Assembly (NCBI GenBank): GCA_963772275.1
Contig: CAVYWQ010000001.1
Location: 673,615 to 737,614, forward strand
Direction: 5' to 3'
DNA length: 64,000 bases
Source of the DNA: an uncultured Verrucomicrobiae bacterium
GTDB lineage: Bacteria > Verrucomicrobiota > Verrucomicrobiia > Chthoniobacterales > UBA10450
Shown: positions 1 to 64,000 of the stretch, in pieces
Layout of the letters: every line of letters starts with the position of its first letter
How positions within the stretch are numbered: position 1 is the stretch's first letter
Position numbers and translations under genes: made by a program
Notes under the pieces: generated by a model
Databases searched by the model: none
What the model saw: only the letters and a program-made list of their open reading frames with translations
What the model was told of the DNA's origin: nothing

Positions 1-23
1 GACATAGCGCCGCGGCTACAACT

Positions 24-668
24 GTGATCTCGCACAAGTATAAATGCATTTTCGCCGAGGTGCCGAAGACGGGCTCCACCAGTATTCGGGTCATTTTGGG
101 TCGCGCCTGGAAACCGCACCGTAACCTCGTGGAATTGCGTCGCCTCATGGAAACTTCGTGGACGCATTACGGCGGCCGCACGAATCGAATCATCGAGCCC
201 TTCTACATGATGCTTTCGCCGAAACGCCGGGCCGAGATGGGCAAAAAACAGTTCGAGAGTTACTTTAAGTTCGGTTTCGTGCGCAATCCGTGGGATCGGG
301 TTGTCTCACTCTACGAGCGGAAGGAACCCGTGCAGAGGAAGGAAGAAATGTCCTTCGACGAATTCGTCGACTGGATTCAATACAGCAGCGCAACCTGTCC
401 ACACTCCTCGCCGCATCGATACCAGCTTGATTGGTTCGTCGATGGCAGCGGAAAAATGCTGGCTGATTTCATCGGGCGATTCGAAAAGCTGGAGGAAGAC
501 TGGACGTTCATCGCGAACAAACTCGGCGTTTCCGCAAAGCTCTCGCATCAGCGAGAAAATCCACGCGAGCGCCATTACACCGAATACTATACGCTGCGCA
601 CCCGTGAAGTGATCGCCAAGAAATTCAGCGTCGATATCGAAACGTTCGGCTATGAATTTGGGAAGTAG
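24..668 (+). CDS. sulfotransferase family protein
   Basis: 214-aa ORF with an N-terminal PAPS-loop-like motif FAEVPKTGSTSIR and a sulfotransferase-family layout. GTG start at 24; the frame stays open to the window edge, so the 5' end is uncertain. Confidence 0.75.
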   Translation: MISHKYKCIFAEVPKTGSTSIRVILGRAWKPHRNLVELRRLMETSWTHYGGRTNRIIEPFYMMLSPKRRAEMGKKQFESYFKFGFVRNPWDRVVSLYERKEPVQRKEEMSFDEFVDWIQYSSATCPHSSPHRYQLDWFVDGSGKMLADFIGRFEKLEEDWTFIANKLGVSAKLSHQRENPRERHYTEYYTLRTREVIAKKFSVDIETFGYEFGK

Positions 669-823
669 ATGTACCGGGGAGCGCGGGCGCCTCGCCTCGA
701 ACCTCGCCAGCATTGCTGCACGAAACGTCATCGATCTCTCGCTCCGCATCACCGAAGACCCGTTCGGCGAGGCGCCGAACGGAGCGGGCGCGGCGCCCGC
801 GCTCCCCTGACAATCATGCCGTC

Positions 824-1555
824 ATGAAAGCCATCCTCATGACCTGCGATCGTTATCGCGCGCTGACCGACCACATGATCGCGCAATACGACAAGCTTTG
901 GCCCGATCATCCGTTCACCTTCCGCATTCCGTATCAACGACTGCGCAACGACGGTTTTCCGCGGCGCGAATACATCAAGGCGCCCGGAGGTACCGCTTCC
1001 GACATCCCCCCCTCCGTGCTCGAACTGGTTGCCGATCTCGACGATGAGGAATGGATTTACTGGGCCCCGGATGACAAGTATCCCATCAAGCTCGTCCTGC
1101 CGAAGATCACTCGGATTCTGCCTCACGTTCTGCAGAACGCGGAAGCGAGCGGGCTTCTTTATTGCCGTTGTCGGGTAACCTTGAGCGATCCCGGGCTCAC
1201 CCTATGGCCCGGCGAACAGACCACGCCCGATGGCGATATTCTGCTCGAGCGCAAAGGCTGGTATCAATTTTGGATTCACCAATTCGTGCGCGTCAAAGTC
1301 CTGCGCTACTTCTTCTCCCAGTTTCCGAAGCATGTCCCGAGTGCGAAGGGCATGGATGAAATTAAGAAGAACATCCCGAAGCTCCCCGAGCATCGGCTTT
1401 TCGTGACCAAAGAGAACCTGGCCATCTTCGGCGAGAGCACGCACGGGGGCGTCATCACGCGCAATTGTTACGATAGCCTGCGCAAGAGCGCGATCGAACT
1501 GCCCGAATGGTTCCAGAAGCCCGGCCGGGAACGGGTGACAATGGGGAAGTTATAA
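824..1555 (+). CDS. hypothetical protein (no family recognised)
   Basis: ORF 713..1555 trimmed to the first ATG (MKAILMTCDRYRAL...). Non-repetitive coding-like composition, co-directional with the sulfotransferase. Confidence 0.55.
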   Translation: MKAILMTCDRYRALTDHMIAQYDKLWPDHPFTFRIPYQRLRNDGFPRREYIKAPGGTASDIPPSVLELVADLDDEEWIYWAPDDKYPIKLVLPKITRILPHVLQNAEASGLLYCRCRVTLSDPGLTLWPGEQTTPDGDILLERKGWYQFWIHQFVRVKVLRYFFSQFPKHVPSAKGMDEIKKNIPKLPEHRLFVTKENLAIFGESTHGGVITRNCYDSLRKSAIELPEWFQKPGRERVTMGKL

Positions 1556-1583
1556 AAAAAACGCAGGTGAATTGCAGGCCGCC

Positions 1584-2996
1584 CTAAAGTTTCCACTGCA
1601 GACGATCGCCGACGGACTCCTGCCAACGCTCCACCTCGCGGACTAACCGCGCGATCACATCCGCGTGCCGACCGTCCGCATACAGATTCCGGGTTTCGTT
1701 CGGATCATCCCGCAGGTTGTAAAGCTCGTTCAGGTCCTTGTCGCGCAAGGCAAGCTTCCATCCATCGGGTGAAATAATGGTGCGCGTCGACTCCTCCACG
1801 GCACGCCGGATCAGGCGACGCGATGCGAGTTTGCTTCCCTTTCTGATCTTTGTGCGATTCGGCGCCCATTCGATGAAGACGTTTTCCGCCGGCATCGATT
1901 CGCCACGAACAAGCGGCGCACGACTCTTCCCCGCGCACTGGGCGGCCGGAGAAAAACCGAGCAAATCGATGAGGGTTGGAACGAAATCGATGTGACTGAC
2001 AGCCTGCGAGACTCGCCGTGATTTGCGTTGCTCCGGCAGTCTGATCAAATATGGAACGCGCACCGCCTGCTCGAACATGACTTCCTTGGCGTAGAGATGG
2101 TGCGCGCCAAGCATGTCGCCGTGATCGCTCGTGTGCACGACGATCGTGTTATCGATTAATCCAAAACGCTCCAAGCAGGCCAGAATCGATCCGATGCATT
2201 CGTCGATGAGCGTGACCAGCCCGAGATAGCGCTGCTTTAAAAGCAGGTTCTCCTCGGGTGTAATGCCGAAGAAAAAAACATCGCCACGCTGTGCCCGATC
2301 GCGTTCGGCTTCCGCCTGCTGCCATTCGCGCATGAGCCGATAACGCAACGGCACGTTATCGTCAGGCGGCAGCGTGGCAGTCGCATCGAGCTCGATTTCA
2401 TCCCGGGAATGTTCGCCATTGAACGGCCCATTGTAGGGCGAGTGCGGCTCGGCAAAGGCAACGAACAGAATGAACGGCTCGCGCCGGTTCTTCTCGATGA
2501 ACGAACAGGCGTGCTTTTCGAGAAAACGCGGCTTTGACAGCTCGAAAGGCAGATCGCTCAGCGCGATCGTGGAAAAAGAGCCGTCCGCTCTGTCCGGCTC
2601 GACGCCCTGCTCAACCAAAAAACGGCTGTAATCACTCGTATCCTCCGTGGAGATCCATTCCTGAAATCCGTGCTGCGGCTGTTGCTCGTCCCCGAGGTGC
2701 CATTTCCCGAAGTAGCCAGTGCGATATTCGCTCTTTTCGAGCAGTTCAGGAAAAGCCCGTATGCTCGCCGGCAGCGGCACGCTGTTGCGTGTGCAACCAT
2801 TCATGTGCGGCCATGTCCCGGTCAGAAGTGACGAACGCGACGGCGTGCAGACCGGCTGCGTCACATGGGCGCGTTCGAAAATGACCGATTCCGAAGCGAG
2901 CCGCGCCAGGTTCGGCGCATGCACCATTTTGTTCCCATAGCAGGCGATCGTATCGACCCGCTGCTGGTCCGGCAGAAAAACGATGAGGTTCCGCAT
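1584..2996 (-). CDS. sulfatase (arylsulfatase family)
   Basis: ORF 1584..3206 trimmed to the ATG at 2996 (MRNLIVFLPDQ...) because the upstream part overlaps the next gene. Carries the formylglycine signature CTPSRSSLLTG and the GKWHLG motif. Confidence 0.9.
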   Translation of the reverse strand: MRNLIVFLPDQQRVDTIACYGNKMVHAPNLARLASESVIFERAHVTQPVCTPSRSSLLTGTWPHMNGCTRNSVPLPASIRAFPELLEKSEYRTGYFGKWHLGDEQQPQHGFQEWISTEDTSDYSRFLVEQGVEPDRADGSFSTIALSDLPFELSKPRFLEKHACSFIEKNRREPFILFVAFAEPHSPYNGPFNGEHSRDEIELDATATLPPDDNVPLRYRLMREWQQAEAERDRAQRGDVFFFGITPEENLLLKQRYLGLVTLIDECIGSILACLERFGLIDNTIVVHTSDHGDMLGAHHLYAKEVMFEQAVRVPYLIRLPEQRKSRRVSQAVSHIDFVPTLIDLLGFSPAAQCAGKSRAPLVRGESMPAENVFIEWAPNRTKIRKGSKLASRRLIRRAVEESTRTIISPDGWKLALRDKDLNELYNLRDDPNETRNLYADGRHADVIARLVREVERWQESVGDRLQWKL

Positions 2997-3009
2997 TTGC
3001 GGCAGCAGA

Positions 3010-4227
3010 TTAATTCCGAGCGCGGTTGGAACGCAGCGCGTGGTAGAGCGCCTTGGTTTCCTCGGCGATGGCTGACCAGCTGAATTTTTCCTCGGCCCTT
3101 TGACGGCCGGCTTTGCCAAATTTTTCCCGCAATTTCGGATCGGCCATGAGCTGATTAATTTTTGCCGCCAGGTCGCGCGAAAACTTCTCGGGATGCAATG
3201 GGGCAAAGGGGCTTTCCTTCATCTGTTCGAGCGGCACGAGAAAGCCAGTTTCGCCGTCGACCACGACTTCCTTGATCCCGCCAACCGCACTGGCCACAAC
3301 CGCCGTTTCGCATGCCATGGCTTCGAGGTTGATGATACCAAAGGGCTCGTAAATCGACGGGCAACAGAAGACAGCCGCGTGCGAGTACAATTCGTAAACG
3401 GTTTTCTTATCCACCATTTCATCGATCCAGATCACATCAGATCGCTTCGCCTTCGCGGCTTTCACAGCAGCTTTCATCTCCGCGGCGATCTCCGGCGTGT
3501 CGGGTGCGCCCGCGCAGAGGACAATCTGGAATCCGGAATCCATGAAGGGAATCGCCCTAACGAGATGAATGATTCCCTTCTGGCGGGTAATGCGGCCGAC
3601 AAAAAGCAGAAATGGCCGCGCTGGATCAATCCCGTGACGGCGCAGCGCTTCGGTCGATTCCACGCGATGATATTCCTCGAGATCGATGCCGTTGTAGATG
3701 ACGTGCAGGTGTTCCGGTTTCACCTGAAACAACCGCTCGATATCCGCCTTTGTTTCATGTGAAACGGCGATAACCGCATCCGCCATCTCCAGAGCAGTCT
3801 TCTCGAGCCAGAGCGTAAAGTCGTAACCGCCGCCGAGTTGCTCGCGCTTCCACGGGCGCAACGGCTCGAGCGAATGCACTGTTATGACAAGCGGCAATCC
3901 GTAGTTCAGCTTGGCCAGGATTCCGCCGAAATGGCTGTACCACGTGTGACAGTGCACGACATCGGCGCCGATATTGGTGGTGTTGAAATCGGTACAGCGT
4001 CGCACCGCGCCGAAAACGGACTGCAGCGGCTTCGGGCAGGTGAAGTTGCTCGTATCAACACCGAAGCCGGTCACCTTGAGATTGCCCTTTTCCCAAAGCT
4101 GATCGCCAAAGCACCGCACTTCCACCGGCATCGTCTTGGCCAGCTCACGCGACAGATAATCGACGTGCACGCCGGCACCGCCATAAGTGTGGGGCGGATA
4201 CTCGTTCGTCAGGAAAAGCGCCTTCAT
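3010..4227 (-). CDS. glgA: glycogen synthase-like GT4 glycosyltransferase
   Basis: ORF trimmed to MKALFLTNEYPPHTYGGAGVHVDYLSRELAK, the N-terminus typical of actinobacterial-type glycogen synthases. GT-B C-terminal EPFGI motif present. Confidence 0.75.
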   Translation of the reverse strand: MKALFLTNEYPPHTYGGAGVHVDYLSRELAKTMPVEVRCFGDQLWEKGNLKVTGFGVDTSNFTCPKPLQSVFGAVRRCTDFNTTNIGADVVHCHTWYSHFGGILAKLNYGLPLVITVHSLEPLRPWKREQLGGGYDFTLWLEKTALEMADAVIAVSHETKADIERLFQVKPEHLHVIYNGIDLEEYHRVESTEALRRHGIDPARPFLLFVGRITRQKGIIHLVRAIPFMDSGFQIVLCAGAPDTPEIAAEMKAAVKAAKAKRSDVIWIDEMVDKKTVYELYSHAAVFCCPSIYEPFGIINLEAMACETAVVASAVGGIKEVVVDGETGFLVPLEQMKESPFAPLHPEKFSRDLAAKINQLMADPKLREKFGKAGRQRAEEKFSWSAIAEETKALYHALRSNRARN

Positions 4228-4306
4228 CGCCGCTCTTCCATAGGCGGGCCGGTGACGATTGCACGCAGTTTTCGCGCGGGACAAACCGGATAAATGCGAA
4301 GGCGTG

Positions 4307-4765
4307 TCAGCTTTTCACCTTCAAAAGCAGGACCGGCACGTTGACGCGATGCCGCACCTTGTCGGCCGTGCTGCCCCGCAAAAGATCGCCCAGGAACCGG
4401 TGGCCGTGCGTGGTCATGGCGATCAAATCGACCGCCTGCTCGCTGGCCAGCTTGATGATCTCGTCAGCCGGTTCGCCCTTGGCCAGAATCGATTTCGTTT
4501 CAAACCCTTCCGCCCGTAATTCCTTCTCCAATCGCGCGAGATAGGCCCGGTCGCGCTTCATCTCCTCGCTCTCCTGCAACTGGAACTGATCGAAATTACG
4601 CGCCACCCAGCCATCGGCCACGTGCACGAGAATGAGGCGCGCCTGCACCAGCCGTGCAAGCGGCCGGATATGCTGCAGGATGGTTTCATCGGTCTGCCGG
4701 TTTTCCACCGGCACGAGGATTGTCTTGTACATGCCAGGCAGCAACTTGATCGTTCGCTGGTTCAC
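4307..4765 (-). CDS. universal stress protein (UspA family)
   Basis: 152 aa. ILVPV...LILVHV...DLIAMTTHGHRFLGDLLRGSTADKVRHRVNVPVLLLK is the classic Usp ATP-binding C-terminus. Confidence 0.85.
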   Translation of the reverse strand: MNQRTIKLLPGMYKTILVPVENRQTDETILQHIRPLARLVQARLILVHVADGWVARNFDQFQLQESEEMKRDRAYLARLEKELRAEGFETKSILAKGEPADEIIKLASEQAVDLIAMTTHGHRFLGDLLRGSTADKVRHRVNVPVLLLKVKS

Positions 4766-4894
4766 GAACGCTTTTCATTTCTAGCTCTTCACGGCGGAAG
4801 AGAACAGCGGAAAAATAGCCGAACTCGCACTTGTTGCCGGCTGATCGCACGATTCTATCTTCCCAGGCAAGCACGCAATCCGCATTCTCCCACC

Positions 4895-6349
4895 ATGTCG
4901 TCCAAGCGCGCACAATTTCTTGTTCTGGCCATCGACATCGGATCCTCCTCCACGCGCGCCGCACTCTTCGATGATCGGGGCCGGCTCCTCCCCCAAACGA
5001 TGACGCAGGAAAAGTATCGCCTCACCTATGCGACGGACGGCGCGGTGGAATTGTCGCCGACCACCCTCCTGCGTGCAGCCAGGCGCTGCCTAACGAACGC
5101 TCTGGCAGCCCGCCGCCAGCATGTCACTTTGCAAAAAATGCCCATCGTGGCGGTGGGAGGCTCGGGGTTTTGGCACAGCCTTCTCGGCCTGGACCGAAAG
5201 GGAGATCCCCTTACGCCGATTCTTACGTGGGCCGATTCGCGCGGCACAGAGGACGCCCGGCAATTACGGACCAAACTTTCGGAGCGCGCCGTGCAAGAGC
5301 GCACCGGCTGCATGCTCCGCGCCTCCTTTTGGCCGGCCAAGTTAGTGTGGTTGCGCCGCACGCAGCCGCGGCTCTTTGCACGCGTCTCGCGATGGGTCTC
5401 GCCGGTCGATTGGGTTTACGAACAACTTTTCGGCGTCTGCTTTTCGAGTGCTTCCATGGTCAGCGCAACCGGTCTTTTCAATCAACAAACGCAACGTTGG
5501 GACGAAGAACTCTGCGCGCGGTGTAAAGTTCGAGCTGCACAATTGCCGGAAATTTCTGAAATGATCGATTCTCCGCCGAAGGGTGCGGGCGAATTGAAGC
5601 ATGCGCGCATTCTTACCGCGCTGGGCGACGGAGCGGCCAGCAATCTTGGTTCCGGAGCAGTCGAGCACGGAGTTGCGGCGATCAGCATCGGAACGAGCGC
5701 GGCGGTGCGCATATGGCAGGTTCGGCCTGGCAAGACTCAGCTGCCGTTCGGCCTGTTTCGCTATGTTGTCGATGGAAGGCGTCATGTTGTCGGCGGGGCG
5801 ATGAGTAATGCGGGCAACCTGCGGCAATGGTGCCTGCGCGAATTGCGTGTCAAGCCCGGGGGCGCGCTGGGACGGGCGGCTGCCGCGCGGGATTCGCTCA
5901 CGATCCTTCCCTTCTGGGTGGACGAACGCGCGCCGACCTGGCCTGAACCGAGCGGCGGAACAATCACCGGTCTCACCCAGGCAACAAGCGCGGCCCATCT
6001 CTATCGCGCGATCACTACGAGCATTTTCAATCGCATCGCCGAGATTCTTTTCCTGCTTGAAAGCCACGCCGGGCGCGCGCGCCGCATTATTCTTTCCGCC
6101 GGCGTTGTTCGCTCGGGACCATCGGTTCGTCTGCTCGCGGATGTGCTGGGGCGCGATCTGGAGATTTGCCGGGAAATGGAAGCGTCACTGCGAGGAGCGG
6201 CTTTGCATGTCCTGGAGGCGCTGAACTGCAGCCCATCGCCTTTGCGCCGCGGACATATCGTTAGGTATGACGCTGCGTTTGCGCGGCAGCATCAAGAGCG
6301 GCGGGCCCGCCAGCAGGCCCTGGAAAAGAACCTGAGCAATTTGTCGTAA
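4895..6349 (+). CDS. FGGY-family carbohydrate kinase (gluconokinase-like)
   Basis: ORF 4622..6349 trimmed to the ATG at 4895 (MSSKRAQFLVLAIDIGSSSTRAALFD). Has actin-like ATPase phosphate-1 and GDGAASNLGSG motifs. Confidence 0.8.
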   Translation: MSSKRAQFLVLAIDIGSSSTRAALFDDRGRLLPQTMTQEKYRLTYATDGAVELSPTTLLRAARRCLTNALAARRQHVTLQKMPIVAVGGSGFWHSLLGLDRKGDPLTPILTWADSRGTEDARQLRTKLSERAVQERTGCMLRASFWPAKLVWLRRTQPRLFARVSRWVSPVDWVYEQLFGVCFSSASMVSATGLFNQQTQRWDEELCARCKVRAAQLPEISEMIDSPPKGAGELKHARILTALGDGAASNLGSGAVEHGVAAISIGTSAAVRIWQVRPGKTQLPFGLFRYVVDGRRHVVGGAMSNAGNLRQWCLRELRVKPGGALGRAAAARDSLTILPFWVDERAPTWPEPSGGTITGLTQATSAAHLYRAITTSIFNRIAEILFLLESHAGRARRIILSAGVVRSGPSVRLLADVLGRDLEICREMEASLRGAALHVLEALNCSPSPLRRGHIVRYDAAFARQHQERRARQQALEKNLSNLS

Positions 6350-6532
6350 CTACAATCCCTCGCGCAGCTCGATGATTTCGCCGGGCCGGCACCGAATGGA
6401 GAGCGATATTGGCCGGCAGCAGACACTGCAATCTTCGACGAGCGATTGTTCGCCTAACGAAGTATCCACCTGCAGCGGGAATGCTTCGCCGCAATGGGGA
6501 CAAACTACCGTCGTCTCGACCAGTAGTTCCAT
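6350..6532 (-). CDS. CPXCG-motif cysteine-rich (zinc-ribbon) small protein
   Basis: 60 aa with CPHCG...CSVCC. Its start codon overlaps the stop of the upstream CNNM gene by 1 nt (TAATG). Confidence 0.7.
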   Translation of the reverse strand: MELLVETTVVCPHCGEAFPLQVDTSLGEQSLVEDCSVCCRPISLSIRCRPGEIIELREGL

Positions 6533-7938
6533 TAATGGCCAGCGTCTGATCCGGCCGGTTCTTTCGTTTGCGCGGAATCGAGCCGGCGAAAATGCAGCTG
6601 CTCGACGCGTCGCCCGTCCGTCTGCGAAATGGTGACCAGATAATTTTCAATCTGCACCTGCTCGCCCTGTTTCGGCAAATGGCCGAGCAAATGGGTCACA
6701 TAACCGCCGATCGTGCTCACATCGGAGCTTTCCAATTCCAAGCCAGCGAGATCTCGCAATTCGTAGAGGCCGAGCGCCCCGTCCACCGCGAATTCGTTCT
6801 CGTTAATCGAGCGGAATTCTTCCTTTTCGGCGTCGAATTCGTCCTGAATATCACCGACCAGCTCCTCGATGATGTTCTCCAGCGTCACCATTCCGACCGT
6901 GCCACCGTATTCATCGACCACGATGGCCAGATGGGCATGTTTGCTCAGGAAAAGATTGAGCAACTTTTCCAGCGGCATCATTTCCGGCACCGGAATCAGC
7001 TCGCGCCGAATGCGCATCAAATCGGGATGCGGATCGCGCATCATGGGCACGAGTTCCTTGATGTGAATGAGACCAAGCGCGTCGTCGAGATGACCGCGAC
7101 AAAGGGGAAAGCGCGTGTGCTTCGACTTGAGCGCCTTCTCGATGTTTTGCTCGAAGGTTTCTTCGACGTCGAGATAAACGACATCGCCGCGCGGCGTCAT
7201 GATGTCGCGCACGACGCGTTGTCGCAGATCGAGTGCGTTAACCAGAATCTGCCGACCGATCGGCGTCACTTCATCCGACTTCTGGCTTTGATTCAAGATA
7301 AGCCGCAATTCTTCTTCGCTATGCGCCAGGTCGGCGCCGCCGGCCCGCTGCAGACGGAGCAGTTTGACCAGTAAAAGATCGGACGACCTGTGCAGGACCC
7401 AGATGGCGGGCCGGAAGAGCCAGTAGAAACCAGCCAGCGGCCTAACGAGTCTTAGCGAGAGCGGCAGCGGATTGGCGATGGCCAGATATTTTGGGGCCAG
7501 CTCGCCAAAAATGATATGCATGAACGTGATGCCGATAAAGGCGAGCGTGACCGAGACCGAGGTGACCACGGCGATTGAATGGATGTGGGCCAGAGCGAAA
7601 AACGGCTGCAGCATTCCAGCGAGGAATTGCTCGCCGACCCAGCCGAGGCCGAGACTGGCGAGGGTCACCCCAAGCTGGGTGGCGGAAAGATAAGTGTCGA
7701 GATGCGCGCGGACATGACGGGTGGCGGCGGCGCGAGCGTCGCCTTCCTCGAGCAACGCTTCGAGCTGACTGGCGCGCACTTTGACGAGCGCGAATTCGCA
7801 CGCCACGAAGAAACCGTTGAGCAGGACAAGCGCGACAATGGCAGCGAGTTTGCCCAGGATAACGCCGGGTGAATCCCAATGCTCGGCGATTTCCTCCGCG
7901 AGCATCGCGAAAGCGAGAAGATGAAGGGAAAGATTCAT
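6532..7938 (-). CDS. CNNM/DUF21 + CBS pair + CorC_HlyC transporter-associated protein (hemolysin family)
   Basis: N-terminal TM DUF21 region, central CBS pair and a C-terminal CorC domain ([19 protein letters not shown]). Start set at MNLSLHLL; an alternative ATG lies at 7962. Confidence 0.85.
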
Positions 7939-7987
7939 GCAGCGGATGCCGCCAAAGGGCATCCGAAAAACGGCCCGCTGGTGCCGC

Positions 7988-8257
7988 CTACCAGCTCGAC
8001 TTCGTCACGCCGGGAATCAATCCCTGCGAAGCGAGCTCGCGGAAAGTAAGGCGGGAAATTTTGAAACGCCGAATGAAGGCGCGGCGGCGGCCGCTCACCT
8101 GGCAGCGGTTGACCACGCGGGTGGGACTGGCATCCCGCGGCAGTTGAGAAAGACCGATGTAATCCTTCTTTGCCTTCAACTCGGCCCGGAGCGCGGCGTA
8201 TTTCTTGACCGTCTCGCGCTTGCGTTCGTTGCGATTAATCCAGGAAGTCTTGGCCAT
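7988..8257 (-). CDS. rpsN: 30S ribosomal protein S14 (long, non-zinc form)
   Basis: ORF trimmed to [28 protein letters not shown]...[21 protein letters not shown]. 89 aa with a single Cys, so no CxxC zinc ribbon. Confidence 0.92.
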
Positions 8258-8359
8258 AAGAGAGTGCGGAAGGTAACGAGAGAGCTTGCCAATGCAAGCG
8301 GTTTTGTGGTGCATAGAGAACCGAAAACCCTCCAGTTTGCGTATAATTCGTAAAAACTA

Positions 8360-9175
8360 ATGTTCCCGCTCCATCGAAAAGATTTTCCATCCAACGCCCA
8401 CGATTTCGCCTCCGCTCTCGAAGAAGGCCTGCAACGGCTCTTCCTGCCCCGCGGGCCGATCGTCTCCGTTCGTAACCGTGCCTTTCCCGAGCTCGAGGAA
8501 ATTCGGCTCGATCTTAATGGCGCGCAGCTTCGTGAACCGCCGCCCCGACCCTCTTTCGATCTGCAGGCGACCGATCACGCGGTCAGCACAAAACGAATAT
8601 CCATCGCCGGCCAGCCGCTCGTCTTCGGCAATGCTTCTCTCGATCTTACCCTCGAGGCTGAGAATGTTGTCTTCCATCACGCGCGCGATGCCGATGGCGA
8701 CGTGATCCTCCTGCTGCAACGCGCCGCAAACGGCCGCCTGGATGTTTCCATTCGGCGGACCGAGCTCGAAACGCTGATCGCCGAGATCGCGCGGAAGGAA
8801 GCCGGCAAACATGGAGTCATTATTGAAGCAGCGCGGTTGGAGACACGAGTCACCGGACCGCGCTCGGCTGCGGCATCGGTTTCTTTTCGGGCTCGGAAGC
8901 TTTTCATGCGCACGGACCTTCGCGTGAGCGCACAACTTGCAATTGACGACCGTCTTGTCGCACGGCTTTCGCAACTTTCCTGCGCGGGCGACGGCGCCAT
9001 TGCCAGCATCGCCTGTGGCATTCTGGAGCCGCAGCTGCGGAAGCTCGAAGATCGCAGCTTTGACTTGCTCGCGTTGCCCATGGGCGAAGCGGTGCTTCGC
9101 GATGTGCGCATGGCAGCCAACGGGGACATCAAAGTCAGCGCTGAATTTGGCTCGGGTCCGGCGGCCACCGCCTAA
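8360..9175 (+). CDS. hypothetical protein
   Basis: 271-aa ORF with non-repetitive sequence. A TATAAT hexamer at 8342..8347 lies 12 nt before the ATG. No family recognised. Confidence 0.55.
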   Translation: MFPLHRKDFPSNAHDFASALEEGLQRLFLPRGPIVSVRNRAFPELEEIRLDLNGAQLREPPPRPSFDLQATDHAVSTKRISIAGQPLVFGNASLDLTLEAENVVFHHARDADGDVILLLQRAANGRLDVSIRRTELETLIAEIARKEAGKHGVIIEAARLETRVTGPRSAAASVSFRARKLFMRTDLRVSAQLAIDDRLVARLSQLSCAGDGAIASIACGILEPQLRKLEDRSFDLLALPMGEAVLRDVRMAANGDIKVSAEFGSGPAATA

Positions 9176-9240
9176 ACGGCACTAGAATTTCGTTTCCTCT
9201 TTCCCGGCGGCAGCTATGTTGCCGCCCCTTTCCCTCACTC

Positions 9241-10059
9241 ATGCTCATCCGCATCGGTTACGACATCGAGTTTACCCTGCCCGGGCCTACCCCGATAATT
9301 GCGATGCTTTACGTGCATCCCTCGCGCCAGGGCGACTTGCGTCGGGAGGAGAAACTGGTGATCACGCCGGAAGTGCCGGTTCATATCTTTCTCGATCGTT
9401 TTGGCAATCAAGTCGGCCGGCTTGTCGCCCCGGCCGGAACGGTCCGTTTCCAGCTCGACACCGAGATCGAGGACAGCGGGAAACCTGATCGCGATCCGGC
9501 CGATTTGCCGCAGCAGGCGATCGAGCGACTACCGGATGACGCACTCCCATTCCTTCTGCCCAGCCGCTATTGCGAAGTGGACAAGCTCTCCGATATGGCG
9601 TGGAAACTTTTCGGCCAGACCGCCCCGGGGTGGCCGCGTGTACAGGCCATCTGCGATTGGGTTAACGAGCACATCACCTTCGGTTATCAATATGCCGATC
9701 CAACCAAGTCAGCCTTCGACGTCTATGGTGACGGCAAGGGCGTCTGCCGCGATTTCAATCATCTCGCCGTTACCTTTTGCCGGTGCATGAACATTCCTGC
9801 CCGTTATGTCACTGGCTACCTCGGCGATATTGGCGTGCCGCCGGCACCCTATCCGATGGATTTCAGTGCATGGTTCGAGGTTTTTCTGGGTGATAAATGG
9901 ATTCCTTTCGACGCTCGTCACAATTGTCCGCGTATCGGCCGGATTCTTTTGGCGGTCGGTCGCGACGCTGCCGACGTCGCCATGACTACGAATTTCGGTC
10001 GGGCCATTCTGAAAAGATTCGTCGTGGTGACGGAAGAAATCGCAGCGAACGCCGCCTAA
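9241..10059 (+). CDS. transglutaminase-like family protein
   Basis: Transglutaminase core Cys motif [29 protein letters not shown], with downstream His/Asp. Confidence 0.85.
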
Positions 10060-12323
10060 TCTTTTGCGGACGATCTTCCTAGCAACTTGCGCAGTCCCTT
10101 TGTCTCGCTCACCGGGGCCTTGCAGGTGAAATTTTCGCAAACGTAGGCCGCGGCTTTTTCGTCCACCATTTTCATCGCGCCGATCTCCTCGTGCGTTTCG
10201 GCGAGATACTTTTGATCCTTCCCACCGTCTGCGAGGAGAACAACCGTATTCGGCAGGAAATGGCCGCGGATTTCGCGCAGGAGTTTACGCGTATCGTCAG
10301 CCTCCTTTTTCCCGGCCAGGACGATCTGCCGTGGCTTCCCCAGGGCAAAATCGAGGGCGCTCAACATCTGCGGCATGGCGGTGGGCGCGCGACGCAGAAC
10401 CCCGGAGAAAGCATCGATTGTTTTCCGCGCCTCGGCCTCCCACGGCTTCGCCTCGCGCATCTGCGCCAGGCGCAGCAGATTGAGCGCGCTAACCGAACTG
10501 GCCGAAGGTTCCGCGCCGTCGTTGTCGTCCTTCATGCGCAACAGCACACTCTTGTCCTTCCCCGTCGTGCTGAAATAACCGCCGTGCTTTTTGTCGAGGA
10601 AAAGTTCGTCCTGAGTCTTTTGTAAATCGAGCGCCCATTGCAGCCAGTTCACGTCAAAGGTCGCCTCGTAAAGATCGAGCAATCCCTGGATGAGGAACGC
10701 GTAATCTTCAGCGAATCCCTCGACCTCGCCCTTTCCGTCTCGATAATTTCGCGCCAGCCTTTTCGTCTTTGTATCATACAAATGCGTGCGCAGGAAATTC
10801 GCTGCCGTGGCCGCGGTCTCCGCATAGCTGCGATCGTTCAGCACCTGCGCGGCCCGCGCATAGGCGGAAATCATCAAACCGTTCCAGGCGGTAATGATTT
10901 TATCGTCGAGATGCGGCCGCGGGCGCTTTGCCCGCAAATCGAAGAGCGTCTTCCGATTCTTTTGCAAAGAGGTGCGCACCTCCTCGTCGTTTTTCCCAAC
11001 ATGCTTCGCCGTCTCGGCCACCGTATGCCGGCGAATCAGGACGTTCTTTCCTCGAAACTCACCCTGCGGATCGCTCCCGCCAGGAGCGTTGCCCTCGGCT
11101 TCGACACCATAATGGTAATCGAACATTGCCGCCTCCTCCCCTAATGAGTCGTCGATCTCTTTTTTCGTCCAGACATAAAACGCGCCTTCCGCCTTCTCCT
11201 TGTCACCGCGATCACCGCTCCCCGCGACAACGCTGTCCGCGTCCTCGGCGGAATAAAAACCACCCTCCTGTGCGCGAAGATCGCGACCCACGTAATCGAG
11301 CGTATCGCGCGCGACCGTTTCCAACTCGGATTCGTGCGTAACCTGAAACGCTTCCAGATACGACACCGCCAACTGCGCCTGGTCGTAGAGCATCTTTTCG
11401 AAATGCGGGACATGCCAGAGTGCATCGACCGAGTAACGATGAAAGCCGCCGCCAATCTGATCGTGGATCCCGCCCGCCGCCATCTTGCGCAGCGTGAGCA
11501 GGGTCATATCGAGCGCTTTCCTGCCAGCCGTCGAGCTCGCGCCTTCCCTCGCATACATGCGCAGGAGAAAATTGAGGATCACCGGGCGCGGAAATTTCGG
11601 TGCTCCACCAAAACCCCCCTCCCGCGCATCGAACATCCGCGCCATCTGCTGCGCGCCGCTCTGCAAAACTTCCGCGTCGAGATTCCCACCGGCGTTTTCC
11701 CCGCTGGCGGCGGCTTGCTGCAAAGCCTCCATGATCTTGCTTCCCTGCTCGGAAATCTTTTCGCGATTTTCCTTCCAGGCGGCAGCGATGCGCTGCAACA
11801 CCTTCGGAAACCCAGGCTGCCCGTGTCGATCCTCCGGCGGGAAATAGGTGCCGCCGACAAAAGGCTTCAGTTCCGGCGTCAGCCAAACGCTCATGGGCCA
11901 GCCGCCGCCACCGGTGGTCGCCTGCACGAACGTCATGTAGACGCGATCGACATCGGGACGCTCTTCGCGATCTACTTTGATGTTCACGAATTCGCGGTTC
12001 ATGATCGCCGCCGTTTGCTCGTTCTCGAACGACTCGTGCGCCATGACGTGGCACCAGTGGCAGGTCGAGTAACCAATCGAGAGAAAAATCGGTTTGTTTT
12101 CCTTCCGGGCCTTGGCGAAAGCCGCGTCCCCCCACGGATACCAATCGACCGGATTGTGCGCGTGCTGCAGGAGGTAGGGCGACTTCTCTCCCGCGAGGTG
12201 ATTGGTGTAAACCGCTCCTTGTTTTTGCCCGGCCTTAGTCGCAGTCACGCCCGACACTAACGAAACTAATGCAAAGAAAAAGCTCCAAGCGAGCCCAGGA
12301 CGCGAGTTTCGGCGCGCGTTCAT
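10056..12323 (-). CDS. thioredoxin-domain protein (YyaL/DUF255, N-acylglucosamine 2-epimerase-like fold)
   Basis: 755 aa with a signal/TM N-terminus. DUF255 motif [39 protein letters not shown]. Confidence 0.85.
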
Positions 12324-12345
12324 CTACAGATGAGAAGTCATGCGC

Positions 12346-12819
12346 TTACTGGAGCTTCAATTTCGGCGCCCGCGCCGGCGACCAGGGATTTTTCTCGTGG
12401 CGGCCGGCCAGAATGTCAGCTGCATACTGATCGAGTAGCGCGCAAAGCTTCCTCACATCGAGCCGATGGCGGCGCGGAGCAAAAGGCCCCAGATTCTCTT
12501 TGGCGAGCCGAAACAGGCGCGCGGCCGGAGCCAGCCGCCGGCCATGTTTCGGGTGTGTCGGGTGCTCGAATTGCTTCTTTAAGTGAACCAGGGCGCCGGC
12601 CGCCTGGATTAATCCCTTAAAAAATTGCGCATCATCCGAATCAGTTCGCAGCCAGAGATGCTCGAGCACATCGTGCGCTTCGTAATATTGCTGCTCGTTC
12701 CAGCACCGAAAAAAGGCGCGGTAGAATTCGTTCTGCGCGACATCGGTGGCCTCCCCGGATGCTTCCGCCGGTGCGTCCAAGTCCTGCACAAACTTTGAAA
12801 TCCGCTCGCCTTTGTTCAT
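12346..12819 (-). CDS. DUF309 domain protein
   Basis: ORF trimmed to MNKGERISKF.... DUF309-like core FFRCWNEQQYYEAHDVLEHLW. Confidence 0.65.
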   Translation of the reverse strand: MNKGERISKFVQDLDAPAEASGEATDVAQNEFYRAFFRCWNEQQYYEAHDVLEHLWLRTDSDDAQFFKGLIQAAGALVHLKKQFEHPTHPKHGRRLAPAARLFRLAKENLGPFAPRRHRLDVRKLCALLDQYAADILAGRHEKNPWSPARAPKLKLQ

Positions 12820-12917
12820 GAAAAGTCTAACTTCAGGGCGGCTGAGATGATCGGCAAACGAGCACGCTTCGATTTTTCGGGAGAGCAACGCCGGCGCCCG
12901 CGCCGTCGCGACGAAAA

Positions 12918-14192
12918 ATGACGGTGGGCGTTCTCATCAGTCTTCTCGTTCTTTTTGTCGCGCTGAATATCGCCTCCGCGCTTTTCTCCGGCCTGGAAAC
13001 TGCGCTTTTTTCGCTCAAGCCGCACCAGATTCGGCGGCTCGAAGCCAATCACCCGTCGCTCGCCGATTTCCTGCGCCTTTTTCGCGACAAACCACGCCGC
13101 GTCCTGAACGTGCTCTTATTGGGTGACGCCACCGCCAAGGTCCCGCTTGCTGTGCTCAGTCTTTTCTTTCTCTGGGGAAGTCCGCTCGCCGCGCGCCTGC
13201 CGCAATGGCTGGCCGCCCTTCTCATCTTCGCCGGGCTCGTCCTCGTCTGCGATCTCATTCCAAAGCTGCTCGCCCTTTCCGCTCCTTACCGCCTGTCCGC
13301 GCTTGGCGTTCTCACCCTGAGAGTCTTTCTCCCCTTTCTCGACCGCGTCGGGAGCGCCCTGGAAAAGGCCAGCTCCGCCATCGTCGATCGCGTCACGCCC
13401 AAGCGTCTCCTCACGCGCGCGCGACTGACCGACGAAGAACTCGAGACGCTGGTCGAGATCGGCGAGGAGGAAGGCGCGCTCCATGAAGCCGAGGGTGAGA
13501 TGATTCAGGAAATCATCAAGCTGGGCGACAAGACGGCCAAGGATTGCATGACGCCGCGGGTCGACACTTTTGCCCTGGCTGACGATCTGACGAATGAAGA
13601 AGCCATCGCGCAATTGCAGGAGAAACGTCATCGCCGTGTGCCGGTCTATGCCGATACGCCCGATCAAATCGTTGGCATTATCGATGTGAAACGGTTTCTG
13701 CTCGATCCGAGCGAGCATTATACCGAAATGCTGACCGCACCCTCGTTCGTCTCCGAGACCATGCGGGCCATGGATTTGTTGCGGCGGTTTCTCAGCCATC
13801 CGCAGGGGCTGGCCATCGTGGTCGACGAATTCGGAGGCACCGAAGGCATCATCACGCTTTCCGACATCGTCGAGGAAATCATCAGCGACGCCGCACCGCT
13901 CGGCGATGCCGAGCTTTACATCGAACCGCTTCCCGACGGCCGCTTCCTTGTTAATGGCAACGCCCGCCTCGACGATTTGAGCGAACACCTCGGCTTTGAA
14001 TTGGAAGCCGACGGCATCGACACGATCGGCGGCTGGATTTTCAACCGCCTTGGTTACGTGCCGCCGAGCGGCGCGAAGCTTGAGGTGCCGCATCTCTCAA
14101 TCACCGTACGGCGTTCCATGCGGCATCGCATCAAGGAAGTGGTGCTCGAGAAGACCAATGGCGCGGATGCCGCGAAGGAAGAGGAAGACTGA
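12918..14192 (+). CDS. CNNM/DUF21 + CBS pair + CorC_HlyC protein (hemolysin family)
   Basis: 424 aa with the same three-domain layout as 6532..7938. C-terminal IGGWIFNRLGYVPPSGAKL. Confidence 0.85.
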   Translation: MTVGVLISLLVLFVALNIASALFSGLETALFSLKPHQIRRLEANHPSLADFLRLFRDKPRRVLNVLLLGDATAKVPLAVLSLFFLWGSPLAARLPQWLAALLIFAGLVLVCDLIPKLLALSAPYRLSALGVLTLRVFLPFLDRVGSALEKASSAIVDRVTPKRLLTRARLTDEELETLVEIGEEEGALHEAEGEMIQEIIKLGDKTAKDCMTPRVDTFALADDLTNEEAIAQLQEKRHRRVPVYADTPDQIVGIIDVKRFLLDPSEHYTEMLTAPSFVSETMRAMDLLRRFLSHPQGLAIVVDEFGGTEGIITLSDIVEEIISDAAPLGDAELYIEPLPDGRFLVNGNARLDDLSEHLGFELEADGIDTIGGWIFNRLGYVPPSGAKLEVPHLSITVRRSMRHRIKEVVLEKTNGADAAKEEED

Positions 14193-14194
14193 TC

Positions 14195-15154
14195 ATGGAT
14201 CTGCTGGTGGTCTTCGGTTGTTGGGCCGTTTCCTTTTTGTTCGCCGGGATAGAAGCCGGTGCCCTCGCCGTCGATCCGGTCCGTCTGCGCGCTCAGGTCA
14301 AGCGCAAGCAGCGGAGCGCACAGCGCCTTTACCGCCTGCTGCAATCGCCGGAACGCCTTCTTGTCACCGTTCTGATTGTCACCAACATGGCCGACATTCT
14401 CGCCCTCCTTCTGTTGACGCGCCGGCTCTTTGTCGCCTTCGGCCTGATCGGCTTTCTCATTTCACTTTTCATCAACCTGCCCATTTACGTTTTCGTTTTG
14501 GGTGTCTTGCCAAAATCGCTTTTCCGCCGGTTTCCTTTCCGCGCACTTGCGCCACTCGCCGGCCTGCTTGAGATCGTCTCGACAATTCTCTGGCCTGTTC
14601 TTGAGATCGGGAAGCAACTTGGCGGCCTTTTTCTCCCGCGCAAAATGCAGGAACGCCCGCGTCTCTTCGCCGCGCGCGAAGAACTCAAGCAAATCGCCCT
14701 GCAAAGCGAAAAGGAAGGGTCGCTCACCGCCGCCGAGCGCTCCATGATTCATAACGTCGTCGATTTCACGACGGTGCAGGTGCGTCACGTCATGCTGCCG
14801 CTGGCCCGCGCCGTCATGATCAAGGCCCAAACTCCGGTCGACGAAGTCTTGCGCCTGAGCGCGACCACGAACGCGGATCGCATTCCGGTGATCGCTCGCA
14901 ACGGCCAGGCCGTCGGTCTGGTCAATGTGCTCGATATTCTTTGCGATCGAAAAGGACCCCGACCTCTCAATGATTATATGCGGCGCGTCATCACCGCGCG
15001 CGAAGACGAAGCCGCTTACCGAGTCATCCAACGCCTGCGCGCCGCCGGCCGCGGACTGGCCGTGGTCGAAAACGCAAAACACAAATTGACCGGCCTCGTC
15101 ACCATCGAGGAACTGATCAAACGCCTCGTCTCCGCCGCGCCGGCTCCGGCCTAA
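14195..15154 (+). CDS. CNNM/DUF21 + CBS-pair protein lacking a CorC domain
   Basis: 319 aa, starting 3 nt after the previous stop. TM DUF21 region plus a CBS pair. Its stop TAA lies inside a CCTAACGA octamer. Confidence 0.8.
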   Translation: MDLLVVFGCWAVSFLFAGIEAGALAVDPVRLRAQVKRKQRSAQRLYRLLQSPERLLVTVLIVTNMADILALLLLTRRLFVAFGLIGFLISLFINLPIYVFVLGVLPKSLFRRFPFRALAPLAGLLEIVSTILWPVLEIGKQLGGLFLPRKMQERPRLFAAREELKQIALQSEKEGSLTAAERSMIHNVVDFTTVQVRHVMLPLARAVMIKAQTPVDEVLRLSATTNADRIPVIARNGQAVGLVNVLDILCDRKGPRPLNDYMRRVITAREDEAAYRVIQRLRAAGRGLAVVENAKHKLTGLVTIEELIKRLVSAAPAPA

Positions 15155-15234
15155 CGAATCCGGCCGATGGAAATGCCGGCAACTGGCCTGCGCTCCGGAT
15201 ATTCGATCTCCGACCGATTCGTTGCGATAATCTC

Positions 15235-18117
15235 TCAGGGTAATCCGGTCCCCGACTTGGATTTTACCAAGGCGATGTCGGAGCTGCTGATGCCGCCATC
15301 GGCGGTCACGTCCTGGCGAAAATTGGAAAGCGTGACGGCATTGCCCGATTGAGATTTAATCTGGCTGATATCGGATGCGCTAACCGTTCCGTTGCCGTTG
15401 GTGTCGCCGATCAACACGCCCATTTGCGGTCCGGCGACGTCCCCGCTATGGCCCGCCGCATCGAGAACGCTGCTCAGGGTGACGGCGATGCGCTGGCCGG
15501 TATCCACGCCGGTCAGTTGCACGGTGTACTGGTTTGCATTGGGGCCGAGGGAACCGCCAAGCACGGTCCCGCTCCCAGTGGTCACGCTGGCGCCGCCCAC
15601 GCTGGTCAGGTCGGCGGCGAAGGTAAAGATGAGCACGTAGTTACCCGTCCCGAGCGAAACGCTGCGGCGGGGTTCGATGCCGATCGCTCCGGTCAGTGGC
15701 AGATTGACATCGAAGATGCCCGCGCCGCCGTGGGTCATGCGGGAAACCACGCCTGTCAAAGTTGGAGGAGTCGGCGGACTGTTGGCCACGGTAAACGGGA
15801 GCGCAGCGAAAGCGGCACAAGTGGCTCCGTTGGGAAAGCTGTCCACCCAGACCTGGAAAACTCTGGGAGTCGCGATCTGCGCCGCCGTCACCGGCACGCT
15901 GAGCTGCGTGCTGCTGATGAAATTGACTGTCGGGAAGGTCCCATCCACCGAGACGACGGAGCTTGGCGTGAAACCCGTTCCGTTCAAGGTGAGGGTAAAA
16001 CCGGAACTCCCAGCCACGGCCCGGGACGGGCTAAGACTGCTGAGCGTCAGCGGTGTCGCGATTATGTTGTAATCGGCGGCCACCAGAACTTCATCGGTTA
16101 CGGTGAGCGGCTGGGAAGGCGCAGTTCCGCTGAGGTCGTATTGCCATCCGGTGAAAACCCAGCCGGCGTTGGGATTTTCACTGACGGTAAGGGCGGCGCC
16201 GCTCGGATAGAAACCATCGCCAGTCGGAGAGCCGGGGCTGATGTCAATGGCGCCGGCGCAGAATTCGTTGACGTAATCGGTGACGAAGAATTGCGGAGTG
16301 AGAGTGGCCGTGTAGGTGATGCCGGAGGAGGGAAGAACGACGTTATCGGTCGTTGTGAGGGTGCCGTCGCTCCATTGATCAAAGGCGAAGCGGCTGTTGA
16401 AGCTGTAGGGGTATTCCGGCGTATCCACGCTGAGCGAATGCATGCTGCCGGCTGTCCAGGTGGAATCGTAAAAGGCAGAAAAGTTTTTCGGCGCGTACCA
16501 GAAACCGCCGTCCGCGTAGATGTAGAGGTTTGAGCTGAAGGGATTCGGAGCGACGTCCACACCGTAAACAGGATCCGGCGAAAATTCGGCCGTGCTGTTC
16601 ACGGTGAGGCCGGTGTCGGGTACATAAAAGGTCTTCGGGTTGGCCCCGAGACCGCCGGGAAGCCAAAACGGCGCGTTGTTGAATTCGTAAAAATTCTGGC
16701 CGGAATTGGCGGAGGCAGTCAGGGTGACCTGCTGGCGAGCCGTGTAAAAGAGGAGGGCCGAGCCGGGGTAGCTTTGAGGCGCGGGAGAAGGGGTGACGCT
16801 GCCGGCGCCGGCCGGAAAGACGGTGGCTGCATACGGAACAAGTTGAATGAAGTTGACCGTGTAAGTGGTGACGGCCGGGGATGTCGCCGGAGCGCTGGGA
16901 TCGCCGTTCCCGGGAACAACGGTCACGTTGTGCGAGGCGTTGGTCGAATCGTTCCAGCGCCCATAGATGTAGTAAAAGGTGGTCGGTTCGTTGCTATTGA
17001 CGATGAAGCCGGGCTGACTCTGGACGCCGGCAGGAATATCGAGCGTGTGCGTTGAGTTTAGGGCCCAGTTGAAAACCTGCGGCGTCGTGACAGTGGCGCC
17101 ATCGACGATGACCTGCAAACCCGGAGGGTTGCTCGTGACGGTGACGGCGGTGGGAGCGTTCCCGTAGAGTCGTTCAATTCCATCGATGTCGGCCGCGGTG
17201 TAGCCATTCAGGTTCGAGAGCGGGATCCCAGCGGGGACGGATTCAATGGCCGGACCGCCGTTACGTGAGAATGCGAAGGCCGGGTATTCCATGATCGACG
17301 CGTAGTCGAAGAGCGTGGTTTGGCGCGCATTGTCGTAGATCTGGTCGAAGTTGGAGATGGAGCCTTTGATCAGGTTGCCGTAGTTGACCGAGACGTAGGT
17401 ATCGCGGTCGGGCCGGGATTGCTCGTGCCAGAGGCCGACGGTGTGTCCCATTTCATGCAGTATCGTGCCAACGGTGCAGGGGTTGAACGATCCGCCGGAC
17501 CCGCCCACCGCCTGTTCACCGCCCGCCCGACCGACCGTGGCTTCGCACTGAGCGCTGTTATCGTTCGGATCGAAGTAGAAATTGACATAATCGGGCTCAG
17601 TCGTTCGGGGGACAAATTGGATATTGGAAAATGTGTTATTGAACTGACTGATGGCGCTGTTGAGGTTGGTGAGATTGCCGCTGTCCGAGGCGATGACGTA
17701 CGGAATCTGATATTGATTGCCGACTTCGGGCCAGAGGTATTGCCCATAGGCGACACCAAGAGAGTCGCCGCCGACAAGAGGGGTGATTCGAGGATCGGGC
17801 GGACCGACTTTCTCGAGAATGATATCGCCCTCGAAAATGGCTTTGCCGTGTTTGACCGCATAGATGACGGGCATGTTGCGATAAACTCCCCGGAAAAGCG
17901 GAGCGCTGCCCGAGACAGAGATCGGACCAGATGTTAGCCCAAGTCCGCGAAGACTGGGCGCCGTTCGATTTGCCGGGATACTTGCTCTACCGCCACGCTG
18001 CGGGCCCGCCACCAAACTGAAGATACCGAGGCCTGTCCCGGCCAGGCAAAACACGAACGCCGCCAGGATTCGTGGATAGAAGCCGCCCGCCCGAAGACCG
18101 GACATCCTTGTCGACAT
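15235..18117 (-). CDS. secreted astacin-like (M12A) zinc metalloprotease with beta-rich/IPT-like repeats and a C-terminal dockerin-like module
   Basis: 960 aa with an N-terminal TM/signal. Astacin zinc site ILHEMGHTVGLWHEQSRPDRD. C-terminal paired Ca-binding repeats DTNGNGTVSASDISQIKS / DVTADGGISSSDIALVKS. Confidence 0.85.
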   Translation of the reverse strand: MSTRMSGLRAGGFYPRILAAFVFCLAGTGLGIFSLVAGPQRGGRASIPANRTAPSLRGLGLTSGPISVSGSAPLFRGVYRNMPVIYAVKHGKAIFEGDIILEKVGPPDPRITPLVGGDSLGVAYGQYLWPEVGNQYQIPYVIASDSGNLTNLNSAISQFNNTFSNIQFVPRTTEPDYVNFYFDPNDNSAQCEATVGRAGGEQAVGGSGGSFNPCTVGTILHEMGHTVGLWHEQSRPDRDTYVSVNYGNLIKGSISNFDQIYDNARQTTLFDYASIMEYPAFAFSRNGGPAIESVPAGIPLSNLNGYTAADIDGIERLYGNAPTAVTVTSNPPGLQVIVDGATVTTPQVFNWALNSTHTLDIPAGVQSQPGFIVNSNEPTTFYYIYGRWNDSTNASHNVTVVPGNGDPSAPATSPAVTTYTVNFIQLVPYAATVFPAGAGSVTPSPAPQSYPGSALLFYTARQQVTLTASANSGQNFYEFNNAPFWLPGGLGANPKTFYVPDTGLTVNSTAEFSPDPVYGVDVAPNPFSSNLYIYADGGFWYAPKNFSAFYDSTWTAGSMHSLSVDTPEYPYSFNSRFAFDQWSDGTLTTTDNVVLPSSGITYTATLTPQFFVTDYVNEFCAGAIDISPGSPTGDGFYPSGAALTVSENPNAGWVFTGWQYDLSGTAPSQPLTVTDEVLVAADYNIIATPLTLSSLSPSRAVAGSSGFTLTLNGTGFTPSSVVSVDGTFPTVNFISSTQLSVPVTAAQIATPRVFQVWVDSFPNGATCAAFAALPFTVANSPPTPPTLTGVVSRMTHGGAGIFDVNLPLTGAIGIEPRRSVSLGTGNYVLIFTFAADLTSVGGASVTTGSGTVLGGSLGPNANQYTVQLTGVDTGQRIAVTLSSVLDAAGHSGDVAGPQMGVLIGDTNGNGTVSASDISQIKSQSGNAVTLSNFRQDVTADGGISSSDIALVKSKSGTGLP

Positions 18118-18269
18118 ACATGCCTTTCATCTTCCGAACGAACCGTTTCGCTCGGAAACCGCGGAAAGTATGCCAGCGCTCAGTTTCCAGCCTGCGCCTG
18201 ACACACTTGACGCGCGGTTTGATTACGAATTTTCCTTCCGCCAAGTCAAGCCAATTTGGGGTCGTGGCA

Positions 18270-21200
18270 TCAATCCCAGGTGCGATCCGACTTCCCATTG
18301 CCTCCGAACCACCCGGCGACCGTTCCCAGGACGAGCGCCCCAACGGCGAGGATGGCGAGCGTCTTTTCTTTCGAAGGAATCGCCGGCTCAGGCTGAATGT
18401 AGCGCGTCTCCGGAAAGTTTCCCGACGGGCCCAGTGGTCCCTGATCGAGCGCCATCTGCAAGACCTGCGCAATATGAAGGGCATGACGATCGGTCGTTTC
18501 CTGCACCTGCGTTCGACAACTGAAACCGTCCGCAATGATCAGTGTATCCTTTGCCGCCTCGCGCACTTTTGGGAGGAGAACGCGTTCGCCACAGGCGATG
18601 GAGATATCGTACTTGTCGGCCTCGAAGCCAAATGCTCCCGCCATGCCGCAACAGCCGGAATCGAGCACCTCGTAATCGAGGCCAATCTTCTGGAGCAATT
18701 TCTTTTCGCAGTTGAGCTTCATGACCGCCTTGTGATGGCAATGACCGTGGACAAGCGTCTTGCGATGCAGCTTCGGCACGCGATAATCGGGAGCGTATTT
18801 CTCCAGAAACTCGGCCAGCGTGAATGTCTGTTTTCGGAGGCGCCGCGCATTCTCGTGATGCGGGAACATTTCGAAAACCTCGTCGCGAAAGACTGCCGTG
18901 CAGCTCGGCTCGAGGCCGACAATCGGTGTGCCGGCTTCGATTTCGTCGGCTAACGAATGCAGAATCTGCAGAAGCCAGCGCCTGGCCGTGTCGAGCATGC
19001 CATAATCATAGAGGGGCCGCCCGCAGCAGAGATCCTGCCTGGGCAAAACGACCTGAAATCCCGCATCTTCCAGCACCGCCACAGCCGCCTTGGCCACCGC
19101 CGGATGGAAGTAGTTGTTGAAGGTATCCGGCCAGAGCATGACGCGCTTGTCGTAGCCGCGATCGTTCATCCCGGCATGCGCAGCGCCACGCGTCCGCGCG
19201 AACCAGCTCTTGAACGATTCGGGGGCGAAAGCCGGCATGGTGCGCTTCTGCGCCACGCGGATCGCTGCTTTCGCCACATTGCTGATGAAAGGTGCGCGAT
19301 TGATAAAGTTGACTAACGAAGGCGCGATCTGGGCAAGGCGCGCCCAGACGTGAATCAAACCAAAAGCGTAGGCGTAGACCGGCCTTAGCCGGCCTTTGTA
19401 ATAATGCGCGAGAAACTCCGCCTTGTAGGTCGCCATGTCGACGCTTACCGGGCAATCGTCCTTGCAACCCTTGCAGGCGAGACAGAGATCGAGCGCTTCT
19501 TTCACACTCTCATCTTTCCAGCCGTTCTTGCCGATCACTTCGCCGCGCAGCATTTCGAAAAGCAAATGCGCTCGCCCGCGCGTGGCGTCTTTTTCTTCAC
19601 GCGTAACCATGAAGCTCGGGCACATCGTCCCGCCATTGAGCCGTCGGCATTTCCCCACCCCGACACAGCGCAACGCCGCGCGCGTGAAACTGCCCTGGTC
19701 GCTCGGATAAGCGAAGTAGGTCTTCGGCTCGCGCGGATTGTAATCGCTGCCCAGTCGAAGATTGCTCGTTAGGGAATAGGCATCGATCACCTTGCCCGGG
19801 TTCATTTTCCACTCCGGATCCCAGATCGACTTGAACTCGCGGAAAGCCTGCATGATTTCCGCCCCGTACATCTTCGGGAGCAACTCGGCGCGCGCCTGGC
19901 CGTCGCCATGCTCGCCCGAAAGCGAACCGCCATAGCTGAGGACGAGGTCCGAGGCCTCTGCGACGAACGAGCGATATTTCTCAATCCCCTTCGCCGTGTA
20001 GAGATCGAACGGAATGCGACAATGGATGCAGCCCTGGCCGAAGTGCCCGTAGAGCGAGGCTTCGTAGTCGTACTTATGGAAAAGTTTGCGCAGATCGCGC
20101 AGATAGGGGCCGACCTTGTCTGGCGGCACGGCCGAATCCTCCCAGCCCGGCCAGGTGTCCTTCATGTTCGGCACGAAGGCGGTCGCGCCCAAACCCGATT
20201 CGCGCACTTCCCAGACCTTCGATTCTTCCTTCATGTCGTCGAACAGCTTCATGGTCGGCGCATCCGGCTTCGATTTGAGCGCGGCCATGACGGCGTGGGC
20301 TTTCGCGTCGGAATCCTCCTTTGAATCCCCACCGAATTCCGCCATGAGCCAGCCTTTGCCGTCGGGCAGAAGTTCAATGTCTTCCGGATGCAGCCCCGTT
20401 TTCTTCATGTAGCCGATCAGGCGATGATCGATCCCCTCGAGACCGATCGGCTTGTGCGACAAAATTTCCGGCGCGTGATCGCCCGCGCTGTAAACATCGG
20501 GATAACCGAGCACGAGGAGGCTGCGCGCTTTCGGATTCGGGATGAGGTGCAGCGTCGCCTCCAGAATGGTAACGCAGGTGCCTTCGCTCCCGACGAGCGC
20601 GCGGGCGACATTGAAACCCTTCTCGGGCAGCAGCTCCGGCAGGTTATAACCGGAAACGCGCCGCGGGATATCGGGAAATTTTTCGCGAATGACATTGGCG
20701 TATTTGTCGCGCAGATCGCGCAATTTCCGGTAAATTTCGCCGCGACGCCCGCCCTGCCTGACGATTTGTTCCAGTTCTTCCTTGCTCGTCGGGCCGACAC
20801 GCATTCGTTCACCGTCGTAGGTCAGGATTTCCAACTCGTGCGTATTGTCGGACGTGCGCGCGCCGGTCCCGCTAAAGGCGGCCATGACCGAATGAATGCC
20901 GCACGAGTTGTTGCCGAGCATTCCGCCTAACGTGCAATGATTGTGCGTGGCCGGATCGGGACCAAAGGTCAGCTGATGTTTCTCCGCGGCATGGCGGAGA
21001 TCATCCAGGATCGTGCCCGGCTGGACGCGGCCAAGCTTCCGCTGCACATCGATCTCGACTACCTGATTCAGGTATTTTGACATGTCGATGATGATCGAGG
21101 TGTTGCAGCATTGACCGGCCAGACTCGTGCCGCAGCCGCGGCTGGTAATGGGTGCGCCCGCCTCGCGCGCGATGGCAATTGTCGTCACCACATCCTGCAC

Positions 21201-21407
21201 ACTTCTCGGCACAACGACGCCGATTGGGGCCTGCCGATAATTCGAGCCGTCGGTCGCATAGAGCGCGCGGCTCCCCTCATCGAAGCGAACTTCGCCGCTC
21301 GATCTGAGCCTGCAATTTCTCCGGGAGCGTCGCGCGCTGCCTCGTCCGAGAGGTGCGATCGCGCCCGGAGGCGGATCGCTCACATTTTGTTCCAATACTT
21401 TAACCAT
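18270..21407 (-). CDS. FAD-linked oxidase fused to a 4Fe-4S / CCG-domain module (YdiJ-like 2-hydroxyacid dehydrogenase)
   Basis: 1045 aa. N-terminal FAD-binding PCMH domain, ferredoxin-type CxxCxxCxxxCP (CLACKGCKDDCP) and C-terminal Cys-rich CCG repeats. Same architecture and size as E. coli YdiJ. Confidence 0.85.
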   Translation of the reverse strand: MVKVLEQNVSDPPPGAIAPLGRGSARRSRRNCRLRSSGEVRFDEGSRALYATDGSNYRQAPIGVVVPRSVQDVVTTIAIAREAGAPITSRGCGTSLAGQCCNTSIIIDMSKYLNQVVEIDVQRKLGRVQPGTILDDLRHAAEKHQLTFGPDPATHNHCTLGGMLGNNSCGIHSVMAAFSGTGARTSDNTHELEILTYDGERMRVGPTSKEELEQIVRQGGRRGEIYRKLRDLRDKYANVIREKFPDIPRRVSGYNLPELLPEKGFNVARALVGSEGTCVTILEATLHLIPNPKARSLLVLGYPDVYSAGDHAPEILSHKPIGLEGIDHRLIGYMKKTGLHPEDIELLPDGKGWLMAEFGGDSKEDSDAKAHAVMAALKSKPDAPTMKLFDDMKEESKVWEVRESGLGATAFVPNMKDTWPGWEDSAVPPDKVGPYLRDLRKLFHKYDYEASLYGHFGQGCIHCRIPFDLYTAKGIEKYRSFVAEASDLVLSYGGSLSGEHGDGQARAELLPKMYGAEIMQAFREFKSIWDPEWKMNPGKVIDAYSLTSNLRLGSDYNPREPKTYFAYPSDQGSFTRAALRCVGVGKCRRLNGGTMCPSFMVTREEKDATRGRAHLLFEMLRGEVIGKNGWKDESVKEALDLCLACKGCKDDCPVSVDMATYKAEFLAHYYKGRLRPVYAYAFGLIHVWARLAQIAPSLVNFINRAPFISNVAKAAIRVAQKRTMPAFAPESFKSWFARTRGAAHAGMNDRGYDKRVMLWPDTFNNYFHPAVAKAAVAVLEDAGFQVVLPRQDLCCGRPLYDYGMLDTARRWLLQILHSLADEIEAGTPIVGLEPSCTAVFRDEVFEMFPHHENARRLRKQTFTLAEFLEKYAPDYRVPKLHRKTLVHGHCHHKAVMKLNCEKKLLQKIGLDYEVLDSGCCGMAGAFGFEADKYDISIACGERVLLPKVREAAKDTLIIADGFSCRTQVQETTDRHALHIAQVLQMALDQGPLGPSGNFPETRYIQPEPAIPSKEKTLAILAVGALVLGTVAGWFGGNGKSDRTWD

Positions 21408-21440
21408 AAATCGTTAGGGGAACGGAAATCATGGGCGGCT

Positions 21441-21582
21441 GACTCTGGGGAGCGCAGGCTGCCGGCCGGCGGGCGAGGGCGACCCTGCCCTCGCGATTTT
21501 TCTCCGATTGCTGTGCTTCGCGCGAAAGCCTGTTTCGGCAGGCTGCCGAAACCCGCAGGCTGGCGGCCTGCGCTCCCCAGAT
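21441..21582. repeat. nested-hairpin intergenic element (about 140 nt)
   Basis: Outer 15-bp stem CTGGGGAGCGCAGGC (21445..21459) / GCCTGCGCTCCCCAG (21566..21580). It encloses the hairpins GCGAGGGC-gaccct-GCCCTCGC and the 21-nt palindrome GTTTCGGCAGGCTGCCGAAAC. Confidence 0.7.
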
Positions 21583-21595
21583 AAAAACAGCCATC

Positions 21596-22714
21596 TCATA
21601 GCGCGAATTTCGCCGCCTCCTTTCTTTTCAGCTCCAGTCCGTTGCCGGAACGAGAGAGATCCGGCGGCAGCACGCCGCCATCCGGCCTTGGCAGGCCATC
21701 GAAGAACATCTGCTCGATCCGCACGTGATCGTGAAAATATTCGGCATGCCGGAAGGGACGTGCGGCGCAGCCAATGGGAAGATGCAGAGCGGGCGCGCAA
21801 TGCGCGGAAAGCGGCAGATGATACGCTTCGCAAAGTGCCGCCGCCTGGAAAAAACCGGTATAACCGCCGCAGCGCGTCGCGTCGGCCTGCAAGACATCGA
21901 CGGCTTGCGCCTCGAGCATGCGCTGGAAGTAAGTGATGTCGTAGCCGTATTCGCCGGCCGCGATGTCCATGCCAGGCGGGCCGTCATCGCGCATCAAATG
22001 CAAGCCGGCCAGATCGTCGGAGGAAACCGGTTCCTCAAACCACGAAACATTGAGCTCGGAAAATGAGTAGGACAGCTCCAATGCCTGTTTGCGCGAGTAA
22101 GCGCCGTTCGCGTCGACGAAAAGTTGCGTCTCGTCTCCAATCGCGGCGCGCGCCGCGGCCACCCGTTCCGGATCGGCTTCGGCGTCGCGTCCAATCTTCA
22201 TCTTGACGCGCGGGATCCCCTGTTCCGCCCAGTCGCCCAGCTGTTCCTGCAGCTTGTCGTTTGAATAGGAAGTGAATCCGCCGCTGCCGTAGATCGGCAT
22301 GGCCTCGCGCACCTGACCGAACAGCCTGGCGAGAGGCAGACCGAGCAGTCGCGCCTTCAAATCCCACAGCGCAGTGTCGACGGCCGAAATGGCCATCGAG
22401 CAAATTCCCGGCCGCCCGAGATTACGGATCGACCTGGTCATGGCGACAAAACATTCGTTAGGCGACATGGCGTCGCGGCCGGTCACGATGTCTCTCAATT
22501 TCGACTCGATCAGCCGGGCGGTGGCTTCGTCGGCGTAGGTATAGCCTAACGATCTCTGATCCCCCGCTTCCACTTCTACGATCACGATCGTGGTGCTGTC
22601 CCATTTGTAGGTGCCGTCGGACTCCGGTTGGTCGGCGGGGATCGTGTAAGCCGAGACATTCACTTTTTCGATGGGCAGCGCATTCATCACAGCAGTGCAG
22701 GCGGCGTCGCCCAC
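21596..22714 (-). CDS. enolase-superfamily enzyme (mandelate racemase / muconate lactonizing family, probable acid-sugar dehydratase)
   Basis: 372 aa. KxK motif (VKMKIG) and metal ligands in FVDANG, WFEEP and AAGE. The start may instead be MNALPIEKV at 22687. Confidence 0.85.
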   Translation of the reverse strand: MGDAACTAVMNALPIEKVNVSAYTIPADQPESDGTYKWDSTTIVIVEVEAGDQRSLGYTYADEATARLIESKLRDIVTGRDAMSPNECFVAMTRSIRNLGRPGICSMAISAVDTALWDLKARLLGLPLARLFGQVREAMPIYGSGGFTSYSNDKLQEQLGDWAEQGIPRVKMKIGRDAEADPERVAAARAAIGDETQLFVDANGAYSRKQALELSYSFSELNVSWFEEPVSSDDLAGLHLMRDDGPPGMDIAAGEYGYDITYFQRMLEAQAVDVLQADATRCGGYTGFFQAAALCEAYHLPLSAHCAPALHLPIGCAARPFRHAEYFHDHVRIEQMFFDGLPRPDGGVLPPDLSRSGNGLELKRKEAAKFAL

Positions 22715-22722
22715 TCACCGAG

Positions 22723-24513
22723 CTACTCCTTGTGTGGAATAAAACTTTCGATCGCGTCCTTGAAGGCGCCGCGAATCATGCCCGGTGCATCCGGATCACC
22801 CTTGAGCATCGATTCAGCAAAATTCTTCGCTTCCTTAAAGGTGATGTGCGGCGGCAAGGTCGGCACTTCCGGATCGGTCACGGCTTCGTAAACGACCGGC
22901 CGATCCGACGACAAGGCGCGGTCCCAGGCCGGTGCGATTTCCTCCGGCTTCTCGACATGAATGCCGCGTAAGCCGAGCATTTCGGCATATGTGGCAAAAG
23001 CGAACTTCGGCACCTTCTGCGACGCTTCATACTTCGGATCGCCCGCCATGATGCGCTGTTCCCACGTCACCTGATTGAGATCGCGATTGGCCAGCACCAT
23101 GATGATGAGGCGCGGGTCGCTCCACTCCTTCCAGTAATTGGCGATGGTGATGAGACAATTGATGCCGTTCATGAGCATGGCGCCGTCGCCGACCAGGGCG
23201 ATGACCGGCCGGTCGGGCCAGGCGAACTTGGCCGCGACCGAATACGGTACGCCCGGCCCCATGGTGGCGAGATTGCCGGAGAGCGAAGCCATCATGCCGC
23301 GCCGCACTTTCAGGTCGCGCGCGAACCAGTTCGCGGCCGAACCGGAATCGGACGCGAGAATGCAATTATCGGGCAGCTTCGGCGAAAGCTCCCAAAAAAC
23401 GCGCTCGGGATTGATCGGTTTCGCGCTGTTCATGGCGCGCGCCTCGAGCACCTTCCACCAATCCTTGATCTCGCCTTCGAGCTTCTCCCGCCACGAACGA
23501 TCCTGCTTGCGCTCGAGCAGCGGGATAAGAGCGCGCAAGGTCTCCGCGCTATCACCCGTCAGATTAACCTCGGTCGGGTAACGAATGCTCAGCATCTTTG
23601 AATCGATATCGATCTGAACGCCGCGGGCCTGGCCTTCCTTCGGTAAAAACTCGGAATAAGGAAAACTCGATCCGACAATGAGGAGCGTGTCACATTCGGT
23701 CATCATGTCCCAGCTGGGCTTACTGCCTAACAAACCAATCGGCCCGGTGCAGTAGGGAAGGTCGTCCGGGATGACCGCTTTGCCTAACAAGGCTTTGGCT
23801 ACGCCCGCCCCGAGAATCTCGGCTGTTTCCATGACCTCATCGCTCGCCTGTAAGGCCCCGGCGCCAACGAGCATGGCGACTTTCTGTCCGCTGTTCAGAA
23901 TATCGGCGGCGCGGCGCAGGTCCTTGTCCTGCGGGATGACGCGCGGTTGGGAATAGCCGATGCCGGAGTGGACCGTGCCATGCTTGCGCGGCGGTTTCTC
24001 GACGGCCGGCATTTCCTGGAGGTCGTTAGGGAAAATCAGACAGGTGACAGTGCGCTCCGCCTTGGCGATGCGAATAGCGCGATCGACCAGGTGCCGCACC
24101 TGCGCCGGGGTCGAGGCCATGTGCACGTATTCATGCGCCACGTCCTTGAAAAGCGTGATGAGATCGACCTCCTGTTGATAATCGCCGCCGAGCGCGGCCC
24201 GCGCCTGTTGTCCGACGATGGCGACGACCGGCTGATGATCCATCTTTGCGTCGTAAAGGCCGTTGAGAAGATGGATGGCGCCCGGTCCCGAAGTAGCGAG
24301 ACAAATGCCGACTTCGCCGGTGAACTTGGCGTGGGCGCAGGCCATAAAGGCGGCCAATTCCTCGTGCCGCACCTGGATATAATCGACCGCATCCCCCGCG
24401 CGATCGATCGCCCCGATGATGCCATTGATGCCGTCGCCCGGAAAACCGTAAATGCGTTTCAGGCCCCATTCGGTAATTCGCTTGATCAGGAAATCAGCTA
24501 CCAGTTCTGCCAT
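22723..24513 (-). CDS. thiamine-diphosphate-dependent enzyme (pyruvate oxidase/PoxB-like)
   Basis: 596 aa with N-terminal PYR domain (YGFPGDGINGI...VRHEELAAFMACAHAKFTG) and C-terminal TPP-binding GDGAMLMN...N motif. Confidence 0.88.
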   Translation of the reverse strand: MAELVADFLIKRITEWGLKRIYGFPGDGINGIIGAIDRAGDAVDYIQVRHEELAAFMACAHAKFTGEVGICLATSGPGAIHLLNGLYDAKMDHQPVVAIVGQQARAALGGDYQQEVDLITLFKDVAHEYVHMASTPAQVRHLVDRAIRIAKAERTVTCLIFPNDLQEMPAVEKPPRKHGTVHSGIGYSQPRVIPQDKDLRRAADILNSGQKVAMLVGAGALQASDEVMETAEILGAGVAKALLGKAVIPDDLPYCTGPIGLLGSKPSWDMMTECDTLLIVGSSFPYSEFLPKEGQARGVQIDIDSKMLSIRYPTEVNLTGDSAETLRALIPLLERKQDRSWREKLEGEIKDWWKVLEARAMNSAKPINPERVFWELSPKLPDNCILASDSGSAANWFARDLKVRRGMMASLSGNLATMGPGVPYSVAAKFAWPDRPVIALVGDGAMLMNGINCLITIANYWKEWSDPRLIIMVLANRDLNQVTWEQRIMAGDPKYEASQKVPKFAFATYAEMLGLRGIHVEKPEEIAPAWDRALSSDRPVVYEAVTDPEVPTLPPHITFKEAKNFAESMLKGDPDAPGMIRGAFKDAIESFIPHKE

Positions 24514-24549
24514 AAGGAAGTTGAGAGTTTGGAGTTCAGAGTTGAGAGA

Positions 24550-24927
24550 TCATTCGTTGCCCGCGAACGCGATGGTGGTGATGAGTGCGTTCTCGGCCTG
24601 ACGCGAATCGAGCCGCGTATGCTGCACAATAATCGGCACATCGGAGACGATGACGCTGGCGTAATTCGTCGCCTTCGGAATCGGTTCCGGGTCCTTGAGC
24701 TCGTTAAAACGCTGGTGAAGCGTCCGGCGCGCCGGCACCGTGATTTTGTAGGGACCAACCGGTTCGCGATCGGTGTAATAAATCGTGATCTCGACGTGCG
24801 CTTCGGCATCGCCCGGATTCAGGATGCAGGCCGTTTCGTGGCTCAACATCTCCGGTTCCGCGCCATGGCTCCACGACGGAATCCAACCTTCCGCTATCGC
24901 CCATGTCTTCCGTCCTATCGTCATCAA
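24550..24927 (-). CDS. sensory rhodopsin transducer (ASRT) family protein
   Basis: 125 aa, colinear with Anabaena ASRT as I remember it: IGRxxWAIAEG...SHETxCILNxGD..AHVEITIYY.D.EPVGPY...VPARRT...VQHTRLDSRQAENAL. Confidence 0.8.
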   Translation of the reverse strand: MMTIGRKTWAIAEGWIPSWSHGAEPEMLSHETACILNPGDAEAHVEITIYYTDREPVGPYKITVPARRTLHQRFNELKDPEPIPKATNYASVIVSDVPIIVQHTRLDSRQAENALITTIAFAGNE

Positions 24928-25046
24928 TAATCAGCGCGTTCAATACAAAATCGTCGCTCCCGGCCGAAGCAGATGGGAGAAAATGGAGCGGAAGGATTTC
25001 TGATCCGGCCGCTCAAAAAGAAACACGCCCGGCGGGAAATGTTTCC

Positions 25047-25349
25047 CTAACGACCGTGTAGCGGCACCCAGCCCCGGCTCACATAATCGCTAAACGAAAG
25101 CGCGAGCAGGAAAATGAGCCAGATAATGCCGGCCGCCGCCGCGAGATGCAGGAGACGGCTGCTTCCCTTGATGTGCATGAAGAAAAGCACGACGAGAAGC
25201 GCCTTGGTAATGGCAATGGCCAGCGCGACCACAAGATTGAACGGCCCGAGGTTGACGTAGCCAATGCCCCAGGTCGCCGCAAGCAGCAGCATCAGCGCAG
25301 CGCAGGTTTTCCAATAAATCCTGGGCGGGTGTGTCGTTTCCGTGCTCAT
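25047..25349 (-). CDS. cytochrome c oxidase subunit IV (caa3-type small subunit)
   Basis: ORF 25047..25916 trimmed to [15 protein letters not shown].... 100 aa, 3 TM helices, start overlaps the coxC stop (ATGA). Confidence 0.75.
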
Positions 25350-25996
25350 CCCCGATGTCCGGCCAGATAAAGAAGTGGAAAAAGAAAAATCCAGACGATG
25401 TCGACGAAGTGCCAGTAGAGTCCGACGACTTCGACCGGCATGTGGTTGCCGTTCGCGAAATAATTGCGCGACGCAAGAATCGCCAGGATGAGCATGAGGA
25501 CGACGCCAACGGTGACGTGGATGGCGTGCAAGCCGGTCATGGCAAAATAAAGCCAGAAGAAAATCTCGGCCGGCTGTGGATTGGCTTCGTGCCATTGGAA
25601 ATTCACGCCGGGCACAAGATGCTCGACGAAGTCCTTGTGGTATTCGAATCCCTTCACACCGAGAAAAATGAGGCCGAACAAGGCCGTTCCGAGCAGGAGC
25701 CAAACGAGCGCGCGACGCCGGCCGAATTCCGCCGCCCGCACGGCCAATGCCATCAACGTGCTGCTGAAAAGCAGGATGGCCGTATTGGTGCCGCCGAGGA
25801 TCACTTCGGTATGCCGGCTGGCCATGGCGAATGCTTCGCCGTAAATGAAACGATAAATCGTATAGCTGAGGAAAAGGCCGCCAAAGAACATCACTTCGGT
25901 GGCCAGAAAAATCCACATGCCGAGCTTGGCGGCATCGTGCTGTTGTTCGAGATCGTCGAACTGTTCGGCCAGGACGCCGGCGCTGTTGGAACTCAT
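25346..25996 (-). CDS. coxC: cytochrome c oxidase subunit III
   Basis: 216 aa multi-TM protein with heme-copper oxidase subunit III motifs ([23 protein letters not shown]). Confidence 0.9.
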
Positions 25997-26011
25997 AGGT
26001 GGATGAACATC

Positions 26012-27667
26012 TCAGGCACTGGCCATGTGCAGATCGTGGTCGGCCTTCGCGTCATACATGTAAGGCGGGCCGGTCACGATGGGTGTTTGTTGGAAATTGT
26101 GGACAGGTGGTGGCGAAGGGGTCTGCCATTCCAGGCCAGTGGCGCGCCATGGATTGGGACCGGCCGCCCGGCCCCGTTTCATGGCCCAGAGGAAATAGAT
26201 GAGCGGCAACAGGTAACCGACGCCCAGAATCGACGCCCCCGCCGTCGACAGGACATGGAAAACCTGAAACTCGGGCGGATAGGCGTGATAACGCCGCGGC
26301 ATCCCGAGATAACCAAGCAGGAACTGCGGAAAGAACGTCAGGTTAAAACCAAGAAAGGTCGTCAGGGCGGCCAGTTTTCCCCAGAACTCCGGATACATTC
26401 GGCCGGTGATTTTCGGGAACCAATAGTGCAGGCCACCCATGAAGGCCATGACCATTCCGCCGACCATGATGTAATGGAAATGGGCGACGACAAAGTAAGT
26501 GTCAGTCACGTGCACATCGACGGCGAGCGCGGCCAGAAACAATCCAGTAAGGCCGCCGATGGTGAACAAGCCAATGAAGCCGAGTGCATAAAGCATCGGT
26601 GTTTGAAAAGTGATCGAGCCTTTGTGCAGGGTTGCCGTCCAGTTAAAGACCTTGATGCCGGATGGCACCGCGACAATGAAGCTCAGGATGGAAAAGACCA
26701 TGCCGGCGTAGATGGACTGGCTGCTGACAAACATGTGATGTCCCCAGACGAGAAAGCCGAGAACGGCGATGGCCATGCTCGAGGCTGCGATCCAGCCGTA
26801 ACCAAAGACGCGTTTGCGCGAAAAGCAGGTGATCAGTTCGCTGATCACACCCATTCCGGGCAGGATCATGATGTAAACCGCCGGGTGCGAATAGAACCAG
26901 AAGAGATGCTGGAAAAGCACGGGATCGCCGCCCAGTTTTGGATCGAAAATTCCAAGCCCCCAAAAGCGCTCCAGCGACATGAGACCGAGCGTGATGGCCA
27001 GCACCGGGGTGGCCAGCACCATGATGAGACTGGTGGCGTAAAGTCCCCAAACAAAGAGCGGCAACCGAAACCAGGTCAGGCCGGGCGCACGCATCTTGTG
27101 CACCGTGACCATAAAGTTCATGCCCGTGATAATGGATGAGAATCCGGCCACAAAGACACCCGCCGCCATGGAGATGACGTGTGAGTTTGCGTATGTCGTG
27201 CTGTAGGGCGTGTAAAAGGTCCAACCGGTATCGACACCACCCTGCAGGAGCGACCACAAGGCCAGCGTGCCACCGGCAATAAAGATATACCAGCTCATGA
27301 GATTGAGCCTGGGGAAAGCAACATCGCGCGCTCCGATCATCATCGGCAGAACGAAGTTGCCCAGGACGGCTGGTATTGAGGGAATGAGAAAGAACCAGAC
27401 CATGAGCACGCCATGGATGGTGAAGAGCTTGTTGTAAGTCTCGGACGTAACGAGATCGCCCTGCGGGGTGAGCAATTCCGTCCGCATGAGCGCAGCCGCA
27501 ATACTGGCGATAAGAAAGAAGAAAACGATCGTCCACAGATAGAGGATCCCGATGCGCTTATGGTCGGTCGTGAGTAACCAGGAGCGAACACTATGCGCGA
27601 CGCTGAGATAATTCTCCGGTGCCATCTCGCCTTCGGTACGGATAACAGTCTGCGTCGCGCTAATCAT
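26012..27667 (-). CDS. coxA: cytochrome c oxidase subunit I
   Basis: Heme-copper oxidase core: WFFGHPEVY-like [16 protein letters not shown] and HHMF. Start set at MISATQ (27667), which avoids overlap with coxB. Confidence 0.95.
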
Positions 27668-27677
27668 GATTTCGTCC

Positions 27678-28619
27678 TCATTTCGCGGGCGGCTCCTGGT
27701 TCGCAATTGATTTCAAGTAGGCGAGGATCTGCATGATCTGCTCTTCACTGAGATGACCTTTGAAACTCGGCATGATGTTCTTGTAACCGGCTGCGATGTG
27801 CTTGCCGGGCAGCAAGATTGAATCGCGCAGATATTCGTCGTCGGCGACAACGACCTGACCGTTCGTAAGCGGCACTGGTTTGCCATACACACCTTCCAGG
27901 GGTGGAGCCTGAAACTGCGAACTCACCCCATGGCATCCGCTGCATCCGCGATCGCGAAACAGCCGTTCGCCCAGCGTAGCCATCGATTCCGAAATGCCAC
28001 TGCCCAACCACGACTGATAGGCGGCCGGTTTCATGACAACGACGCGGCCGATCATGGCGGAATGATTGGTCCCGCAATACTCGGCGCAAAAAAGATGGAA
28101 CTCGCCCAGCTTGTTAGGTTTGAACCACTCGGTTGTGTATCTGCCGGGAAGCACGTCCTGTTTCACGCGAAAAGCAGGAACGTAAAAGCTATGGATGACA
28201 TCCTGCGAGGTCATGGTCAGCGTGACCGAGCGCCCGAGTGGGACATGCAGCTCGTTGATTTCGCGCCGCCCTTCGGCGTGCTGCAGCTTCCACATCCATT
28301 GCTTGGCCACGACGTCGACCTGCAAGGCGTCGGCCGGCGGCCGTTCCATGTGGTAATAGGTAACCGCGCCCCAGCCGAAGAACCCGAGACCCATGAGCAA
28401 CGGCACGATGGTCCAGCCGCTTTCGAGCAAATTCGAACCGTTGGAAGGATTGGAACGGTCGGCTTTCGAGCCGCGCCGATACTTGATCGCGAAGTAAGCC
28501 ACCGGGAAGAAAACAACCACGACAAAGAAAAGCGACATGACAGTCAGTCCGAAGAAGAGCCAGTCGACCTGATGAGCGGTCGTGGAAGCCTCGGGTGGAA
28601 AGAGATGAAACTTATCCAT
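27678..28619 (-). CDS. coxB: cytochrome c oxidase subunit II with C-terminal cytochrome c domain (caa3 type)
   Basis: ORF trimmed to [12 protein letters not shown].... CuA site [12 protein letters not shown] plus a C-terminal heme site CSGCH. Confidence 0.92.
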
Positions 28620-29490
28620 CCTGATAAGGCGCACCCGTTGAGGAGGCCGGTTGAGGTTCGTTAGGTTTTGGCGCGACGCCACGCGATCGACGGTCGCGCC
28701 CGGCCAGCCAGAAGATTCCGGCGAACATCCCGACGACCGTGGTCAGCGCAGCGCCGCGCATGACATTCATGATGAGCGCGCCGTATTTTCCGGTAATCGG
28801 GTTGTAATGGTAGCAGAGCAGGATGAGCTGCGTGACAATCGATCCCCGTTTTTCGGCGGAAGCGGCCAGAATGGCGGAGCGCAACTGATGCGGCTCGAAG
28901 TTTACGCCGAAGAAATAGCGGGAAATTTTTCCCTGCGGCGTGAGCACCAGGAAACCGCTCGGGTGGGCGTATTCGTTCACGTCCGGATCGAAGAGAAAAT
29001 GAAAACCGCTCTCGTTCGCGAGTTGCGCGACGGCGCCTTTGTCGCCGGTCAGAAAATGCCAGCCGCCCGCCGCCCCGTCGCGACCGTAACGCCTCAGATA
29101 TTCTTTCCTTTTGCTTAGCGCCTCGGCCGGACCTTCGCGTGAATCGATGCTGACGTTGATGATGTTGAATCTCTGGCCGACATCGAACCGCAATTCCTGC
29201 AATGCCTGAATGAGGCCGTCGTTGATGAGGGTGCAGAGCATCGGGCAATGGTAATAACCGAGCACGAGCAGCGTCGGTTTGCCGTCGAGGCAATCGCCGA
29301 TCGTTACCGTTTTACCGCTGCTGTCGCGAAACCTCAGGTCACGCGAAATCTGCTGCCCGATGTGCTGGTCGAACCGGATCTGCTTTAGTTTGTCCGCCGA
29401 CAACGCCTGACTCGACGGCGTCAGGGCAAAAAGGAAAGTCGCGAGACTGAGCAACCGAAGAGCAGAGAGTCTGCCCGGAATCATTCTCAT
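28612..29490 (-). CDS. SCO1/SenC copper chaperone
   Basis: 292 aa with a signal anchor and the thioredoxin-fold CxxxC motif YYHCPMLC. Overlaps both neighbouring genes. Confidence 0.88.
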   Translation of the reverse strand: MRMIPGRLSALRLLSLATFLFALTPSSQALSADKLKQIRFDQHIGQQISRDLRFRDSSGKTVTIGDCLDGKPTLLVLGYYHCPMLCTLINDGLIQALQELRFDVGQRFNIINVSIDSREGPAEALSKRKEYLRRYGRDGAAGGWHFLTGDKGAVAQLANESGFHFLFDPDVNEYAHPSGFLVLTPQGKISRYFFGVNFEPHQLRSAILAASAEKRGSIVTQLILLCYHYNPITGKYGALIMNVMRGAALTTVVGMFAGIFWLAGRDRRSRGVAPKPNEPQPASSTGAPYQDG

Positions 29491-29963
29491 GGCGTCGCCC
29501 CCGGTTTGAGCTGGAGGATGGGCGGCGGCGTTCCAGTCTCGTTAGGCCGCTGCTGCTGCAATTTGAGCGGCGTCATGCCGGCCCCGACATTCGGCAGACC
29601 ACGCTCCATCAAAAGCTGCATGGCGCGGTTGATCGGGATGCGCACCGTACCTGAGGAGCGATCGATCCAGCCGTAGCTGTGTAACTCGCGCTCTTCCTGG
29701 GCCTGAAACGTTTGCAGATCGTTCCCCGAGGTTTGCAACAACTGCGGGGCCGGGAACTTCTGCTGCTCCGGCGACATGGCGCGGGCCGGTTCTTCGCGGG
29801 CAGTTTCGCGGATGTTGAAAACATGGATCAACCCCCAGCAGACCAGGAAGACGAGCACGCAAATGAAAAGAAGGAGCAGCCCGATCAGGAGAAGGGAAAA
29901 AACGTCCGCATCCTTGCGCTCGTGGCTCGGAATCGGGTTGGAATTTTTTTCTGAGGTTGTCAT
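29487..29963 (-). CDS. small single-TM membrane protein of the ACIII-oxidase operon (unassigned subunit/assembly factor)
   Basis: ORF 29487..30674 trimmed to the ATG at 29963 (MTTSEKNSNPIPSHERKDADVFSLLLIGLLLLFICVLVFLV...). 158 aa, with ATGA overlaps to actF and sco. Confidence 0.65.
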   Translation of the reverse strand: MTTSEKNSNPIPSHERKDADVFSLLLIGLLLLFICVLVFLVCWGLIHVFNIRETAREEPARAMSPEQQKFPAPQLLQTSGNDLQTFQAQEERELHSYGWIDRSSGTVRIPINRAMQLLMERGLPNVGAGMTPLKLQQQRPNETGTPPPILQLKPGATP

Positions 29964-31123
29964 GTGTTGGCCATGGCGAAGCGCGGATCGTTGAGCGGGA
30001 TCAGGGAAACGCGCTGGAGTTGCAGCGAGAAGCAGACACCCCACAGGCCGCCCAGACCGAGAACAGCGGCGAAATCCAGCCAGCTGAAATGGAAACCATG
30101 CTGATAAAAAGCGGGGGTGACCAGCCACCAGACTTCGACCACGTGAGCAAGAAAAATGGCAGAGGCGACGGTCGTTAGGGCGACGACGCTCCGTTTCGTT
30201 TTGCGCGAGAGAAGCAGGAAGAATGGGACGAGGAAATGGAAGAGGAAAATGAAAATCACGATCCAGCGCCAGCCGCCCGCCGTCCGATGCAAATACCAGG
30301 AAATTTCGTGAGGAAGATCGCCCGACCAAACGATCAGCAACTGCCCGAACGCCATGTAGGCCCACATCATGGTTAACGCGAGCAGCAGGCTTCCCAGATG
30401 ATGAAAATTTTCCCGGCCCGTGATTTCGGCCAGCGCAGTGCGTGGCGCGAACCAGGCCAGAAGCACGATGCCGAAGGTCAGCGCGCTCAGCATTTGCCCG
30501 ATACAGATCAGGATGGGGAACATGGTCGAATACCAGTCCGGCTCGAGCGACATGATCCAGTCGACGAAGGCAAACGTGCCGGTAACCGGATAGATGACGA
30601 GTCCGGGGCCGCTCAACCGGCGCGCTTTCTTCGTTGGCCCGGGGTTGGGCGTCCTGTCCTGTTCGCGCGACCAATGAGTCAGCAAGAAGGCAATGCCACT
30701 CCAGAGCGCGAAGAGCACGACGGTCCGAATGACATAGCCGGGCTCGTTGATGAAAATGTGCTTATGCTTGAGCACGTCGTTCGCGGCTACGCGCTGCGGA
30801 TCGGCCCACGGATAGAGGTCGCGCAGACCGAAAAAGATTGGAATGAAGAAGAGCAGACCGAGTGGGAGCAAACGGGCGCTTGCTTCAAAAAAACGGCGAA
30901 GGGGAAAGCCCCATCTTCCGCCGGTCAGAAAATGAATCATGAGCCAGGCGAGCGATCCGAGCGAGATGCCGACCCAGAGAAGCACGGCGGCGAGATAGGA
31001 AATGTAGAACTGCCGCGGTTCGAGGATCCAGCCAATCACGCAGCCGGTCAGGCCGGCAAGGCCGATCAGGAGCGCGACAAAGCGCGCGCGCGGGAGCGGG
31101 TCGGTGTGTGATTGAGGGTTCAT
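29960..31123 (-). CDS. actF: alternative complex III subunit ActF (NrfD-like membrane protein)
   Basis: 387-aa polytopic membrane protein at the conserved position after actE in the act operon. Confidence 0.75.
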   Translation of the reverse strand: MNPQSHTDPLPRARFVALLIGLAGLTGCVIGWILEPRQFYISYLAAVLLWVGISLGSLAWLMIHFLTGGRWGFPLRRFFEASARLLPLGLLFFIPIFFGLRDLYPWADPQRVAANDVLKHKHIFINEPGYVIRTVVLFALWSGIAFLLTHWSREQDRTPNPGPTKKARRLSGPGLVIYPVTGTFAFVDWIMSLEPDWYSTMFPILICIGQMLSALTFGIVLLAWFAPRTALAEITGRENFHHLGSLLLALTMMWAYMAFGQLLIVWSGDLPHEISWYLHRTAGGWRWIVIFIFLFHFLVPFFLLLSRKTKRSVVALTTVASAIFLAHVVEVWWLVTPAFYQHGFHFSWLDFAAVLGLGGLWGVCFSLQLQRVSLIPLNDPRFAMANT

Positions 31124-31193
31124 GAGCGAAAGATGCGGATGGCTCGATCTTCGTTGCGGAGCGAATTTTGTCCGGCGGGTGTTGATATGAAAT

Positions 31194-31769
31194 TCATGGC
31201 GATCGCTCCAATTGCGTTCGCTCCGGCGCGGACACGTCGCTGAGACTGGCGTTATGGCTCAACTGCAGGGCGCGAATGTAAGCGGCGATCGCCCAGCGAT
31301 CGGCCGGTTCCACTCGCGTGGCATACGGGTACATGACGCCATAGCCATTTGTGATGACGTCGTAGAAATGCCCGATCGGCGCATTGCGCAGGCGCGGCAG
31401 ATGATAGGAAGGAGGCGCCGGAAATCCGCGCCGCACCACCTCGCCATTTCCCTCGCCCGTGCGTCCATGACAAACGGCGCAATAAATGTCGAAACGTTCC
31501 TGGCCGCGCGCGAGCATCTGCGGCGTCAGCTCTAGCGGGGGCGGCAACTGCGTAACCAGTATTCCATTCGTTAGGCCGGTGTAGAAGGCGGTATTCGCGC
31601 GCGCCTCGCCCTGCGCGACGGTATGCGGCGGCAGAGGTCGCGCCGACGTTCCGTTCCTGAAAAAATTGCTGGCCGAGAGCGGCTTTGCTTTGGGCTGATT
31701 ATACATGTCGCGCCGGCAGCCGAGCGCGAGCAGGCAGGCGGCGAGCAGCAGCGCTCCGCGCGTCGTCAT
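31194..31769 (-). CDS. actE: alternative complex III subunit ActE (monoheme cytochrome c lipoprotein)
   Basis: ORF trimmed to MTTRGALLLAACLLALGC (lipobox). Single heme site CAVCHG. Start overlaps the actD stop (ATGA). Confidence 0.8.
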   Translation of the reverse strand: MTTRGALLLAACLLALGCRRDMYNQPKAKPLSASNFFRNGTSARPLPPHTVAQGEARANTAFYTGLTNGILVTQLPPPLELTPQMLARGQERFDIYCAVCHGRTGEGNGEVVRRGFPAPPSYHLPRLRNAPIGHFYDVITNGYGVMYPYATRVEPADRWAIAAYIRALQLSHNASLSDVSAPERTQLERSP

Positions 31770-32299
31770 TTCATCACCTCCGCGATTCTCATGGGCGACA
31801 GGCTTTGCAAAAATTCGCGCGTGTGGGCGGGAGTGAACTGCGGATCCTCGGCTTCGATGCAGAGGAAGAAACGATCCTGCGAGGCGCGCTCGAACTCGGG
31901 CAGGTTGAACATGGGATGATACGGTTTGGGCAAACCGCTCAGGCCTAACGAGAAGAAAAACGCGGTCAGCGAAGCGCCCAGCACGGTCAGTTCGAAGGTG
32001 ATCGGGATGAAGGCAGGCCAGCTGTGCAACGGACGCCCCCCGATGTTGATCGGATAACTGACGACATTGGCGAACCACATCATGAAGTAAGCGCTCGTCC
32101 CGCCGAGAATCCCGCCTAACAAAATGAGCAGCGGCATGCGGTTCTTCTTCCCGAGCGCCTCGGCCAGCCCTTCCACCGGGAACGGGGCATAGGCGTCCAT
32201 CCTGCGGAAGCCCCATTTGTAGGCTTCTTCGGCAGCGTGAACCAGTTCCTCGTGCGTCCTGAATTCGGCCGAGATACCAAAGAGTCCCTCGTCTTTCAT
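31766..32299 (-). CDS. actD: alternative complex III subunit ActD (DUF3341)
   Basis: ORF trimmed to MKDEGLFGISAEFRTHEELVHAAEEAY.... C-terminal TM helices. Start overlaps the actC stop (ATGA). Confidence 0.8.
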   Translation of the reverse strand: MKDEGLFGISAEFRTHEELVHAAEEAYKWGFRRMDAYAPFPVEGLAEALGKKNRMPLLILLGGILGGTSAYFMMWFANVVSYPINIGGRPLHSWPAFIPITFELTVLGASLTAFFFSLGLSGLPKPYHPMFNLPEFERASQDRFFLCIEAEDPQFTPAHTREFLQSLSPMRIAEVMK

Positions 32300-33714
32300 A
32301 GCGCGTTCGCCTTGGTTGGTTCGGCCACCAGCTCGCGCGACTCCGAAATTGAAATCATTGGGATGAAGCGAACGAAGAGGAAAAGAAGGGTCAGGAACAG
32401 ACCAACGCTGCCGAAGAGCACCGCCCAATCCCAGATGGTCGGGAAAAACATGCCCCACGAAGTGGGCACGAAATCGCGATGCAGACTAGTGATGACGATG
32501 ACGAAACGCTCGACCCACATGCCGACATTGATGAAAAACGCGACGATAAAGAGCCAAAGAGGATTGCGCCGAACGCGCGCCGACCAAAGCGCCTGCGGAA
32601 CAACGACGTTGCAAACCATCAGCCCCCAGAAGACCCAGCCGTAGGGTCCGAAGGCGCGATTCATCATCATGTATTCCTCGAAGATGTCGCCGGAGTACCA
32701 TGACATGTAGGCCTCGATGAAATAGCCGTAGGCCACCATCATGCCGGTGACGAACATGACGTTCGCCATGTTGTTGAGGTAGCGCTCGGTAATGAGATTC
32801 TCGAGGTGATAAATCTTGCGCACCGGGATGACGATGTTCAGCACCATGGCGAAACCGGAGTAGATCGCGCCGGCCACGAAGTAGGGTGGAAAGATGGTGG
32901 AATGCCACCCCGGCACCTGGGCCACGGCGAAGTCCAGACTAACGACACTGTGCACGGAAAGAACGAGCGGCGTAGCCAGACCGGCGAGGATGAGATAGGA
33001 AATCTGCTGTCGCTGCCAGTGCGCGGCGGAATTGCGCCAGCCGAGCGCAAAGACGCCGTAGATTTTTTGCTGCCACTTTTTCCGAGCGCGATCGCGCACC
33101 GTCGCCAGGTCCGGGACCAGGCCGAGATACCAGAATAAAACGGAGACGGTGAAGTAAGTCCCAACCGCGAAAACATCCCAGACCAGCGGGCTGCGAAATT
33201 GCGGCCAGACGCCCATGGTGTCGGGATAGGGAAAGAGCCAGTAGAAAATCCACGGACGGCCGAGGTGGAGCAGCGGCATGAGGCCGGCGCAGGCGACCGC
33301 GAAAAGCGTCATGGCTTCAGCGAAGCGATTGATGGCGGTGCGCCAGTGCTGAAACATCAGAAGCAGAATGGCGGAGATGAACGTGCCGGCATGCCCGATT
33401 CCGACCCACCAGACGAAATTCACGATGGCAAAGCCCCACGCGACCGGGATGTTGATTCCCCAGATGCCGACCCCGCGGATGAAAAGCCAGGAGAGCGCAA
33501 GAAAAAACATCATGAGGAGAAGGAACGAGATGACGAACCCGATCCACCACGGCTTCGGCTGGACATTGCGGAGAACAATGGAGCCGACCGTTTCATTTAC
33601 CGACTCGTAGGTTTGCTCCGGCGCGAGCAGGTTCGATGGATAGCCCAGCGGCGAGAGGCGCGTGTTCTTTCGCTCGTCAGGTGGAATGGCTGCCGCTGCC
33701 ATTTGATCGCTCAT
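32296..33714 (-). CDS. actC: alternative complex III subunit ActC (NrfD/PsrC-like quinol-interacting membrane subunit)
   Basis: 472-aa polytopic protein of NrfD-family appearance, at the expected operon position after actB. Confidence 0.85.
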   Translation of the reverse strand: MSDQMAAAAIPPDERKNTRLSPLGYPSNLLAPEQTYESVNETVGSIVLRNVQPKPWWIGFVISFLLLMMFFLALSWLFIRGVGIWGINIPVAWGFAIVNFVWWVGIGHAGTFISAILLLMFQHWRTAINRFAEAMTLFAVACAGLMPLLHLGRPWIFYWLFPYPDTMGVWPQFRSPLVWDVFAVGTYFTVSVLFWYLGLVPDLATVRDRARKKWQQKIYGVFALGWRNSAAHWQRQQISYLILAGLATPLVLSVHSVVSLDFAVAQVPGWHSTIFPPYFVAGAIYSGFAMVLNIVIPVRKIYHLENLITERYLNNMANVMFVTGMMVAYGYFIEAYMSWYSGDIFEEYMMMNRAFGPYGWVFWGLMVCNVVVPQALWSARVRRNPLWLFIVAFFINVGMWVERFVIVITSLHRDFVPTSWGMFFPTIWDWAVLFGSVGLFLTLLFLFVRFIPMISISESRELVAEPTKANAL

Positions 33715-33736
33715 CGTTCACCTCCGGGCAGGCGAC

Positions 33737-36704
33737 TCATACCGGCAGCTCCTCACTGGGGTTGCGCAACTTGGCGAGATAACTGGTGCGCGGTCGCGTG
33801 TTCAAGGCGGCGAGCATGCCGTAGTTGAGCGGCAGTTTCTTCAGCCGCGAGACACGGCTGTTCTCATCGTGAATGTCGCCAAAAGTAATTGCCTCCGCCG
33901 GGCAGGCCTGCGCGCAGGCCGGCGTGATCTCGCCATCGCGGATCCTGCGATTGTTGTCGAGCTCGGCGGCGTAGCGCGCGGCATTGATGCGTTGCAGGCA
34001 ATAGGTGCATTTTTCCATGACGCCGCGACAGCGCACCGTGACGTCTGGATTCTTGACCAATTTTTCGGTCGGCGAGAGTGCGCCGTTGTACTCGAGAAAA
34101 TTGAACCGGCGCACTTTATAGGGACAGTTGTTGGAGCAGTAACGAGTGCCAACGCAACGGTTATAGACCTGGAGATTCAAGCCTTCATCGTCGTGCACCG
34201 TGGCGCCGACCGGGCAGACCAGTTCACACGGGGCATCCTCGCAATGCATGCACGGCACCGGCTGATGATTGAACTGGGGATGCGTCGGCGAGCCGGCGAA
34301 ATATTGATCGACCCGAATCCATTGCATTTCGCGGCCGACCATGACCTGATGCTTGCCGACGACCGGAATGTTGTTTTCCGCCTGACAGGCAATGGTGCAG
34401 GCATTGCACCCGATGCAGGTACTGAGATCGATGACCATGCCCCAGGCGTATCCCTTGTTCTTGTATTCGTCGGGGTAGTAGAGTGTTTCGTCGTGCTTCG
34501 GCACTTCCTCCATCTCGCGGGCGAAAGCGGGTCGCGCCTGAAACTCACGCAAGGTGCCCGCCCGCAGCATGTGTCGCCCTGCAATGGTGAAATGGTGCTG
34601 CGTGTTGGCGAAAGCCTCGGTGGCGTCTAGTTTTCGAATGGTCAGCCCCTGCCCGAACCAGAGAGCACCGGAGGTGCGAAGGGCGCAGGCGTTGTAACCT
34701 TTATTCGTGCCGACGCGTCCGGCCTGCATGCGGCCGTAACCGAGTTGTAATGTAATCGTGTTCTCCGCCTGACCGGGCATGATCCAGATCGGTGCGCGCA
34801 ATTTTCGGCCGGCGAAGTTCAGCTCGATGTAATCCTGTGGCCGCAAATTCCCACGCGCAGCCAGTTGCGGACTAACGAGCGCCGCGTTGTCCCAGGTGAG
34901 CTTGCTGAAGGGCTTGGCCAGCTCCTGCATCCAGCCATTGTTGCTGTAGCGGCCGTCGAGAATGTTTGGATCCGGGCGAAACAATATTTCGAATTGGTCC
35001 GCGCCTTCCTGGTGGCTCGCGCTCTCGGAGAGCGATTCGGCGGATTGTTCCGTGCCGATTTGATTGCTCGCGACGGTTTCGCGCCCGGCGGGCGCAATCC
35101 ACCCGTTCGGAACCACCCCCTGGTTGAGCGCCTGACGCCAATTTTCCTCGAAGGCCGGGTTGGGATTCAGGATCTGCCAGCTTGTGCGCACGATCTCGTA
35201 AGCGCTCCGCACCGGTTGGCCGAACGAAAGCTTCGATCACTTCATGCGTGGTCAGGCTATCGTAGAGCGGCTCAATGAGCGGCTGCACGATCGAGAGCGT
35301 GCCGTCGAAGGCGCGCACATCACTCCACGATTCGAGAAAGTGCGACGCCGGAATGAGCCAATGACAAAACCGTGTCGTTTCGTTCTCGTGCAGACTGTGA
35401 TGCACGCGCAGCTTCACTCTTTGCAAAGCCTTCGCGAACTCGAAATCGACAGGAGCGTCGTAAACGGGATTTCCGCCCAGCATAACGAGCATTTCCACGG
35501 CGCCGCCGTTCATTTCCTCGACGAGCGTGCGCAGGGAGGCGAGGTGATTGGTCGGATCAATCTCCACGATCGGCGCGCGAAAAACGGTCACGCCGGTGTT
35601 GCCGAGCGCTTCATTGATCTGCGCCACGAGCGCGTGCACGGCGGGTGGCTGTGTTTCGCCGGTTACGACCAAACTCGCGCCGCGATGCGCCTGTAGATCG
35701 CGCACGACGGCCTGCAGCCATGGTGCGATTTCGGGCGACACGTTGGGCGCGGCGTTTGAACCGCCCCCGACCTGGGCCGCGAGCGCGGCGGCGATTCCTG
35801 CGATCTCGCGGGCTGCGACAGGAAGGCGATGATCCGCATTCGAGCCGGTCACGGTCGGAGTCGGTTCCGCCACATAGAATCGACTCATGCTGGCCCGGCC
35901 GACATCGCGGACGCGCCGCGTCGCCGCAAAGTCACGCGCATGCCGGAGCGCTTCGGGATGCGCGTAGAGGAAATCAGAATCCAGGGCGACGATGATGGCG
36001 GCCTTGCCGAGGTCGTAACGCGGCTGTGCGCCACCGGCAGCCCTGGCCCAATCGCGCGTGAGCGGTTCCCATGAATGGAGCCGGGCCTGCGGATATTTCT
36101 TGAGCAGGGCCTGGAACTGCGCGCCGAGTGTCGGCGACGTGATGGTGGGAGCGAGAAAACGAAGGCCGGCCCCGCCGTTGGCCTGCAGCCTAACGAGTTG
36201 ACCGTTCAGATATTCGAGAAAATTTCCCCAGGTGCTGATTTCGCCGCCGTTGGTGACCGATTGCGCACGATCGGGATCGTAAAGATTCAGCACGTCGGCC
36301 TGCGCCCAAACGGAAGTGGCGCCAAGACTGGCCGGATGCTGGGGATTTCCCTCGATCTTGGTCGGGCGCCCTTCGTTGCTCGTAACGACAACGCCCTGTC
36401 CGTATCCGCCGAAAGTGGTCGCGCTGGCAAAGCGCAGCGGCTTGCCCGGCACGATTTCCTCCGGCTGCTTCACATAGGGGACAATCTTTTCGAGTGGCTG
36501 CTTCGTGCACGCACCGAAGCCGGCGAGTGCGAGCGACGCCCCCATCAGGCGCAGGAAATCGCGCCGATGCATTTCGAGGGAGCGTGCGGAAACACCTTCC
36601 GGAAATTCGGCGTGGAGCCAGCGTTGGAACTCCGGGTTTCCGTCGAGTTCGTCCAGACTGCGCCAGTAGCGGGGGGAATCGGCAATTGGCAATCGGCAAT
36701 TCAT
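33737..36704 (-). pseudogene. actB: alternative complex III subunit ActB (molybdopterin-oxidoreductase-like + 4Fe-4S domains), interrupted by a +1 frame break near 35213..35236
   Basis: N-terminal frame: MNCRLPIADSPRYWRSLDEL..., Tat motif RRDFLRLMGASLALAG, MopB-like body up to ...THEVIEAF. C-terminal frame (+1): ...GQPVRSAYEIVRTSW... with ferredoxin clusters CIGCNACTIACQAENN and CMHCEDAPC. After the break the first frame decays into a 113-aa Arg-rich tail. Confidence 0.8.
36676..36702. repeat. copy of the CCAATTGCCGATTG simple-repeat family at the actA/actB junction
   Basis: The minus strand reads GAATTGCCGATTGCCAATTGCCGATTC immediately after the actB ATG. Same 14-nt word as the tandem array at 46995..47030. 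Confidence 0.75.
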
Positions 36705-37363
36705 CAGCGATGACACGTGCTGCAATTCGTCAGGCGGCCGCTCAGATCGACGTGATATTGCGCGGCCAGCCGCTTTCCTTCCGCCGTCTGATTCGGCCCA
36801 GGCTGCCAGGCCATGTTGTAAATCTCGGAGCGCGGCCGCAGATATTGCCCGGGCGCGCGATGACATTGGAGACACCACTTCATGTAGAGCGTTTCCGCGC
36901 GCCAGGTGATCGGCATGCGATCGACGCGACCGTGACAGGTCGAACAACCGACCCCTTTGGCGATGTGGATGCTGTGATTGAAATAGACAAAGTCGGGCAG
37001 ATCATTGACGCGTGTCCACTTGATCGGCTGCCCGGTGGCGAGACTTTGGCGAACAGGCGCAAGCGGTGCGGCCTGCGTCCAGAGCTGCGAATGGCAGGTC
37101 ATGCAGGTTTCGGTCGGCGGAAGACCGGCGAAGGATGATTTTTCGACCGAGGTATGACAGTAGCGGCAGTCGATGCCGTCGTCGGCGACGTGATGCTTGT
37201 GGCTGAAGGGAACGGGCTGCGCGAGCGGGACCTTGACGTAGGTGGTGTAGGGGGACCAGAAAACTTCCGAGTTCACGAATCCGCCGAGACAGATCAGCAC
37301 GACGACTCCGACAACAGTGACTTTGGCATGAACATTGGAGCGCTTCGGAAAAATCTGGGCCAT
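36704..37363 (-). CDS. actA: alternative complex III subunit ActA (pentaheme cytochrome c)
   Basis: 219 aa with an N-terminal TM anchor and five CxxCH sites (CRYCH, CMTCH, CSTCH, CLQCH, CSTCH). Its stop overlaps the actB start (TGATG). Confidence 0.88.
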   Translation of the reverse strand: MAQIFPKRSNVHAKVTVVGVVVLICLGGFVNSEVFWSPYTTYVKVPLAQPVPFSHKHHVADDGIDCRYCHTSVEKSSFAGLPPTETCMTCHSQLWTQAAPLAPVRQSLATGQPIKWTRVNDLPDFVYFNHSIHIAKGVGCSTCHGRVDRMPITWRAETLYMKWCLQCHRAPGQYLRPRSEIYNMAWQPGPNQTAEGKRLAAQYHVDLSGRLTNCSTCHR

Positions 37364-37389
37364 GGATGGCGATCAACAAAACGGGGCCG

Positions 37390-37746
37390 CTACGTCGCGC
37401 GCACCCATCGTTCTGCCTGCGCGAGATCGTTGGAATCGAAATATTGCACCTGCGCTTTCACAAAAACCGAACCGATCTTTGTCATCCATTTCTGCCAGCT
37501 TTTTTCGCCGACCATGGCGACGCGCTCGACTTTTTCGGAATAGGCGCGGTCGAAAGAAAAATCTTCCCAGGCCGCCTTCGCATCCCAGCCGTGGAAGTCG
37601 TGCATGACAAAAAGCATCCGCATCGAGCCATGTTTCGCGATCACCTTTTTCCAGGCGGGAACGAGATCGTCGTAATCCTTCGAAGTGAGCGTCCCACTCA
37701 CTTTCACCGTCACCACATTGCCCTCATCCTCAGTGATTTCGTGCAT
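37390..37746 (-). CDS. STAS/SpoIIAA-like protein (DUF3478-like)
   Basis: ORF 37390..38046 trimmed to MHEITEDEGNVVTVKVSGTLTSKDYDDLVPAW.... 118 aa. Confidence 0.6.
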   Translation of the reverse strand: MHEITEDEGNVVTVKVSGTLTSKDYDDLVPAWKKVIAKHGSMRMLFVMHDFHGWDAKAAWEDFSFDRAYSEKVERVAMVGEKSWQKWMTKIGSVFVKAQVQYFDSNDLAQAERWVRAT

Positions 37747-37826
37747 GAATCGAACGGCGCACGATGGCACTGGCCCGCGCCTACCTTTCCATCGCGTCTG
37801 CGGCGGAAAGAGGATGCCGTGATTTT

Positions 37827-39623
37827 TCAGGAACGGTTTACTTCGCGCGCCGGATGTGGTTTCTCGGTAAGGATTTGCGCGGTATTGACGAGCGCGACGT
37901 GCGAGAAGGCCTGCGGAAAATTGCCGAGGAGGCGTTTTCGTTTCGGGTCGTATTCCTCGGAGAGCAAACCGAGGTCGTTTCGCACCTCGAGAAGGCGGTG
38001 GAATAATTCCCGCGCTTCTTCCTTGCGCCCGAGCAGGTGCAGGCAATCGGCCAGCCAGAAAGAGCAGGGCAGAAAAACGCCTTCCCGCCCCGGCAACCCG
38101 TCGACTTTCTTTTCCTCCGGACGGTAGCGCAAAATAAAACCATCCTCCGTAAGATCGCGTTCCACCGCAGCGATGGTGTTGCGCACGCGTTCATCGGTGA
38201 TGGGGAGAAAACCGACCAGCGGTAACATGAGAAGACTCGCATCCATCGCTTCCGAGCCGAAGTACTGCGTGAACGCTTTCTTCTCCTTGTTATAGCCGAG
38301 CTCACAAACCTCGTGATGAATCCGCCGCCGCAGCTCCTTCCAGCGCCCGACATTTCCGTTGTCCGAACAATGCCCCTCTTCGACAAGCTTGATCGCGCGA
38401 TCGAACGCCACCCACGCCATCACTTTGGAATGCGTGAAGTCGCGTTTCGGTCCGCGCACTTCCCAGATCCCGTCGTCCGGTTCCTTCCAGATTTTTTCGA
38501 GGTGATTAACAAGCCCGACCTGCATGCGCCAGTCGGACTCGCTAGTCTCGAGCCCGACGGAATGAGCGCGAAACATCGCGTCCATGATTTCGCCATAAAC
38601 GTCGAGCTGAAATTGATTCGAGGCGGCGTTGCCGATCCGGACCGGCTTCGAGTCCTCGTAGCCCTTAAGCCAGCCGATCTCGAGTTCATCCAGGCGCCGC
38701 TCGCCGCAAACCCCATACATGATCTGCATCTGCGCGGCACTGCCGGCGACGGCGCGCAGCAGCCACTCGCGCCAGGCTTTTGCCTCCTCCTTGTATCCGG
38801 CACCGGTGAGGGCGAGGAGGGTGAAAGTCGCGTCGCGCAGCCAGCAGTAGCGATAATCCCAGTTGCGCACCCCGCCGATTTCCTCCGGCAGCGAAGCAGT
38901 GGGCGCGGCAACGATTCCACCGGTCGGCGCGTAGGTGAGCCCTTTCAGCGTGATCAGGGAACGGAGAACCGCGTCGTGATATTCACCCTTGTTGTTGCAG
39001 GTGCGCGACCAGTCGTTCCAAAAGTCTTCCGTCTCTTTGAGGGCATGCTCGGGGCGCACGGCAGGCGGCGGTTCGCGTTGCGATTCGAACCAGGTGAGCA
39101 CGAAGGGCATGCGATCGCCTTCGTGCACGGTGAACTCCGCCACCGTCGTGAGATTGCGGCCGGTCATCTCAACCGGCGTGCGCAGGATGAGCGCGTTCGG
39201 TCCGGCGATGGCCTCGAGGCCGCCATGAGCGCGGCGCACCCACGGAACCGTCAGCCCGTAATCGAAACGAATGATCAATTCCATCTGCATCTTCACCTCG
39301 CCCTGCACGCCTTCGAGGATGCGCACGATGTCGGGCGCCTGACCGCGCAGCGGCATGAAGTCGATCAGACGCACGGCGCCGTCCGCCGTTTCCAACTCCG
39401 TCTCGAGAACGAGCGTGTTCCCGCGGTAGCGACGGCGCGTTTTCTTTATTTCGTCGTTAGGCCAAAAACGCCAGCGACCGTTGCTCTTGTCGCCAAGCAG
39501 CGAGGCGAAACAGGCTGCGGAATCAAAACGCGGAAAACAAAGCCAGTCGATGCAACCATCGCGAGCGACCAGCGCGCCGGTCTGCGTGTCACTGATGAAT
39601 GCGTAATCCTCGATTTTCAGCAT
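37827..39623 (-). CDS. glycoside hydrolase family 15 protein (glucoamylase/trehalase-like)
   Basis: Start set at MLKIEDYAFISDTQTGALVARDGCIDWLCFPRFDS, the typical GH15 N-terminus. (alpha/alpha)6 catalytic region with WDYRYCWLRDA. Confidence 0.88.
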   Translation of the reverse strand: MLKIEDYAFISDTQTGALVARDGCIDWLCFPRFDSAACFASLLGDKSNGRWRFWPNDEIKKTRRRYRGNTLVLETELETADGAVRLIDFMPLRGQAPDIVRILEGVQGEVKMQMELIIRFDYGLTVPWVRRAHGGLEAIAGPNALILRTPVEMTGRNLTTVAEFTVHEGDRMPFVLTWFESQREPPPAVRPEHALKETEDFWNDWSRTCNNKGEYHDAVLRSLITLKGLTYAPTGGIVAAPTASLPEEIGGVRNWDYRYCWLRDATFTLLALTGAGYKEEAKAWREWLLRAVAGSAAQMQIMYGVCGERRLDELEIGWLKGYEDSKPVRIGNAASNQFQLDVYGEIMDAMFRAHSVGLETSESDWRMQVGLVNHLEKIWKEPDDGIWEVRGPKRDFTHSKVMAWVAFDRAIKLVEEGHCSDNGNVGRWKELRRRIHHEVCELGYNKEKKAFTQYFGSEAMDASLLMLPLVGFLPITDERVRNTIAAVERDLTEDGFILRYRPEEKKVDGLPGREGVFLPCSFWLADCLHLLGRKEEARELFHRLLEVRNDLGLLSEEYDPKRKRLLGNFPQAFSHVALVNTAQILTEKPHPAREVNRS

Positions 39624-39821
39624 GGTTTCTTGATCGTTACCCGGGAAGCGACCTGTGAATTTTGAACGTCTGTTCAAGAGAATTCGTCACAAATAGAAGA
39701 AATGGCTTTAGCCGGAGCGTAACAAATCGACGCGCCGGTCGGGCGTGACAGGCAGGGAACCATTTCATCTCCGGCATTTTCTCCGAGGGCACGCCCTGGC
39801 TGGCGCGGGCACAGGAGGTAT

Positions 39822-40808
39822 ATGAAAATTTCGATTTGCAGTTTGTTTGCTTTCAGCGGCGGGCTCGTCCTGGCCTTGCCTTTGACGATGGTGGCGGCGG
39901 CGCCATCGCCTTCCCCGAGCACATTCCCGACGGCCACTCCGCCGCCGTCCGTTAGTCCGGCCGCTTCGCCCGGCGGCAGCATGTTCGGCAACCTCGACGA
40001 CCGCATGCGGACGCTCGACCAGGAAATGGACAATATTTTCACGAACACCTTTCGGAATTTCGGCCATTGGTTCGATCAATCCGCCTTTTCGTCTTCAGTC
40101 GATCTGCGCGATCAGAAAGATCGATACGTGGTCCGCTTTTACCTTCCAAACGGACAGGACGTTTCCAAGGTCAACGCCAAAATTGAAAACGGCGCGCTCC
40201 ATCTGACGGCGGGCGGCGAAATGAAAACAAAAAATGGCGCCAGCACGGAGCGCTACGAACAAATCATCGGTCTGCCCGGACCGGTGCAGGCGGACAAAAT
40301 GAAGATGGAGCGTAAGAAAAATCTGGTTGTCGTGATATTGCCGAAGCCGGAAGGCAGCAACGTGACTGCCGCGTCTCCTTCACCCGTCACAACTCCCGCC
40401 GGTTCCCTCGGAATGACTGCACCCTGGGATAATTCCATCATCAACCAAATGGCACGGATGCAGGGGCGGATGGATCAACTCATGCAGGAAGCGTTTCCGC
40501 ACGATGTCTGGTCGGCAGCGAGTTCCTCACGGCTCGGATCCGCCGTGAACCTGGACGATCAGCAAAATAAATACATCGTCCATTTCTATCTGCCTGACCG
40601 CAATCTCTCCGACGTCAATGTGAGCCTGAAGAACAGTCAGCTCGACCTGAAGGCGAAAGCGCAGGAGAAAAACAAGACTGCCGGCATCAATGCGCAAAGT
40701 TATGCCCAATACGAACAGATGATCACCATGCCAGGCCCGGTGAAGGAGAAGGGAATGAAGGTGGAACGGAAGGGCGAAACCGTCACCGTCACGGTGCCGA
40801 AAGCCTGA
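39822..40808 (+). CDS. secreted protein with two tandem Hsp20/alpha-crystallin-like domains
   Basis: AGGAGG 6 nt upstream of the ATG. Signal peptide MKISICSLFAFSGGLVLALPLTMVAA. Two repeats of the type DLRDQKDRYVVRFYLPNG...ENGALHL / NLDDQQNKYIVHFYLPDR...KNSQLDL. Confidence 0.75.
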   Translation: MKISICSLFAFSGGLVLALPLTMVAAAPSPSPSTFPTATPPPSVSPAASPGGSMFGNLDDRMRTLDQEMDNIFTNTFRNFGHWFDQSAFSSSVDLRDQKDRYVVRFYLPNGQDVSKVNAKIENGALHLTAGGEMKTKNGASTERYEQIIGLPGPVQADKMKMERKKNLVVVILPKPEGSNVTAASPSPVTTPAGSLGMTAPWDNSIINQMARMQGRMDQLMQEAFPHDVWSAASSSRLGSAVNLDDQQNKYIVHFYLPDRNLSDVNVSLKNSQLDLKAKAQEKNKTAGINAQSYAQYEQMITMPGPVKEKGMKVERKGETVTVTVPKA

Positions 40809-40859
40809 TTTAAAGGATGGAGAGGCTTGGCGCCAAGCGTCTCTCCATCGTACAGGCCT

Positions 40860-41348
40860 CTAGGCCGAATCGGCCAGCGCGGCGATTTTCTCCTGGGTCA
40901 GACGGAAGATGGTCCATTCCTCGTTAGGCCTGGCTCCAAGCTTACGGTAAAATTGAATGGCCGGCTCATTCCAATCGAGCACGGCCCACTCCATCCGTCC
41001 GCAATTGCGCTCTCGCGCCAGTGCGGCCAGATGCACGAGCAGCGCGCGGCCATAACCACGTCCGCGCTTCTCCGGGCGAACGAACAAATCTTCAAGATAA
41101 AGCCCGGGCCGGCCCAGCCATGTGGAAAAATTGTGAAAGAAAACGGCGAATCCCACCGCCGTTTCGGCTTCCAGGGCCAGCAGCACCTCGGCCGACGGGC
41201 GAGAGCCGAAGAGCACTTCGTGCAAGCCTTCCTCCGTGGCCACGACTTCATCCGGCGCGCGTTCGTATTCGGCCAAATCCCGGATCAGCTGCAGAATGAC
41301 GGGCACATCGGCCGGCGTGGCGGAACGAATTTGAAAGCTCGGCTCCAT
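40860..41348 (-). CDS. GNAT family N-acetyltransferase (diamine/SSAT-like)
   Basis: ORF trimmed to MEPSFQIRSATPADVPVILQLIRDLAEYE.... Acetyl-CoA motif RPEKRGRGYGRALL. Confidence 0.85.
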   Translation of the reverse strand: MEPSFQIRSATPADVPVILQLIRDLAEYERAPDEVVATEEGLHEVLFGSRPSAEVLLALEAETAVGFAVFFHNFSTWLGRPGLYLEDLFVRPEKRGRGYGRALLVHLAALARERNCGRMEWAVLDWNEPAIQFYRKLGARPNEEWTIFRLTQEKIAALADSA

Positions 41349-41475
41349 CCCCAAGGTTGCTTCAAGGCGCGACGTTTTCCAAGCCGATCTCTTCTCGCGG
41401 CGGATCATGCTCCTGAAGCCGCGATTCGCGTCTTGACAAAAGCGGTGCCGCAGGTCCATCGAGATTACCGCTGTG

Positions 41476-42012
41476 ATGCGCGTCTTTGTTTTCTTCACTT
41501 TGCTATTTGGCCTCAGCCTTTGCCTGAGCCTGCAGCACGCCGGCGCTCAGCCGTTGTCTTCTTCTCTGGAGGTGGTGAGCTACGAAAAACTGCTCCCGAC
41601 TCTTCCCGAGCCCCCGTCCGGCTGGAGCGCCGAAAAGGCCGAAGGTTCCACCGACGACAGCGGCGGATTCACCCTGACGACTGTGCATCGCGATTACAAA
41701 AAGGGAGAGGGCGACAACGTTCCGCTCACTTCAATCAGCATTCTCGATTCGTCGGCCAATCCTGACTATGTTGCCTCGACCACGGCCGCATGGACGGCGA
41801 GCAGTTCGACCCCGGAAGGTTACGCCAAGCCGGTCACGATCGACGGATTCCCGGGATTCGAGACCTACGAGAACGAGGGCAAGCATGGGACGCTTTGGCT
41901 GATGGTGGCCAAGCGCTACTTCGTTCAAATCGAAACCCAGGGCCTCGAAGCGAAAGAGCTGCAGGAATGGGCGAAGCGTATCGACCTGAAGAAACTGGCC
42001 GCCATCAAGTAG
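41476..42012 (+). CDS. secreted hypothetical protein
   Basis: About 178 aa with signal peptide MRVFVFFTLLFGLSLCLSLQHAGA. No family recognised. Confidence 0.6.
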   Translation: MRVFVFFTLLFGLSLCLSLQHAGAQPLSSSLEVVSYEKLLPTLPEPPSGWSAEKAEGSTDDSGGFTLTTVHRDYKKGEGDNVPLTSISILDSSANPDYVASTTAAWTASSSTPEGYAKPVTIDGFPGFETYENEGKHGTLWLMVAKRYFVQIETQGLEAKELQEWAKRIDLKKLAAIK

Positions 42013-42037
42013 TGGCCTAACGAATCAAAGACGTCGG

Positions 42038-43108
42038 TCAGGCCAGACAATCGTCCAGGCAGGCGAGCAGGTGAGAAATGGTCTCTTCCGTTTCGTCGCC
42101 CATGTTGGAGAGGCGGAAGGTTTGGCCTTTGATCTTACCGTAGCCGCCATCGATGACGAGGTGATGTTTCTCGCGCAGATTACGCACGAGCTTTGCCACC
42201 TCGATGCCGCGGTTGTTTTTTACGCACGTCAGCGTAACCGCGCGAAAACCCTCGTCGGCGAAAAACTCGAATCCCCGCGCGCGCACCCACTCGTGCACCA
42301 TGCGGTTGGTGCGGGCATGGCGGGCGTGGCGGTTGGCCAGGCCCTCGGTGAAAATCTCTTCCAACTTTGATTGCAGGGCGTGGATATGCGCGACGCTCGG
42401 CGTTGTTGGCGTCATGTCGCCGGCCTGCTGTTTCTTGAACTCCAGAAAATCGAAATAATAGCCCCGATCTTTTTGTTCCGCCGCGCGGGCAAATCCCTTT
42501 TCGGAAACCGAGAAGAGCGAAAAACCGGGAGGTAGAGCGAGCGCCTTTTGCGATCCGGTCAGCATCACGTCGATACCGAGCTCATCCATTCCGATGGCGA
42601 CGGCCGAGAACGAGGAAACGGTGTCGACGATGAGGGCCACATCGGGAAATCGGCTGACCATCGCACAGAGATTGGCCAGGGGGTTCATGAGACCGGTAGA
42701 AGTCTCGCTGTGAATCAGCGTGACAGCGTCGAACTGCCCGGTGGCGAGCTTTTCCTCGAGCGCGGCGGCTTCGATGGGGCGGCCCCATTCTACCTGCAGC
42801 GGCTCAGCTTCTTTTCCGCACCGTCGCGCGACGTCCAGCCACTTGTCGGAAAAAGCGCCGCACATGCAGCAAAGAACGCGTCGCCTGACGAGGTTGCGGA
42901 TAGCCGCCTCCATCACACCCCAGGCCGACGAAGTGGAAAGGAAAACCGGTTGCTTCGTGCCGAAGAGTTCCTGCAGCGGCGGATGAATCGAGCGATAAAG
43001 TTCCTTAAAAGCTTCACTGCGATGCCCGATCATTGGTCGAGAAAAGGCAGCCCACGTTTTGGATGAAACCTCGACCGGACCGGGGATGAAGAGTTTATCG
43101 TGCGGCAT
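42038..43108 (-). CDS. class V aminotransferase (serine-pyruvate / alanine-glyoxylate type)
   Basis: 356 aa. PLP-lysine context TGSQKALALPPG. N-terminus LFIPGPVEV is typical of AGXT-type enzymes. Confidence 0.88.
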   Translation of the reverse strand: MPHDKLFIPGPVEVSSKTWAAFSRPMIGHRSEAFKELYRSIHPPLQELFGTKQPVFLSTSSAWGVMEAAIRNLVRRRVLCCMCGAFSDKWLDVARRCGKEAEPLQVEWGRPIEAAALEEKLATGQFDAVTLIHSETSTGLMNPLANLCAMVSRFPDVALIVDTVSSFSAVAIGMDELGIDVMLTGSQKALALPPGFSLFSVSEKGFARAAEQKDRGYYFDFLEFKKQQAGDMTPTTPSVAHIHALQSKLEEIFTEGLANRHARHARTNRMVHEWVRARGFEFFADEGFRAVTLTCVKNNRGIEVAKLVRNLREKHHLVIDGGYGKIKGQTFRLSNMGDETEETISHLLACLDDCLA

Positions 43109-43151
43109 TCTCCCTAACTAAGCCGCGACGAGGCCGAATTCTAGAACGAGA

Positions 43152-43673
43152 TTATTTCTGGTCGGCCGGGATGAAACTGACGTCGCCGCTGCGCTCGAGC
43201 CGTGCCTCGCGCACCTGCCCGAGATCGCTCTTTCCGATGCTCAGGCGCATGTCCTCCTCCAGATCGTGCTCGGAAACACAATGCCGGCGCATGGCTTCGC
43301 GCCGGAGATGACCATTTGCGATGAGGACAGCCGGCCAGCCTTTGATGGTGCGGCCAAACCAATGCCAGCGGCAGCCAAGCCAGGCGAAGATTCGATGGAT
43401 GAAAACGAGCGCGTAGCCGGCCAGGATGGTCGGAAAAAATGGAGCGCTCCCGTTGATGGCGCGGGAAAGAATGGCGCCCAGGATCACGATGAGCACGACA
43501 TCGAATGCCGTTTTGCGCGAAAGCGAGCGCTTGTGCCCGAGGCGGACCATGATGAGCGCGTTTACGAAAATAACGATTGCGCGGCAGAGGGTTTGCAAAA
43601 CCGACAGATCCTTCGGCGAAACATTGAGCCCGAGGACGTTGACCACGACATGCCAGAACGAATCCATCTTCAT
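43152..43673 (-). CDS. DUF421 (YetF-like) membrane protein
   Basis: 173 aa with N-terminal TM helices and a conserved C-terminal soluble domain (IANGHLRREAMRRHCVSEHDLEEDMR). Confidence 0.75.
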   Translation of the reverse strand: MKMDSFWHVVVNVLGLNVSPKDLSVLQTLCRAIVIFVNALIMVRLGHKRSLSRKTAFDVVLIVILGAILSRAINGSAPFFPTILAGYALVFIHRIFAWLGCRWHWFGRTIKGWPAVLIANGHLRREAMRRHCVSEHDLEEDMRLSIGKSDLGQVREARLERSGDVSFIPADQK

Positions 43674-43785
43674 TAGAATTCGCGTAAACGCGCGATGGCG
43701 CGCGCGTTTTTCCGTGCACCCGGGTGACCGGCCAATCCAAAAGCGGAACGAGATTCGTTAAGCTAACAAAAGGAAGGGAGAATCT

Positions 43786-44046
43786 ATGGCACGAGGGGAC
43801 AAATCGAAATACACGAAGAAACAGAAGCGCAAAGCCGATCACATTGAGGAAGGGTACGAGAAGCGGGGCGTCTCGAAGAAGGAGGCGGAACGGCGCGCCT
43901 GGGCGACCGTCAATAAATCGAGCGGCGGCGGAAAGAAAAAGGGCGGCTCCGGTCGCGGGAAAAAAGAGAACAAGGCGTCGGCGCGCAAGGGGGGAAGGAT
44001 CGGCGGCAAGCACTCGCACGGCGGCGGCCGCAAGAAGAAGCGCTGA
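43786..44046 (+). CDS. small highly basic protein with a KGG-like Gly/Lys-rich tail
   Basis: 86 aa, with GGAAGGGAG 6 nt upstream of the ATG. Sequence begins MARGDKSKYTKKQKRKADHIEEGYEKRGVSKKEAERRAWATVNK. Confidence 0.6.
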   Translation: MARGDKSKYTKKQKRKADHIEEGYEKRGVSKKEAERRAWATVNKSSGGGKKKGGSGRGKKENKASARKGGRIGGKHSHGGGRKKKR

Positions 44047-44101
44047 GTTACGCGGCACCAGCCGGAACAGACGTTTCCGCAGAGAATCGAGCCCGGCCGC
44101 C

Positions 44102-44701
44102 CTAACGACGCCGTTTCCTGTGAGGTGTCGGCGTTGGTTTGGGTCCGAAGACTTTTTTTAAGGTGTTCCCGATTTTGTCCAGGGCTGTCGGGGGCGGAGT
44201 CGGCTTTCGCCGGGAAGACGAACGCGATCGTGTGCGCATCTGAAACGCGACCTTGGCGGTGCCGTTGCTTGTGATCGTCACGTTTTCTGTGCGCGCCGGA
44301 TAATCGGGATGGCGCGCGGTCAACGTCTGGCGGCCCGGCGGCAGGTCCGTCATGAGCGGGGTTCGGCCTAACGAACGATCGCCCAAAAAGATTTCCGCCC
44401 CCTCCGGGGCGCTGGTCACGGAGATGGTGCCGTGATCGAAACTGCACTCGACCGGTTGGGCTTGGCCGCCTTCGACGGAAACTTCCTTCCACTCGTCGGG
44501 CCAGCCCTGGTTATGAAAGACCACTGCATATTGACCCGGGGGGAGGTCGGTAACCGATTGCGGCGTGATCCCGGTCTGCAAAGGCGGCGTGCCCGGAATG
44601 ATACCGTCCGGAGAGGCGGCCGAATAGATGTCGAAGGTGGCGCCGGGCGGCATGGCGTTGAGTTCGAGGGTTCCCGTCGTGACTACGGGCGGCCTGGCCA
44701 C
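44102..44701 (-). CDS. PEGA-domain segment (two PEGA-like repeats), probably the displaced C-terminus of the upstream kinase
   Basis: In the frame of ORF 44102..45247, only the last ~200 codons look genuine (GTLELNAMPPGATFDIY..., GTISVTSAPEGAEIFLGDRSLGRTPL...). There is no ATG or signal peptide. The nearest possible start is the GTG at 44701. The frame is +1 relative to the kinase. Confidence 0.6.
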   Translation of the reverse strand: MARPPVVTTGTLELNAMPPGATFDIYSAASPDGIIPGTPPLQTGITPQSVTDLPPGQYAVVFHNQGWPDEWKEVSVEGGQAQPVECSFDHGTISVTSAPEGAEIFLGDRSLGRTPLMTDLPPGRQTLTARHPDYPARTENVTITSNGTAKVAFQMRTRSRSSSRRKPTPPPTALDKIGNTLKKVFGPKPTPTPHRKRRR

Positions 44702-44738
44702 GGGCAGAGGCGGTGATGTCTGCCTAACGGCATTGACG

Positions 44739-45938
44739 CTAACGAAAGGTTGAGGCGGTATCTTCGACGCGGTTTTTGCTCTTTGCTTTAGCGGGGACCT
44801 CGATCGCGTAACCCGCCGGAGCGGCTTTGGTGCCGGGAGTCGGTGGCATGGCAGCGGGATCACCCGGCGTGCGCAGCGTAAAGAAAAAGAGCGCGAGCAG
44901 AAGGATGAGGATCGCGCTTCCGACGGTTGTGACATTGAGTTCGATGGAGGGCATGCGCGGTTCCTCTTCCTCCGGTGTGGAAACGAGAATCGGCCCTCCA
45001 AGGCGCAGACGTCGCGCGACTTCCGCGGCTGTCTTTGGGCGATGCTCGGGTTTTTTGGCCAGGCAAGCTGCGATTGTTTCCTCCCAGTACTTCGGAATGG
45101 TTTCGCCGGCGATTTCAAACTTTTCGCGGCGCTGCGCGATGAGCGGCGGCACAACCTCACGGACCTGCAGCCCGACATCGCCGCCATAAAAGGGAGGTTT
45201 GCTCGAAAGCAATTCGTACAAGGCGGCTCCGAGCGCATAAATATCATCGGAGGACGATGGATCTTCGCCGAGCATCTGCTGCGGGCTCATGTAGTGCAGT
45301 GTCCCGCTGGAGGAACGCCCACTGACGCGGCTCATCGAATCGCGAATGCTACAGGCGATACCGAAATCGGCGATCTTGAGTTCGGAACGACTATTGACCA
45401 TGAGGTTGGCCGGCTTGAGGTCCCGATGAATGACGCGGGCGCTATCGTGGGCGTAAGCGAGCGCGTCGCATAAGGGTCCGATCCAAGGCGCCAATTCGCC
45501 TACTTCAAAACACTTGGACGGTTTTTGCACACGCAGCCGCGAAAGCGTGGCGCCGTCGACATATTCCATCGAGATGGCGGCCGAATGTTCGTCTTCAACG
45601 AAATCAAAAATGCGAACAATATTTGGATGCGTGAGCATGAGGCTCTTGCGCGTCTCACGTTTCAGATCCTCGTGCGCAGAGGCGTCGAACGAAACCGTAT
45701 CCGGCACGAGCTTAAGGGCGACGAGCCGCTCGAGGCGATCGTCGTGGGCGAGCCAGACAATACCCATGCCCCCGCGGCCGAGCACCTTCTGCAAAGTAAA
45801 TCGCTTGAAAAGCTGGCTGCCTCCGACTACGCCGCGCACGGTCATTCCGAACTCCGCTTCTTCTTCTCCTTCTGGCCCGGTAATCATTCGCATAACGAAA
45901 AAAGCACGGCCTATGCCCATATCGTTAGTGGCATGCAT
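44739..45938 (-). CDS. Hanks-type Ser/Thr protein kinase with a C-terminal TM helix
   Basis: Motifs GRGGMGIVWLA, HRDLKPANLMV, DFG and SGTLHYMSPQQ, followed by TM VGSAILILLLALFFF. The stop TAG lies in a CTAACGA near-copy. The extracytoplasmic part appears truncated. Confidence 0.88.
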   Translation of the reverse strand: MHATNDMGIGRAFFVMRMITGPEGEEEAEFGMTVRGVVGGSQLFKRFTLQKVLGRGGMGIVWLAHDDRLERLVALKLVPDTVSFDASAHEDLKRETRKSLMLTHPNIVRIFDFVEDEHSAAISMEYVDGATLSRLRVQKPSKCFEVGELAPWIGPLCDALAYAHDSARVIHRDLKPANLMVNSRSELKIADFGIACSIRDSMSRVSGRSSSGTLHYMSPQQMLGEDPSSSDDIYALGAALYELLSSKPPFYGGDVGLQVREVVPPLIAQRREKFEIAGETIPKYWEETIAACLAKKPEHRPKTAAEVARRLRLGGPILVSTPEEEEPRMPSIELNVTTVGSAILILLLALFFFTLRTPGDPAAMPPTPGTKAAPAGYAIEVPAKAKSKNRVEDTASTFR

Positions 45939-45956
45939 TCCGCTTAAGTCGTAAGA

Positions 45957-46841
45957 ATGGGAAAGACGGCACTAGCCGGATGGCTGGATCTTGGGGATCG
46001 GCGTTGCCCGCTCGTTGGCCGCACCTTTTCGCTCGGTCGAGCGAAAGACAACAACGTCGTCTTCACTTCACCGAAAGTATCCCGGCGGCATGCCCTGGTC
46101 CACGCCCAGGGCGGAGCCGAATTTTCTCTGGTCGACCTTGGCAGCCGCAATGGAACCCATTTGAATGGGCGTCGCGTCATTCAGCCTGTGGCACTGCAAT
46201 CGGGCGACGTCATCCAGATTGGCGAACAAAATCTCGTCTTCCGCCTGGACCTGGCGCCGACGGAAGAAGAAGAAGGCTACTACACCGAGAGCCGGAATAC
46301 CGAGCCGGACGTGAGCGAGCTGACCTGCTGGTTCCTGGTGCTCGACATCGAAAATTTTGTCCAGCTAACGAGCGAACAACCAGCCGAAGATCTGGCGCGA
46401 ATGGTCGGGACATGGCTGGCGGAATGCCGACGCATTGTCGAAGGTCACAGCGGAACGGTCAGCAAGTTCCTGGGAGACGGCATCCTCGCTTATTGGAACG
46501 CGCGATTTTCGACCCCAGACAATGTGGCCGAGGCAATCAATTTCCTGCGTTCCCTGCAGGTTCGACGTGAGCCGGCCTTTCGTTGGGCCCTGCACTTCGG
46601 GAAGGCCATCTTCGGATCAGCGGCTGCGCCCGGAGAATTGAGCGCCCTCGGACAGGACCTGAATTTTCTTTTCCGAATCGAGCGAATCGCCGCGGTCAAT
46701 CATTTCTCCTCCGTCGTTAGCGCGGCAGCTTACTCCCAGATCGGCGCGCTTGTCGGGGCGGAACCCCTTGGCTCGTTCCCGCTCAAAGGGCTGGAAGGTC
46801 AGCATGCGCTCTTTGGCTGTTCGTCCGTAACCCGGCCGTAA
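45957..46841 (+). CDS. FHA domain + class III adenylate/guanylate cyclase-like domain protein
   Basis: FHA: FSLGRAKDNNVVFTSPKVSRRHALV...LVDLGSRNGTHLNG. Cyclase-homology region: FLVLDIENF...KFLGDGILAYW...ALHFGKAIFG. Confidence 0.8.
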   Translation: MGKTALAGWLDLGDRRCPLVGRTFSLGRAKDNNVVFTSPKVSRRHALVHAQGGAEFSLVDLGSRNGTHLNGRRVIQPVALQSGDVIQIGEQNLVFRLDLAPTEEEEGYYTESRNTEPDVSELTCWFLVLDIENFVQLTSEQPAEDLARMVGTWLAECRRIVEGHSGTVSKFLGDGILAYWNARFSTPDNVAEAINFLRSLQVRREPAFRWALHFGKAIFGSAAAPGELSALGQDLNFLFRIERIAAVNHFSSVVSAAAYSQIGALVGAEPLGSFPLKGLEGQHALFGCSSVTRP

Positions 46842-46847
46842 AGCAAA

Positions 46848-46935
46848 CGGTGAGGGAGGGATTCGAACCCTCGGTACCCTTTTGGGGTACGGCGCTTTAG
46901 CAAAGCGCTGCTTTCGACCACTCAGCCACCTCACC
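46848..46935 (-). tRNA. tRNA-Ser (anticodon GCU)
   Basis: 88 nt. Acceptor GGTGAGG/CCTCACC, anticodon arm GCGCT-TTGCTAA-AGCGC, long variable arm, T-loop GAGGGTTCGAATCCCTC. CCA is not encoded. Confidence 0.93.
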
Positions 46936-46994
46936 AAATTTTCGACGCCCTGAAGTATGGAGGAGAATTCCAAATTGCCAACCCCGGGCTGCGG

Positions 46995-47030
46995 CCAATT
47001 GCCGATTGCCAATTGCCGATTGCCAATTGA
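46995..47030. repeat. tandem 14-nt repeat CCAATTGCCGATTG (about 2.6 copies)
   Basis: Sequence CCAATTGCCGATTGCCAATTGCCGATTGCCAATTGA, with a degenerate half-copy CCAAATTGCCA at 46971. Lies between tRNA-Ser and moeA. Confidence 0.85.
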
Positions 47031-47039
47031 TTAGAAGGC

Positions 47040-48221
47040 GTGATCGCGGAGGAAGAGGCGCAGGCGAGGATCCTGGAGCGAGTGGCGGCAGGCCCGAAGA
47101 GAACGGCTCCCCTGGCAGAGGCGCGCGAATGCTTTGTCGCGGGCGACATTTTCGCGCGTCTGCCCCTGCCGCCTTTCGATAATTCGGCCATGGACGGTTA
47201 CGCCATCGTTTCGAGCGATGGCAGGAAGGGAAAACGACTGAAAATCGTGGGTGAGCAGCCGGCCGGGATCGATCGCGGGCTGGAGGCGCACGCGGGAGAA
47301 GCAATCCGCATTTTCACCGGGGCGCCCCTGCCGCGCGGGGCAGATGCGGTGGTCATGCAGGAGGATGTGACGCGCGAGGAAGCTGAGATTGTGCTGCAGA
47401 CAGACGCCACCCCTAACGAGTTTGTGCGGCGGCGCGGCTCCGATTTGAGCGAAGGTCAGAAGATTCTGGCGGCGGGCGATCGGCTGCGACCGGAGCAGCT
47501 GGCGCTGCTGGCCGCGCAAGGATTTGAAGAAGTGGAGGTGGGGACGAAGATTCGGGCGGCGGTTGTCTCTACGGGCGACGAGCTGGCGCGGGCGGGCGAA
47601 AGGTTGCGCCCGGGCCAGCTTTTCGAGAGCAACGCCACGTTGTTGCGCGGGCTTCTCGAAGAGCTCGGCGTTGGCGTTGAATCGGTGCAGCACGCCAGTG
47701 ATGAGCGCGAAGATTTGCGCCGAATTTTGGAGGCCGGAACGAAGTGCGATGCGCTCGTCATTAGCGGCGGAGTTTCCGTCGGAGAGCGCGACCTGGTGCG
47801 GCCCGTTCTGCGGGAACTTGGTGCGGAAATTGATCTGTGGCGGGTTGCGATCAAGCCGGGCAAGCCGTTCCTTTTCGGGCGCATCGGGAGCTGCGCTGTC
47901 TTTGGTTTACCGGGCAATCCCGTTTCAGCTTTCGTCACATTTCTCATTTTGGTCCGGCCCGCTTTGTTGAAAATGATGGGGGCCGGCAGCAGTACCGCCA
48001 TCCTGCCGAGCGTGCTCGCGAAACTGGCCGCCGCGGCGGACAACCGGGGTGAACGCGTGCATTATCTGCGGGGCGAACTGCGAGACGGAATCTTCCAGCC
48101 GATCGGCCGGCAGGAATCGCATGCCCTTTACAGCCTGAGCCGCTGCAATGCGTTGCTGCGGGTCGCGCCCGGCCAGAAATTTTCCGCCGGAGCGGAGGTC
48201 AGAACGTTGCGGTGGGCCTAA
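47040..48221 (+). CDS. moeA: molybdopterin molybdenumtransferase MoeA
   Basis: 393 aa with a GTG start. MoeA motifs PPFDNSAMDGYA and ISGGVSVGERD. Confidence 0.9.
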   Translation: MIAEEEAQARILERVAAGPKRTAPLAEARECFVAGDIFARLPLPPFDNSAMDGYAIVSSDGRKGKRLKIVGEQPAGIDRGLEAHAGEAIRIFTGAPLPRGADAVVMQEDVTREEAEIVLQTDATPNEFVRRRGSDLSEGQKILAAGDRLRPEQLALLAAQGFEEVEVGTKIRAAVVSTGDELARAGERLRPGQLFESNATLLRGLLEELGVGVESVQHASDEREDLRRILEAGTKCDALVISGGVSVGERDLVRPVLRELGAEIDLWRVAIKPGKPFLFGRIGSCAVFGLPGNPVSAFVTFLILVRPALLKMMGAGSSTAILPSVLAKLAAAADNRGERVHYLRGELRDGIFQPIGRQESHALYSLSRCNALLRVAPGQKFSAGAEVRTLRWA

Positions 48222-48772
48222 AAATTGGTGTCGGCGAAACCGCTCCGCACCGGAGGTTTGACACTCTCCGAGGCCACTTTAGCTTATGCCCGCCTTTGAA
48301 TACGGGAACACTCACTCCAACAGCACGCAAGGCGACCGACGACATCCGGGCGGACGCCGAGAAACTGTCACACATCATTCTCGACTTGCAGCGCTGCTTC
48401 GTCCTGCATCTCTCTAACGAGCTGGCGCCGGGCAATGTTTCCTTCCCGCAATTTTTCCTCCTCGCCTACCTCGACCGCAAGGAAGTGCTGACCATGTCGG
48501 CGATCGCCCAAAAAATGGGACACACCACCGCGGCCGCCAGCGGACTGGTCGCGCGTCTGGAAAATCTCAATCTCGTGGTGCGCTCGAGCGCGCGAGAAGA
48601 TCGACGCAAAGTGATGGTCTGTATTACCCCGAAAGGGAGTGAGATGGTGCGCCGCATCCGCGAGCAGGTCGTCGGCAATCTCATGAAAATGATGGCTCTT
48701 CTGACTCCGGACGAGCAGAAAGCGTGGTTGCAGATCTACAGCAAGATCTACGACTATTGCCAATCCAAGTGA
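48212..48772 (+). CDS. MarR family transcriptional regulator
   Basis: Winged-helix core LTMSAIAQKMGHTTAAASGLVARLENLNLVVRSSAREDRRKVMVCITPKG. The start is uncertain: GTG at 48212 overlaps the moeA stop, and an in-frame TTG at 48296 is also possible. Confidence 0.8.
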   Translation: MGLKIGVGETAPHRRFDTLRGHFSLCPPLNTGTLTPTARKATDDIRADAEKLSHIILDLQRCFVLHLSNELAPGNVSFPQFFLLAYLDRKEVLTMSAIAQKMGHTTAAASGLVARLENLNLVVRSSAREDRRKVMVCITPKGSEMVRRIREQVVGNLMKMMALLTPDEQKAWLQIYSKIYDYCQSK

Positions 48773-48877
48773 CGCAGCACGGTGTCGACTTTGCGCGTTG
48801 CTAAAAATTTCGGGAACCGGCTTCACGGCGATTGACCTTTCCCGATCGAGCGGCAAAGATTTCCGCTCTTGCTTAAG

Positions 48878-50386
48878 ATGAAACCATTAATCACTTCGTT
48901 GGCCGCGTTGCTTCTGCTCGGCGTCGGGACCTTGCCGGCCGGCACGGAGACCGAAGTCATGACCGGCGCCGAAATGAACGGCCGCACTTTCACGTTGCCA
49001 AGGGCCATCCTCACCGCATTGCAGCAAAATCCCGACATTTTGCGGGCGCGCCAGGAGATCGAGAGAACGAAGGGACTTTACATTGAAATGCGCGCAGCCA
49101 TTCTGCCGCAGATCGGGGCGACCGGACAGTTCCAGGATGTCGATCCGCACCTCCAGACTTTCGGCACGACCAACATCGGGTTTGCTACCACTGAACGCAG
49201 TTACAGCGTGACGCTGCAGGCAACGCAGGTCATCTTTTCCGGAGGGCGTGTCATTTCGCAGATTCGCGCGGCTGATTTCGAGCGCGATGCAAGCTACTAC
49301 GCTTTTCGCGACGTGATCGACCAGGTCGTGGCGACCGTGCGCCAGCAATTTTATCTCGTCCTGCTCGACAAGGCGCTGATCGGCGTGCAGGAGGAATCGG
49401 TCAAGCTTTTGCAAAGTCAGTTGCAGGATCAGCAAAACCGTTTTGAAGCCGGCACGGTCCCCCGTTTCAATGTCCTGCAGGCGCAGGTCGCGCTCTCCAA
49501 CCAATATCCGCAGCTCATCACGGCGCGTAACAATTATCGTATCGCTCAACTGCAACTGGCGAAGACGCTCGGGCTCGACTTCAACCCGAAACGCGGGGAC
49601 ACCGCACCGTTGCGTGCGGTAGGCGAACTCACCTACGTGCCGCGCAAAGTCCCGCTCATCGACGCCATTGCCGTGGCAAAGCAAAACCGGCCCTTCCTCA
49701 AATCGCAGAAGGCGACCGTCCTGGCCAATCGCGCGCAGGTCAGCGTGGCACGTTCCGGCTATTTTCCGCAGATCAACGCCACCGCCGGTGAGGAATTTCG
49801 AAGCTCGCCTTTCACCGACAACATTCACGATGTCCACAACGGCTATGTTTTCGGAGCGACCGGCAGCTGGGCGATTTGGGATTGGGGTGCGACGTACGGT
49901 CGTGTGAAACAGGCGCGCTCCCTTTTGGAACAATCAAAGATCTCGCTCGACGACGCCGTGCGACAGGTCGAACTGGAAGTGCAGCAGGCCTATTCGAATC
50001 TGTTGCAGGGGCGCGAGCTGATTCAGAGCCAGGAAAAAAATGTCGAGCAAGCCGAGGAAGCGTTGCGCCTGGCCAGCGCGCGACTGAGTGCCGGAGCCGG
50101 CACGCAGCTCGAAGTGCTTGATGCGCGCGTGCAATTAACGACCGCGCAATCGACGCGCCTGCAGGCCCTCTACACTTATAATACGGCGGTTGCCGACTTC
50201 GACCGCGTGACCGCGACCGAAGTGACCTATGCAAGCCAGCTGGATGAACCGGGGACCCGTCGAAAGCTCAAGACCCCGGCCGTGCCGACTCCGCCGCCGA
50301 AGCCAACACCTCTGCCATTGCATCCTTCCTCCGCCATTCGCGAGGAGCGGGTGCAGGCGCGCTCGCAGGAATCGAGCGGAAAATAG
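48878..50386 (+). CDS. TolC family outer-membrane efflux protein
   Basis: Signal peptide MKPLITSLAALLLLGVG. Two OEP repeats with coiled-coil heptads. About 500 aa. Confidence 0.85.
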   Translation: MKPLITSLAALLLLGVGTLPAGTETEVMTGAEMNGRTFTLPRAILTALQQNPDILRARQEIERTKGLYIEMRAAILPQIGATGQFQDVDPHLQTFGTTNIGFATTERSYSVTLQATQVIFSGGRVISQIRAADFERDASYYAFRDVIDQVVATVRQQFYLVLLDKALIGVQEESVKLLQSQLQDQQNRFEAGTVPRFNVLQAQVALSNQYPQLITARNNYRIAQLQLAKTLGLDFNPKRGDTAPLRAVGELTYVPRKVPLIDAIAVAKQNRPFLKSQKATVLANRAQVSVARSGYFPQINATAGEEFRSSPFTDNIHDVHNGYVFGATGSWAIWDWGATYGRVKQARSLLEQSKISLDDAVRQVELEVQQAYSNLLQGRELIQSQEKNVEQAEEALRLASARLSAGAGTQLEVLDARVQLTTAQSTRLQALYTYNTAVADFDRVTATEVTYASQLDEPGTRRKLKTPAVPTPPPKPTPLPLHPSSAIREERVQARSQESSGK

Positions 50387-50397
50387 CGGCTGGTAAA

Positions 50398-51072
50398 TTG
50401 CAGACGCAAAATCTCCCGGTCGAGACGTTCCCCGCTCTCGATGCGCCTGGTCTTTGCCGGCACGCTTTCGTCCGACGCGTGCCAGGCGTCGAAGTTGGTT
50501 TTGACAAAGGAGAAGCGCTCGCCCGCCTCGACGCCGTTCATGGTCAGGTGCGCGCCGCTTTTGGTCTTGAGAAACGCAAGTTCCTCACGGCGGAGCAGGT
50601 TCACGGCGATCGGCTCGCAATCATCGATCGCCCCGTGAAAGGCCAGGGCTGCTTTGCCGGCTGCGATGGTCTGCTTACCAATCAGGGCGACGTTTGCCTC
50701 GGTATTTATGTAGCTGATTGCTGCGCCCTTTATCTGGTTGACCCCGTCCGGCGCTGCGTCGGTCTCGTGCATTCGGGCAAGAAAGGAACGGAGCTGGGCA
50801 TCGCGACGCGGGCCATCGCGCAATTGCAGGAAACGTTTGGCTGCCCGCCTAACGACTTAATCGCGCAGTTAAGCCCGTGCATCCGGCCGCCGCACTATGA
50901 AGTGGATTTCGCAGCCGAAATCGTGCGCCAATGTCATGAAGCCGGCCTTCAGAACGTGCACGATTGCGGTGTCTCCACCGCCACCGACCCCAGCCGCTAC
51001 TATTCCTACCGCATGGAAAAAGGCCGGACGGGCCGCATGCTCGCCCTGCTGGCTTTATCCGAGCCGGAGTAA
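50398..51072 (+). CDS. pgeF: YfiH/PgeF family (laccase-domain, peptidoglycan editing factor-like) protein
   Basis: 224 aa with a TTG start. Motifs QVHGD, ADCCALYL and YSYR, typical of the DUF152/YfiH family. Confidence 0.8.
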   Translation: MQTQNLPVETFPALDAPGLCRHAFVRRVPGVEVGFDKGEALARLDAVHGQVRAAFGLEKRKFLTAEQVHGDRLAIIDRPVKGQGCFAGCDGLLTNQGDVCLGIYVADCCALYLVDPVRRCVGLVHSGKKGTELGIATRAIAQLQETFGCPPNDLIAQLSPCIRPPHYEVDFAAEIVRQCHEAGLQNVHDCGVSTATDPSRYYSYRMEKGRTGRMLALLALSEPE

Positions 51073-51240
51073 CCGTTGGGATGCCTCGAGTGCAGCGATT
51101 TGCCGCCGCACATTTGCGAATCCGCAGCACCTCATTCCCCAAGGCGGTTTGTTAGACCGTTCGTGTATGAGAAGCCCCGCGCCACCCACATCACAAAAAG
51201 CGGAAGGGCGCCTTCGTTTCCGAAAGCGCCCTTCATTTGC

Positions 51241-51636
51241 AATGGCGATAAGCCGAATTCTGTCGGCGTGATTACTCACGCGGATGATCATTTATCTCAG
51301 CTCACTTGCGTGAGCCGCCCGTCGCGCTTGCGCGTGACATGATGCGACTAACCCGAGGATCAACGGACCGGCTGCCCTTCCTCTGTTGCGTCTTGCACCG
51401 CATGGGGTTTTTCGTGCCTCGCGGATTACTCCGCGAGCGGTGAGCTTTTACCTCGCCTTTTCACCCTTACCTTTCCTTCGTTGCCAAAGAACCGGCGGTC
51501 TCATTTTCTGTGACACTTTCCGTCGCCGCCCCTTTTCAAGCGGCGGCGCCCGCGCGTTTTGCGCGGCATGTTGCCGTATGGTGTTCGGACTTTCCTCTGG
51601 CCAGCCTGACGACCGGCCAGCGATCATCTGCCATCA
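51241..51636 (-). ncRNA. rnpB: RNase P RNA (bacterial type A)
   Basis: The minus strand carries the universally conserved P4 strands AGAGGAAAGTCCGAACACC and ACAGAATTCGGCTTATCG, plus GGTAAGGGTGAAAAGG and GGTAAAAGCTCACCG. The ends are paired (P1) and approximate to about +/-5 nt. Confidence 0.9.
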
Positions 51637-51683
51637 AGCACCATTCTAACGCCTTCGCCGCGGGCGGGCAACTGCCGCTTCGT

Positions 51684-52409
51684 TCAGTGCTTCGTCTCGC
51701 TCCGGCTCCGCAGCGAATCGGCCCAATGGACGAGGAAAAATTTCTTTTCGCGCGGCAGGAAATGATCGGAGCGACCAATGATGGGCCGCAAGGCCGTGGC
51801 CATTTGGACACAAACAAGGATGAAGATGAGCGCCCAGATTTTCAGGTGCCCCGCTTCCGTTGCTCGCAATTGCCGGGCCATTGCTCCGATCAGGCGCAGT
51901 CCGAAAAGCGTCCCGATTCCCCAAAAAAGAAGATGAAGCGCGCCCATCAGTGGAATGGAATCGGTCGATTGCGAAAAAATCCAGGCGACAGGCGCAAAAC
52001 CGATGAGGAGCATGGCCGCCACGCAGACGGCCGCCAGCATCACTCCCGCGACAGCGCGCAGGTGTACCTCGATTCCGGCGAGGCAGGTAAAAATGTAGAG
52101 GCTGGGCAGGCAAAGAGCGACGGCCAGCGATGTGCCGAGCATCAATTTTGCCGGAGCGATCACCAGCTGCATTCCGCCGGTCAAACTTCCGACGACCACG
52201 CCATAGAGCGCCATGCCAAAGAGTCCAAGTGCGAGCAGCCAAAGGACTACCGCCGATCGTTTGTTCTCAATCAGCTCGAAGAGGATGCGGCCCGGTGTTT
52301 TGAGGAGGGTCTCGAGGATGAGAAGCGGTCTTGCTTCCCCTGGCATGGGAGCGAAGCGGAAGCGGTTGACGGAGGCTGGGAGCGGAGGCGGTGTTTGGTC
52401 GTTAGGCAT
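51684..52409 (-). CDS. polytopic membrane protein (paralogue of 52433..53116)
   Basis: 241 aa, about 5-6 TM helices. Shared C-terminal motif ATALRPIIG versus AWVLRPFIG in the neighbour. Confidence 0.65.
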   Translation of the reverse strand: MPNDQTPPPLPASVNRFRFAPMPGEARPLLILETLLKTPGRILFELIENKRSAVVLWLLALGLFGMALYGVVVGSLTGGMQLVIAPAKLMLGTSLAVALCLPSLYIFTCLAGIEVHLRAVAGVMLAAVCVAAMLLIGFAPVAWIFSQSTDSIPLMGALHLLFWGIGTLFGLRLIGAMARQLRATEAGHLKIWALIFILVCVQMATALRPIIGRSDHFLPREKKFFLVHWADSLRSRSETKH

Positions 52410-52432
52410 ATCGATTGGTTGGTTGACGTTGT

Positions 52433-53116
52433 TCAGAAAAGGAAATGCCGCAGAGCGTGGCCGACAGATTCGAAGAAATTTCCGCGCAGCGGGTCGGGAC
52501 GAAAAAATTGGACGACGAGCCCGGGACTGCCGATGAATGGCCGCAATACCCAGGCCAGCTGGCTGCCGAGAAGGAGATTACCGCCCAGCCAGCCAAACAG
52601 AGTTTGTCGTGCCATGCGGTCGCGGGTTCTCGTCTTTAGAAAAGCAAGCAACCTTCGATTTCCCGCGATGCCGGCACAGGCAATCAAGCCGACATGACTC
52701 AGGAGGATGACGCTATGACTCATGATGGGCGTCCCCGCGGACAGCGGCGGTGTGTTCCAGAGGAGAAAAAGCGTGACTGGCGTCAACGCGCCAAGGAGTA
52801 ACGCGGTGATGGCAAAGCTGCTCAGAATGGCGAGAAACGTTTGCCGAAAAGTCAGGTCCGAACCGAAAAGCTGCGCCAGCAATCCGTTGAGCAACGCGTT
52901 GCCGCCGCAAGTGAGAAAAATAAGAAGGGGAAATTTGATTGCGGTAAAGGCCGCCTGGAGCGGCGCACGCCACAGGCCGACCGTCGCGCCATAGACGCCG
53001 GCACCGACCAGGATCATGCCGCCACAGACAACGAAATGCCTGGAACCCGCGCGTTCAACAAGCGCCTTCAGCTCGCTGGTTCCGCCACACAGTAACGTCC
53101 TTACTGTCCGCCACAT
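52433..53116 (-). CDS. polytopic membrane protein (paralogue of 51684..52409)
   Basis: 227 aa, about 5-6 TM helices. Overlaps the ispH stop by 16 nt. Confidence 0.65.
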   Translation of the reverse strand: MWRTVRTLLCGGTSELKALVERAGSRHFVVCGGMILVGAGVYGATVGLWRAPLQAAFTAIKFPLLIFLTCGGNALLNGLLAQLFGSDLTFRQTFLAILSSFAITALLLGALTPVTLFLLWNTPPLSAGTPIMSHSVILLSHVGLIACAGIAGNRRLLAFLKTRTRDRMARQTLFGWLGGNLLLGSQLAWVLRPFIGSPGLVVQFFRPDPLRGNFFESVGHALRHFLF

Positions 53117-53979
53117 CTCTTCTCGTTGTGGTTGCCGCTTGGAGCGAAGCTGAGCAATCGCCCCCGCACCGCCTCCACAGTTTCCGGCAGCGTGGACGTC
53201 CCTGCGGTCACGCCGACGACCGCTACCCCCGCGAAGTCCGCCGGGATGAGCTCCTCCGCGCGTTCGACATGAATGGCGCGCCGGCCAGCCGCGCGGCAGG
53301 TCTCGACCAATTGCCGGGTGTTGTTGCTTTCGCGGCCGCCAACCACCACGATCACTTCCGCCTGCGCGATGAGATTTTGAAGCGCCCGTTGGCGGTCCTT
53401 TGTCGGTTTACAGACAGTGTCGACAAATCGCACCTCGGCCGCGGGCCGCGCTCGGCGAATCACGGCCACGAGCGAACGCACCCGCTCGATCGGCTGCGTT
53501 GTTTGCGAGATGATCCCATAACGCCGGGCAGTTGGGAGCCGCCTAATGTCGTCTTCGGAACCAAGCACGACCGACTCCGGAAAATCTTCCGTCAGGCCGC
53601 GCACTTCGACATGACCGATGTGTCCGATGACAACCGGGAAAAAACCTGCCGCCACCAGCTCGCGCAACTGCGCATGCGCGTGACGCACAAGCGGGCAGGT
53701 GCCATCGGCAATCGGGAAGCCGGTCCGGCGCAGAGCAGCGCGTTGCGTGTCGGAAATACCGTGTGCCGTAATCATGAGGCCCCCGACGTGCTCATTAGGC
53801 AAGGTCGCGAGTTCGCTTTCCTGCACGCCCTGCGCGCGCAGGCGTTCGCGTACGACGGGATTGTGCACGAGCTCGCCCAGGACGGTCAGCGGCGCCTTGC
53901 GCGCGAGGCGCTCGGCCTGAGCGATCGCGTCGCGCACCCCGAAGCAAATGCCAAAATGCTGGGCGAGGATAATTTTCAT
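53101..53979 (-). CDS. ispH: 4-hydroxy-3-methylbut-2-enyl diphosphate reductase
   Basis: ORF trimmed to MKIILAQHFGICFGVRDAI.... Conserved Cys ligands (CFGV, DGTCPLV, TVCKPT). Confidence 0.9.
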   Translation of the reverse strand: MKIILAQHFGICFGVRDAIAQAERLARKAPLTVLGELVHNPVVRERLRAQGVQESELATLPNEHVGGLMITAHGISDTQRAALRRTGFPIADGTCPLVRHAHAQLRELVAAGFFPVVIGHIGHVEVRGLTEDFPESVVLGSEDDIRRLPTARRYGIISQTTQPIERVRSLVAVIRRARPAAEVRFVDTVCKPTKDRQRALQNLIAQAEVIVVVGGRESNNTRQLVETCRAAGRRAIHVERAEELIPADFAGVAVVGVTAGTSTLPETVEAVRGRLLSFAPSGNHNEKRCGGQ

Positions 53980-54036
53980 CGGAAATTCGATCCGTTTAGA
54001 GTTACTTTGTGTCACAAAGTTTAGCGGCAAATTTTT

Positions 54037-54333
54037 TTATTTCTTTCCCATCTTTACGATTTGCTCCAGGACGTGCAGATAATCCTGGAAATGCGCGCGG
54101 CCCTTGACCGTGAGTGAGTAGCTCGTCTGCGGCCGGTCGAGCATTTCCTTGGTCACGGCGACCAGGCCGAGCTTGTGCAGCGTCCGCAGGTGCGAGATCA
54201 GGTTGCCATCGCTCATTTTCAGCTCCGCTTTCAGATCCTGAAAGGGCCAGCTCACACGTGTCGCCAAAAGCGTCATAATGGCGAGCCGCCCTTTTTCGTG
54301 GATCGCCTTGTCGAGCTTGTCGAAGTCGAGCAT
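54037..54333 (-). CDS. winged-helix transcriptional regulator (ArsR/HTH_34-like)
   Basis: 98 aa. IHEKGRLAIMTLLATRVSWPFQDLKAELKMSDGNLISHLRTLHKLGLV. Confidence 0.75.
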   Translation of the reverse strand: MLDFDKLDKAIHEKGRLAIMTLLATRVSWPFQDLKAELKMSDGNLISHLRTLHKLGLVAVTKEMLDRPQTSYSLTVKGRAHFQDYLHVLEQIVKMGKK

Positions 54334-54336
54334 CGC

Positions 54337-55005
54337 TCATTCGAAAACGGTTGCGCCGGCCGCAGCGGCAACGGCACTGCGACGCGGCCAGGTGCAGACG
54401 GCATAGACGATGTGATAAACACCGAAGGTCAGACCCATGAAAAAATTGGGAAAGAGATGAGAAGGCAGATCGTCCAGGAAAAAGAGGATCGTGGGAATGA
54501 ACAGAGCCGTGAGCAGAAAGGCCCATCCCAGAATGGAAAGCGAACGCGGCGCGAAGAACGTGGTGGAAAGCAAAGCCAGCCCATAAAAGGCGATCCAGCA
54601 GGTCACGAGGAGAATCTCGGTGTCGCCCAGGTAGCCCTGGCGCAGAAACCAAATCGTGGTGGCTGCGGGAATGAGCAGGCAGGGCGCAAAGGCCCGGATA
54701 GCCAGGCGCATCCCGGAAGAAATAAAGGGCCGACCGGCCCGGTTCGCTTCGCGCCAGACAAAGAATGTGTTAACCGCCAGCATCACCACGAGCAAACCAA
54801 GCCAGACGAACGCGAATTTCTTCGAATACGTGTACGAGATCCAGTCGGGCGACTTTGCGGCGTAGTGGAGACCGATCGAAACGCCGAGGGCGAGGATCCC
54901 GCCGACCAATGCGGTCGGCGACGAGATCGCGCGATAAACGGTGGCCCGTTCCATCAGGGCACGGATGATGCGAAGGTGCTCCTCGGCTCGCGCTCGTTCG
55001 TCCAT
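54337..55005 (-). CDS. membrane protein co-transcribed with the winged-helix regulator
   Basis: ORF trimmed to MDERARAEEHLRIIRALMERATVYRAISSP.... About 6 TM helices. Ends 3 nt before the regulator's start. Confidence 0.6.
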   Translation of the reverse strand: MDERARAEEHLRIIRALMERATVYRAISSPTALVGGILALGVSIGLHYAAKSPDWISYTYSKKFAFVWLGLLVVMLAVNTFFVWREANRAGRPFISSGMRLAIRAFAPCLLIPAATTIWFLRQGYLGDTEILLVTCWIAFYGLALLSTTFFAPRSLSILGWAFLLTALFIPTILFFLDDLPSHLFPNFFMGLTFGVYHIVYAVCTWPRRSAVAAAAGATVFE

Positions 55006-55057
55006 GGGATAGCTTTGTAATACAAAGCTTGTGTCGAGGCAAGCGCTTTTTTGCCAA

Positions 55058-55546
55058 TCAGAATGGTGAAGGCGTCGTCGCCAAAAACCAGCTGACCATG
55101 ATGATACCGATGATGAGCTTGCCCAGGATTCCTCCGAGGTTTCCAAGCAATGTCCCCCACCCGGCCCGGCCCGCCGCGACCAGACGCTGGCCCCCGATCA
55201 TTTCGCCTGCAACCGCGCCGACGATCGGACCGAGCAGCAACCATGGGAGCGGAAAGAACAAACCGACGAGCGTTCCCGCGAGAGCGCCAAATAATCCCCA
55301 GCGCGTCGCCCCGAAGCGTTTGGCGCCGACATAGCCGGCCGCGAAATCGAAACCGTAAGAAATCAGCGTCAGCAGGAGCAAAACAGTGAGGCTGCGCCAA
55401 CCGATACCGCCTTCCGGCCCGACCATGATGCGATGGAGAACGGCCGCCGCCAGGATGACCGTCGTGCCCGGAAAAATAGGGAGCACAGTGCCGATGAGTC
55501 CAATGGCCATCAGGATCAGAGCGATGAACCACCAGAGGAGGTGCAT
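55058..55546 (-). CDS. DUF456 family membrane protein
   Basis: 162 aa. MHLLWWFIALILMAIGLIGTVLPIFPGTTVILAA is a typical DUF456 N-terminus. Confidence 0.75.
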   Translation of the reverse strand: MHLLWWFIALILMAIGLIGTVLPIFPGTTVILAAAVLHRIMVGPEGGIGWRSLTVLLLLTLISYGFDFAAGYVGAKRFGATRWGLFGALAGTLVGLFFPLPWLLLGPIVGAVAGEMIGGQRLVAAGRAGWGTLLGNLGGILGKLIIGIIMVSWFLATTPSPF

Positions 55547-55668
55547 GGAGCATGTTACATCGAGAATCGTTACATCGTGAATCGCATCGTCGGAGCCGAT
55601 CCACGATTCTCGATTCTCGAATCACGGAACCCTTTGACCCTCTCAAGGCCGCTCCTATACTGAATTCC

Positions 55669-56163
55669 ATGGCACTCCAAGTCGGCAGTAAGGCACCAGA
55701 TTTCAGTTTACCCACCAAGACGGCCGACGGCCCGAAGCAGGTCAGGTTGAGCGATAATTTTGGCAGGAAGAACACGCTGCTGCTCTTTTTTCCGATGGCC
55801 TTTACCGGCACGTGCACGACGGAGATGTGCGACACGAGCAACGCGCTCGATGCGTACGCGGGAATGAATGCCGAAGTTTACGGCATCAGCGGCGACAATC
55901 CGTTCGCGCAGGAAGCGTGGGCGCAAAAGGAGAAAATCGGCGTGACGTTGTTGAGCGACTACGAGCACAAGGTCACGAAAGCGTACGATGTCGCCTACGA
56001 TGCGTTCTTGCCGCAATTGAATTTGGGAATGGCCGGCGTGGCGAAACGGTCCGCCTTCATCATCGATAAGAATGGCGTCATTCAATATGCCGAGCGCCTG
56101 GAGGACGCGCGGCAGTTGCCCGATTTCGAAAAGATCAAAGCGAAGCTGAAGGAGATGAAGTGA
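55669..56163 (+). CDS. peroxiredoxin (AhpC/TSA-redoxin family)
   Basis: ORF trimmed to MALQVGSKAPDFSLPT.... Peroxidatic Cys context FFPMAFTGTCTTEMC. Confidence 0.88.
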   Translation: MALQVGSKAPDFSLPTKTADGPKQVRLSDNFGRKNTLLLFFPMAFTGTCTTEMCDTSNALDAYAGMNAEVYGISGDNPFAQEAWAQKEKIGVTLLSDYEHKVTKAYDVAYDAFLPQLNLGMAGVAKRSAFIIDKNGVIQYAERLEDARQLPDFEKIKAKLKEMK

Positions 56164-56177
56164 AGAACCAAAGCGTT

Positions 56178-56254
56178 GTCATCCCGAGCAAAAACGAGGG
56201 ACCTGACAAGGTCGGAGATGATTTGCGAGGTCCTTCGCTTTCGCTCAGGATGAC
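56178..56254. repeat. imperfect 26-bp inverted repeat (22/26) between the peroxiredoxin gene and acnA
   Basis: Left arm GTCATCCCGAGCAAAAACGAGGGACC (56178..56203) and right arm GGTCCTTCGCTTTCGCTCAGGATGAC (56229..56254). Ends 9 nt before the acnA ATG. Confidence 0.75.
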
Positions 56255-56263
56255 GGGGGCGAC

Positions 56264-59168
<2,905 letters not shown>

Positions 59169-59173
<5 letters not shown>

Positions 59174-59232
59174 AGGCGCCTGTGTCAGGCGCCGCCCTGT
59201 TTTGCCCGGCGCCTGGCACAGGCGCCTCTACA
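59169..59232. repeat. REP-like palindrome TGTAGAGGCGCC...GGCGCCTCTACA, probable bidirectional terminator
   Basis: 25-nt arms TGTAGAGGCGCCTGTGTCAGGCGCC / GGCGCCTGGCACAGGCGCCTCTACA around a 14-nt loop. The left arm contains the acnA stop TAG and the right arm the stop of the convergent DUF2071 gene. Confidence 0.85.
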
Positions 59233-59944
59233 CCAATTCTCGGGTGCGACGTTGCACGGTAATGGCGGAACCTTCGGCAATGAAGCCGGAGAAGGCGGGC
59301 TGAGCCAGCGTTTCGACAAACTGCTTGCCGTAGAGCGCAGCCACGTTCGCGTCGAAGCGCGAGCTTTCGGCCGGCCAATATTTCCAACGCGCATGCTCGA
59401 CGCGGTACTCGCTCACGCGAGGGCCGACCTTCGTATAGCCCCAGTAATGCTCGGTGATAAATTCCTCATGCGAATCCTGCGCGGAACCTTGCGACTCTCC
59501 GCTCGCCGACATGGCCAGCGTTTCCCATTTCGACTTTCGCTTCCATTGATATTCGATCGTGAACCGGTCGCCATCGGGCGTGAACTCGTGTCGCATCGGA
59601 ACGGCCAGATACGGTTCTCCGTAGAAAGCGCGTGCGACGATGGCGATGGCGGGCTTCGGAACAAGTTCGCGCACGAAAACGACGCCGCGCCGCCACGTGT
59701 CGGCTGATTTTCGACGCACATAAAAACGCAGATTCACTTCTTGGAAATCGCGATGCCGCGGAATGGGAAGGCCCAGCACGCGCGTATCGAGAAAAAGGAA
59801 GCCGACGACGCTGACGAAAGTCCGGCCGTTGTGAAAATCCAGCTCCGTTCCGTCGGGCACGAGCGGCGCGAGCAAATCGGGATCGACTACGAAATTGAGC
59901 ATGGCGAGGTAACGCCAGTTCGCCGTCAGAAATGGCTTCAACAT
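59228..59944 (-). CDS. DUF2071 (YqjF-like) family protein
   Basis: 238 aa. N-terminus LTANWRYLAMLNFVVDPDLLAPLVPDGTELDFHNGRTFVSVVGFLF is typical of DUF2071. Confidence 0.75.
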   Translation of the reverse strand: MLKPFLTANWRYLAMLNFVVDPDLLAPLVPDGTELDFHNGRTFVSVVGFLFLDTRVLGLPIPRHRDFQEVNLRFYVRRKSADTWRRGVVFVRELVPKPAIAIVARAFYGEPYLAVPMRHEFTPDGDRFTIEYQWKRKSKWETLAMSASGESQGSAQDSHEEFITEHYWGYTKVGPRVSEYRVEHARWKYWPAESSRFDANVAALYGKQFVETLAQPAFSGFIAEGSAITVQRRTRELV

Positions 59945-59951
59945 GGAAAGG

Positions 59952-60016
59952 TGTAGAGGCGCTTGTGCCAGGCGCAGCCCGTTTTCGACTCGGCGCCTGG
60001 CACAAGCGCCTCTACA
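59952..60016. repeat. REP-like palindrome, second copy
   Basis: Arms TGTAGAGGCGCTTGTGCCAGGCGC / GCGCCTGGCACAAGCGCCTCTACA. Begins 8 nt upstream of the DUF2071 ATG and lies 19 nt downstream of the TPR gene stop. Confidence 0.85.
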
Positions 60017-60034
60017 TCAATCGCGTCTGAACAT

Positions 60035-62173
60035 CTACTGGAGAAGTTTTTCGAGCGTCGGATCGGGCTCGGCCCCGAGGGCCTCCGCCTTGGCGTAGTG
60101 GCGCTTGGCCAGTTCCTTGGAAGGCGGATTCGCCGTCGCGTAGATAACAGCGAGATTAAAATGGGCGTCGGCATAATCGGGATTGGCCGCGATCGCCTCG
60201 AGCATTTCCTTCTCGGCCGCTTCCTGCCAACCCTTCTGGCTGGCGGTGATGCCGAGATAATTATGCGCCGTCGCGCTCTTCGGATTGATGGCGAGCGCCT
60301 TGGTTAATTCGGTGAGGGCATCATCGAACTTGCTCTGTCGGTAATAAACAATTCCCAGGGTCGTGCGCGAGAATTCATCCTTCGGGGCAATCGTAATCGC
60401 CTTTTTCAGCGTCAATTCGGCCGCCTTCAATTTGCCGGTGCGAAAGAGCACGACGCCGAGGTTCGAGAGTGAATAAAGATTGTTCGGAGCCTTGTCCAAA
60501 ATCTCGCGATACTCCCGCTCGGCCGCGCGATACTTGCCGCGGTCGAAATTATCCTTGGCCTCGCGTGCGAGTGGCACGAGCGGTTTCGGCACGCCCGGTT
60601 TGAAGGTGGTTTCCACGTCCGGGCCCGGCTGGCTCGATCCTTCCGGCGCCGGCGGTAAATCGGTGCTCTCCTCATCGGATTTCTCGTCCGGGTTCGTGAT
60701 GTTGAGCGGCACGGCCGGGCGTCGTTTGGCCACGGCGAAGCTGGCTTTCACAGTCATCGGATTGCTGTCGGAGATGGAGATAACCGGCTTGCGCAAAAGG
60801 GCCAGTTCTTCCGGCGAAAGCTTGGTGACCGGTTGCGCCAGAAGCTGGATTTGCTTGTTCAGAACGTCCGACTTGATCTGCAGCTTATCGAACTCGGCCA
60901 GCATCAGTTTGCGGGCCTGATCGCGCCGGGCTTCCTCCTCGCGTTCGCGCATGACAATGCCGCGGAGTAATTCGTTTTCCTTGACCAGGCGCCCGGTTTC
61001 CTCCGGGTTCGCTCCATTGAGCTTCGCCTTTTCCAGTTCGCCGGTCGCGTCGTCGAGCTGCGAACGCAAATCGGCGATGGTGACCTCGTAATTCTTGTTC
61101 TGCTTCTGGCTGGCCGTTAATTGCTGCCGCATTTGCTCGAGCTGCTGCCGCAAATCGGCCAGCTCCTTCTCCTTCTTCGGCTTTTCTTCGCTCACCTCGC
61201 GCACCGTCTTCTCGGCGGCAGCCAGCTTTTGTTTCAAATCGGTATTCTGCGCGATGAGCGACTGCACCTGCTGCTGCGCTTCCTTGGAGCCCTTGAGCTG
61301 CGCGACGGCCGTGTCGCGTTCCTGTTTCACGCCAGACAACTCCTTGTTCTTCTCCGCCAGCTTCGCATCGACCATCGCTTTTTCCTTTTCCGCCGAACTC
61401 TTGTCTGACTCGGCGGAAGCCAGCGCTTTCTTCAAATCCTCGATCTGTGCGCGCAAAGCCGCCTGTGCCTTGCTGTCATTCTTGCCGCTCGACTGGATCT
61501 GGTTCAGAGAATCCTGCGCCCTGGCCAGACGGTCGCGCACTTCACCCTCCGCACCCTTCGTTTTCTCGACCTCCTTCTGGGCTTCGAGAAGGCGCGCATT
61601 CGTTTCCTGCAACTGAGTGCCGATTCGCTCCTTCTCCTTTTGCGCGGACGTCAATTCCGAATGGGATTTCTGGAGCTGGGCTTCGAGTTCGTCGACGCGG
61701 CTGCGAAGTTGTTTGGTGGCTTCCTGAATGACCGCATCGTTTGGGATTGCCGCCACCTTCTCGCCCGGCCGCGGCGGAACCAGCTCCACATTCCCCTCAG
61801 TCGTGCCTGACCTGGTCGGAAGCGGAGGCGAGGAGAGCTCGGCCGCCGTCGGCTGGGCGGTCGCGTTCAAATCCTTTTGCGTGGCGGCACGGCCTTCCAC
61901 GCGCAAAATGCTTTCGCTAATCTTGCGCGCCCGATATTCGACGATGGCCGGCTGCCATTCCGCGTGGTTTTTGTGAAGCCCGTCGAGCAGGCTGCCGGCG
62001 AAGCGATACTTGGCCAGCGCTTCGCGAAAATTGTTCTCGCGCTCCAGCTTCTCGCCCTGCTGCGAGGTCATGTAGGCCTTGAGAAAGACCTCGCTCGGAT
62101 CATCCGATTGGGCCTGGAGCGGGCTGGCTGCCACGAAAACGAAAAGCCCTGCCAGAAAAAAAGCAATTTTCAT
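60035..62173 (-). CDS. secreted coiled-coil + TPR repeat protein
   Basis: 712 aa with signal peptide MKIAFFLAGLFVFVAASPLQA. Long Glu/Lys/Gln-rich coiled coil and C-terminal TPR units (YSLSNLGVVLFRTGKLKAA..., AHNYLGITASQKGWQEAA...). Confidence 0.8.
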   Translation of the reverse strand: MKIAFFLAGLFVFVAASPLQAQSDDPSEVFLKAYMTSQQGEKLERENNFREALAKYRFAGSLLDGLHKNHAEWQPAIVEYRARKISESILRVEGRAATQKDLNATAQPTAAELSSPPLPTRSGTTEGNVELVPPRPGEKVAAIPNDAVIQEATKQLRSRVDELEAQLQKSHSELTSAQKEKERIGTQLQETNARLLEAQKEVEKTKGAEGEVRDRLARAQDSLNQIQSSGKNDSKAQAALRAQIEDLKKALASAESDKSSAEKEKAMVDAKLAEKNKELSGVKQERDTAVAQLKGSKEAQQQVQSLIAQNTDLKQKLAAAEKTVREVSEEKPKKEKELADLRQQLEQMRQQLTASQKQNKNYEVTIADLRSQLDDATGELEKAKLNGANPEETGRLVKENELLRGIVMREREEEARRDQARKLMLAEFDKLQIKSDVLNKQIQLLAQPVTKLSPEELALLRKPVISISDSNPMTVKASFAVAKRRPAVPLNITNPDEKSDEESTDLPPAPEGSSQPGPDVETTFKPGVPKPLVPLAREAKDNFDRGKYRAAEREYREILDKAPNNLYSLSNLGVVLFRTGKLKAAELTLKKAITIAPKDEFSRTTLGIVYYRQSKFDDALTELTKALAINPKSATAHNYLGITASQKGWQEAAEKEMLEAIAANPDYADAHFNLAVIYATANPPSKELAKRHYAKAEALGAEPDPTLEKLLQ

Positions 62174-62317
62174 GAAAACAACGAAGCCGACGATAACCGT
62201 CCGCTGCGGGGTTGCAATGGCGGCTCTGTCACCCTTCTACCTCTAGCGGACGCTGTGCCACCGGCGATGCTTTGCCTTTGCAATCGGACGGCGCAAAACT
62301 AAACTCCCGGACCCGTC

Positions 62318-62390
62318 GGTGGTCGTAGCTCAATGGTAGAGCTCCAGATTGTGGTTCTGGCCGTTGCGGGTTCGAGTCCCGTCGACCACC
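62318..62390 (+). tRNA. tRNA-His (anticodon GUG) with encoded G-1
   Basis: G-1 plus acceptor GTGGTCG/CGACCAC, discriminator C, anticodon arm CCAGA-TTGTGGT-TCTGG and T-loop GCGGGTTCGAGTCCCGT. Followed by a T-run. Confidence 0.92.
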
Positions 62391-62426
62391 CATTTTTATT
62401 TACAGACTGATGATTTTTGACTGCTG

Positions 62427-63563
62427 ATGTCCGGCCCGCTCTATTCGCGCTCGAATCCGTTTCCGGCCAAGATGACTGTCAATCGGCGTCTCAGCGCACC
62501 CGATTCGGAAAAGGACGTCCGCCATTTCGAGATCGACATCGGCGGCTCGGGTCTCAGTTACGAAGTCGGCGATTCCATGGCCGTTTATCCGACGAACGAT
62601 CCGGCGCTGGTCGAAGAGCTCATTCACGCTCTTTGCGCCACCGGCGATGAACTGGTGCCGGTGCCGAAGACGGAACCAAAGAAATTTCGGGAAGCGTTGC
62701 TGCGTCACTTTTCCATCACCAGCACAACGCCGAGGTTTCTCAAGGCGATCGTGGAAAAGGCGACGGCGGCCCCGTTACTCAAGGAACTGATGGAGCCGGC
62801 ACGCAAGCACGATCTCACGACCTACCTGTGGGGCTTGGAGCCGATCGATTTTCTCCTCGAACACCCGTCGGCCCGTTTCACGCCGGAGGAATTCGTGGGG
62901 CTCATGCCGAAATTGCAGCCCCGCCTCTATTCCATCGCCTCCAGCCTGAAGGAATGTCCGCGCTCGGTGCATTTCATTGTCGACGTCATTCGCTATGAAA
63001 GCCACGGCAGACCGCGCAAGGGGGTCGCTTCCGTTTTCCTGGCGGAACGTTGCGAGAAAACTTCGGTGCCGATTTTCCCGACCAGCGCGAAGCATTTTCA
63101 TCTTCCGGAGGATCCGAACGTGCCGATCATCATGGTCGGTCCGGGAACCGGCGTGGCGCCATTCCGGGCATTTCTTCAGGAACGACGCGCGACCGGGGCG
63201 CGAGGCCGGACCTGGCTCTTCTTCGGCGCACAGCGCGAGAAATCGGATTATTTCTACAAGGAAGATTTTGCCCGGCTTCGGAAAGACCACTTTCTCACCC
63301 GCATCGACACTGCGTTCTCACGCGATCAGGCCCATAAGATTTACGTGCAACACCGCATGGAGGAGAACGCGGCCGAGCTTTGGAAATGGCTCGAGGAAGG
63401 CGCGCTCTTCTATGTTTGCGGCGATGCCCTGCGCATGGCCAAGGACGTGGATGCCATGCTCCATAAAATCGTGGCCGAACAAGGCGGCAAAGATCCCGAT
63501 GGCGCCCGCGAATATGTTGAAAAATTGAAGGGCGAGAAGCGCTATAAGCGCGACGTCTATTAG
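62427..63563 (+). CDS. CysJ-like FAD/NADPH-binding reductase (sulfite reductase flavoprotein C-terminal module, no flavodoxin domain)
   Basis: 378 aa. Motifs RLYSIASS, GVASVFL, MVGPGTGVAPFRAF and a C-terminal YKRDVY typical of the diflavin-reductase FNR module. Confidence 0.85.
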   Translation: MSGPLYSRSNPFPAKMTVNRRLSAPDSEKDVRHFEIDIGGSGLSYEVGDSMAVYPTNDPALVEELIHALCATGDELVPVPKTEPKKFREALLRHFSITSTTPRFLKAIVEKATAAPLLKELMEPARKHDLTTYLWGLEPIDFLLEHPSARFTPEEFVGLMPKLQPRLYSIASSLKECPRSVHFIVDVIRYESHGRPRKGVASVFLAERCEKTSVPIFPTSAKHFHLPEDPNVPIIMVGPGTGVAPFRAFLQERRATGARGRTWLFFGAQREKSDYFYKEDFARLRKDHFLTRIDTAFSRDQAHKIYVQHRMEENAAELWKWLEEGALFYVCGDALRMAKDVDAMLHKIVAEQGGKDPDGAREYVEKLKGEKRYKRDVY

Positions 63564-63564
63564 A

Positions 63565-63595
63565 TGTAGAGGCGCTTGGCACAAGCGCCTCTACA
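63565..63595. repeat. REP-like palindrome, short third copy
   Basis: TGTAGAGGCGCTTG-GC-ACAAGCGCCTCTACA. Starts 2 nt after the cysJ-like stop, and its right arm contains the stop TAG of the convergent gene. Confidence 0.85.
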
Positions 63596-64000
63596 TCAAT
63601 CTCCTGCTCGCCAAAACGAGACCGATTACAAGAACCAGGGCACTTCCAATCGCGACAGCGCCGCCCCAAATCAACCACGCCGGCCGATAACGGAGGATCA
63701 GCCGGCCGCGGGCGCCAGGTGGGATTTCGACCACCGGAATTAGTTCGCGATAAGATTTCACCGGAAGATTCCGCGAACCCAGGCGCGCCTCATATCCGCG
63801 AAAATACGGGCGCGAAAAAGTTAGGAGCGCTGGCCGCGTGTCTGCAGTCGTTTGCAAGTCAACGACCACGCGATTGCGCGAATTTTCCAATATGGCCACC
63901 TTGGCCGGAGCAAACTGTTCGTTAGGCAAGGAGTCGAGCGTAGTCACCGAACGAATCGGCGCCAGGCCGCCACCACGCCGGTTGTAGATGCGACCCGCAT
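63591..64000 (-). CDS. C-terminal fragment of a membrane protein (YfhO/glycosyltransferase-like C-terminus), 5' end outside the window
   Basis: The frame is open from the window edge to the stop at 63591. Beta-rich ecto-region then a terminal TM (AWLIWGGAVAIGSALVLVIGLVLA). The family call is tentative. Confidence 0.5.
   Translation of the reverse strand, partial: AGRIYNRRGGGLAPIRSVTTLDSLPNEQFAPAKVAILENSRNRVVVDLQTTADTRPALLTFSRPYFRGYEARLGSRNLPVKSYRELIPVVEIPPGARGRLILRYRPAWLIWGGAVAIGSALVLVIGLVLASRRLM

Follow-up and report, generated by a model that had tools for sequence, protein, structure and literature searches.

The described systems closest to the word analyzed here are the uptake sequences of the Pasteurellaceae (USS, with the 9-mer cores AAGTGCGGT and ACAAGCGGT) and of the Neisseriaceae (DUS, with the core GCCGTCTGAA and the ComP receptor), as well as the cyanobacterial octamer HIP1 (GCGATCGC). 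Reshaping of the proteome is an established property of USS and DUS (PMC2817400), and DUS has lineage-specific variants, or “dialects” (PMC3630211). The function of HIP1 is described as long unknown (PMC5861425; PMC4390886); HIP1 has also been tied to transformation efficiency in a methylation-dependent manner (bioRxiv 10.1101/2024.09.10.611283). Transformation genes are reported to be nearly ubiquitous across bacteria (PMC6744872).

The DNA analyzed is a 64-kb stretch (the window) from a member of the Chthoniobacterales (Verrucomicrobiota) related to “Ca. Udaeobacter” and known solely from metagenome bins. In this window the octamer CCTAACGA occurs 28 times, 14 times on each strand, and a recount reproduced every coordinate and strand given in the original prediction (Table 1). 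The 12 near-copies reported there are real as well, with starts off by 0 to 1 nt; a 13th was added at 45922 on the minus strand. All 13 have one mismatch and keep CTAACGA or CCTAACG. The claimed excess of more than 10-fold, over an expectation of 1 to 2 copies, survived every null model applied. Dinucleotide-preserving shuffles of the window yielded 0.80 copies on average (maximum, 3), and Markov models of orders 0, 1, 2, and 3 predicted 1.71, 0.79, 0.66, and 0.99. When codons were shuffled synonymously within genes (1000 shuffles of 47 CDS, 56.4 kb), a mean of 1.0 and a maximum of 5 copies were obtained compared to 19 observed in the same CDS, and shuffling of codon order gave an expectation of 0.36. 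By raw count the octamer is tied for fourth among window 8-mers, in the company of GC-only words, while by z score it ranks at the top with both the order 2 (z = 33.7) and the order 3 (z = 27.1) models. Its spacing is random-like, roughly 1 to 2 kb in both orientations, and the copies are scattered over ordinary housekeeping genes and intergenic DNA. A REP-like hairpin, separate from the word, is found at 3′ ends of genes in the window.

Table 1. Exact and one-mismatch copies of CCTAACGA in the window.
Feature	Position	Strand	Context
Exact copy	3556..3563	+	Within CDS 3010-4284(-), GT4 glycosyltransferase; nTC-GTT-AGG (Val-Arg)
Exact copy	5089..5096	+	CDS 4622-6349(+), FGGY sugar kinase; CTA-ACG (Leu-Thr)
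Exact copy	6258..6265	-	FGGY sugar kinase CDS 4622-6349(+); GTT-AGG (Val-Arg)
Exact copy	6453..6460	+	Intergenic; convergent genes 4622-6349(+) / 6532-7962(-)
Exact copy	7441..7448	+	CDS 6532-7962(-), CNNM/CorC transporter; GTT-AGG
Exact copy	15150..15157	+	TAA stop of CDS 14195-15154(+)
Exact copy	19766..19773	-	CDS 18270-21407(-), YdiJ-like FAD/FeS oxidoreductase; CTA-ACG
Exact copy	21411..21418	-	3 nt upstream of start codon of CDS 18270-21407(-)
Exact copy	22455..22462	-	CDS 21596-22714(-), enolase superfamily; CCT-AAC-GAA (Pro-Asn-Glu)
Exact copy	22545..22552	+	Enolase-superfamily CDS 21596-22714(-); TCG-TTA-GGC (Ser-Leu-Gly); 90 nt from copy 22455, opposite orientation
Exact copy	24023..24030	-	CDS 22723-24513(-), TPP-requiring enzyme; CCT-AAC-GAC
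Exact copy	25046..25053	+	TAG stop of an ORF on the minus strand (end, 25047)
Exact copy	28658..28665	-	3′ end of SCO1-like CDS 28612-29490(-), Pro-Asn-Glu; overlaps 5′ end of COX2 ORF
Exact copy	29539..29546	-	ORF 29487-30674(-); CCT-AAC-GAG; frame recomputed from ORF end
Exact copy	30172..30179	-	Overlapping minus-strand ORFs 29960-31123 (CTA-ACG) and 29487-30674 (CCT-AAC-GAC)
Exact copy	31568..31575	-	CDS 31194-32216(-), cytochrome c; CTA-ACG
Exact copy	31944..31951	+	Cytochrome c CDS 31194-32216(-); GTT-AGG
Exact copy	36189..36196	+	CDS 34872-36947(-), molybdopterin-oxidoreductase-like, TAT; GTT-AGG
Exact copy	39454..39461	-	CDS 37827-39677(-), GH15 glycosidase; CCT-AAC-GAC
Exact copy	40921..40928	-	CDS 40860-41498(-), GNAT acetyltransferase; CCT-AAC-GAG
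Exact copy	42016..42023	+	Intergenic; convergent genes 41473-42012(+) / 42038-43108(-)
Exact copy	44101..44108	+	TAG stop of PEGA-domain ORF 44102-45247(-)
Exact copy	44367..44374	+	PEGA-domain ORF 44102-45247(-); TCG-TTA-GGC; frame recomputed from ORF end
Exact copy	47412..47419	+	CDS 47040-48221(+), MoeA; CCT-AAC-GAG
Exact copy	50848..50855	+	CDS 50398-51072(+), YfiH/laccase-like; CCT-AAC-GAC
Exact copy	52399..52406	-	Codons 2-4 of ORF 51684-52409(-): ATG-CCT-AAC-GAC
Exact copy	58952..58959	-	Aconitase CDS 56264-59173(+); TCG-TTA-GGC in motif QSLGL
Exact copy	63919..63926	-	Downstream of CDS 62427-63563(+), near window end
13 one-mismatch copies	12256..56493	.	Starts 12256, 18949, 19312, 20926, 32938, 34871, 44723, 44738, 45922(-), 46364, 46714(-), 48413, 56486

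The excess of the octamer is real, but the unit had been drawn one base too short: the true word is the 9-mer GCCTAACGA, of which CCTAACGA is the invariant core. At position −1 the 28 window copies carry G 18 times, C 8 times, A twice, and T never, in agreement with the predicted G or C in 26 of 28, and among 301 copies pooled from relatives G is found in 82%. Every other flanking position in the pooled set holds ≤0.13 bit, so that, as had been claimed, there is no longer alignable flank. Another enriched 8-mer of the window, CCTCTACA, belongs to a long repeat and is told apart by its conserved flanks.

All four stop-free frames of the octamer are used; the remaining two contain TAA or TAG. 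In the window, the tally is about 9 to 10 copies read as PN[DE], 4 as xLT, 3 as SLG, and 5 as xVR. Of the earlier counts (10, 4, 5, and 4 for PN[DE], LT, SLG, and VR), the four frames, the LT value, and essentially the PN[DE] value stood, while those for SLG and VR differ from the present tally. Pooled counts are 81 SLG, 47 xLT, 43 PN[DE], 30 xVR, and 34 noncoding. The codons required are uncommon in window CDS, as predicted: TTA and CTA account for 3 and 2% of Leu and AGG for 4% of Arg; CCT makes up 10% of Pro. The special positions singled out previously were checked and are correct: three copies donate stop codons (15150, 25046, and 44101), one precedes the YdiJ-like start (21411), one opens an ORF with Pro-Asn-Asp (52399), and one lies between convergent genes (42016), as does the copy at 6453.

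Some relatives of the host are word-rich, with 0.3 to 1.4 copies per kb, and equally close ones lack the word (0.03 per kb); the pooled densities are 0.54 per kb at word-rich and 0.031 per kb at word-poor loci. In an independent region of two other Chthoniobacterales MAGs, the word reaches 1.2 to 1.4 per kb and is the most frequent 8-mer. The aconitase tree shows a patchy distribution of the word, and so do comparisons of nearest neighbors. Other relatives carry unrelated words. One of them, AAGATCGACA[A/T], which contains GATC and TCGA, occurs at 0.87 per kb compared to 0.021; all six frames contain it, and its conservation is 52 to 73% versus 9 to 12%. CGTACTCA is found in genome L020 only, and genome L058 carries two words, both at high density.

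When word-rich genomes with 70 to 80% nucleotide identity were compared to each other, the word was kept in 39 to 60% of cases and arbitrary 8-mers in 11 to 23%. Between word-rich and word-poor genomes, the corresponding values were 2 to 4% and 11 to 15%. Thus, at orthologous sites the word is kept three to four times better than arbitrary 8-mers in the former pairs and ~4 times worse in the latter. In a protein-guided alignment of aconitases, the word appears by substitution, with no indels. At site 58952, it is present in 19 aligned sequences (18 relatives and the window). The spelling TCG-TTA-GGC, as opposed to the synonymous TCA-CTT-GGG, is confined to word-rich genomes, as are the amino acid changes that spell the word (MNDEF to MPNEF, GQLRE to GSLGE, and PSLKE or PSLSE to PSLGE). 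These data show that the word arose by point substitutions and was then preserved at orthologous sites. Frame independence, rare codons, and site conservation among word-rich genomes therefore reveal a DNA-level force that maintains a lineage-specific word. The comparative data strengthen the original view of selection for the DNA word rather than for a peptide: a force on the DNA sequence itself raised the density of the word to about 0.4 to 1.4 copies per kb, and proteins, RNAs, and transposition are insufficient to explain it.

The bare count taken alone would also suit a word produced incidentally by protein motifs or codon usage, or one carried by dispersed fragments of a mobile repeat. 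We assign this explanation virtually no probability. The by-product version was rejected given 19 copies compared to 1.0 under synonymous shuffling, four frames, and rare codons. The repeat version was rejected given unalignable flanks, unlike the conserved ones of the long repeat with CCTCTACA, and origin by substitution and not insertion; GCCTAACGA is not a mobile repeat because conservation stops at the ends of the 9-mer. A polar chromosome signal, read by RecBCD/AddAB (Chi) or by FtsK/SpoIIIE (KOPS/SRS type), would match the length and density of the octamer, which are similar to those of Chi or KOPS, and the 20:9 orientation seen in region L235. This reading is largely refuted and very improbable: strands in the window are interleaved at 14:14, orientation pooled over relatives is 124:140 without heterogeneity (p = 0.29), the majority-strand fraction over 11 independent contigs is 0.627 compared to 0.618 under the null (p = 0.41) with no correlation between orientation and GC skew, and the word differs between sister genera, unlike Chi. 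The lack of Chi/KOPS-type polarity noted previously is thus upheld.

The best-fitting mechanism, judged from sequence, is that GCCTAACGA tags self-DNA in the manner of the DUS and USS uptake sequences; we propose this tentatively, at somewhat less than an even chance. A DNA-handling component of a transformation or recombination route would prefer word-bearing fragments; word-less alleles would therefore be replaced by word-bearing ones in each round of uptake and homologous recombination, a molecular drive that would also shield existing copies from decay. Recognition may be direct or may depend on methylation at a specific sequence, as has been reported for HIP1 in transformation. Loss or swapping of the recognizing component in a lineage would lead to loss of the word or buildup of a different one, such as AAGATCGACA or CGTACTCA. 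Density and the absence of strand polarity in word-rich genomes are DUS/USS-like traits. On the other side, segments with no homolog carry 0.45 copies per kb and conserved segments 0.54, a difference that is not significant, and the depletion in foreign DNA expected of an uptake tag is not seen. The paired-arrangement check revealed no inverted pairs or terminators formed by copies, which counts against likeness to DUS. The unrelated words of sister lineages would likewise speak against an uptake tag since DUS dialects differ by 1 to 3 bases, and the two words of L058 are more readily reconciled with swappable specificity modules of the methyltransferase or restriction type than with a pilin receptor that evolves slowly. 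The 64-kb window contains no competence, pilin, or methyltransferase genes.

A serious, if on the present sequence evidence rather doubtful, rival is that the word is, like HIP1, the target of an orphan methyltransferase, possibly with repair or nicking activity, and would be kept abundant for an intracellular function, such as nucleoid organization, repair strand choice, or stimulation of recombination, without uptake discrimination. The statistical signatures are alike: HIP1 is reported to be 15- to 300-fold over-represented and kept between genomes beyond background both within and between ORFs (PMC5861425). Specific methyltransferases are linked to HIP abundance in cyanobacteria (PMC4390886). 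The patchy, genus-level, present-or-absent distribution, the unrelated sister words, and the two words in L058 would be expected if methyltransferase specificities were swapped horizontally, and the GATC and TCGA within AAGATCGACA point the same way. Against the methyltransferase target stand the nonpalindromic sequence of GCCTAACGA, the lack of a methyltransferase gene in the window, and the C-to-T neighbors of the word, which are neither depleted nor enriched (ratios of 1.1 to 1.15, with small counts). Very-short-patch-type repair alone produces a modest excess in known cases (E. coli CCWGG) and is not expected to drive amino acid replacements. An orientation-neutral self-marker for a nuclease or defense system, with word-bearing DNA spared or otherwise processed by a Chi-like logic without replication polarity, is unlikely. 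It would select for even coverage in both orientations, consistent with the ~1- to 2-kb spacing, and would account for the sites kept among word-rich genomes and for a patchy, swappable distribution with unrelated sister words, as for mobile defense modules. However, we know of no nuclease or defense system under which an 8- to 9-mer becomes enriched 30-fold, defense genes are absent from the 64-kb window, and nothing positively distinguishes the self-marker from an uptake tag or a HIP1-type target.

We found no earlier description of GCCTAACGA in the literature, and no uptake-type tag is known to have been described in Verrucomicrobiota. From sequence alone, it can be likened to the gammaproteobacterial USS, which is also a nonpalindromic 9-mer present at roughly 0.5 to 1 per kb in both orientations, mostly intragenic, read in several frames, and represented by different cores in related lineages. 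USS, too, is fitted in by synonymous and nonsynonymous changes at less constrained positions (PMC2817400). GCCTAACGA differs from USS in its unrelated sequence, in being without AT-rich flanking segments, and in having sister-lineage words that share no similarity. With DUS it shares the character of a hyperabundant, short, lineage-specific tag with no replichore polarity; DUS dialects are a few bases apart whereas GCCTAACGA and its sister words are unrelated, and DUS often forms inverted-repeat terminators whereas copies of GCCTAACGA are without paired arrangement. HIP1 resembles CCTAACGA as an over-represented, frame-independent octamer conserved between genomes beyond background, and like GCCTAACGA is absent or replaced in some lineages, but it is palindromic and the target of known methyltransferases; a periodicity of 10 to 90 kb has been reported for HIP1, and the window with GCCTAACGA spans 64 kb. 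Chi (GCTGGTGG) and KOPS/SRS are over-represented 8-mers recognized by DNA-processing machines and are strongly co-oriented with replication, whereas GCCTAACGA, ~30-fold in excess over chance in the genes of a soil bacterium, occurs in both orientations.

Direct search of the window returned 28 exact copies of the octamer CCTAACGA, 14 per strand, all at the coordinates and strands of the original prediction; its 12 near-copies were also present, and a 13th was found. Dinucleotide-preserving shuffles gave an expected count of 0.80 (maximum 3), and Markov models of order 0 to 3 for the window gave 0.66 to 1.71. Among all 8-mers, CCTAACGA ranked first (z = 33.7 at order 2 and 27.1 at order 3), and the ranks just below were mostly taken by its own overlapping extensions, e.g., GCCTAACG and CTAACGAN. 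ORFs backed by Pfam or NCBIfam hits served as the CDS list, since self-trained gene finders overlooked genes with clear hits of this kind and were dropped for the window. The 47 CDS contained 19 copies, compared to 1.0 (maximum 5) when synonymous codons were shuffled per gene 1000 times and 0.36 when codon order was shuffled. The word is spelled with rare codons: TTA and CTA account for 3 and 2% of Leu, AGG for 4% of Arg, and CCT for 10% of Pro. Overall, the excess in the window survives the dinucleotide-shuffle, Markov, and synonymous-codon nulls, and the word shows the hyper-abundance of uptake sequences (about 0.5 to 1 per kb, far above what composition predicts).

In the 28 window copies, position −1 was the sole biased position (G 18, C 8, A 2, T 0). 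G occupied it in 82% of 301 copies pooled from the window and its relatives, while each other flanking position within 25 nt carried ≤0.13 bit. Since the flanks beyond the −1 G are uninformative, the unit is the 9-mer GCCTAACGA rather than a piece of some longer repeat. Copies are spaced in a random-like manner across the window (CV 0.88, P = 0.34), and there is no preferred direct or inverted pairing of copies, with 11 of 251 neighboring pairs lying within 150 nt. About 75 to 85% of copies are located in CDS, and all four frames free of internal TAA/TAG are used (pooled counts: Ser-Leu-Gly, 81; x-Leu-Thr, 47; Pro-Asn-Asp/Glu, 43; x-Val-Arg, 30; unassigned or noncoding, 34). Occurrence in several coding frames with reshaped codons and residues is likewise a property of uptake sequences. 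The placements initially noticed by eye were all recovered: copies that supply a stop codon (15150, 25046, and 44101), one lying 3 nt ahead of the YdiJ-like start, others between convergent genes, and an ORF opening with ATG-CCT-AAC-GAC.

Several variants were more common in word-rich than in word-poor relatives (CCTAACGG, 18-fold; ACTAACGA, 5-fold; CCTAACAA, 3-fold; CCTGACGA, 2-fold, or 2.2-fold), and the one-mismatch neighbors CCTAGCGA and CCTTACGA were depleted. The A-to-G variant CCTGACGA was found at 10 sites in the window compared to 2.7 expected and at 11 sites in the related MAG locus L236. Such counts suggest that some one-mismatch variants of the word are tolerated; a purine change may be tolerated at positions 4 and 8.

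The two orientations are interleaved in the window at 14:14. Pooling of syntenic loci gave 124:140 (heterogeneity P = 0.29), and in 11 independent contigs the majority-strand fraction was 0.627, compared to 0.618 expected without polarity (P = 0.41). No correlation of word orientation with GC skew was observed in these 11 contigs. One region was 20:9 in orientation, a skew that chance can explain across so many regions. Sense and antisense copies showed no preference when pooled (90 versus 111). As for uptake sequences, orientations are thus equal and free of replichore polarity at contig scale, and the word is nonpolar, as had been proposed. The strong replication-co-oriented strand bias of a polar motif of the Chi, KOPS, or SRS type is absent from these regions; with balanced orientation and no sense/antisense preference, Chi/KOPS-type and RNA-level roles of the word are very unlikely.

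To follow the word among relatives, 80 loci of roughly 23 kb each were retrieved via the aconitase gene from species-representative genomes. The closest (73 to 86% amino acid identity in aconitase) were all soil MAGs labeled Chthoniobacterales, “Candidatus Udaeobacter,” Spartobacteria, or Verrucomicrobiota. Word density was bimodal: about 20 loci were at 0.3 to 0.85 per kb and fifty at approximately background. The word was again the top-scoring 8-mer in the about 20 word-rich loci, and pooled counts were 235 in 435 kb (word-rich) versus 25 in 805 kb (word-poor). On the aconitase tree, the distribution is patchy but phylogenetically structured, with a single large word-rich clade that includes a subclade with a fading word (0 to 0.22 per kb) and isolated word-rich lineages outside it. 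Ranking by whole-locus nucleotide identity revealed the same patchiness, the nearest relatives of the window being word-poor.

Among metagenome sequences, scanning turned up roughly a dozen contigs unrelated to one another (58 to 62% GC), in which dispersed copies reached 0.6 to 3.6 per kb. One word-rich contig belongs to Chthoniobacterales by protein homology, and the 21-kb neighborhoods of its protein in two other MAGs contained 29 and 25 copies (1.2 to 1.4 per kb), the word being the most frequent 8-mer in both. The word-rich pattern is independent of the aconitase region. The apparent 3.6 per kb over 4.4 kb in L159 (metagenome contig Ga0137408_1449394, 4380 nt) involves a fold-back assembly artifact: its second half repeats the first as the reverse complement, which leaves half of the contig as independent sequence, with 8 copies in place of 16.

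Protein-guided alignment of 76 aconitase genes revealed 11 distinct word sites, several of them common to 6 to 19 genomes. The word was gained along two routes, both without indels. In the QSLGL segment the route is synonymous, with CAG-TCG-TTA-GGC- in word-rich genomes versus TCA-CTT-GGG or TCG-CTC-GGG in word-poor ones. Elsewhere, residues are replaced in word-rich aconitases (MNDEF to MPNEF, GQLRE to GSLGE, PSLKE or PSLSE to PSLGE, and HLVQL to HLVRL). Because spelling in word-rich genomes is both synonymous and residue-changing, the alignments agree with the claim that the DNA, not a peptide, is maintained. The word also stands directly after a start codon (ATG-CCT-AAC-GA, codons 2 to 4) at 52399–52409 of the window and at the aconitase start of relatives; MPNEF in place of the ancestral MNDEF was seen in eight loci (L007, L013, L023, L026, L048, L053, L057, and L068).

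When all DNA that could be aligned was compared between pairs of word-rich loci at 70 to 80% identity, the word was intact in 39 to 60% of cases compared to 11 to 23% for arbitrary 8-mers, and between word-rich and word-poor loci in 2 to 4% compared to 11 to 15%; these counts are pairwise and phylogenetically nonindependent, and the effect is large and opposite in direction between the two pair classes. The word thereby shares with HIP1-type words a strong over-representation together with above-background conservation between genomes.

A different dispersed word, AAGATCGACA[A/T], was present in several sister genomes without GCCTAACGA. Its carrier loci (L058, L051, L056, L052, L035, L009, L032, L044, and L016) have 0.87 copies per kb compared to 0.021 per kb in other loci. 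Its copies lie on both strands, have unrelated flanks, and fall in all six reading frames; 52 to 73% of orthologous-site comparisons show it conserved, versus 9 to 12% for arbitrary 10-mers. L058 contains 39 copies of its core, AGATCGAC, in 17.4 kb (up to 2.2 per kb) and carries GCCTAACGA and AAGATCGACA[A/T] together, both at high density. L020 (328–21592) adds a third dispersed word, CGTACTCA, with 12 copies that have unrelated flanks in 22.9 kb, compared to 1.4 expected; the only other locus reaching three copies is L039 (3). The presence of several unrelated words within one order is an unusual feature. Other enriched 8-mers were rejected as dispersed words: those of L027 (2912–3696) and L073 (1612–1788 and 13050–13912) are tandem arrays with periods of about 48, 8, and 215 nt, unrelated to the dispersed words; those of L039 and L067 are local clusters; those of L004, L008, and L019 are nonsignificant once multiple testing is considered; and some locally enriched 8-mers are palindromic elements.

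Word density was 0.54 per kb in conserved and 0.45 per kb in no-homolog segments (P = 0.49). A scan of viral contigs for close 9-mer pairs gave 34 hits; each was a chance pair or a tandem array, and dispersed word copies were absent from all 34. The scan had low power, since even word-rich genomes seldom contain close pairs. The genes in the word-free gaps of two aconitase loci, L034 and L057 (P of about 0.03 each), are ordinary, and no mobile element is obvious there. Locus L235 has 1.9 copies per kb across its first 14.7 kb and a single copy in the last 6.7 kb (14669–21380); from about 17.5 kb it is not syntenic with the related L236, and the word-poor end may be a recently acquired island.

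In the window, the word-bearing genes are ordinary housekeeping genes (among them cytochrome oxidase, alternative-complex-III-like, aconitase, IspH, MoeA, transporters, and glycosyl hydrolases). Pfam and NCBIfam family searches of the 64 kb found neither mobile elements nor genes for competence, pili, or methyltransferases. The respiratory cluster holds 7 of the 28 copies, and a further one lies just upstream of it, at 25046; its alternative-complex-III-like genes encode a multihaem cytochrome c7, a TAT molybdopterin-oxidoreductase-like subunit, a 4Fe-4S protein, NrfD, and a cytochrome c. A long ORF, 51510–52697(+), overlaps the RNase P RNA gene and is probably spurious. A REP-like palindromic element folds into highly stable hairpins (−29 to −60 kcal/mol, z of −8 to −11), and one copy lies directly past the aconitase stop. 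The second most enriched 8-mer of the window, CCTCTACA (9 copies), is an arm of this hairpin and owes its enrichment to it. The core of the element, TGTAGAGGCGC, is also present in the related loci L003, L005, L008, L036, and L046; the element is probably a bidirectional terminator or a REP family.

Noncoding RNA genes, respiratory cluster, and palindromic elements located in the window
Feature	Position	Strand	Details
RNase P RNA	51235-51639	-	class A, 203 bits
tRNA-Ser(GCT)	46847-46936	-	
tRNA-His(GTG)	62319-62391	+	
Respiratory cluster	25346-37363	-	cytochrome c oxidase subunits I-III, SCO1, alternative-complex-III-like genes
REP-like palindromic intergenic element	59169-59232, 59952-60016, 63565-63595		GATGTAGAGGCGC[C/T]TG...CA[A/G]GCGCCTCTACATC; 3′ gene ends

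At the level of sequence comparison, our results demonstrate a lineage-specific force on double-stranded DNA that is blind to reading frame, strand, and direction of transcription. Under this force the word arises by point substitution, with changes to proteins tolerated, and copies already present are preserved. The same comparisons demonstrate that the specificity for a word can be lost or replaced by another on a genus-level timescale. A dispersed repeat of the REP or MITE type was rejected, since flanks are dissimilar and copies are mostly in CDS and gained by substitution. By analogy, the process best known for exactly such a signature, biased uptake or recombination of word-bearing DNA in natural transformation, is the leading, still tentative, candidate. 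Transformation favoring word-bearing DNA, at uptake or at recombination, would drive the word up; PMC2817400 and PMC3630211 describe such molecular drive for USS/DUS.

Swappable specificity modules such as methyltransferases, acting in a HIP1-like way, would also fit. The alternative words show no mutual similarity, and L058 combines two words, which speaks for such modules and, along with the lack of terminator-type pairs and of demonstrated depletion in nonconserved DNA, weakens a simple DUS analogy. The cyanobacterial HIP1 literature reports the same statistical signature. HIP1-type words are palindromic, contain a methyltransferase site, and have cognate orphan methyltransferases; GCCTAACGA is nonpalindromic. 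For HIP1, nucleoid structure is proposed as a function in PMC5861425, a methyltransferase association is reported in PMC4390886, and transformation is reported to be boosted in a methylation-dependent manner (bioRxiv 10.1101/2024.09.10.611283). A methylation-marked uptake or recombination tag could reconcile the uptake-tag and HIP1-like readings. The stronger proposal, that Udaeobacter-related Chthoniobacterales use sequence-tagged self-DNA recognition in transformation, with the unrelated tags GCCTAACGA, AAGATCGACA, and CGTACTCA swapped between genera, is speculative and rather unlikely. If true, it would add a third independently evolved uptake-sequence system, the first outside Proteobacteria, with modular tags able to coexist in one genome. 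In that case, a novel type of receptor or a tag that depends on methylation would be indicated, rather than a ComP-like pilin that drifts through point mutations.

“Candidatus Udaeobacter” is described in the literature as among the most dominant soil bacterial groups, and the phenomenon is robust and widespread in this uncultured, extremely abundant lineage. If this is a third case, the evolution of a dominant soil lineage would be shaped by gene exchange that prefers self DNA, or by some other process of DNA recognition across the genome. Lineages with and without the word, and those that switched to another word, amount to a natural experiment, and comparison of word-rich with word-poor MAGs could identify the recognizer. 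The words are practical markers in binning and in recognizing foreign DNA within these genomes, and they may help in the design of DNA acceptable to these so-far-unculturable organisms.

Full-text search of the literature for the word returned only primer-like coincidences, and a search on uptake sequences or competence in Udaeobacter, Chthoniobacterales, and Verrucomicrobia yielded nothing relevant. To our knowledge, sequence-specific uptake tags have been demonstrated only in two proteobacterial families, and HIP1, whose function is still debated, is the only other well-studied hyperabundant word. The interpretation of the original prediction, a nonpolar, DUS/USS-like word maintained as DNA, is supported as far as it could be tested; its mechanism we infer. 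We regard the word as a case not described before, from a new phylum, within the class of hyperabundant maintained genomic words. The Neisseria DUS has a GCCGTCTGAA-type core and frequent inverted terminator pairs, whereas the word differs in sequence and has no preferred inverted arrangement. The Pasteurellaceae USS has AAGTGCGGT / ACAAGCGGT as its core, flanked by AT-rich segments in helical phase; the word again differs in sequence, and its flanks are uninformative past the −1 G.
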